DNA of 33,145 nt, taken from positions 73,962 through 107,106 of IMG/VR virus record IMGVR_UViG_3300021255_003500; one strand, given 5' to 3'. The translations under genes were made by a program, and so were the position numbers. Source of the stretch: a virus (lineage: Duplodnaviria; Heunggongvirae; Uroviricota; Caudoviricetes). Under the pieces are notes generated by a model, which did no database searches, was not told the DNA's origin, and saw nothing but the letters and a program-made list of their open reading frames with translations. Of the stretch, positions 1 through 33,145 are shown one piece after another. The stretch's first letter is position 1. Each line of letters starts with the position of its first letter.

Positions 1-74
1 CATAGAGCCCCATTACCAGAAGCTTCAATAGCGTCTTCGAGATGATGAATAACTTTCTCCCGGTCTGGCATCAT
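1..74 (-). CDS. hypothetical phage protein, N-terminal part (runs off the window)
   Basis: GAGGTG RBS then ATG at 74; reads MMPDREKVIHHLEDAIEASGNGAL with no stop before the window edge. Confidence 0.6.
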   Translation of the reverse strand, partial: MMPDREKVIHHLEDAIEASGNGAL

Positions 75-99
75 TTTCACCTCATTCATATGTAGCTGA

Positions 100-549
100 T
101 CAGCAGGCGTAAATGTAAGAAGGTGAGTTATACGTCACTTCTTCCACGTATCCGTCTTCTCGGACGATCTCTTCGATTCTGAACCATCTTCTGTCCGGTT
201 CCAGGAGAAAAGGACTGTAATCAAAAATCGAAGTCAAGTACGATACCCAGGTCGGGCATTTCCAGAGTTCCAGTCCAATGATATGCGTATTATCGTGGAT
301 TATGATATCGATCTTCCAGCATGCCAGACAGTAAACGGGCATTCTTTGACGTTTTTTCAGATGCAGCTGCTCCGCAGGCGAAAGGATCTTCGTGCCTTCG
401 ATATGCGCTGTCTGAAACGGCATGCTTAAAACATACGGCAGCGGATTCTTCAGATTAAAGTTTCTGATCTGGCTATGCGAGAGCTTTCTGTATGTCAGTC
501 TCTTTCCAGTTTCTTCCACTGCAACTAGGCGGTAATCGGATTTCTGCAT
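100..549 (-). CDS. hypothetical protein, paralog family member A
   Basis: 149 aa ORF with GGAAGGA RBS and TGA stop. Shares YRL..V.E.GKR and IGLELWKC motifs with its neighbours. Confidence 0.75.
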   Translation of the reverse strand: MQKSDYRLVAVEETGKRLTYRKLSHSQIRNFNLKNPLPYVLSMPFQTAHIEGTKILSPAEQLHLKKRQRMPVYCLACWKIDIIIHDNTHIIGLELWKCPTWVSYLTSIFDYSPFLLEPDRRWFRIEEIVREDGYVEEVTYNSPSYIYAC

Positions 550-553
550 TGGA

Positions 554-850
554 TCATCCTTCCCATCGTGAATCGAGGTGCAGAAGATAAGCCCTGGAAC
601 ACCAGAACTCAGCTGCGATTACATGAGAGTCATTTTCCGAGAGGTTCCACTTGACCAGACGATAGGTCTTCTCGTTATTCTTGACATTCTGCTGCGATAC
701 GGGAATCATCTCCACAGAGTGACTCGAGAAGCCATTGTTCTCCAAGATCTTCTCACAACGCCAAAGCATTGGCTGTCTCGGGAAGTAATGAAGAATCTCC
801 TGCTTGCCATCTTCGTAGATAAGGATTAGGTAATATTCGTTGCTGCTCAT
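554..850 (-). CDS. hypothetical protein, paralog family member B
   Basis: 98 aa, GGAGG RBS, TGA stop; motifs YYLILIYEDGKQ, YRLVKW, IAAEFWC. Confidence 0.75.
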   Translation of the reverse strand: MSSNEYYLILIYEDGKQEILHYFPRQPMLWRCEKILENNGFSSHSVEMIPVSQQNVKNNEKTYRLVKWNLSENDSHVIAAEFWCSRAYLLHLDSRWEG

Positions 851-877
851 ATCTGCCTCCAGTAGTCTTTTATCGTT

Positions 878-1270
878 TTACAAAGATAAACGTTTACCAA
901 TGATAAACTGTGACCTGAATTCATTGAAGTATTGTGTGGCGTCACACTTCCATAGCTCCGCACCGATACACCAATCGGTGCTTGTAATTCTGAAGGTTTG
1001 AGGGATACCCGTTGTCTCATCCATCAGCAGGAAACGGATCAGCACGAAAGAATCCTTTGCATCGCGAAAAATAGACGACATCGGATATCTTTGATGCTGC
1101 AACGGAACACTGAACGGGACCCACGACCAGGTGCTCCTCGTTTTCGTCGTGATTCTCATATTTGCATACTGGTACAAATACTGTAAGGACATCGGAATGT
1201 CGCTGCGACTGAGGGACGCAACATAAAAACGTTTGAGACTCTTGGTTACCAGAAACAGACGATAAATCAA
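878..1270 (-). CDS. hypothetical protein, paralog family member C
   Basis: 130 aa, AAAGGAG RBS, TTG start, TAA stop; motifs YRLFLV, IGAELWKC. Confidence 0.75.
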   Translation of the reverse strand: MIYRLFLVTKSLKRFYVASLSRSDIPMSLQYLYQYANMRITTKTRSTWSWVPFSVPLQHQRYPMSSIFRDAKDSFVLIRFLLMDETTGIPQTFRITSTDWCIGAELWKCDATQYFNEFRSQFIIGKRLSL

Positions 1271-1291
1271 GAAGTGATCACTCCTTTTTGG

Positions 1292-1636
1292 TTAGACCAG
1301 GTTGAAAGGTTCATCGAGCAGACAACTATAAGATTCATGTATTCCGATGATCCAGAGTTCTGCATCGATGAACTTTGTCGGATCACTGGTAGGCATTTCC
1401 GGCTTTCGTTTAATGAACGTCCATTCCATGACGCGGTAAGCAAGTCCAGGAACGTTGATGCTATTGGTTCTCGAAGCCTGCGTGAATTGTCTTTTGTCAA
1501 TACGGTAAGGATAAACATGATTGTCCGCCAGACCGATGATCTGGCAGCGTGTGTAAAACTCTGGGATCCAGGTGCCCATTAAGTAACGGTTTCTATGTTC
1601 GTCGACATAGTACAGACGGTAGCAAGATGCTTTCAT
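1292..1636 (-). CDS. hypothetical protein, paralog family member D
   Basis: Start moved to MKASC after GAAAGGAAG RBS; TAA stop; motifs YRLYYVDEHRNR, YRVMEW, IDAELW. Confidence 0.75.
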   Translation of the reverse strand: MKASCYRLYYVDEHRNRYLMGTWIPEFYTRCQIIGLADNHVYPYRIDKRQFTQASRTNSINVPGLAYRVMEWTFIKRKPEMPTSDPTKFIDAELWIIGIHESYSCLLDEPFNLV

Positions 1637-1700
1637 ATGAACTTCCTTTCCTGCATGCATGTCCTATTCAAAAAGTTACCGGGGGTTTCCAGTGTTCTAG

Positions 1701-1729
1701 TCCATTATAAATTTTCCGGAATGTGGACA
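1701..1729 (-). promoter_or_regulatory. putative phage-specific promoter TGTCCAC-N2-TCCG-N5-TTTATAATGGA driving the leftward paralog cluster
   Basis: Same motif with identical spacing as 10706-10734; contains TATAAT but has no canonical -35. Confidence 0.6.
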
Positions 1730-2026
1730 GAACAATATGCAAAATAGTGCATGAATATTCAAAATAATGTATAAAGTGAGGATAAGACATGCAGAAAAGT
1801 CAAGATGAGATGAAAAAGGAGAGGCTGGGTGATGCGACGAGGAGAGAGAGGTTGAGAGAAAGAACTGCTCCGCTTCGCTTTCGCTTTTCCCGCTTCCGCT
1901 TACCACTTCACCTAGTTTTCAAAACCATATTCGTCCACTTTCTCCCACTCACACACCACTTTTCAAAAAGAAGGAATTTCGCCATTGAATGTCGAACATA
2001 TAATAAATATAATTAATAAGCTAGTT

Positions 2027-2340
2027 AATTCATATACGTATCTGAATTTATCCAATATACTATTAATCCATATTCGTATTTCTATCATTATTTATTTTCC
2101 CGTAAGGGAAATAGAAATAATTCATATACGATATAAGTGAATTAATTAATATGCGAGTTAAATATCAAAGATACGCTTATTAATTAACATGCGTATTAAA
2201 TATATAATATACGAGTTTAATTTATATACGTATGATATCTTTCCGAAGGAAAGAAAAATAATAATTCATATACGTATAAAAGAGAGTAAATTCATATGCG
2301 AGATAAAGATAATTAACCAGCGAGTTAATTCATATACGTA
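2027..2340 (+). repeat. array of about 11 degenerate 14-bp direct repeats (consensus AATTCATATACGTA/AG), iteron-like
   Basis: Exact AATTCATATACGTA at 2027, 2263, 2327; variants at 2065, 2119, 2144, 2182, 2202, 2219, 2289, 2311; very AT-rich and non-coding. Confidence 0.8.
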
Positions 2341-2585
2341 TATAAATTAGCCGTGGGCGGCTGGTCCGCCCACTGCATCCTTTTTTGTGCAGGAGTCTCT
2401 GTCGTCCACCATGGACAAGGAATGGACAAACCGTTTGCTGTTTTGATTCGAAAGAGATGGCAAGGGCGCGCGGTTAGTTTGATCTAACCATTATCACAAA
2501 GCAGCGGTAGACAAGTCAAATACGTAACCCCCTCAAATTCTTTTATATATAGAGAATTGAGGGGGTCCGGAGGAATATGGATCAG

Positions 2586-2630
2586 AAAAAAAATAAGGGG
2601 AGCAACAGCTGTAAAGCTGTCACTCCCCTT
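2586..2630 (-). terminator. intrinsic terminator at the end of the leftward early region
   Basis: GGGGAG-ACAGCT/AGCTGT-CTCCCC hairpin followed by a T tract on the minus strand, just after the stop at 2635. Confidence 0.8.
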
Positions 2631-2634
2631 CAAA

Positions 2635-3075
2635 TTAAGATGCCCTACGCAGTTTGAGAATGCCGACAACCGCCTGCGGATTGTAGCCCGTGAGCTGCTC
2701 AGGCGTCATGCCGGTCGCGGCTACCAGCAAAGCGAGCTTGTCGGCTTTCGGCTGACAGCGCTTGGTGGGATCAAAGTGGCCAGGCACTGTCTTCCAGACC
2801 CACTTCCCTGCTTCAGTGGAATAAACACGGAATTTCTTTTCCTTGACCCACTTGCCATCCTCGTAGTTCGTGATGTCGGCGACCGTCAGCTTCGCCGGCA
2901 TCTGACTCGAGTTCGCGATCGTCGTAGCGATGTACGCCAGCGTCCTCTTGCTGACGCCATTCTTTTCGCGCCACTCCCTCAGGATATCGCCCAGCATGAT
3001 GTTCTGAGCACGGTTCATGCTGTGCTTATAGGCGGCATACTGGTAGGGACGAGGAGGCATGGTTTTCGTAGTCAT
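2635..3075 (-). CDS. XRE/Cro-like helix-turn-helix protein with an internal insertion
   Basis: LGDILREWREKNGVSKRTLA ... ITNYEDGK ... P.ADKLALLVAATGMTPEQL matches the XRE pattern, with a ~30 aa insert after the recognition helix. Confidence 0.65.
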   Translation of the reverse strand: MTTKTMPPRPYQYAAYKHSMNRAQNIMLGDILREWREKNGVSKRTLAYIATTIANSSQMPAKLTVADITNYEDGKWVKEKKFRVYSTEAGKWVWKTVPGHFDPTKRCQPKADKLALLVAATGMTPEQLTGYNPQAVVGILKLRRAS

Positions 3076-3152
3076 AGGACATTTTCCTTTCTTTTTCGCT
3101 TATAGCGAATTTTTAGTTTATTTAACCAGAAATCGGACCCAAAAATGCAGAC

Positions 3153-3210
3153 AAAAAAGAGAGGGCCAACAACTCATCCGCGAGGGCAGACAAAGCTGTT
3201 GGCCATCTCA
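3153..3210 (-). terminator. long hairpin plus T tract, probable terminator
   Basis: Minus strand GAGATGGCCAACAGCT...AGTTGTTGGCCCTCTC then TTTTTTT, downstream of the stop at 3235. Confidence 0.65.
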
Positions 3211-3234
3211 AATTGGTTAAGAGAACGGAATTCG

Positions 3235-3723
3235 TTAATCCCGAGAGAGGTACGCGCCCTGCACCTTGGCCTGCAGAGCAGACGGAGCCTTCGCCTGGAA
3301 GGTCTGGTTGCTCTTCGCCTTGGCGGCCTGACGCTCTTCACGAGCGATGGCCTTCTCCTGGCTGGAGCTCAGGACCTTGAAGGAGCCACGGTCGTTGGCA
3401 TTCAGCATCAGCTTGGTCTTCGCCGTCGCACCGAACTCCTCGGGGATATCCTGCTGGCGTCCCACGAATTCCACGAAGTCACCCTTCGTGACGGTAGCGA
3501 CCAGCTCTTCGGCCAGCTCACGGAAAGCCAGAACCTTGAAGGGGGTGTTCTTGGCGTCGTAGCCGTTGATCACGGTATAAGGAGAGCCATCCTTGGCGGT
3601 GAGCAGCACGGGGTCGTGAGTCACGTTCAGCTGACGGGCAGCGATGGGACCACGGGCGGTGGGGGTAGCGGACTTGACGGCGTTCTTGGCGGCGATGTAG
3701 GCTTCGTACATGTTGGTCTTCAT
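3235..3723 (-). CDS. OB-fold, single-stranded DNA-binding-like protein
   Basis: Start MKTNM after GAAAGGAAG; FKVLAFRELAEELVATVTKGDFVEFVG resembles the SSB OB-fold signature; no acidic C-terminal tip. Confidence 0.55.
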   Translation of the reverse strand: MKTNMYEAYIAAKNAVKSATPTARGPIAARQLNVTHDPVLLTAKDGSPYTVINGYDAKNTPFKVLAFRELAEELVATVTKGDFVEFVGRQQDIPEEFGATAKTKLMLNANDRGSFKVLSSSQEKAIAREERQAAKAKSNQTFQAKAPSALQAKVQGAYLSRD

Positions 3724-3850
3724 AGTTTTCTTCCTTTCTGCCTTATAGGCAATGCAAATATTATGGAGCGGCATTTGTGCCACAGACCCATCGAGAAGAG
3801 GGGCCGAAGGCCCCAGAGCCCTATTCAATTGTCCGGGGATGCTGGATGGA

Positions 3851-4255
3851 TTACTTGCCAGCCCAGGTAAGCACGATGTTGTGAGCCTTGCCCACACGGA
3901 TGAGCTCCTGCCAGAGATCCAGGTTCTCCACATAGTGACCACCGCGATTCACAGGACGTCCGTCATACCGTGCACGATACCGTTCATCGTTGTGCAGGCG
4001 GATCCCGATTTCCTGATAGTCACGGAAGTTCTTCATGCCGTAGGTCAGATACTGGGACGGTGTGGCGATCTCCACCTTGGTGCGGTTGTAGTAGACAGGC
4101 AGGCTCTCGATCGCCTTGATCAACGCGGTCAGCTGCATGCGCTGGTTCGTGGTGTTGCTGGCGCTTCCGAAGAAGTGCTGGTTGCGTGCATGCGCGGACC
4201 ACTGGCCGTGCTTGGTCTGCTTATTCCAGATGCTGTTGATGCTGATGATTTCCAT
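3851..4255 (-). CDS. RNase HI-fold protein, apparently catalytically inactive
   Basis: TNQRMQLTALIKAI, IATPSQY, VENLDLWQEL, HNIVLTW match RNase HI motifs, but the acidic catalytic positions are replaced. Confidence 0.7.
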   Translation of the reverse strand: MEIISINSIWNKQTKHGQWSAHARNQHFFGSASNTTNQRMQLTALIKAIESLPVYYNRTKVEIATPSQYLTYGMKNFRDYQEIGIRLHNDERYRARYDGRPVNRGGHYVENLDLWQELIRVGKAHNIVLTWAGK

Positions 4256-4310
4256 GTTTATTCTCCTTTTCTGTTATACAGATTTAAGGGATGCTCCTTT
4301 CACAGAAGAA

Positions 4311-4330
4311 AGCCTGCCCCGAGAAGCAGG
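4311..4330 (-). terminator. possible intrinsic terminator
   Basis: GCCTGC/GCAGGC hairpin followed by TTTCTT on the minus strand. Confidence 0.45.
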
Positions 4331-4397
4331 CCAATGAGGAGACCGCCGACGACGCCGCATACAACTTGCAGAACCCAGCTGTCGTTTGGCACGGGGG

Positions 4398-4589
4398 TCA
4401 TTTGCAGACCAACCCCCAATACTCCGCATCCTCGCGGACATCGACAACGAGTTTCTGCTCGTCGGTATTGCTGCACCCCTGGATCAAGCAGGCACCTTCA
4501 CCCTGCATATGGGCGACAAATTTGTCTGCCATGGTTTCAGGAACGATGTAGGTAACTCCGGGATAGTTCATGTCCTGATAGTTCAGCAT
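4398..4589 (-). CDS. small hypothetical protein
   Basis: 63 aa with GGGAGG RBS. Confidence 0.65.
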   Translation of the reverse strand: MLNYQDMNYPGVTYIVPETMADKFVAHMQGEGACLIQGCSNTDEQKLVVDVREDAEYWGLVCK

Positions 4590-4685
4590 AGGTCTTCCTC
4601 CCTATATCTTGTTGTGGTTTCCCACGACGCCTGTCCTTTCAGCAGGCGTTTCGGCTGGGTACCATCCAGCTCTCATCAGGTGGGG

Positions 4686-4820
4686 TTATTCTTCGGAGAT
4701 GATCCAGGACCATCCGGAAGGCGTGTTGCTGATTGCAGCTTCCAGCGCATCGGCATGGTCGTTGGCGATGATGGTGGACATCAGGTTGTTGCGGTTGTCG
4801 AAAATACGGATCGTGAACAT
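4686..4820 (-). CDS. small hypothetical protein (44 aa, not in the ORF track)
   Basis: AAAGGAGAG RBS; MFTIRIFDNRNNLMSTIIANDHADALEAAISNTPSGWSWIISEE then TAA. Confidence 0.65.
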   Translation of the reverse strand: MFTIRIFDNRNNLMSTIIANDHADALEAAISNTPSGWSWIISEE

Positions 4821-4929
4821 GATGATCTCTCCTTTGCCTTATAGGCATGCAATCTATTCAAACGCTATGCAGCGTCGGAAACAAGAACCGAGCAGCCGGT
4901 AAGATGTCCAGCTGCTCGTCCAGACTATT

Positions 4930-5520
4930 TCAACCTCCGGAGAGGTGAAACGCAAAGAGCCCTGGGTGTCCCAAGCCCAGGGCCAAGAAAGGAGGGGCGG
5001 CTGTACCGCCATTCAATGGAATATCAAAAGGAGGGGCAGTTTCAGTGGCTGACTGCCAAACCTCCGGAGATAGTAAAGGAGGGGTGGTTTCCAGCGATGA
5101 CCACCAACGCCTGACAAACGGGAACAGGCTCCCGAAACCCATCGAGATGGCGCGCGAAGCGCGCAGGTTCCAAAACCACGCAGGTTCGCTTCCAACTGTC
5201 AGCCGTGCACAAGGCAGGCAGCCGACAACCGGCCTGGGAACCCGAGGAACCCATCGAGATTGGCGCGAAGCGCCCCCCTCACAACGCCACGAAGCAGCGG
5301 GACCCACGGCGAGCCGCAGGACCACGCGCACGAGCGCAGCGAGGGCGCCCCCGGAAAAGGGGGCACGAGACTCCGGAGAACCGGAGATCCATCGAGATGG
5401 GGCCGAAGGCCCTTTGCTGCGCTACGGACGGAGACGGTAGCGAAGCGAAAAAATATGGCCCCTGAAAAATATAGCCCCCGGGGAGTCGAATGATGGAGCC
5501 CCAGAAGGGGCAACCATCAC
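4930..5520. promoter_or_regulatory. GC-rich, hairpin-dense non-coding region with repeated motifs
   Basis: Three CCATCGAGA + C-GAA-G hairpin units (5139, 5251, 5389), three AAAGGAGGGG, two AACCTCCGGAGA, two AAAAATATRGCCCC; overlapping ORFs are low-complexity and have no convincing RBS. Confidence 0.6.
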
Positions 5521-5602
5521 TGAGCAGTCACGCCAAGGCGCGAGAGCTCATATCAAGGAGCTGTTGCCAGTTCCCTGATATCGGCCCTCGCAGGCCGATG
5601 GA

Positions 5603-5959
5603 TTAGCGTTTACGTCCGATAGCAAGCTTATAGTCAGCAAAAGTGAAACCGTTGGCTTTGGCAATGGTTTCCAATTCGCTCTTGGTCTGCAGGTTCGTAT
5701 ACCGAACCGTAGCAAGCTTTGCGCCACTGGGCGTAGGCACAAAGATCTTGTCGCCATGATGATAATCATCATTGGACAGGTAGGTGTACAGCCTGCCATT
5801 ACCGAAGTCGACGGTGACAGTACGAATGGCAACCAGAATGTTACGCACATTCTTGGAAGCGGTCAGCTTCTGATAAAAGGACTTCATTTCGGCGCGGGTA
5901 TTGATAAACGCGGCAGTATGGTTATTGTCGACATCATAAGAGCAAACATAAGTATACAT
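5603..5959 (-). CDS. hypothetical protein (C-terminal part SH3-like, YTY...GD...VP...A.V)
   Basis: Start MYTYV after GAAAGGAAA RBS; TAA stop followed by a TCGGCC/GGCCGA hairpin. Confidence 0.7.
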   Translation of the reverse strand: MYTYVCSYDVDNNHTAAFINTRAEMKSFYQKLTASKNVRNILVAIRTVTVDFGNGRLYTYLSNDDYHHGDKIFVPTPSGAKLATVRYTNLQTKSELETIAKANGFTFADYKLAIGRKR

Positions 5960-6021
5960 AGCATTTCCTTTCTGCCCGTGTTGCCGATAGCGCAGCATCT
6001 TTTTGGTCATCAAAAAGAGCC

Positions 6022-9000
6022 TCATTCGAGGCTCGGGATGAACAGTTCGTCGTCCAGGTCGCCATCGAGCAGGTTGCCAATCTTCTGCTCGATGACTTCC
6101 TTGATCTCCTGCGCGAAGATCATCTCGAAGAAGCGCAGGGTGAACTTGTTGGGACGCCAGGCGTTGGGACTCATGTCCTCACGGAACATGAAGGACACGA
6201 TCTTGTTGTAGGCAGCCTTGATGTCATACCCGTAGAACAGGGCATAGGCTTCCAGCGCCAGCCGGTTGTAGATGGCAGCGTTCTTCCGGTAGTCACTGAC
6301 CCAGGACTTCAGCTTCTCATCCTTGTTCATAGACATAAGCGTTTCCTGGACGCGGCTTTCCAGAGCGGAGAAGACGGGGCTCTTCCATTCGAGGCAGATC
6401 CACTTGCCATGAACTTCTTCGCCGATGGTGTCGCCATCGATGCCGAAGATGGCAGTGTCGCCGTCGATATGGACCGCAGCGTAGTCAGACGCAACGGTAT
6501 TCCGTCCGCGCACCTGTACGTAATGGCCCATCTCGATGGAGCTGATGGCTTCCTCGAAGCTGCTGAAGTGCAGCAGTACTACAGGCTTCTTCGCGAGGTT
6601 GCCGTCGTCGTCGTACGGGAAGAATCCATAGGCAGGCTTGCCGATCAGGTTGTAGATATGCGGAGCCTGCACGGCGTTCTCCAACCGCACATTCTCGATT
6701 TCGCCAGGGATCGCAGGAAGCTGGACTTCCATCCGATCAAAGTAGAGACGAATGGTATCCATGGCGTTATTGCCAAAACTGGGCATCGTCTGCTTTTCGT
6801 TAAGCTCGGTGCCACGGCGCTCCGCACGCTGCATGGCAAAGCCACGCCCCATAGGCACTTCGCCGATCCCGTTCAGGGCAGGATGCAGTTCGAAGTTGTC
6901 GCCGGACGCGCCATGCTTACTGGCATCCACGCCGTCCACGTTGAACTTCTTGGTCGCCTGCGCGATCGCACAGAAGTCATAACGGGACAGCGGCTTATTG
7001 AAAGGCCGCGTGCTCATCAGCTTACGGATGGCGTTATCCCAGGTGCCAGGGTTGGGAGACACGACCAGGTTCCGCAGATACTGCTGGCGGTCAGCCTTGG
7101 CAACAGCCTTCTTAACAGAGGCAGATTCTTCCCAATCCACCAGCGGAGCACGCTTGGCGCCATCACCGAAGTCTACGGCACGGTTCATGGCGTCACGGAT
7201 GATGTTGACAAACAGGTCGTTGTCGATGATGAAGAAGTGATCTCCGTCGAAGTCCCCGCGCATGCGGGTGACCATGTCATCTTCATTACTGAAGAAAACA
7301 GTTCCGTCAGGACGGGTGATACTGTCCAGCAGCTTGCCTTCGCGGCAACCAGCAGCCTTGAAGCTGCTATAGCAGTTCGCAATGCAGATGCTGCCGGGAT
7401 CTTCCTGCGGAGAACGCAGGATGACCACAGGCTGTCCTTCGTATGTCAGCTTGAGGCCACGCACGACGACAACGTTGGCGGGGATGTACGGGACATATTC
7501 ATTAGTGGCGTTGAACCGTGCCCAAGCGAAGATGTCACCGTTGCCGGCGAACATCCTCGTCAGGTTGTGGAACCGGCCCTGCTTTGCCTCATCCACGAGA
7601 ACCTGCTTGGATTCAACGAAACGTTCCCTGATGGACTTGACGTTCATCAGTCCAGGATTGGCGTCGACCAGCTTGCCAAGCATGCCACCGATGATTTCCC
7701 CAGGGGTCAGGCTGTTCAGCCAGCTCTCCTCCTGCTCCATCAGCTTCTGCAGCTGCTTCTCCCGCAAACCAGGCAGGCAGGTCCAGGTCTGATTGGGCAG
7801 ACGACCACGCTTGCCGTCGACCTTGGCGCTTTCGATCAGGACGCCGATGTCCCGATCGGAGTGATCACGATGCCACTTCTCGCAGAAGTCGGCCTGGGAA
7901 GCATGGCTTCCCTTCTCACCGAACTTGCCCTTGAAGACAGAATTGTCGGCGAACACAACGATGTCATCAATGGAGCGACCGTTGATCTCGTTGATTCCGA
8001 TAGAACGCAGGAAAGTCTGCATACCGTCAATCTTCATGACGGTTGCATATCCCTTGTTCAGGGACAGCCTGAAGCTGTGACCCTGCAGTTCATTGAGCTT
8101 CTGCTTAAACTCAACAATCTTCGCCGCGTTGTTTTCGCAGATCTCCGCGATCTTCTTGCTGCTAAAGGAAATGACGGCAGAACCGTCCGTTCCCTTCTGA
8201 GTGATGGTGTTGACATCGATGACATCACCGTTGTGCATAACACGAACGGCATCAGAGTTGATTTCATGTTCCAGAGTCTTCCAATACTGGAAGTCCTCCG
8301 GTTCAACCTTAATACCCTTGCTTACGTAGGGCTTGATGCTAACCATCGACAGGCCAGCGTACGCGATCATCTTGGCTACCGTTACGTTCCAATTGCCATC
8401 CGCCTGGTTGGTGGCCCAGGCAAAGATCTGATCAGCTACGGAAGCGGGAACAGCAACGACTTCGCATTCCTTCGCCGCATTGGTGCCATGGCCAAGCACC
8501 ACGAAACGTTCTCCCTTGTGAGAGAAGCCCTTCTCAATGGTGCGGTCCCATGCAGCTTTCTTCTCCTCCGCCTTCGTGCGGACTTCTTCATTGTCGGATT
8601 CCAGTCCGTTAATGCGGGAAGTGATCTTGACGATCACTTCATTGACAGGACGCCCGGTCAGCTCGCTGACCTTCTTGGCAAGAGGGCCACGAGGCACAGA
8701 GACCGTCCCAGTGAAATACACACCCTGGCGGCCAATATTGAAGTGATCGATCTGATCCATCGGATTCTGGACACTGCTGGTGTCCAGGTTTACCGTCTTG
8801 GTGATGCGTTCCACCATCAAGTGGTGGAACAATACAGCGGGAATGCCGGTTTCATCCAGCTGGCTGATGGTCTCCTCAGCCACCTTCTGGCCGGGCAGCT
8901 CTTCAACGGCGTTCATGACACCGTCGTTGTCGAAGGTGGCAAGCAGCCACTCGGGCCACTTACCCATGCCGGTACGGGTGTCGTCGTCCACGCCCTTATG

Positions 9001-9201
9001 GGCATTGGCGATGGTGGACGCCAGGGCAGCATCGTCGCCAACCTGGGCGATCATTTCAGAATCCGCAAAGATGCGAATGTTCTTGGCGCCGTTGCGCCAT
9101 TCGTTGTTCGCCCAGCTACGGGCAGCGGCCTCCGTAGAGGCGGTGAAGGTGATGGTCTGGAAACGGTTGGGGTTAGCGGTGGTGGCGATGATGCGGAACA
9201 T
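6022..9201 (-). CDS. single-subunit two-barrel RNA polymerase (YonO / cellular RdRP-like), 1059 aa
   Basis: GGAGG RBS before MFRII. Motifs in order: TDGSAVIS, FRLSLNKG, SVFKGKF, LRSPQ, RMRGDFDGD (7240-7254), DGVDASKHG. No in-frame TAG. Confidence 0.85.
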   Translation of the reverse strand: MFRIIATTANPNRFQTITFTASTEAAARSWANNEWRNGAKNIRIFADSEMIAQVGDDAALASTIANAHKGVDDDTRTGMGKWPEWLLATFDNDGVMNAVEELPGQKVAEETISQLDETGIPAVLFHHLMVERITKTVNLDTSSVQNPMDQIDHFNIGRQGVYFTGTVSVPRGPLAKKVSELTGRPVNEVIVKITSRINGLESDNEEVRTKAEEKKAAWDRTIEKGFSHKGERFVVLGHGTNAAKECEVVAVPASVADQIFAWATNQADGNWNVTVAKMIAYAGLSMVSIKPYVSKGIKVEPEDFQYWKTLEHEINSDAVRVMHNGDVIDVNTITQKGTDGSAVISFSSKKIAEICENNAAKIVEFKQKLNELQGHSFRLSLNKGYATVMKIDGMQTFLRSIGINEINGRSIDDIVVFADNSVFKGKFGEKGSHASQADFCEKWHRDHSDRDIGVLIESAKVDGKRGRLPNQTWTCLPGLREKQLQKLMEQEESWLNSLTPGEIIGGMLGKLVDANPGLMNVKSIRERFVESKQVLVDEAKQGRFHNLTRMFAGNGDIFAWARFNATNEYVPYIPANVVVVRGLKLTYEGQPVVILRSPQEDPGSICIANCYSSFKAAGCREGKLLDSITRPDGTVFFSNEDDMVTRMRGDFDGDHFFIIDNDLFVNIIRDAMNRAVDFGDGAKRAPLVDWEESASVKKAVAKADRQQYLRNLVVSPNPGTWDNAIRKLMSTRPFNKPLSRYDFCAIAQATKKFNVDGVDASKHGASGDNFELHPALNGIGEVPMGRGFAMQRAERRGTELNEKQTMPSFGNNAMDTIRLYFDRMEVQLPAIPGEIENVRLENAVQAPHIYNLIGKPAYGFFPYDDDGNLAKKPVVLLHFSSFEEAISSIEMGHYVQVRGRNTVASDYAAVHIDGDTAIFGIDGDTIGEEVHGKWICLEWKSPVFSALESRVQETLMSMNKDEKLKSWVSDYRKNAAIYNRLALEAYALFYGYDIKAAYNKIVSFMFREDMSPNAWRPNKFTLRFFEMIFAQEIKEVIEQKIGNLLDGDLDDELFIPSLE

Positions 9202-9363
9202 AGTGTTACCTCCTTGCATGTTGATGGGTCATGCTCCCTTGTTTGTGAGCGCCTTTGGCACTCAAAAGAGCCCACGATGCTGTGCACCATGAGCTCTGTC
9301 GAATGGCCCCGCTTGGCAGGCGGGGCAAAAGTTAACAAAAGAGAAGTCCTCCTCCGAAGTCGA

Positions 9364-9693
9364 TTATTCTTCGAGGTTATTGGCCCAACGATAGGCATCA
9401 CATACGATCCGATGCAGCTTTTGCCTCTCCTCCTTTCGATTGAAGCTGCAGAAGTATTCCGTGTAGAAATTTTCCGCTTCCCTGCAAGCTTTGGAGATGG
9501 CTTGTTGGAAACCCGCGCAGGTCCAATCTTCAAAACCATTGCGGATATTTTTCGGCATGAGGAACAAGGTGCGCAGAGTACTAACGAGATCCTGCTTGCG
9601 GAGCTCCACATAACTGCCTTGTGCCATCAGGGCGGTGGCCATGATGCTAGCCAGCTCGTCAACCATTTCCTGGAAATTGCCATACTTAAACAT
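9364..9693 (-). CDS. hypothetical protein
   Basis: Start MFKYG after AAGGAGG RBS; TAA stop. Confidence 0.7.
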   Translation of the reverse strand: MFKYGNFQEMVDELASIMATALMAQGSYVELRKQDLVSTLRTLFLMPKNIRNGFEDWTCAGFQQAISKACREAENFYTEYFCSFNRKEERQKLHRIVCDAYRWANNLEE

Positions 9694-9785
9694 AAGGTCC
9701 TCCTTCTTCCACACTTGGCAGTGGATGCCGTTTTTTATTTCAGCCCAGAGGCTGATTACGGGGCTCACAGCGCGAGCCCCATCTA

Positions 9786-9908
9786 TCAGCTTTCGATAAC
9801 ATCCGCACGATTGCCACGGATGATAGCGTCCGGATAGTCATAATAGAGATCGGACGCCGTGTCGTAGCGTCCGACCTCCTGGTCAAACTGGTTATAGGCA
9901 ATAATCAT
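9786..9908 (-). CDS. small hypothetical protein (40 aa, not in the ORF track)
   Basis: AAGGAGG RBS; MIIAYNQFDQEVGRYDTASDLYYDYPDAIIRGNRADVIES then TGA. Confidence 0.6.
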   Translation of the reverse strand: MIIAYNQFDQEVGRYDTASDLYYDYPDAIIRGNRADVIES

Positions 9909-10025
9909 TCAATTGTACCTCCTTCGCACTTCTTCATGGTTAACAAAAGAGAAGCCATCCTCCGATGATGAGAAGGCCAAGTACGAGTCCGTCAATGACG
10001 GAACAAACAAGAATTTCCTTAAGCG

Positions 10026-10241
10026 TCATTCGGGCTTCACCTCCCGAATGAACTTTTCTTCAGCCCGTTCCAGGCGATGCTGGCGGGAGAGAACGTCCCG
10101 CTTATCGTTTTCAATGATAGCCTGGATCTGGAAGAGATGGAGGCGGATCGCGGCCTCCTGCGAGGGGGAGATGTTCCCGCAGATGCGGGAAATCAAGATG
10201 CTCTGGTCGAGCTCAAGGATCGTGTTGTTGATATTGGTCAT
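10026..10241 (-). CDS. hypothetical protein
   Basis: 71 aa, AAAGGAGG RBS, TGA stop. Confidence 0.7.
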   Translation of the reverse strand: MTNINNTILELDQSILISRICGNISPSQEAAIRLHLFQIQAIIENDKRDVLSRQHRLERAEEKFIREVKPE

Positions 10242-10345
10242 GATGAAGCCTCCTTTTTTGATTTGAAATCGCCTCTTTGATAACCCAGGAGGCTGACTGG
10301 GGCTTGCATTCTGGACGCAAGTGTGGTATTTTATTGTAGAGGGGG

Positions 10346-10549
10346 TTACTTTCTCGCGCTATACACGCGAGTGCCGTTTCGCCACTTGGCGATCAGCTCA
10401 TCGTCATCGAGAATTACGACGATGTTGCAGAAACGTGCTTTGGCGAGTGCGTTCTGCACTGCTTCTTTGAGACTGTCAGTCTCGAAAGGTTCGCAGTTGG
10501 TTGCACGTACGGTGTATTCGTACGTGTGGCGGGGACCGTAGTACTTCAT
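10346..10549 (-). CDS. hypothetical protein
   Basis: Start MKYYG after AAGGAGG RBS; TAA stop. Confidence 0.7.
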   Translation of the reverse strand: MKYYGPRHTYEYTVRATNCEPFETDSLKEAVQNALAKARFCNIVVILDDDELIAKWRNGTRVYSARK

Positions 10550-10705
10550 TGGAACCTCCTTCTCGCCTCTCTGTTGCAGCAGGGAGGCATTTTTGTGATT
10601 GCTCATCTTTCTGAGCTGTCAGGGAACCACGAGTTTACGCTGGAAAACCAAGCGAACCCGCAAGAAACCCATTTATGTTCTTTCCCTCTCCCTACCTCAA
10701 AAATG

Positions 10706-10734
10706 TGTCCACTCTCCGCATTATTTATAATGGA
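10706..10734 (+). promoter_or_regulatory. putative late promoter TGTCCAC-N2-TCCG-N5-TTTATAATGGA
   Basis: Sits at the point of strand divergence, ~60 nt before the first morphogenesis gene; twin of 1701-1729. Confidence 0.6.
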
Positions 10735-10792
10735 AAGATACGCTCTCATGGGCGTTACCAGATTTGACATCTTTTGCATTTTGGAGGTAGTT

Positions 10793-11026
10793 ATGAGAGC
10801 TGATTGTCTTTACTTTGAAACCAAAGATCTGGATGAGGTCTCCTGGCTGAGCAAGCATGGTATTCATCCTGTATCAGCAAACAGAGATCTTCGTCATTGC
10901 AAGGTTTACAAATATCAGAAGTCACAGATGCTTTATCTGGTTCTTGCTGACTGCTATGCGCAGAAGAAGCTGCATGCTGAATGGGCTGCGTATGATCCAA
11001 CGCCTGATGCTGAGATTGAGTGGTGA
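10793..11026 (+). CDS. hypothetical protein, first gene of the late operon
   Basis: GGAGG RBS, start MRADC, TGA stop. Confidence 0.7.
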   Translation: MRADCLYFETKDLDEVSWLSKHGIHPVSANRDLRHCKVYKYQKSQMLYLVLADCYAQKKLHAEWAAYDPTPDAEIEW

Positions 11027-11032
11027 TCGCAA

Positions 11033-11914
11033 ATGGCAGAAATAAAAAAAGCGGCAGCAGAGAAACCTATGAAGGTTTGCATCCGCTGCCAGAAACCGAA
11101 ACCGCTGACGGAGTTCCATCCGAACAAAGGCTGGAAGGAACAGCAGGGGCGAGACGTATGGTGCAAGGACTGCGTAGCGCAGTGTGGAACTAAAGAAATG
11201 CTGCGTGAATACTTCTGGGATAACAACCGGGAATGGAACGAACAGATATGGGCGCAAGCCAGGGTGAAGGCAGAGAAGATGGCGGCGACCAACCTCACCT
11301 TCCAGAAGTCCAACGACGAACGCCGCAAGATGATCCTGGACCGGCTGACTTGTCAGCAGGTGCCGACTGTGATGAACAGCCTGTACAAGTTTGTCGACAA
11401 TACAGAGGGTGGCAAATATGCCAGCTTCCAGCAGGCGGAAGAAGAAACCAGTTTGGGACCGAAGGAAGATCCTGACGCGAAGGTCTTCAGCGAGAAGTTC
11501 AATGGCTACTTCAACAAGAGTGAGCTGACTTATCTGGAAGACTATTACAACGGTCTGGAGGAAGACTTCGAGCTCAACGACACGAACCTCCGCGACATAG
11601 CCAAGAAGCTGGCGAAGGCGTCTCTGCAGGCAGACAAGGCGCAGGACATGTTCATGGCAGGGCGCTGTGACTTCAGTGTGGTCAAGGATGCGCTGAGCCA
11701 GTTCGACCTTCTGTCAAAGTCAGGAAACTTCGCAGCTTGCAAACGCAAACCTGGGGACAATAATGGTCTGGGTTCCTGGGCGGAGATCACTTACAAGCTG
11801 GAGACCACCGGCCATCCATGCACCCGAAAGATCGAGTGGCCGAAGGATGACGTGGACAAAACCATTGATGAGTTCCGGTACATCGTCGAAGCCTTGGGCT
11901 ACGACAGTATGTAA
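11033..11914 (+). CDS. probable terminase small subunit / Zn-finger protein upstream of terL
   Basis: CxxC...KPLTEFH...WCKDC zinc-binding pattern; position directly before the large terminase as in SPbeta-type head clusters. Confidence 0.6.
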   Translation: MAEIKKAAAEKPMKVCIRCQKPKPLTEFHPNKGWKEQQGRDVWCKDCVAQCGTKEMLREYFWDNNREWNEQIWAQARVKAEKMAATNLTFQKSNDERRKMILDRLTCQQVPTVMNSLYKFVDNTEGGKYASFQQAEEETSLGPKEDPDAKVFSEKFNGYFNKSELTYLEDYYNGLEEDFELNDTNLRDIAKKLAKASLQADKAQDMFMAGRCDFSVVKDALSQFDLLSKSGNFAACKRKPGDNNGLGSWAEITYKLETTGHPCTRKIEWPKDDVDKTIDEFRYIVEALGYDSM

Positions 11915-11919
11915 TACGC

Positions 11920-12048
11920 GGCAGCTTTCTACGGAGGCTGCCTGAAGCTAAAGGATGCGTCTTTTAGCTCTTTTAATAAAGGGGCATTGCCCCTTACTGC
12001 GCGATCTCACCATCGGTGAGATTGCTCAAAAGGGGCATTGCCCCTTAT
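11920..12048 (+). other. array of five consecutive stem-loops forming the tRNA leader
   Basis: GCAGCTTTC-TACG-GAGGCTGC, AGCTAAAGGA/TCTTTTAGCT, AAGGGGCATTGCCCCTT twice, GCGATCTCACC/GGTGAGATTGC. Confidence 0.65.
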
Positions 12049-12119
12049 TGCGCGGTAGTGTAAAGGCAGCATATTTGACTCATTCTCAAAAGATCTAGGT
12101 TCGACTCCTAGCTGCGCAA
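12049..12119 (+). tRNA. tRNA with CAT anticodon (Met or Ile2), no encoded CCA
   Basis: Full cloverleaf: acceptor TGCGCGG/CTGCGCA, D stem GTGT/GCAT, anticodon stem TTTGA/TCAAA with loop CTCATTC, T arm CTAGG-TTCGACT-CCTAG. Confidence 0.85.
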
Positions 12120-12145
12120 CTAACTTTTTGGAGGTGTAGCCCTGT

Positions 12146-13789
12146 ATGGTTATAAAGCCAGGCGTGATCACCAATTGGGACCTGCTGGAAGAACAGGTTA
12201 TCTTTTACAGGACTCACCTGGATATCTTTATCGAAGACTGTATGCCACCGGTAAAACTGACTCGGGATCAGCATGTGATCGCCAGAGCTTTCGGCAATTG
12301 CGACGATATCAAAATCGTTCAAAGCCGTGGCTAGGGCAAGACGTGGCTGACAGCTCTGTGTTGCCATGCGCTATGCTGTCTGTATCCCGGAACATTGGTA
12401 GCCGTCTGTTCAGGTACAGCAGCGCAGGCTACGCTTGTTTTGGAAAAGCTTCGCCTGCTTGCTGATCAGAATCCAAATATTGCCAATGAATTATCCTCTG
12501 GTTCTTCTCGTGCTTTGGTTCAGTTATCGAAGGACAAAGGCCGGGCAAACTACAAGAACGGTTCCAAGATCGAGAGCTTCTCGATTGAATCCATGCGCGG
12601 CCAGCGTGCAAAGGTCGTCGTCGTAGACGAATGTCCTGAAGTGGATCAGGAACTGCAGGATGCCATCGTCTCACCTATCAAGAACTATCGGCGGGACATC
12701 TCCTTCAACTACGGATTCAAGGACTACAGTTCCAAGACGGTGAACATCACCTCCGCCTGCGAGAAGGCAAATTCATTCTATAACGAATTCAAACGAGTCG
12801 TTCGCGACATGGCGCAAGGCCGGCGTGAATCCTTTGCCTGTGCTCTGGATTACAACGCTGCGGTGGCGAACGGGATCACGTCCATGGAATACTTCATGGC
12901 CGAGAAAGCTAAGCTGCCGGATATCGTATTCCAGATGGAGTATGGCTCCAAGTTCGTAGGCGCCAATAACAACTCCGCCTTCCCCTATGAGCTGACGCAG
13001 AGCTGCCGGACGTTAACGAAGGTTGAGATGGAACAGCCGAAGAACTCCAAGTCACGGTATGTGATCTCTCTAGATATCGCAACCTCGGAAGCCAAGGACG
13101 CTGACAACTCCATCATCACAGTGCTGAAGTTCACAGAGCGAGCTGATGGTACCTTTGCCAAGAAACTGGTCTTCATCCGTTCCTTCCATGGGAAATAGCT
13201 GGATGTCCTGGCGGACGAGATCCGGGTATTGTATCATCAGAAATTCCCGAATACTGAACGGATCATTTACGATGCCCGTGGTCTGGGCGACAGTCTGGAT
13301 CGCTTCTTCGATAAGGAGTATGTGGATCTGACCACAGGCAAGGAGTATCCGCCTTTAGTCGTGGATGACATGATGAACCATAACGCAGCCGCTCTGCAGA
13401 TCCTGCATCCCTTCCGGGCTGTGCAGACATTGAACCAGCGGCTGTACACCAACCTTCGCGTCGCGTTGGAGAAGCGAACAATCGAGCTGCCAGTCAGCAG
13501 CCGGGTGATCCAATCCAGCGAAGCGGAGAAGGACAGTAAGAAAAGCATGAGCATGGAAGAGAAAGCGGTGTATCTGGAAACAGACGCACTGCAGTTTGAG
13601 ATGGGCAACATCGTTGCCAAGATGTCGACCAGCGGCCATGTGCTGTATGATACGCCCAGGAATTCCATGCATAAGGACCGTTACTCCTCTCTCGCTATGG
13701 CGGTGGACTATGTCAGCGAGATGGAGAAAGAGAACGTCAAGAAATACAAGCAAGGCGCTCCGGCTGTAGGTTTAGCCAGCGCATTCTAA
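12146..13789 (+). CDS. terL: terminase large subunit (two in-frame TAG read as sense)
   Basis: Walker A SRG*GKTWL spans TAG 12332; Walker B VVVVDE; nuclease SLDIA and KDRYSS; second TAG at 13196; TAA stop. Confidence 0.92.
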
Positions 13790-13804
13790 AGGGAGGTGTG
13801 CCCA

Positions 13805-15397
13805 GTGGGCTTATTTGATCGTTTCAGACGCAACCCGGTGGCGCAGCCTCCGGAGCCAGTCAAACGTCCAGTGGTGGACGTAGTTGGCGCAAACAGACGG
13901 GATGACGAGGAAGAAGAGAAAAACTTTCAGACCTTCAGCAATTCTAATATTACTTTCTCTGGAGAACTAAGCGGGTTTGATTATTAGAACATTCTCCGGG
14001 ATAAGCAGAACCATATTGTGGATCTATACAAACTGGCGGATTACTTTACGGATGCTGATCCCATTGTGCGCGGTATCGTACGCCACGTATATGTGCCGTA
14101 TACTCTATCTTCTCCCTGGGTCCTGAGTGGAGCCACAGAAAAGACGCGCAAGATCTACGAGGAATATTATAAGCGCATCCGTCTTCGGGAGAGGCTGAAC
14201 AGCATCTGCCTGGAATACTGGAAGTACTCCAACGTCTTCGTCTATATCATGAACGGGATCCCGATCACTCTTCCCGTGCACAAGTGCAAGATCGGCAGTG
14301 TATCTCTGAACGGAGAACCTATCGTTGACTTCGACTGCCAGAGCATCTACAACGAATGGAAACAGAAGAGCTACTCTGTGCAGGAGAACTGGATTAAGGA
14401 TAATAACCTGGAAACCTATTTTGCGGGCTATCCTCCGGAAGTGCAGGAGGCGCTGAACAAAGGCGCTCAATATGCACAGCTGAACCCGAAGTACACAAAG
14501 GTGCTTCAGGGTGACAAGGAAGGCTGGCACAGGTACTCAATCCCGTTTATCGCGGCGTGTCTGAGTGCGTTAGCCAAAAAGGAACTGATTGGTAAGTATG
14601 AGGACGCCGTGCTGAACCTGGGAATCCATTCCTTCGTACACGTCTCCTATGGTGACGAGAAGAAGGGTGCGGATATTCTGCCGGACATCAATCAGCTGCG
14701 TGCTGCCAGGTCTGTATTCTCCAAGGCCATGAACGGCTTTCCGCTGGCAGTGACCAATCAGCTGGCGAAGGCTACCGTGGTGCAGCCTAAACTGGATGAC
14801 CTGTTCCAGTTTGACAAGTATCGGGATGTGAACAACGACATCCTGTCTGCTGGTGGCATCAGCGGGATCATGGTCAGCGACATCAGTGAGGACGGTTCTA
14901 CTTTCGCTTCCGCGCAAGTGTCAGAGCGTACAGCTGCTGTCCGGATCGAAGCCGCCAGGGATGAGATCTGCGAACTGATGAATAAGATCAATGCGATCTT
15001 CCGGGAGTCCCTGGAGGAGGAGCATATCTATAATCTGAAAGAGGTACCTGAGTTCAGCTTCATGCCGCTGGATATGGCAGGACGCAAATCCCTGCGTGAT
15101 GCCTGCAAGGAGCTGTGGGAGCAGGGACTTGTGAGCACCGAGACCATGATGTCTGCTCATGGTTATTCGTTGGAACGGGAACGCGCCAAGCGCGAAGCCG
15201 AGGCTGCCAATGGGACAGACGAAATTCTGATTCCAAGAGATCAGATGAATCAGCAGCAGTCAGAAGAACCATCCGGCAATCCAGTTGGCAGGCCGGAAAT
15301 GACAGACGACGAACGAACGTCTGACCCCGCTTCTGCGATCAGAGGCAAGCAACCGAAACCTTCCAATCCGGAAGGAAGCATGGGAGACTCCGGTTGA
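13805..15397 (+). CDS. portal protein (one in-frame TAG)
   Basis: GGAGG RBS, GTG start, TAG at 13985 joins the two track ORFs; follows terL; about 530 aa. Confidence 0.85.
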
Positions 15398-15494
15398 TAA
15401 TGGTAATAACAGCCATTCGGCTGTTGTTATAGATTAGCTCGAAACATTCTTTGCCCCTACCATTGAATGGGAGAGAGCGTAAGGAGAAAGACCA

Positions 15495-16781
15495 ATGGAA
15501 AGAATAACAACTACCTTCATTGCGTCCGTTATCTCCGAAATTCAGCAGTCAGATATTTATCTGACGGTCAAAGCTCGGCTGTTCGAAACACCGGGAGCTA
15601 ATCTTAACGGTGTGAGAGTGACGCCTGCGTTCCTGGACGAGATCGTCCAGAATCAGGAGAAGTATGTCGGGCTGCCCGTGTGCGCAGACGTGAAAGCGTT
15701 AGCGAACGGGAACTATGAACACCTTGGTCATCTGTATGACGCTCGGACCGGTGAATTCCATTCTGCCCAGATTGGTTCCTTCTATCAGTATGAGAAAGAG
15801 GAAACAGCTGAAGGTGCGGCTCTGATCGGCTATGCCAGGATCATGAAGCGGAACAAGGCTGTCTGCAAAGCGATTGCTGAACTCTTTGCGGACAACGCGC
15901 TGAAGTTCTCCTTTGAGATCTCCTGTGGCAGTTATCGAGAGCTGGACGACGGGACACTGGAAATCGATGCCGGAGAGAACAACTTCCTGGAGGGTGCCGC
16001 AATCGTAACGTTCCCTGCGTGCGAGAATGCGGTGGCTCTGGATCTGGTGGCCGAGTGCAACAGTATTGCAGATGATTGCAGAAGGGGTGAGAACAAGATG
16101 ACGGACGAACTCCAGGCCTCCGTAAAGGAGGAGCCGGTGATCGCCGAAGCGGCTGAGACTGAAGCTGCCGAAGAAAACATCGTGGCCGAAGAGACCACGA
16201 AGGAAGAAGCGGTGGCGGAAGCTGAGACTGCCGAGACGAAAACCGAAACCCAGGAGACCGAGGAAGAAGCGAAGACAGATGTCGTCTCCGAAGCTTCTGA
16301 AGTCGCCGAAGTAATTGTTCGTGAGGAAACCTATACCGAGCATTCTGTGCATACCTATGATACAGAGACCGGTGTCGAAACTCATGATACGGTCACACAG
16401 CATTCTGAGATTGCGTCTCCGCTGGAGACAACTTCTATTGCTGAGACCGACCCAGAAGAAGAGAAGGATGACGAACCGGATGAGCCCGAAGAGCAAGAGA
16501 AGCCAGATGATGAAATGGCTGCCTGCGGGAATCCCGAAGAGGAGAAGGAAGATAAGTACGCCAGCGTTATTACTGAAATGCAGAGCATGATTCAGCAGCT
16601 GAAAGCCGAGCTGGACGAAATCAAGAACAAGCCTGAGCAGATAATCGCTGAGGCTGCTTCCAAATCCGCGAACGAAGTCAATCCTTTCCTGGCAGATATT
16701 GATACGAATGCCGGGCATAAGTATTCTCTTCTGGAGAAGGCTGAAAAGCCTTCCAGTTATTCGCTGCTGGACAGAGCGTAA
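15495..16781 (+). CDS. prohead protease / scaffold fusion
   Basis: N-terminal HK97-protease-like part (GHLY...KFSFEIS...AIVTFPA); long acidic E/T-rich C-terminus with a coiled coil. Confidence 0.75.
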   Translation: MERITTTFIASVISEIQQSDIYLTVKARLFETPGANLNGVRVTPAFLDEIVQNQEKYVGLPVCADVKALANGNYEHLGHLYDARTGEFHSAQIGSFYQYEKEETAEGAALIGYARIMKRNKAVCKAIAELFADNALKFSFEISCGSYRELDDGTLEIDAGENNFLEGAAIVTFPACENAVALDLVAECNSIADDCRRGENKMTDELQASVKEEPVIAEAAETEAAEENIVAEETTKEEAVAEAETAETKTETQETEEEAKTDVVSEASEVAEVIVREETYTEHSVHTYDTETGVETHDTVTQHSEIASPLETTSIAETDPEEEKDDEPDEPEEQEKPDDEMAACGNPEEEKEDKYASVITEMQSMIQQLKAELDEIKNKPEQIIAEAASKSANEVNPFLADIDTNAGHKYSLLEKAEKPSSYSLLDRA

Positions 16782-16797
16782 ACTGCCCAATATTACT

Positions 16798-16818
16798 GGG
16801 AGGCTCAGCCTCCCTTTT
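16798..16818 (+). terminator. possible terminator after the scaffold gene
   Basis: GGGAGGC-TCA-GCCTCCC then TTTT. Confidence 0.5.
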
Positions 16819-16838
16819 ACGTGAGGAGATGACAGCAC

Positions 16839-17267
16839 ATGGCTGGTTACATGACGGCCCTGCAGGGCTATGTGTATGAAGGCGAGCTGAAGAACGGCAA
16901 CGCGAATCCGATTGCCAACGGCATGCTCGTCGCTCCCAAGCTGTCCAATGGCGAACTGGTGATGGATCTGCCGACTGCGGATTCCGACACCAAGCTGCTG
17001 TGCAAGGAAGTTACCACGATCTACGATGGTATGCCTGCCTATCGTTTTATTGTGACTGCTCTGGGTAAGAAGGTTTATTTTGTTGAGAACGGTTTCGAAG
17101 TGAACACGGATGCCGAGTACGACACCACCACTTACACGACCGCTTCCGGCAAGTATCTGCGCGCTCATCCGCTGCTGGTGGGCGAAGAATTCGTCACCGA
17201 CCAGGTGAACGGCACCCCCGTCGTTGGTACGGAGTATGGCGTGCTGGCCACCGGTAAGGTGGGTTAA
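16839..17267 (+). CDS. head decoration / capsid cement protein
   Basis: 142 aa beta-rich protein between scaffold and capsid; strong C-ending codon bias. Confidence 0.6.
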   Translation: MAGYMTALQGYVYEGELKNGNANPIANGMLVAPKLSNGELVMDLPTADSDTKLLCKEVTTIYDGMPAYRFIVTALGKKVYFVENGFEVNTDAEYDTTTYTTASGKYLRAHPLLVGEEFVTDQVNGTPVVGTEYGVLATGKVG

Positions 17268-17281
17268 GGAGGTGAAAGACA

Positions 17282-18283
17282 ATGGCGGACATTAAGGTAA
17301 ATCGCGACAGCAAGCTGATCAAGGTGCTGGCTGCGCAGGCGAACCATGAGCGGGTTGATTCCTAGAATGCGGAGGAAGCCGCTCAGATCATTTCCGAGCT
17401 GACCGTGGATATGGGTAACGAAGCGAATCGGAAGCAGATTGCTCAGACCGTTGCTTTCACTGTGGACGAGCTCCAGAAGAAGGAACTGGATTTCCTGAAT
17501 CGCATCGCTGATATCAAGAACATCGGTTATAACGACAAGGCGATGTTCAACATGCGGACTGGCGGCATCAAGGCCTACATCCAGGCCAAGGGTGCTACCA
17601 CTAAGCGCAGCATGGTTGCGGATCGTCAGGTCTCTGTGGAGACTGTGGAGATCTCTGCCCGTCCCGCGATCAACATCGTGGATCTGCGTGCCGGTCGTGT
17701 GAACATGGCTGACCTGATCCAGGAAGCGAACCGTGAGATCACCAACAAGAAGCTGGCGATCGTGGAGAAGGTTCTGCATGATGCCATCGCGGACTTCGCG
17801 TCCCCCTTCTATGCTGCGGGTAGTCCCGGCATTGTGAAGTAGACCCTGGATGCGCAGCTGGCGTACTTCCGCCGGCTGGGTCCTGTCACCATCCTGGGCG
17901 ACCAGGCTGCTGTGTAGCAGCTGGCTCCTCTGACCGGTATGGCTATGAGCAGCACGCAGACCCAGTTCAGTCCCGAGCTGATTAACGAGCACAACGGCAA
18001 CGGCTTCATTGGCCGGTATAACGGTGTGGACGTGATCTCTCTGACCAACAGCTATTTCGATGGCACCACGACTCCTGTCCTGGCTACCGACTGGCTGTAC
18101 ATCATCCCTGGCGGCATGTCCGGCGATACCCGTAACCTCAAGATCGTCAACGAGGGCGGCGTGAACAGCATCGACAGCCAGAACATCGATGACATGGTGT
18201 ACGAGATCCGTCTGGATCAGTGGTTCGGCGCTGCGTTCGTGAGCGGCAAGCTGCCTACCATCGGCGCTTATAAGATCAACTAA
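17282..18283 (+). CDS. major capsid protein (three in-frame TAG)
   Basis: GGAGGTG RBS; TAG at 17363, 17840, 17915 join the fragments into 333 aa; C-terminus IRLDQWFGAAFV; TAA stop. Confidence 0.85.
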
Positions 18284-18300
18284 TCACAGTTGCGAATACG

Positions 18301-18331
18301 AGAGAGGGGTTTCAGCCCCTCTCTCTTCTCT
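18301..18331 (+). terminator. probable terminator after the capsid gene
   Basis: GAGAGAGGGG-TTTCAG-CCCCTCTCTC then TTCTC. Confidence 0.6.
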
Positions 18332-18356
18332 CGCAATGAAGGAAGAAGGATAAGGT

Positions 18357-18824
18357 ATGGAAATGATGAACGGCTACACGGAGCCAACCTTCCGTGTGTA
18401 CAATGAATGCAAGTTTGATATCGGTGTGACCACGACCCGTGGCACACAGTATAACATTCGTCCCGGCAGCTTTGCTATGCTGACTGCTGCGGACATCGAA
18501 TACATCGAAAGCGTCTGCCAGACGACAAAGTTCTTTGGCACAGGCATGCTGGTGCCCAAGGATGCTGCAGGTAATGCAATTCCTCTGGATAAGCTGAACA
18601 TCGTGGAGGCGCCAAAGGAAGAGCGTATGATGACAGACGAGGAAATCATGGCAATGCTGAAAAAGACTGGCAAGCAAATGGAAGCCTGGCTGGATGGGAT
18701 CGAGGATCCAGTAAAACTTCATGCAATCTATGATGTGGCAGTGAAGATGGATCTGCCTGCCAGCAAGCTGAAGATCCTGAATGGCAAAATGCCAAACAAG
18801 GATTGGCTTGACGCATTTAACTAA
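18357..18824 (+). CDS. hypothetical head-associated protein
   Basis: 155 aa directly after the capsid gene; TAA stop. Confidence 0.7.
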   Translation: MEMMNGYTEPTFRVYNECKFDIGVTTTRGTQYNIRPGSFAMLTAADIEYIESVCQTTKFFGTGMLVPKDAAGNAIPLDKLNIVEAPKEERMMTDEEIMAMLKKTGKQMEAWLDGIEDPVKLHAIYDVAVKMDLPASKLKILNGKMPNKDWLDAFN

Positions 18825-18844
18825 GACAGAAAGGAAGTGGCGGC

Positions 18845-19276
18845 ATGACGAATATTACAGAGCTTGCCGTACAGCTGCAGGAGCTGACAGCCTGGCAGCG
18901 TACGCCAGAGCCGTTGTCCCAGGCGGATTACGAGAAGATGGTGATCAGCGGCATCAAGACCCTGTACATCGATACAGGCCGCGCTTCTCGATATACCAGT
19001 GTTTCCTTTGAGACTGACACCGAAACCGGTAAATCATATTTCAGCGACGATCTTGGGATCGACGAGGAGAAGTATGTTTTGCTGGTTGCACAAATCGCAT
19101 TCTTTAAAAGGGTGCAGACCGATGTGAACAACATCGTTTCCTACACCACGGATGCGCTGTCTGTTGCAAACGCAGATAAACCGTACGGGCATTTGCAGGA
19201 TACGATTGGAGCACTGGAAAACGAACGTCGGATTGTATTCTACAAGATGACGGACTATTCATTCTATAACGCTTGA
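18845..19276 (+). CDS. putative head-tail adaptor
   Basis: 143 aa helical protein; position in the head-tail joining block. Confidence 0.55.
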   Translation: MTNITELAVQLQELTAWQRTPEPLSQADYEKMVISGIKTLYIDTGRASRYTSVSFETDTETGKSYFSDDLGIDEEKYVLLVAQIAFFKRVQTDVNNIVSYTTDALSVANADKPYGHLQDTIGALENERRIVFYKMTDYSFYNA

Positions 19277-19278
19277 GG

Positions 19279-19626
19279 GTGAACAGATTGATCAATGATT
19301 TCAAGGTGAGGGTAGATCGCAGGTAGCCGGACGGCGCTCTGTGCAACACGGAGCTGAAGCCGCTGGTATCCTACACAGATGCCGTGGCTTATCGTCTGAA
19401 GCGGATCCTTAATGACGTGGAGAATCTGTGCTGCGATCTGGAAGAAACTTCCAACAAACTGGACTGGAGTCCGGAGACTGCTGATGCTTTCGGTAAGATC
19501 CGTCATCTGCTGCTGAACGCGGCGAATGATGTGCAGCGTCTTCCGAACTCTCTGTATTATCAGAACGTGCCATGCAATAACATGAATATCAGTGAGATGC
19601 TGGCACAGCTGATTAACCGTCAGTAA
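19279..19626 (+). CDS. hypothetical morphogenesis protein (one in-frame TAG)
   Basis: GTG start next to the upstream stop; MNRLINDFKVRVDRR*PDG reads through TAG 19324 into the track ORF at 19384. Confidence 0.65.
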
Positions 19627-19643
19627 GAAAGGAGCTGGCGCAG

Positions 19644-20372
19644 ATGCCGAAACCATATGTGCCAGCAGGCACAAAGACCAGATTCTATCGTCCGCCAACG
19701 CTGGCGTAGGACTTTACTGAATTCCTGGATGGGAATATCCCGCATATGGTCATGGACTTCACGATCTTCAAAGACTGGTATGCCCAGTTTGATGAAGGCT
19801 ATGAACCCTCCGTGATCCGTGGAGAATTCTATGCGGATACAGCCAAAAGCCGCTACAGCAATACAGACAACCATGTAAACATCCGCTGTGACGTAAACAG
19901 TGGTCTTCGCAAGGGCGATATGCTGATTGCCAGCGATACAAATGATGTTTATATCTCGGACTGGAATGTGATACTGCAGGCAAATAATGCACCATCCAGA
20001 TTGCTGCTGTGCAATTTCGACCTGACAGTCAAACGCTATCAGCCTGAGAAGGTAGACGAATTGGGCTACCTGATTGAACCGGAAGGCTGGAGAACAATCG
20101 TAGATGCACTGCCGGCTAACGCATACTTCTATGATGGGCGTACGTCTTCATACTACATCAACTCCGGCAACCCGGGTATCTCTCCGGAAGTTATCGCTCT
20201 GGTGACCATTCAGCTGAATAGGCAAACCAGGGACATCCGCATCGACGACGAGTTCGAATGGTGCGGGGATATCTACCGGATCACCGACATTTCCTGGACG
20301 AACGTGGATCGTTCGGCAAGCTATGGCTGTCTGATGCTGCAGGCATCGCAGAAGGCCGGTGGTATTCTGTGA
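19644..20372 (+). CDS. putative head closure / connector protein (one in-frame TAG)
   Basis: AAAGGAG RBS, MPKPYVP start, TAG at 19707; beta-rich. Confidence 0.65.
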
Positions 20373-20659
20373 TCGACATCAAAAGTGTGGTTATGGAGAA
20401 AGCCAAAGAAGCGCTGCAGGAACGTATGAAGTCAGTTGCTGCGGAGCTGAAGGAGTATGTCCTGAATGAATTCATCGTGGATCTTCCGCAATGGTCGCAG
20501 GATCTGTACGGTGAAGAGCTGCAGGATATTGAACCTACGATAGAATTCGACGGTGAAATGTCCGGCAGGGTAATCTTTAATTTAGATCATCTGCCAGACA
20601 AGTTAAAGGAACTGTTTGAATACTATATGGGCAATGCGAAACTTCGGGCTGTGGGGTGA
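20369..20659 (+). CDS. putative neck / tail-component protein
   Basis: GTG start overlapping the upstream TGA; 96 aa. Confidence 0.6.
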   Translation: MIDIKSVVMEKAKEALQERMKSVAAELKEYVLNEFIVDLPQWSQDLYGEELQDIEPTIEFDGEMSGRVIFNLDHLPDKLKELFEYYMGNAKLRAVG

Positions 20660-20665
20660 TGAAGG

Positions 20666-21142
20666 ATGCCTGTGACGACATGGATCCGGGACTGGAACGA
20701 TGTAATCCGTCAGGTTATCTGGCCTGACGAGGAACTGAAATCGCTGATGATGATCCCGGAAGGCACCAACATCATCAGCTTCATAGACAAGTATTTTATC
20801 CGGGCGGGATATACAAACACGCTTCTGGAACACGAAGATGTGCGTATTGTTTATTCCGATCTGGGCGGTGAGGATACAGCCGTTCCCAATGTAAAGAAGA
20901 ACGAGCTGTGTTTCGATATCTACGTTCGTACCGAACACCTGCATACCGTAGGGAATGATCGGCTGCAATACCGCACGCAGCTGATCGCCAATCGTCTGAT
21001 TCAGCTACTGACGAAGAATGGCAAAGATGGTAAGTATTTGGGCGGTTATCGTTTCTGGGTTCGAAAGGAACAGGATCTTGGAACGAGAACTGCCGGATAT
21101 GTGCGGTATCATGTATCCTTTAATTACATGAAGGTTTACTGA
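20666..21142 (+). CDS. putative tail terminator / completion protein
   Basis: 158 aa just before the tail tube; FDIYV and YHVSFNY beta strands. Confidence 0.6.
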   Translation: MPVTTWIRDWNDVIRQVIWPDEELKSLMMIPEGTNIISFIDKYFIRAGYTNTLLEHEDVRIVYSDLGGEDTAVPNVKKNELCFDIYVRTEHLHTVGNDRLQYRTQLIANRLIQLLTKNGKDGKYLGGYRFWVRKEQDLGTRTAGYVRYHVSFNYMKVY

Positions 21143-21214
21143 TGATAAACGCTTGTGAGTAGGGCGCAGCGTTTTTCATATAATCCAAACAAACTATGAA
21201 AGGAATGATAGCTC

Positions 21215-22000
21215 ATGGCAACTTATCTTGCTCCTCTGAAGGGCTATATTGCCGATGTGCCTCACGTCTGGTTTAAGCGCTGCGATGGTCGTATTTTCTA
21301 TTTCGATGAGATCACCCAGGCCAACGTGACGCCTAACGCCAACTTCACTGAAGTGAACGCTGGTTGGTAGTCTTTCCCTGTGGCTTATCTGCCCGGCCAG
21401 TCTACCATGGAAATCTCCCTGACCTCTGGCCAGTTCAACGCTGACCTGTTTGCTCTGGCCAACAACCGGTCCTTCGCTCCTCAGGCGTATGACCTGTACA
21501 TGACCGAGACCGTGACCATCGTGAACAACAAGGCCACCCTGGCTCATGTCGCCAAGGCCGGCACTGTGTCTATCGCTGGTCTGGAAGAGGCCACTACTGC
21601 TGCCGAAGGCAAGTTTGCCGTGGCCGATGTGGATGCTACCGAAACCGTGCCTGCGCACACCGAGATCACCTTCGTCGGCGAAGAGGGCGAAATTGAGATC
21701 TCTTATGAAGTCACCGTCGCCGACGCTCAGGTCATCGAGGTCGACAACAAGAGTACCGCTATCGGCTCTGCCCTGTTCCGCTGGCCCGTGTACGGTTCTT
21801 CTGAGGACTGCACCGACTCCGCGATCAAGGGTTATCTGAACATGAAGGTGTATCGCTGCCGCGTCACCCAAATGCCTGGTTTCGATACTTCTTACAAGTC
21901 TGCGGCCACGAATGCCGTGACCTTCTCTGCGATGGATGCGAAGCGGGCCGACGACGCCGTGTACAGCCTGGTCTACGTGCCGAAGTCTGCTCTGGACTAA
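21215..22000 (+). CDS. major tail (tube) protein (one in-frame TAG)
   Basis: GAAAGGA RBS, MATYLAP start, TAG at 21368; strongly biased codons; C-terminus SAATNAVTFSAMD. Confidence 0.75.
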
Positions 22001-22076
22001 TCAATGAAAAGAGTTCTTGTTATAAGGTTTTAAAAGGTTGAAGCAAGAGGCTCTCCTGGGGACTGCCTCAATACAG

Positions 22077-22100
22077 AAAAGGGGTAGTCCCCTTTTTTAT
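22077..22100 (+). terminator. probable terminator after the tail tube gene
   Basis: AAAAGGGG-TAGT-CCCCTTTTTTT. Confidence 0.6.
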
Positions 22101-22125
22101 ACATTTTTTGAAAGAAGGTTGAGAT

Positions 22126-22662
22126 ATGCCGGTTTTAGGTAAAGACATTCCAGAGCCAAGCACAGAGAAAAAGCCTGTTCCCAAAAAGACAGCTCTGGAT
22201 AAGAATCTTCCTGAAGAAACAAAACTCAATAAGGAAATGCCGGAAGGCAAAGTACTGAACAAAGAAATGCCGGAGGGCAAGGCTCTGGACAAGCCTATGC
22301 CTCCGGAAGTCAATCCAGATAATGTAGTCGTGATCGGTGGCAAGGAAATCGAGATCAAGTCTACCAAGATCAAGTACCAGCGGAACGGTACCGCTACGGC
22401 TTATCGCATTCTGGATCTGTATCCGCTGCCGGACATTCTGTCTATGGATGCAGGTGTTCTGGATGCCAAGCGAGACGGAGATCAGATCGTTTTCGATTTT
22501 CTTGTTGCGGTGTTTGATGACAGCAAACTGGTTGCAAGGTATTATGACACAATGACTGCGGATGATATCGACCGCTGTGTCAAGATATTCAAACGTCTCA
22601 ATCATATCGATGAGAAGGAAGAGGCCGCAAAAAACCGGCAAGCCAAGGGGATGAGCAACTGA
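22126..22662 (+). CDS. tail assembly chaperone (G-like)
   Basis: Follows the tail tube; ends just after the slippery site A AAA AAC (22629-22635). Confidence 0.65.
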   Translation: MPVLGKDIPEPSTEKKPVPKKTALDKNLPEETKLNKEMPEGKVLNKEMPEGKALDKPMPPEVNPDNVVVIGGKEIEIKSTKIKYQRNGTATAYRILDLYPLPDILSMDAGVLDAKRDGDQIVFDFLVAVFDDSKLVARYYDTMTADDIDRCVKIFKRLNHIDEKEEAAKNRQAKGMSN

Positions 22663-22970
22663 GCCTTGACGAAGCCGTGGCTTTGCTGGCCGTCTACCTT
22701 GGCGAAACTGATGAGTCGAAAATAGACGGAATGTCCATTCCGTTTTTTAATAGCGTGCTTGCTGCTTTGGGCAAGCGCGTCAACTACGATGCCGTCGTCA
22801 ACTATGCTGGCAACTCGTTTGCTAAAGACAGCTGGAAGATGATCCAGGAAGCGAACCCCATGACGAAGCCGAAGAAGATCGGAAACGCCTTCGCCGAACT
22901 GATCGGTAAGAGTGTGAAGGTTGGTTCCGACAGCGATCTTAGCGACTTCTCCTGGGCAGACGAAATGTAA
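22126..22970 (+). CDS. tail assembly chaperone, -1 frameshift extension (GT-like)
   Basis: The -1 frame is open from the slippery heptamer into the track ORF 22677-22970. Confidence 0.6.
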
Positions 22971-23059
22971 AACAGACACGAGACTGTTGCAAAAGGTAGG
23001 GACTCCGTCAGGACATTTGCTGCGCAACAACCACCGCCATCAAGTAATTGTCGATTTTG

Positions 23060-23164
23060 TTACTTAAGCAAGCGGATGATTTCGACAACAAACAGAACCA
23101 ACTAAAGAATCTTTGCAGCAATTTTCGTTGTGCGTTTCATCTTTTTGTAAGTCTTCTTTTTCAT
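23060..23164 (-). CDS. 34-aa cationic/hydrophobic peptide, type I toxin-like (one TAG)
   Basis: AAAGGAGGTG RBS; MKKKTYKKMKRTTKIAAKIL*LVLFVVEIIRLLK then TAA. Confidence 0.75.
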
Positions 23165-23369
23165 ACGCAGCCACCTCCTTTGTGGTAATTGGGGGGCGGT
23201 GGTTGCATACGCGCAGTCTCGTGTCTGCTATATCAAAATATCACACGCTACGTAAAAACACAATAGTCAGATTGCTTAACAAAAAAACAGATGCGGAACT
23301 GTTGCAAGAGGTAGGGTCAATTGCTGCGCAGTAACCAGCGCGGTATGTGCAAGTGATAACGTGCGGTCA

Positions 23370-23474
23370 TTACTTGAACAAACGTATGGTTTCAGCGATC
23401 AACGACAAAAACTATACAATCCTAGCTGCAACCTTTAAGCTGCGCTTGATCTTTTTGTAAGTCTTTCTCTTCAT
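23370..23474 (-). CDS. 34-aa paralog of the previous peptide (one TAG at the same codon)
   Basis: AAAGGAGGTG RBS; MKRKTYKKIKRSLKVAARIV*FLSLIAETIRLFK then TAA. Confidence 0.75.
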
Positions 23475-23577
23475 GTGACCACCTCCTTTGCAAGCAGTAG
23501 AGATGGTTACATACGCGCAGTTTCGCATCTGCCACTTCAATATAACACAACTATCCTCAAAAAGAAAGAAGGATATT

Positions 23578-23886
23578 ATGGACAGCAGAGAGTTCCTGGA
23601 CACAGCGCGTTATGCCGTGGTCCAATATCTGAAAGAATATGCACCTGATGTCAAGATCGGCGACACATTTGTTGTGTGGAGCTGCAAAACTTTGCAGAAT
23701 AACAAAGCTCTGATTGAGACAGATGTTGATGCGTCTTATTATGAGGTAACCTTCAACGGAGATCGGGAAGAACTTTATCTGGATGTTTACGAAAAAGACG
23801 ATCATATTTGCATCCCGCTCGGGGACAATGAAGAACCCGTAAAGCCGGATGAAAATCATCGGGTAATCACAGGGATCCGTCACTGA
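23578..23886 (+). CDS. DUF6275-like phage protein
   Basis: FVVWSCKTLQNNKAL...YYEVTFNGDREELYLDVY is the motif I associate with this family. Confidence 0.7.
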   Translation: MDSREFLDTARYAVVQYLKEYAPDVKIGDTFVVWSCKTLQNNKALIETDVDASYYEVTFNGDREELYLDVYEKDDHICIPLGDNEEPVKPDENHRVITGIRH

Positions 23887-23896
23887 GGTGAGGCAG

Positions 23897-24154
23897 ATGA
23901 ACAGCAATCAGTTTCTGAAGTCAGCAAAGAAAGCGGTGCTGAAGTATATTAAGGAAGAACTCTATCCGGATACTTAGCTGACGACAGAAGAAATATATGT
24001 GATCACCATGTTCGGCAACCAGGTAATGCTCGGTACGGGGCTGCTGGATCTCATTTTTTATGAAGTCATTCTGGACGAAAAAGAAAACACGCTGAAGCTT
24101 CGCGTGTTTGATCTGATGGAAACAGAAACCTACCGGAATGACGAAGTACAATAA
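23897..24154 (+). CDS. diverged paralog of the DUF6275-like gene (one TAG; not in the ORF track)
   Basis: GAGG RBS; MNSNQFLKSAKKAVLKYIKE...FYEVILDEKENTLKLRVFD aligns with the upstream gene; TAG at 23975; TAA stop. Confidence 0.65.
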
Positions 24155-24240
24155 CCTATTCCTGCTTGAGCAGGCAGAACCTGAGTCGTGTTACATAATC
24201 GCCTAGAATGCCTGAGAAATTCCGTTTACCTTAAAGGCTA

Positions 24241-24342
24241 TCATCTAAACAACTATATAACGAAGTGCAAAAGAAGCTAACCGATAAAGCTGGCCAGAAC
24301 GTTGGAGATGAACGTTTTGACTTCTTCTCTTTTAAACTTCAT
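24241..24342 (-). CDS. 33-aa hydrophobic peptide, type I toxin-like (two TAG)
   Basis: AAAGAGGGTG RBS; MKFKREEVKTFISNVLASFIG*LLLHFVI*LFR then TGA. Confidence 0.7.
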
Positions 24343-24501
24343 GCAATCACCCTCTTTCGAAAGGCAATTACACAAGACGCTCAGGTTCTGTCTGCACGGC
24401 TATTATTCGACAGTGGTTTACTTATTCCTGCTTGAGCAGGCAGAGCTTATCGCTTACATAGTCGCCAGAAATCCGGGAAACAAGTTGGTCTTAAAGACTG
24501 G

Positions 24502-24594
24502 TTATCTCAGCAACTATGAAATCAGGTTCCAGATCATCTATGCCAGAACGCCGGCAAGGACGTTCATGGCGAAGCTGATGAGTTTCTTACTCAT
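24502..24594 (-). CDS. 30-aa paralog of the previous peptide (two TAG at equivalent positions)
   Basis: AAAGGAGGTG RBS; MSKKLISFAMNVLAGVLA*MIWNLIS*LLR then TAA. Confidence 0.7.
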
Positions 24595-24652
24595 GCAACC
24601 ACCTCCTTTTAAGGCGACTGCATGAAGCGATAAGCCCTGCATGCACGGCTAT

Positions 24653-24681
24653 TATATCTAATCATAGGAGGAAACACAATG
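24653..24681 (-). promoter_or_regulatory. sigma-A-like promoter for the fourth peptide module
   Basis: Minus strand TTGTGT-17 nt-TATAAT. Confidence 0.5.
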
Positions 24682-25044
24682 ACATATTTTGATCTTATTA
24701 ACAACGCAATCGATTTGTGCATTACGGTTGACAGCACTACGGGTATGGCCTATCTTGAGCCTCCGTATCGGATGCTGCTTCGGGAAGCTGATCTGATCCA
24801 TCCGGAGATCATCGAACCGGAAGAACTGTATGAACTTCTGAAGCTGGAAGTTAAGAAGCAGAACGCCAAGGTCAATAAGTCCTATGCAGTGTCTGAATGG
24901 CTGCATGATATCATAACGCAGACTGTTGATCCAGCGATGACTCAGGAAGAGAATGAGTTGGTGAAGAATTTGCTGGAGTATATGAGAAAAAACGAAGAAT
25001 TAAAATCAGATGAACAGAAACGTAGTGCTGAAGATGGAGTATGA
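24679..25044 (+). CDS. hypothetical protein
   Basis: 121 aa, AGGAGG RBS, TGA stop. Confidence 0.7.
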   Translation: MTYFDLINNAIDLCITVDSTTGMAYLEPPYRMLLREADLIHPEIIEPEELYELLKLEVKKQNAKVNKSYAVSEWLHDIITQTVDPAMTQEENELVKNLLEYMRKNEELKSDEQKRSAEDGV

Positions 25045-25055
25045 AGTTGAATATA

Positions 25056-25841
25056 TCAGTCTTCTACGTTTATTTTTAGGTAATTGAAATCAGGTATTTT
25101 GGGTTCTAATTCATAAGTTTTTTCTTTAAAAACTAATGGTTCATGCTTAAACGTTACATAATCACTAATGCCATTTTTCGTTGTTTCTGTTACTGTGTAA
25201 CCATCAGCATATGTGATAGTATGGGTAATCCATTTGCATTTGTCAACATCTGCAAATGCTCTTACATCTGTTCTTTCTTCTATTTTATGGATAACAAGTT
25301 CTACAGATCCCAGATAATACGGGGTAAGATCTACTATAACATTCTTTGATTTACACAATGTTTCAAGACGGCGTAACATTTTTACTCTCGTGTAGTCTTG
25401 AAATCCAACTGGCTTGTAGCGTAAACTATCATTCCATAACGGTGTAGAAACGTCTGCTGCCTTCCATAATTCACGAGCTGTAGTTTCGCCATTACGAGCA
25501 GCAATGATTTTGGTATTATCAGGTAGTCTTTTGATAAAATCATAGAATAATTCTAGAACGTTGTATTCATAACCGTAAAAACCGTTGTGTGGATATCCAT
25601 CAGCTTCGCAGTATTCGATTATATATTTCCATTTATCTAGGTTGTTAGGATCTCTTACTTTGCGTCTATAATGAGTATGGCGGTCGCATGTGAACACATT
25701 ATTATTGTATATTAAAACAGCAGTATTCCAACCTTTATACTTTACATCCATATGTTTATATGGTGATCTGAAGATGTTTTCTGCATGGTCGATATAAAAA
25801 TCTTTGGTTGTAACTACTTTATCGATCATCTGGTTTGTCAT
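25056..25841 (-). CDS. AT-rich hypothetical protein (moron-like)
   Basis: 261 aa, GGGAGG RBS, TGA stop; opposite strand to the late operon. Confidence 0.75.
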   Translation of the reverse strand: MTNQMIDKVVTTKDFYIDHAENIFRSPYKHMDVKYKGWNTAVLIYNNNVFTCDRHTHYRRKVRDPNNLDKWKYIIEYCEADGYPHNGFYGYEYNVLELFYDFIKRLPDNTKIIAARNGETTARELWKAADVSTPLWNDSLRYKPVGFQDYTRVKMLRRLETLCKSKNVIVDLTPYYLGSVELVIHKIEERTDVRAFADVDKCKWITHTITYADGYTVTETTKNGISDYVTFKHEPLVFKEKTYELEPKIPDFNYLKINVED

Positions 25842-25931
25842 ACATACCCTCCCTTGTGTAATATATATTATATTACCTTGGCTTATTTAATTTGTCAACT
25901 CAAAGTACATATTGGAAGGAGGAAATTTCCA

Positions 25932-28900
25932 ATGTCAGAAAAAATAGAATTGGAATTTGTGGCAAATTTACAATCTGCTATTTCTGATTTAGAATCATTT
26001 CAAAGTAAGGCAAATGATGTATCTTCTGAATTCGGCAATCAAATCTCGTCGGTTCTATCTAAAACGAACGATCTATTAACACAGAATAATTCTGCTATCA
26101 ATGATTCACCAATTGAATATCGCTCTTATATGGATACAATTTCTGCTACAATTCATTCTTTAACATAGTCACTTTTATCTGATACTAAAGCATATGATTC
26201 AGGTGCTCTGTCAAAAGATATTCAAGAGCAACTACGTAGTAGTATCTCGTAGACTATTGGCATGATTATGTCCAGCTTACAAGATGCAACTTTCACAAAA
26301 TCAGCCATTACAGACATTCAAGCTAAAATAGCGCCTGAGATGGTAAAAGTATTTACGTAGAATTTTTCAGATTTATCAAGAGCAGCAGGATCTATTATGA
26401 GCCAAGCTTTTGGTAGAGGAAGTAAACCATTATCTGATAATGAGTGGTTGAAGACATTGCAATTAAACAAGAATATGCAAGCAGGTTTGACTGCTATGGG
26501 TACAAGCACTGGACTCAGTGATGCTGATTTAACAAGGCTTATGCAAGCAGTTGTCCGTATGAATCCTTTTATTATGCGTGCAGATTCTATTGCAAATGCA
26601 GCAAAGCATTCAAATGGAGCTATTAAAATACCAAACATTGATCCTGAATACTTGCGTTATCAAGATCGTCTTCCTGCTATTTACCAAAACTTGGAAACCA
26701 ATCCTCAAATACAGTCATTAACAGGAAAGCAAAAAACTGCATATTCAGGCAATCTCACAAAGCAAGCATATGAATTAGTAAGAAGCGTCGCAGCACAAAA
26801 CGCAGCTTTTGAACAGGCTTTGCAAATGGCCGGTTTAGCAACTCGCTCAACTAGCAATGGTCAAGCTGGGGCGTTGCACATGCCAAGCAAACCTATATCA
26901 ACGCTTCAATTAGCCAGAGCACTTGGTCATTTACATAAAGATGTTATGATTCCAGCCTTAGAAGGAGAACCTCAGTGGTATCGCAGTATCGTTTCAGCTG
27001 ATCCGGATGATGTTCGCAGAATAGCAAACAGTAATAATAGAAGTGTACGTGATTCAATTAGTGCAATGGAACAACTTGCTGTACTCGGTATTCAACCTGT
27101 GTACACAAGAGCTAAGCCGAGATTGGAAACTCCAGGAAGTTTCAATGTGGTTGCTAACAGTCAAATTGTCTCCAATCCAAACAGATATCAAATCATGAGT
27201 TTAACATGGGATGATTTTAAAAAAGGAAGAATTTTAAATCCAAATGGAGAAGCGCAAAGTGAATACGAAGAAAGGCCGCGGGGCGTTTCTATTAACAAAA
27301 TGATACAAGAATCCGGATTCACAAGGCTTCTTGGAATGTACGGCAATAACACTCTTGGAAATGGGAGTAAAACAGACTATGGTCGACCAAAGATGTTGCA
27401 GATAGACTTTTCAAAGCAAATGTTTGAGACTGATAAAAACGGTCATTTGATATGGGAAAACGGTCAACCAAGAGCAAATGAAGAAACTCATAAGATCATC
27501 AATCAATTAATGGCAAAAACAAAAACAATACCAGGCACATCTCATCAATATGCAGTGACTCCATTCGGAAATATGGGAGGATATGTGCCTACTAATTTTA
27601 AAAATGGCGTTGTATCACTGGTTCCTGAAGATGTTTATGTAGCACAAACAAATGCATCGTTAAAGTAGTTAGGCGTACCGATTTTTGAAAACTTTACGCC
27701 AGGAGATTATGTGTTTTCTACCGCAGATAAGTCAAATAAGAATCTTGAAGCACGAAACAGAGATCTAACTCCAACAGTACCTATTGAACGGTTGGGAGGC
27801 CGGCTGCCATCAAAAAGCAAAATAGCTTTCGTTGATTTGAAATCAATAGAAGGTTTGTTACCCGGTCAGAAAAAAGATGAGGTTACCGGGTTAGATGGTG
27901 CATCATTCTTTATGCCAGGTTATATACCAGGAAATAATGCAACATTTCGCGTTGGTGGAATGAAAGGAATAGCTGCAACAGTTGACTACAAACAGATGAT
28001 AAGAGATTTGTACGGCGTTGATCACATGTATGTTCCTGCAATAAATGCTTCCGAAGAAACGAAAAAATTATACAATACAAAAGGCATACAAGCTGTTAGA
28101 GATAAGCTGACAGAAGAAGAGTTTTCAAAACAGATGCTTGACATTATGGAATATGATGCTTTAATAACAGATTCAGTCATTAAGTCTCCGTTATTTCAAA
28201 ATAAAAGCAATAAAGAAGCACAGGACGTATGGCAAGAATTAGTATCTACGCCGCTTGGTTTCGGTATAGGAAAAACAGGCAGTCAGTTTATTTCTAGGAA
28301 GAGCAGCCTTGGAAGACAAATGTAGCAAGCTTTAGATATGACAGATCGTCAACTTGACGCAAATAAAAAAGCTTGGGATCGTTATATAGGTGAATTATGG
28401 AACGATCCTGTTAAAACAGCGCAAAGGTTATTTACGGATGAAGATAATTCATTAGATAAGAAAATCAGAGATAATCCTGCTCTGATGTGGTCTGAGCCAT
28501 TAGCTCGTCAACGAGTTATGGATGCCATTCAAGAAGCACAAATCTCTAGATTGAACAATGAATTATTCTCAGAGAATGGTGCTATGATGGGATTGGCTGT
28601 TCCAAATGCTGCTGAGCAAATTATAAAAATCGGTCAGAAAAACGGTTTGAGAATAAGAAACAAACATCTCGCAAATATTCTTTCTTTAAGATCGCAAGAT
28701 AACGCAGACGGCACATACGCCGGTTTAGCCGCTGGCTTTTTATCGGATCCAAATGTTGGAGCAGGGCGTTGGCCAGCTGTCCCAGGAGAGCAGTATTTAG
28801 CGTATCTTTCTAAAGAGTATCTGAAAGCAGGACGGAAGTATGGGCTAACAGATGATGTTATATACACCAATATGGATACTATCGCTAAAATGGGCGGTGG

Positions 28901-31900
28901 CGATGTTGATGGTGATACCATTCAGCTTTTGAGAGAAGATTTATATAGATATGTCCAATCCACATATCAAGGGCGTACAAATAAATACGGTAAAAGAAAT
29001 CCAGACATAAAGCCAACAGCAGAACAAATCCAACAGGAAAACAACTACACGCCAAGGAGTCAGACACCAGAAGATATATATAAGTTGATGTTTAGACAAG
29101 CTGTGTCTCAGATTAAGATGGGTTCTATATCTAGGGCGCAGGACGCATTGGCTACTATCAACTGGAATGATCCAGAAATGGTTCGACAGTACGGTCAAGC
29201 TGCAGCAGATTTAGCACAGTTATACGATGTTGACAGCACGTATATGAAGACTGGTGTTGCAGGAAAATGGACTTCATATGCTCATAAGGCTAGAAAACTT
29301 GGTCGTCCTTTCAGTCATGTATTCAATAATTTAGTTGGATCAATACAAAATAATGATTTTGAACGTTTAGGCAATTTTGCAGAAATCAACTTTCCTAGTC
29401 GATTCCACGGATTAACCGCTTCAGCGTTGTCATCTGTTGCCCAAACTCCACTGTCTAATCGTGTGATCGAGCAAATGATAGAAGCACAAAATGACTTGCC
29501 TGTATTTAACGGAATGAGTGCCAATCAATTAGCTGCATTAGAAGATCCTTTGTCTCAAGCTCAGGCAGCGTATTACAAAAAGAACAATGAAATATTCGCC
29601 AAGCTTCTGACGCAAGGCGGAGTCGTTGGCTTAGAAGATAAGGAAACACTTACTGCACTTCTTCAGAACTGGAAGAGTCATAGTTTTACTCCCCTGCAAT
29701 CGGAGGACCAAAAGAAAGCACTTGATCTCCAGCAATCTCGTTTGAATTATCTAAACATGCTTGGTTTAGTTGAAGGTAAAACCGATGGATATATGAAGCT
29801 ATTTGATGGTTTACGTACTACAAGTGATGCTTCAGCTTTCGGAACGTCTTTTAACGCATCTCGAGATCAAGAAAGAATTAACCAGGCTATAGCTGTTGGT
29901 TTGAATCCAACAATGGTTGCGGCCACGCAGTCTTGGGGAACAGCACAGCAAATAGCGCAAGCAAAACAACGAGCTTATAATTAGACATATAGCTACTCGC
30001 AACTTATGTCATTAGAAAAGAATCCTCAAGAGTGGTATGAACGTTACGTAGAAGGTAAAGAATCTGTATCTTCTCCTCAAGCTCATATTGGTAATGCCAT
30101 TGATTTAACCATGGGACAATGGGCTGAATTTAAAAGAAAGCATCAAAACGAAGGCACTCCAATGCCTGATACTGAATATTTTCAAAAGTTCTTCGATAAT
30201 ATTATTACTGGACAATTAGAGCCAGCAGAAGCTTTAATCGACGGCGTTCAAGATGTTTTAGCTGCAGGTAAGCATTGGTTTAAAGACGGTGTTGATAAGA
30301 ATAGTCCACATTATGAAAGGTATTTAAGAGCAAGACAAGCCGCAGGTATGTTTACAGAACGGTTTAAGGATTGGCAAGTATATGAAGTAGATGATCCAAA
30401 TCATCCTGGCCAAAAAAAAGCAAGTTATCAAATGTTACGTCATCCAAATTTCGGTGATTTGCCAGATGGGTCAGGACAAATTAAATCAGTAGGATGGGTT
30501 GATCTTGGGTTAATAGATCCCCAAGGACGAAAGGTCGATTTTGACTTAAAACCGATTAGAGATTATTGGCATATAGAATCATAGGATCCTAATCGTAGAA
30601 TGGGTGTCCGCGACCAGTTATATTCGTATCAATCTTCCAGGCCAGGCGCCTTTAACGCAGATCGTCTTGGTGTAATTTCCTATAATGAAAAAGGTGGATT
30701 GCAGACAAACGTTTGGGATTTTAATCCAGCTGAAAGAGAAGCGGTAGAAAAACGACTTCAAGGTATCGCAGCTCGTCGATTTGCTTTTGCAGAACAAACT
30801 GGCGACTCTATATTCGCATTAAGAGCTGGTATGTTAAACCCATATGGATCGCAACCAAATGGATCGCAGTTTAATATTAGAAACATGAGAGATAGTGGGT
30901 TTGATCGCTTGCAATATGAAGCAAACCAAAAAGCAACAGAAGATGTCTATCGAGAGGCTCGTGAAGAAGAAGAAAGAAATATAAGAAATGAAGGAGCTGC
31001 TGCTAGGCGCAGGATGAGTAAAGACACCGGTACGGCCATAGCAGAAGCAATGAGTTTGCGTCAAGATATTAAAGCATTTGAAAATAGTTGGGATGAATTT
31101 AATCAGCAAATGCAAGGAGATCTTAATAGAAGAACTAAAGATCGTAGTTACTCAAAATGGGTCGGTTATCGATCACGCATCCATGAAGGTTATGAAGAAG
31201 AGCGCAACGCTCTTTTGGGAAGAGGCGCAGACGCGCAAACATTAGCAACCGCTGCCGAAAAACATGAACATGCTTTAGAACAATACAGGACCGCTTTACG
31301 TGAAGCTGCAACCGGAGATAAATCAGACGCCATTCAAGCAGGCTCACATATTGAGGATTTGATGGGATCTGCTTACGGTAATAAAAAACTAAGCGGTATT
31401 GCAGATGGCTTTAAGCAAATAACACAAAGCATTCAGCAGGCACAATAGACATACGAAGTGTTTGAGAAAGAAATCAAAGATAAAGGAACAAATAATATAA
31501 CAAAAGAAGACCAATCTGCTTTAGACAAAGGATCTGAGCAGTTGAAAAAACTATCCGAGCAAGGTTAGAAATATCAAACAATACTGTAGCAGCAAGCAAT
31601 TAACGTTTCTAACTCTGCGTTAGATTCATTATATGCTTCACAATCCGGAGCTCGTGCATAGACTATTCCTTTAAAAGATAATATCAAAGCCGATCGAATG
31701 ATGGAATTATTTGGGCTGTCTTAGAATTTTAAATCATTATTAGACAATCATATAATTGATAATGACGCATACACTAATTTTATGCAAAGACTAGCTACAT
31801 TACAATAGCCGGAAGCCTTAGAGCAATACGCTGCATTGAGAGCACAAGAATCTGCAGTTAAAGATAAGTATAATGAAGATCTGGCTAAAATACGATTACA

Positions 31901-33145
31901 ACAAGCACAATTTGGTACATCTGCTTATGACCGTCAAGCTGCAGCAAGGGATAGGCAAAATCGTTATCTGTATAGCAATTCTGCATTGACTCAAGCTTAT
32001 CTTCGTCGTCGATCTATGTATGATTCATATGCTTCATTAAAAGAAGAAGCAACAATTGGGGCAGGAAAAGCAAAAGCAGATCAAGATTTATACAAAGCAG
32101 AGATGGATAAATACTATGACCAAGATGGGAAACTAAAACCAGGGGTCAATGAGCATGATGCGAACATGGCTAAATTTGGATATAGCACAGCAACAGAAAA
32201 CCTAAAGAAATATAATCGGCAACTTGAAGATGCCAATGAAGGGATGAAACGTTTTAGTGGATTTGGAAATTTAGTTGGAACATCTCTTGAAGCGATGAAT
32301 AAAACCTTGGATCATACTATACGTATGTTCAGTCATCGCTTCTTTATGGCTGCTATTCGTGAAGCAACCCAATTTGTCAAACAATATGATGCTTCAATGC
32401 GGCAGATCCAGGCGATCACTTACAAAACAGACGAAGAGATGGCATCTATCCGTTCTGATACAATCGATAAAGCAATTGAGCTTAAAACATCTGCAACTAA
32501 CGTGGCTGAAGTTGAGGCATCGTTGTATCGTCAAGGTCTTGGAGACGCAGAAGTAAGAGAACGTACAGATGCGATCATCAAATTCTAGACTGTTACTGGG
32601 CAGAAAGTTACTACAGCTACAAAGGGATTAACAACAGCTATTCAAACTGGACTTGTTGATAATATCTACGAAGCAATGGATGCATTAACCGCGCTTGGTG
32701 ATCGAGCTGCGACAACAGCTGAAGAGATCGAAAAGGGTATGCAGAAGTCTGCGGCGGCTGCTGCTAATGCAGGTGTCAGTTACAATGAATTAAACACCAT
32801 GCTGACAGTTATTACCAGTAAGACTCAACTTGGTGGTGCTCAAGCCGGTACAGCTCTGCAAACATTGTTCAGCCGAATGAACCGTGTCACAAAGGCTGGA
32901 TATATAAACGATGAAGGCGGCGAAGCAACTTCCATTAATGATGTTGAAAACGCACTGAAGTCTGTTGGTATTCAAATGAGAGAAGGATCCGGGTTCAGAA
33001 GCAGCACAGCCATACTTCGCGATCTTGCAAAAGTTTGGAACGACATCAATGATCTTCAGAGAGGCAACATAACATACGCAATGGCTGGTGGTCGTCAGCA
33101 GAATATGTTCCAAGCTTTAATGGAAGGTATGGCTGAAGATAACGG
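25932..33145 (+). CDS. giant tape measure protein carrying a two-barrel RNA polymerase domain and a PD-(D/E)XK nuclease domain (14 in-frame TAG; continues past the window)
   Basis: GGAGG RBS, MSEKIELEFVAN start. One frame to the window end with only TAG interruptions. RNAP motifs 27.9-29.3 kb, nuclease motifs 30.1-30.6 kb, TP901-type tape-measure core from about 32.3 kb. Confidence 0.85.

Follow-up and report, generated by a model that had tools for sequence, protein, structure and literature searches.

Late genes and in-frame TAG codons of the window

The window, a 33,145-nucleotide stretch of the complete, circular, 107-kb genome of a gut phage, holds a virion module with the same gene order and protein families as the SPbeta-like siphophages of Bacillota (YonB capsid, YomX, YomU). 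Its terminase shares only 25-32% identity with those of cultured phages, the closest cultured terL being that of Clostridium phage c-st (32%). The genes carrying in-frame TAG codons are listed below.

12146..13789, + strand: terminase large subunit (terL), 547 aa, matching PHROG terL families; TAG at codons 63 (12332, Walker A) and 351 (13196)
13805..15397, + strand: portal protein (phrog_2739 portal); TAG 13985
17282..18283, + strand: major capsid protein (YonB-like; homologues with PF27364 YonB); TAGs 17363, 17840, 17915
19273..19626, + strand: head-tail region gene, for which PHROG family comparison gave no function; TAG 19324
19644..20372, + strand: connector-like gene, whose homologues weakly match YomX_C; TAG 19707
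21215..22000, + strand: tail tube-like protein (phrog_2729 virion structural protein); TAG 21368
23060..23164, - strand: basic/hydrophobic peptide of 34 aa whose anatomy resembles that of type I toxins; codon 21 is TAG (23104)
23370..23474, - strand: paralogous 34-aa peptide; TAG likewise at codon 21 (23414)
23897..24154, + strand: small gene adjoining the DUF6275 gene (DUF6275 paralog); TAG 23975, without a usable homologue column
24241..24342, - strand: 33-aa hydrophobic peptide; TAGs 24279, 24255
24502..24594, - strand: 30-aa hydrophobic peptide; TAGs 24540, 24516
25932..33145 in the window, + strand: giant tape-measure gene (PF10145 match); 14 TAGs in the window, 26166 to 32586

The giant gene crosses the genome origin and encodes 6593 aa, with 36 TAGs in total. 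Each of the four minus-strand peptide genes has a Shine-Dalgarno-like site; a search for small peptide homologues in relatives gave no significant match.

Our re-count gave exactly the 30 in-frame TAGs reported in an earlier note on this DNA, 24 in + strand genes and six in the four minus-strand peptides (30-34 aa), with no in-frame TAA or TGA. The TAG that this note had placed inside the terminase Walker A is the first one of terL, in the Walker A loop. In shifted frames of the + strand TAG genes, TAG represents 16.5% of stop triplets, so that its occurrence at 24 of 24 internal stops (P about 2e-19) is not due to chance. Homology runs on past the TAGs in conserved essential genes. Contigs from RNA libraries of the same sample are identical to the window across TAGs 13985, 17363, 17840, 17915, 19707 and 21368; those of a second study, which may concern a related sample, match at 17363, 17915 and 21368, and a relative from another sample (85% identical) has a TAG at a position in common. 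L254-L256 match the window at 100% identity and probably stem from the same sample; they were not counted as independent evidence. The RNA contigs thus agree with the window at the TAGs covered, and assembly error, raised in the earlier note, is not supported as their source, as far as tested.

Public gene calls break up terL, portal, capsid and tube, as had been predicted for standard annotation of the late genes. The observation that called genes stop at TAA or TGA was borne out: of 24 gene ends checked by homology, none is a TAG. It carries little weight, since relatives without recoding use TAG as terminal stop in just 4 of 174 homology-checked genes.

Homologue columns at the TAG codons

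Usable columns were available for roughly 11 of the window's 30 TAGs; most giant-gene sites and every peptide site had none. Alignments of the giant gene with 14 relatives were too divergent for use, save at two TAG sites, and a search of viral contigs with the giant gene core gave no match. The Walker A column (terL codon 63; 120 homologues), searched with a query carrying Q at the TAG position, contained S73 F25 Y11 A10 Q0, with Ser throughout the best 25, and terL column 351 (120 homologues) contained P48 G33 T16 K12 S7 A3 Q1. The capsid columns (120 homologues) were D57 A20 N17 S3 Q1 at 17363, A86 N12 S10 T9 Q0 at 17840, and S45 G40 A29 Q2 at 17915. The portal TAG 13985 (D22 V18 T7 S4 Q2), the head-tail region TAG 19324 (N31 G2 S1), and the connector-like TAG 19707 (A25 S11 G1) were more variable than the tail tube TAG 21368 (S27 G1), the best conserved of the TAG columns. 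In the giant gene, the well-aligned sites were 28323, which is Q-flanked and aligned to Ser, Ala and Ala, and 32586 (A9 S5 Q0).

Over nine window columns, the lnL was +8.1 for Ser, -1.4 for Ala, -1.7 for Gly, -9.2 for Thr, -14.0 for Gln and -15.8 for Lys; over 20 columns genome-wide, it was +11.5 for Ser and -20.7 for Gln. As a control, the column method called 61 of 61 sense codons correctly. Ser was called in 99.4% of draws when nine real Ser codons were resampled, in none of 20,000 draws as the top call with nine real Gln codons, and in at most 0.24% with real Ala, Gly or Thr codons. The tally of homologue residues at TAG columns, proposed in the earlier note, thus favors a residue other than the Gln that it had considered probable.

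A serine-type tRNA(CUA) and the decoding of TAG

The suppressor tRNA, absent from the window as the earlier note had indicated, was found elsewhere in the genome (C1 36162-36246, minus strand), in tandem with the phage's tRNA-Ser(UGA), to which it is 76% identical; its best match is a tRNA-Ser. Its long variable arm, of 5 bp, is drawn like that of the neighboring tRNA-Ser(UGA), and it has discriminator G73, a G1-C72 pair (Rfam alignment) and G3-C70, with no G3-U70. ARAGORN adds one C-G pair outside and labels the tRNA 'Pyl'; CCA is not encoded. The phage's own tRNA-Gln, in contrast, has U1-A72 and a short variable loop. In place of G2-C71, an identity feature present in most bacterial tRNA-Ser (PMC9976931), it has U2-A71; the phage's tRNA-Ser(UGA) has C2-G71, so neither of the two retains that pair.

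The complete genome contains no match to the release factor domains PF00472 (RF-1) or PF03462 (PCRF), and searching it for a Ser-, Gln- or Pyl-tRNA synthetase gave none, PF01409 (PylRS core) being unmatched; neither the RF2 nor the GlnRS for which the earlier note had proposed to look was found. No RF1 inhibitor was identified, a promoter scan near tRNA(CUA) gave none on the tRNA's strand, and a tRNA search in Clostridia MAGs returned chance matches only. A weak PCRF match, below the cut-off, was seen inside the tape-measure gene of the relative G015.

From sequence, we estimate at about 0.92 the probability that TAG serves as a seventh, seldom used codon for serine, which would be read by a phage tRNA(CUA) with a tRNA-Ser body and play a role in late timing. 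The host seryl-tRNA synthetase, blind to the anticodon, would load this tRNA with Ser according to known identity rules, and Ser-tRNA(CUA) would compete with host RF1 at UAG. Replication genes, nearly free of TAG, could then be made at once, whereas terminase, portal, capsid, tube, tape measure, lysis genes and toxin-like peptides would reach full length only after the tRNA accumulates. The E. coli supD-type amber suppressor likewise has a tRNA-Ser body and a CUA anticodon and is serylated because SerRS ignores the anticodon; the tRNA described here differs in being a natural phage gene used for essential genes and in lacking G2-C71. Work on amber tRNA-Ser is summarized in PMC9976931.

TAG represents 50 of 1264 serine codons in + strand late genes versus 5 of 776 in the replication arm (p 1.6e-6), a contrast partly confounded by the AT-rich giant gene (p 0.02 without it). 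The earlier proposal of a sense codon in the late genes therefore holds for the sense codon and the late-gene enrichment; TAG is not, however, confined to these genes, being also present in a few minus-arm nuclease-like genes and in all six small peptides, where it accounts for 8 of 18 serine codons. The endolysin-like and holin-like genes have one TAG each. Production of the full-length tape measure, with its 36 TAGs, needs very efficient read-through, the yield being 16% at 95% read-through per codon. The base 3' of TAG, taken as a possible sign of read-through selection, gave a weak and inconsistent signal (p 0.02-0.04 here, 0.13-0.9 in other Ser-type genomes).

Decoding could be mixed, mostly Ser with a Gln fraction arising from mischarging or near-cognate reading and some RF1 termination, which we regard as unlikely. 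One capsid TAG of the Ser-type relatives G015 and G003 lies at a column with Gln in 113 of 120 homologues, and tRNA(CUA) has G3-C70 and G73 without G2-C71, two acceptor-pair changes being enough to switch the E. coli amber tRNA-Ser to Gln (PMC9976931). However, TAG columns show no significant excess of Gln: in three pooled Ser-type genomes, Gln-majority columns occur at 2 of 31 TAGs versus 21 of 777 Ser codons (p 0.22), and the present genome has no such column. CAG-to-TAG transitions, tolerated as Gln-to-Ser, would account for the Gln columns; between two Ser-type relatives that are 90% identical, TAG swaps four times with TCG and once each with AGT and CAG. A point against the Ser reading is that Ser-majority columns are rarer at TAG (10/31) than at ordinary Ser codons (395/777; p 0.045).

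A plain Gln reading (code 15) is the usual reassignment in phages (10.1101/2021.08.26.457843), and GlnRS, which recognizes U35, can charge certain amber suppressors (PMC9976931). It is nevertheless very improbable here, because the columns favor Ser and tRNA(CUA) is of the serine type. Against the 2 of 31 TAGs, 239 of 487 Gln codons lie in Gln-majority columns (p 9e-7); among deep columns of this genome, the proportion is 0 of 11 at TAG versus 53% at real Gln codons. The lnL gap of 22 to Ser, the resampling of Gln codons, the differences from the phage tRNA-Gln and the lack of a GlnRS in the genome point the same way. The Q-rich contexts invoked for Gln proved close to background, residues near giant-protein TAGs being 6.9% Gln versus 6.0%, and the composition of neighboring residues was set aside as uninformative. 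Translation with table 15 was rejected as evidence of Gln: the frames open, yet any residue would open them, so the table is silent on identity. Applied to this genome, it would mistranslate about 60 sites.

A reading as a different small residue (Ala, Gly or Thr) or as pyrrolysine has an equally slender chance. Several columns are Ala- or Asp-majority, but the lnL values and resampled draws given above separate Ser from these residues, and tRNA(CUA) lacks a G3-U70 pair. The CUA anticodon, G73 and G1-C72 are common to tRNA-Pyl, the type named by ARAGORN; with its long arm and D and T loops of standard form, however, tRNA(CUA) does not resemble tRNA-Pyl, the synthetase core is absent, and the lnL for Lys is strongly negative. 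That the TAGs are true stops, in decayed genes or from assembly errors, has the default code in its favor and nothing more, and its likelihood is negligible given the all-TAG internal stops, the homology past each TAG, the RNA contigs and a complete circular genome with a dedicated tRNA(CUA).

Code states in the SPbeta-like family

Judging by tRNAs and columns, the serine reading is one of three states that this family appears to hold: no in-frame TAG, TAG as Ser, and TAG as Leu. Some members would read TAG as Leu through a leucine-type tRNA(CUA), and many are without the tRNA or in-frame TAGs, including three complete or near-complete relatives that lack both. In all nine loci compared, the type of suppressor tRNA agrees with the columns, G73 going with Ser and A73 with Leu. 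Members were located in Clostridia MAGs and in gut or rumen metagenomes, and the states are scattered on a terminase tree (quick LG+G4).

SerRS and LeuRS are the two synthetase types that ignore the anticodon. One tRNA gene can be enough for a phage code change where the host synthetase does not read the anticodon. We lean slightly towards the meaning of TAG being a swappable one-gene trait in this family, with tRNA-Ser- or tRNA-Leu-based suppressors gained, lost or exchanged several times, so that Ser, Leu and standard phages occur together at 65-75% terminase identity. In that case, TAG-to-Gln would not be the rule in Bacillota gut phages, and many database 'code 15' proteins would be mistranslated. 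The family offers a natural series (standard, Ser, Leu) for tracing the steps of codon capture. To our knowledge, TAG as Ser on a bacterial background is covered by no NCBI table.

There is one earlier report of TAG as Ser in phages (Ivanova et al. 2014 Science 344:909), described in a review (PMC4695839) as UAG read by a Ser-tRNA(CUA). The use of a phage Ser-tRNA(CUA) is common to both systems, whereas those phages are said in the review also to encode RF2 and no RF domain was found here. Phrase searches of a partial literature gave no match for 'reassigned to serine' with phage and no paper on TAG as Leu in phages, which is not proof of novelty.

Code-15 gut phages (crAss-like, Lak, Agate, Garnet, Topaz, 10.1101/2021.08.26.457843; phAss-1, PMC10607447) share with this genome a suppressor tRNA(CUA), TAG-rich structural or lysis genes, standard-code relatives in the clade and, for most, the lack of a dedicated synthetase; the codon means Gln in those phages, but Ser in this genome and Leu in its sister phages. 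Borges et al. (10.1101/2021.08.26.457843) saw only TAG-to-Gln and TGA-to-Trp where the phage code differs from the host's, a view of Gln and Trp as sole outcomes that the Ser and Leu states would contradict. Current phage pipelines render every recoded TAG as Gln (PMC8008677, 10.1101/2022.06.29.495998, PMC13037316). This default appears wrong for the present genome and is demonstrably so for the database protein P0002 of a relative, in which a TAG translated as Q falls where 118 of 120 homologues have Leu.

Reality of the recoding and identity of the inserted residue

The earlier note counted 30 in-frame TAGs in the window, and the count was exact: 24 lie in eight plus-strand genes and six in four minus-strand peptides of 30-34 aa. 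The TAG-bearing genes contain no internal TAA or TGA. All 24 internal stops in the plus-strand genes are TAG, compared with a 16.5% share of stop triplets in shifted frames of the same genes (P ~2e-19), which confirms that TAG is a sense codon and that the recoding is real. RNA-library contigs from the same sample matched six TAG sites with zero differing letters, and those from a second study matched three. The statement that all called genes terminate at TAA or TGA is also correct, but it is weak evidence, because relatives without recoding use TAG to terminate only 4 of 174 checked genes.

To identify the residue, column profiles (the residues that homologues show opposite an in-frame TAG) were compiled across some 118 related loci that lack TAG in frame. 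For the nine window TAGs that could be used, the log-likelihoods were +8.1 for Ser, -1.4 for Ala, -1.7 for Gly and -14.0 for Gln. As a control, the identical procedure recovered 61 of 61 sense codons; when nine real Gln codons were resampled, Ser was called in 0 of 20,000 trials, and with nine real Ser codons it was called in 99.4%. Genome-wide, 20 columns, two or three of which lie upstream of start codons, gave +11.5 for Ser and -20.7 for Gln. In the terL search, whose query carried Q at the Walker A TAG site, 120 homologues showed S73, F25, Y11, A10 and Q0 at this column, and the 25 best all showed S. The tail-tube column was S27 G1. The capsid query carried S at the TAG sites; its three columns, in 120 homologues, held mainly D/A/N, A, and S/G/A, with Gln appearing 1, 0 and 2 times. 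The giant tape-measure gene encodes 6,593 aa across the genome origin, with 36 TAGs and a tape-measure domain. Good alignments were obtained at just two of its TAG sites: the aligned residues are S, A and A at 28323, which has Q-rich surroundings, and A (nine times) or S (five times) at 32586.

Serine is thus very probably the main reading of TAG, with a probability of about 0.9. Mixed Ser/Gln decoding is a much less probable alternative, suggested by the presence of TAG at one invariant-Gln column of the capsid in two Ser-type relatives, but the Gln excess at TAG columns overall is not significant (2/31 versus 21/777). The glutamine reading first proposed is wrong and the code-15 assignment was rejected, the columns favoring Ser over Gln; the Q-rich contexts invoked for it dissolve on counting, since TAG-flanking residues are 6.9% Gln versus 6.0% overall.

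Suppressor tRNA and distribution of TAG

As the earlier note had stated, the suppressor tRNA(CUA) is absent from the window; the gene was located at genome positions 36162-36246, directly upstream of tRNA-Ser(UGA). It has a variable arm of five pairs, together with G1-C72 and G73; its best match among 139 phage tRNAs is this neighboring tRNA-Ser(UGA) (76%, anticodon masked). The serine-type G2-C71 pair is missing from both. An Rfam DUF3800-XI RNA motif lies some 150 nt upstream of the tRNA(CUA) gene (L001:6403-6449, minus strand; L001 is a genome locus). The complete genome, where a search for RF2 or GlnRS had been advised, lacks any release-factor domain, and synthetase cores of the class IIa, Glu/Gln and PF01409 types are absent as well.

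Of the serine codons, TAG accounts for 36 of 571 in the giant gene, 14/693 in the other plus-strand genes and 5/776 in the replication arm (late versus replication arm, p 1.6e-6; p 0.02 excluding the AT-rich giant gene). The endolysin-like and holin-like genes have one TAG each. Six other ORFs with a Shine-Dalgarno-like site code for small hydrophobic peptides:

Window 23060-24594 (minus strand), small hydrophobic peptides
L001 ~2120-2230 and 3700-3810 (plus strand), small hydrophobic peptides

All six contain TAG, and within each pair the codon positions correspond; 8 TAGs stand against 10 other Ser codons (8/18; p 3e-7 versus late genes). They resemble type I toxins whose production the suppressor would gate.

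Alongside the observed tRNA gene, column preference and TAG distribution, we propose that host SerRS would charge tRNA(CUA), which would compete with host RF1, so that late and toxic products would be completed only once the tRNA has accumulated. At 95% read-through per codon, a computed 16% of giant-gene chains would be completed, which implies that suppression is very efficient or that RF1 is blocked by a further factor.

The base C is depleted directly before in-frame TAG in four recoded genomes (G000, G015, G003 and G001), with 5/62 in G000 versus 26% before Ser codons, which suggests CTAG avoidance.

In the giant protein, a 9-residue tandem repeat (residues ~2978-3005; L002 ~1800-1900) has a TAG at every unit boundary. 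The N-terminal part (window 25932-30200) is similar to a 1059-aa gene at 6022-9201 (minus strand; BLASTP E 3e-6) around a DxDGD motif, as in YonO-like RNA polymerases; this stand-alone copy has no TAG.

Three code states in one family

The same column test gave TAG=Ser in G015, G003 (locus L025), L020, L121 and L170, and TAG=Leu in many other related loci, including the genomes G001 (71 columns; Leu +109.5, Gln -112.1) and G002 (83 columns; Leu +111.0). The majority of related loci have zero in-frame TAG. The tRNA(CUA) type agreed with the column call in 9 of 9 loci having both: four Ser loci with G73 and a long arm, and five Leu loci with A73, of which two are short-armed and one rests on a single column. 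The short-variable-arm A73 tRNAs(CUA) of Leu-type loci are:

L156:4252-4330
L162:7024-7099

No tRNA(CUA) was found in three complete or near-complete standard relatives. Between two Ser-type genomes of 90% identity, TAG swaps with TCG four times, and with AGT and CAG once each.

On an unrooted terminase tree of 79 rows (quick model; short TAG-free loci excluded), no fewer than nine changes are required to account for the three states. Constraining the six Ser rows together was rejected (p 0.015), as was constraining four Leu rows picked after the tree was seen (p 9e-82). Repeated switching of the meaning of TAG is therefore likely in this family, as read from one gene and a quick unrooted tree in phages that recombine. 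The database proteins P0002 (L169) and P0125, translated with TAG=Q where homologues show Leu, are visibly mistranslated. Provirus IMGVR_UViG_2936390555_000003 (G016, L191), with no match to the present terminase, harbors a Ser-type tRNA(CUA) and in-frame TAGs in terminase-like, tail and tape-measure ORFs, and may represent TAG=Ser in a second family.

According to a review (PMC4695839), Ivanova et al. 2014 described UAG read as Ser and as Gln in phages encoding the matching tRNA(CUA) and RF2; later surveys saw or assumed only Gln (PMC8008677, 10.1101/2022.06.29.495998, PMC13037316, 10.1101/2021.08.26.457843). No publication on phages that read TAG as Leu came up in our literature searches. 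The present genome belongs among amber-recoded phages but, with TAG=Ser, outside the code-15 class; its mode of action resembles that of the Ser-amber phages from the 2014 study, which, as the review describes them, differ by encoding RF2. The present analysis contributes column data for late genes, backed by calibrated controls, and the matching of Ser, Leu and standard states inside one family.

Genome, virion module and habitat

The record is a single contig of 107,106 nt, the window being its final 33,145 nt, and the 107-nt overlap between its ends indicates a complete circular genome. The virion module is SPbeta-like, its homologues carrying the YonB capsid, YomX and YomU families; the nearest cultured terminases show 25-32% identity. 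Phage sequence occurs in metagenome runs from gut, a related strain occurs in the bovine gut, and family members are present in Clostridia MAGs.

On entering the giant gene (window 25000-33145), GC content falls from ~52% to 33-42%; the GC3 of this gene is 0.31 versus 0.61-0.66 elsewhere. A tRNA(CAU) at window 12049-12120 lies 26 nt upstream of terL, and several recoded relatives have a tRNA-Met(CAU) at the corresponding position (L025, L094, L097, L099 and L121). Finally, a nuclease-like AT-rich ORF with TAGs (genome C1 ~52350-53376, minus strand) separates two segments of a DNA-polymerase-like gene, which probably points to an intron carrying a homing endonuclease.
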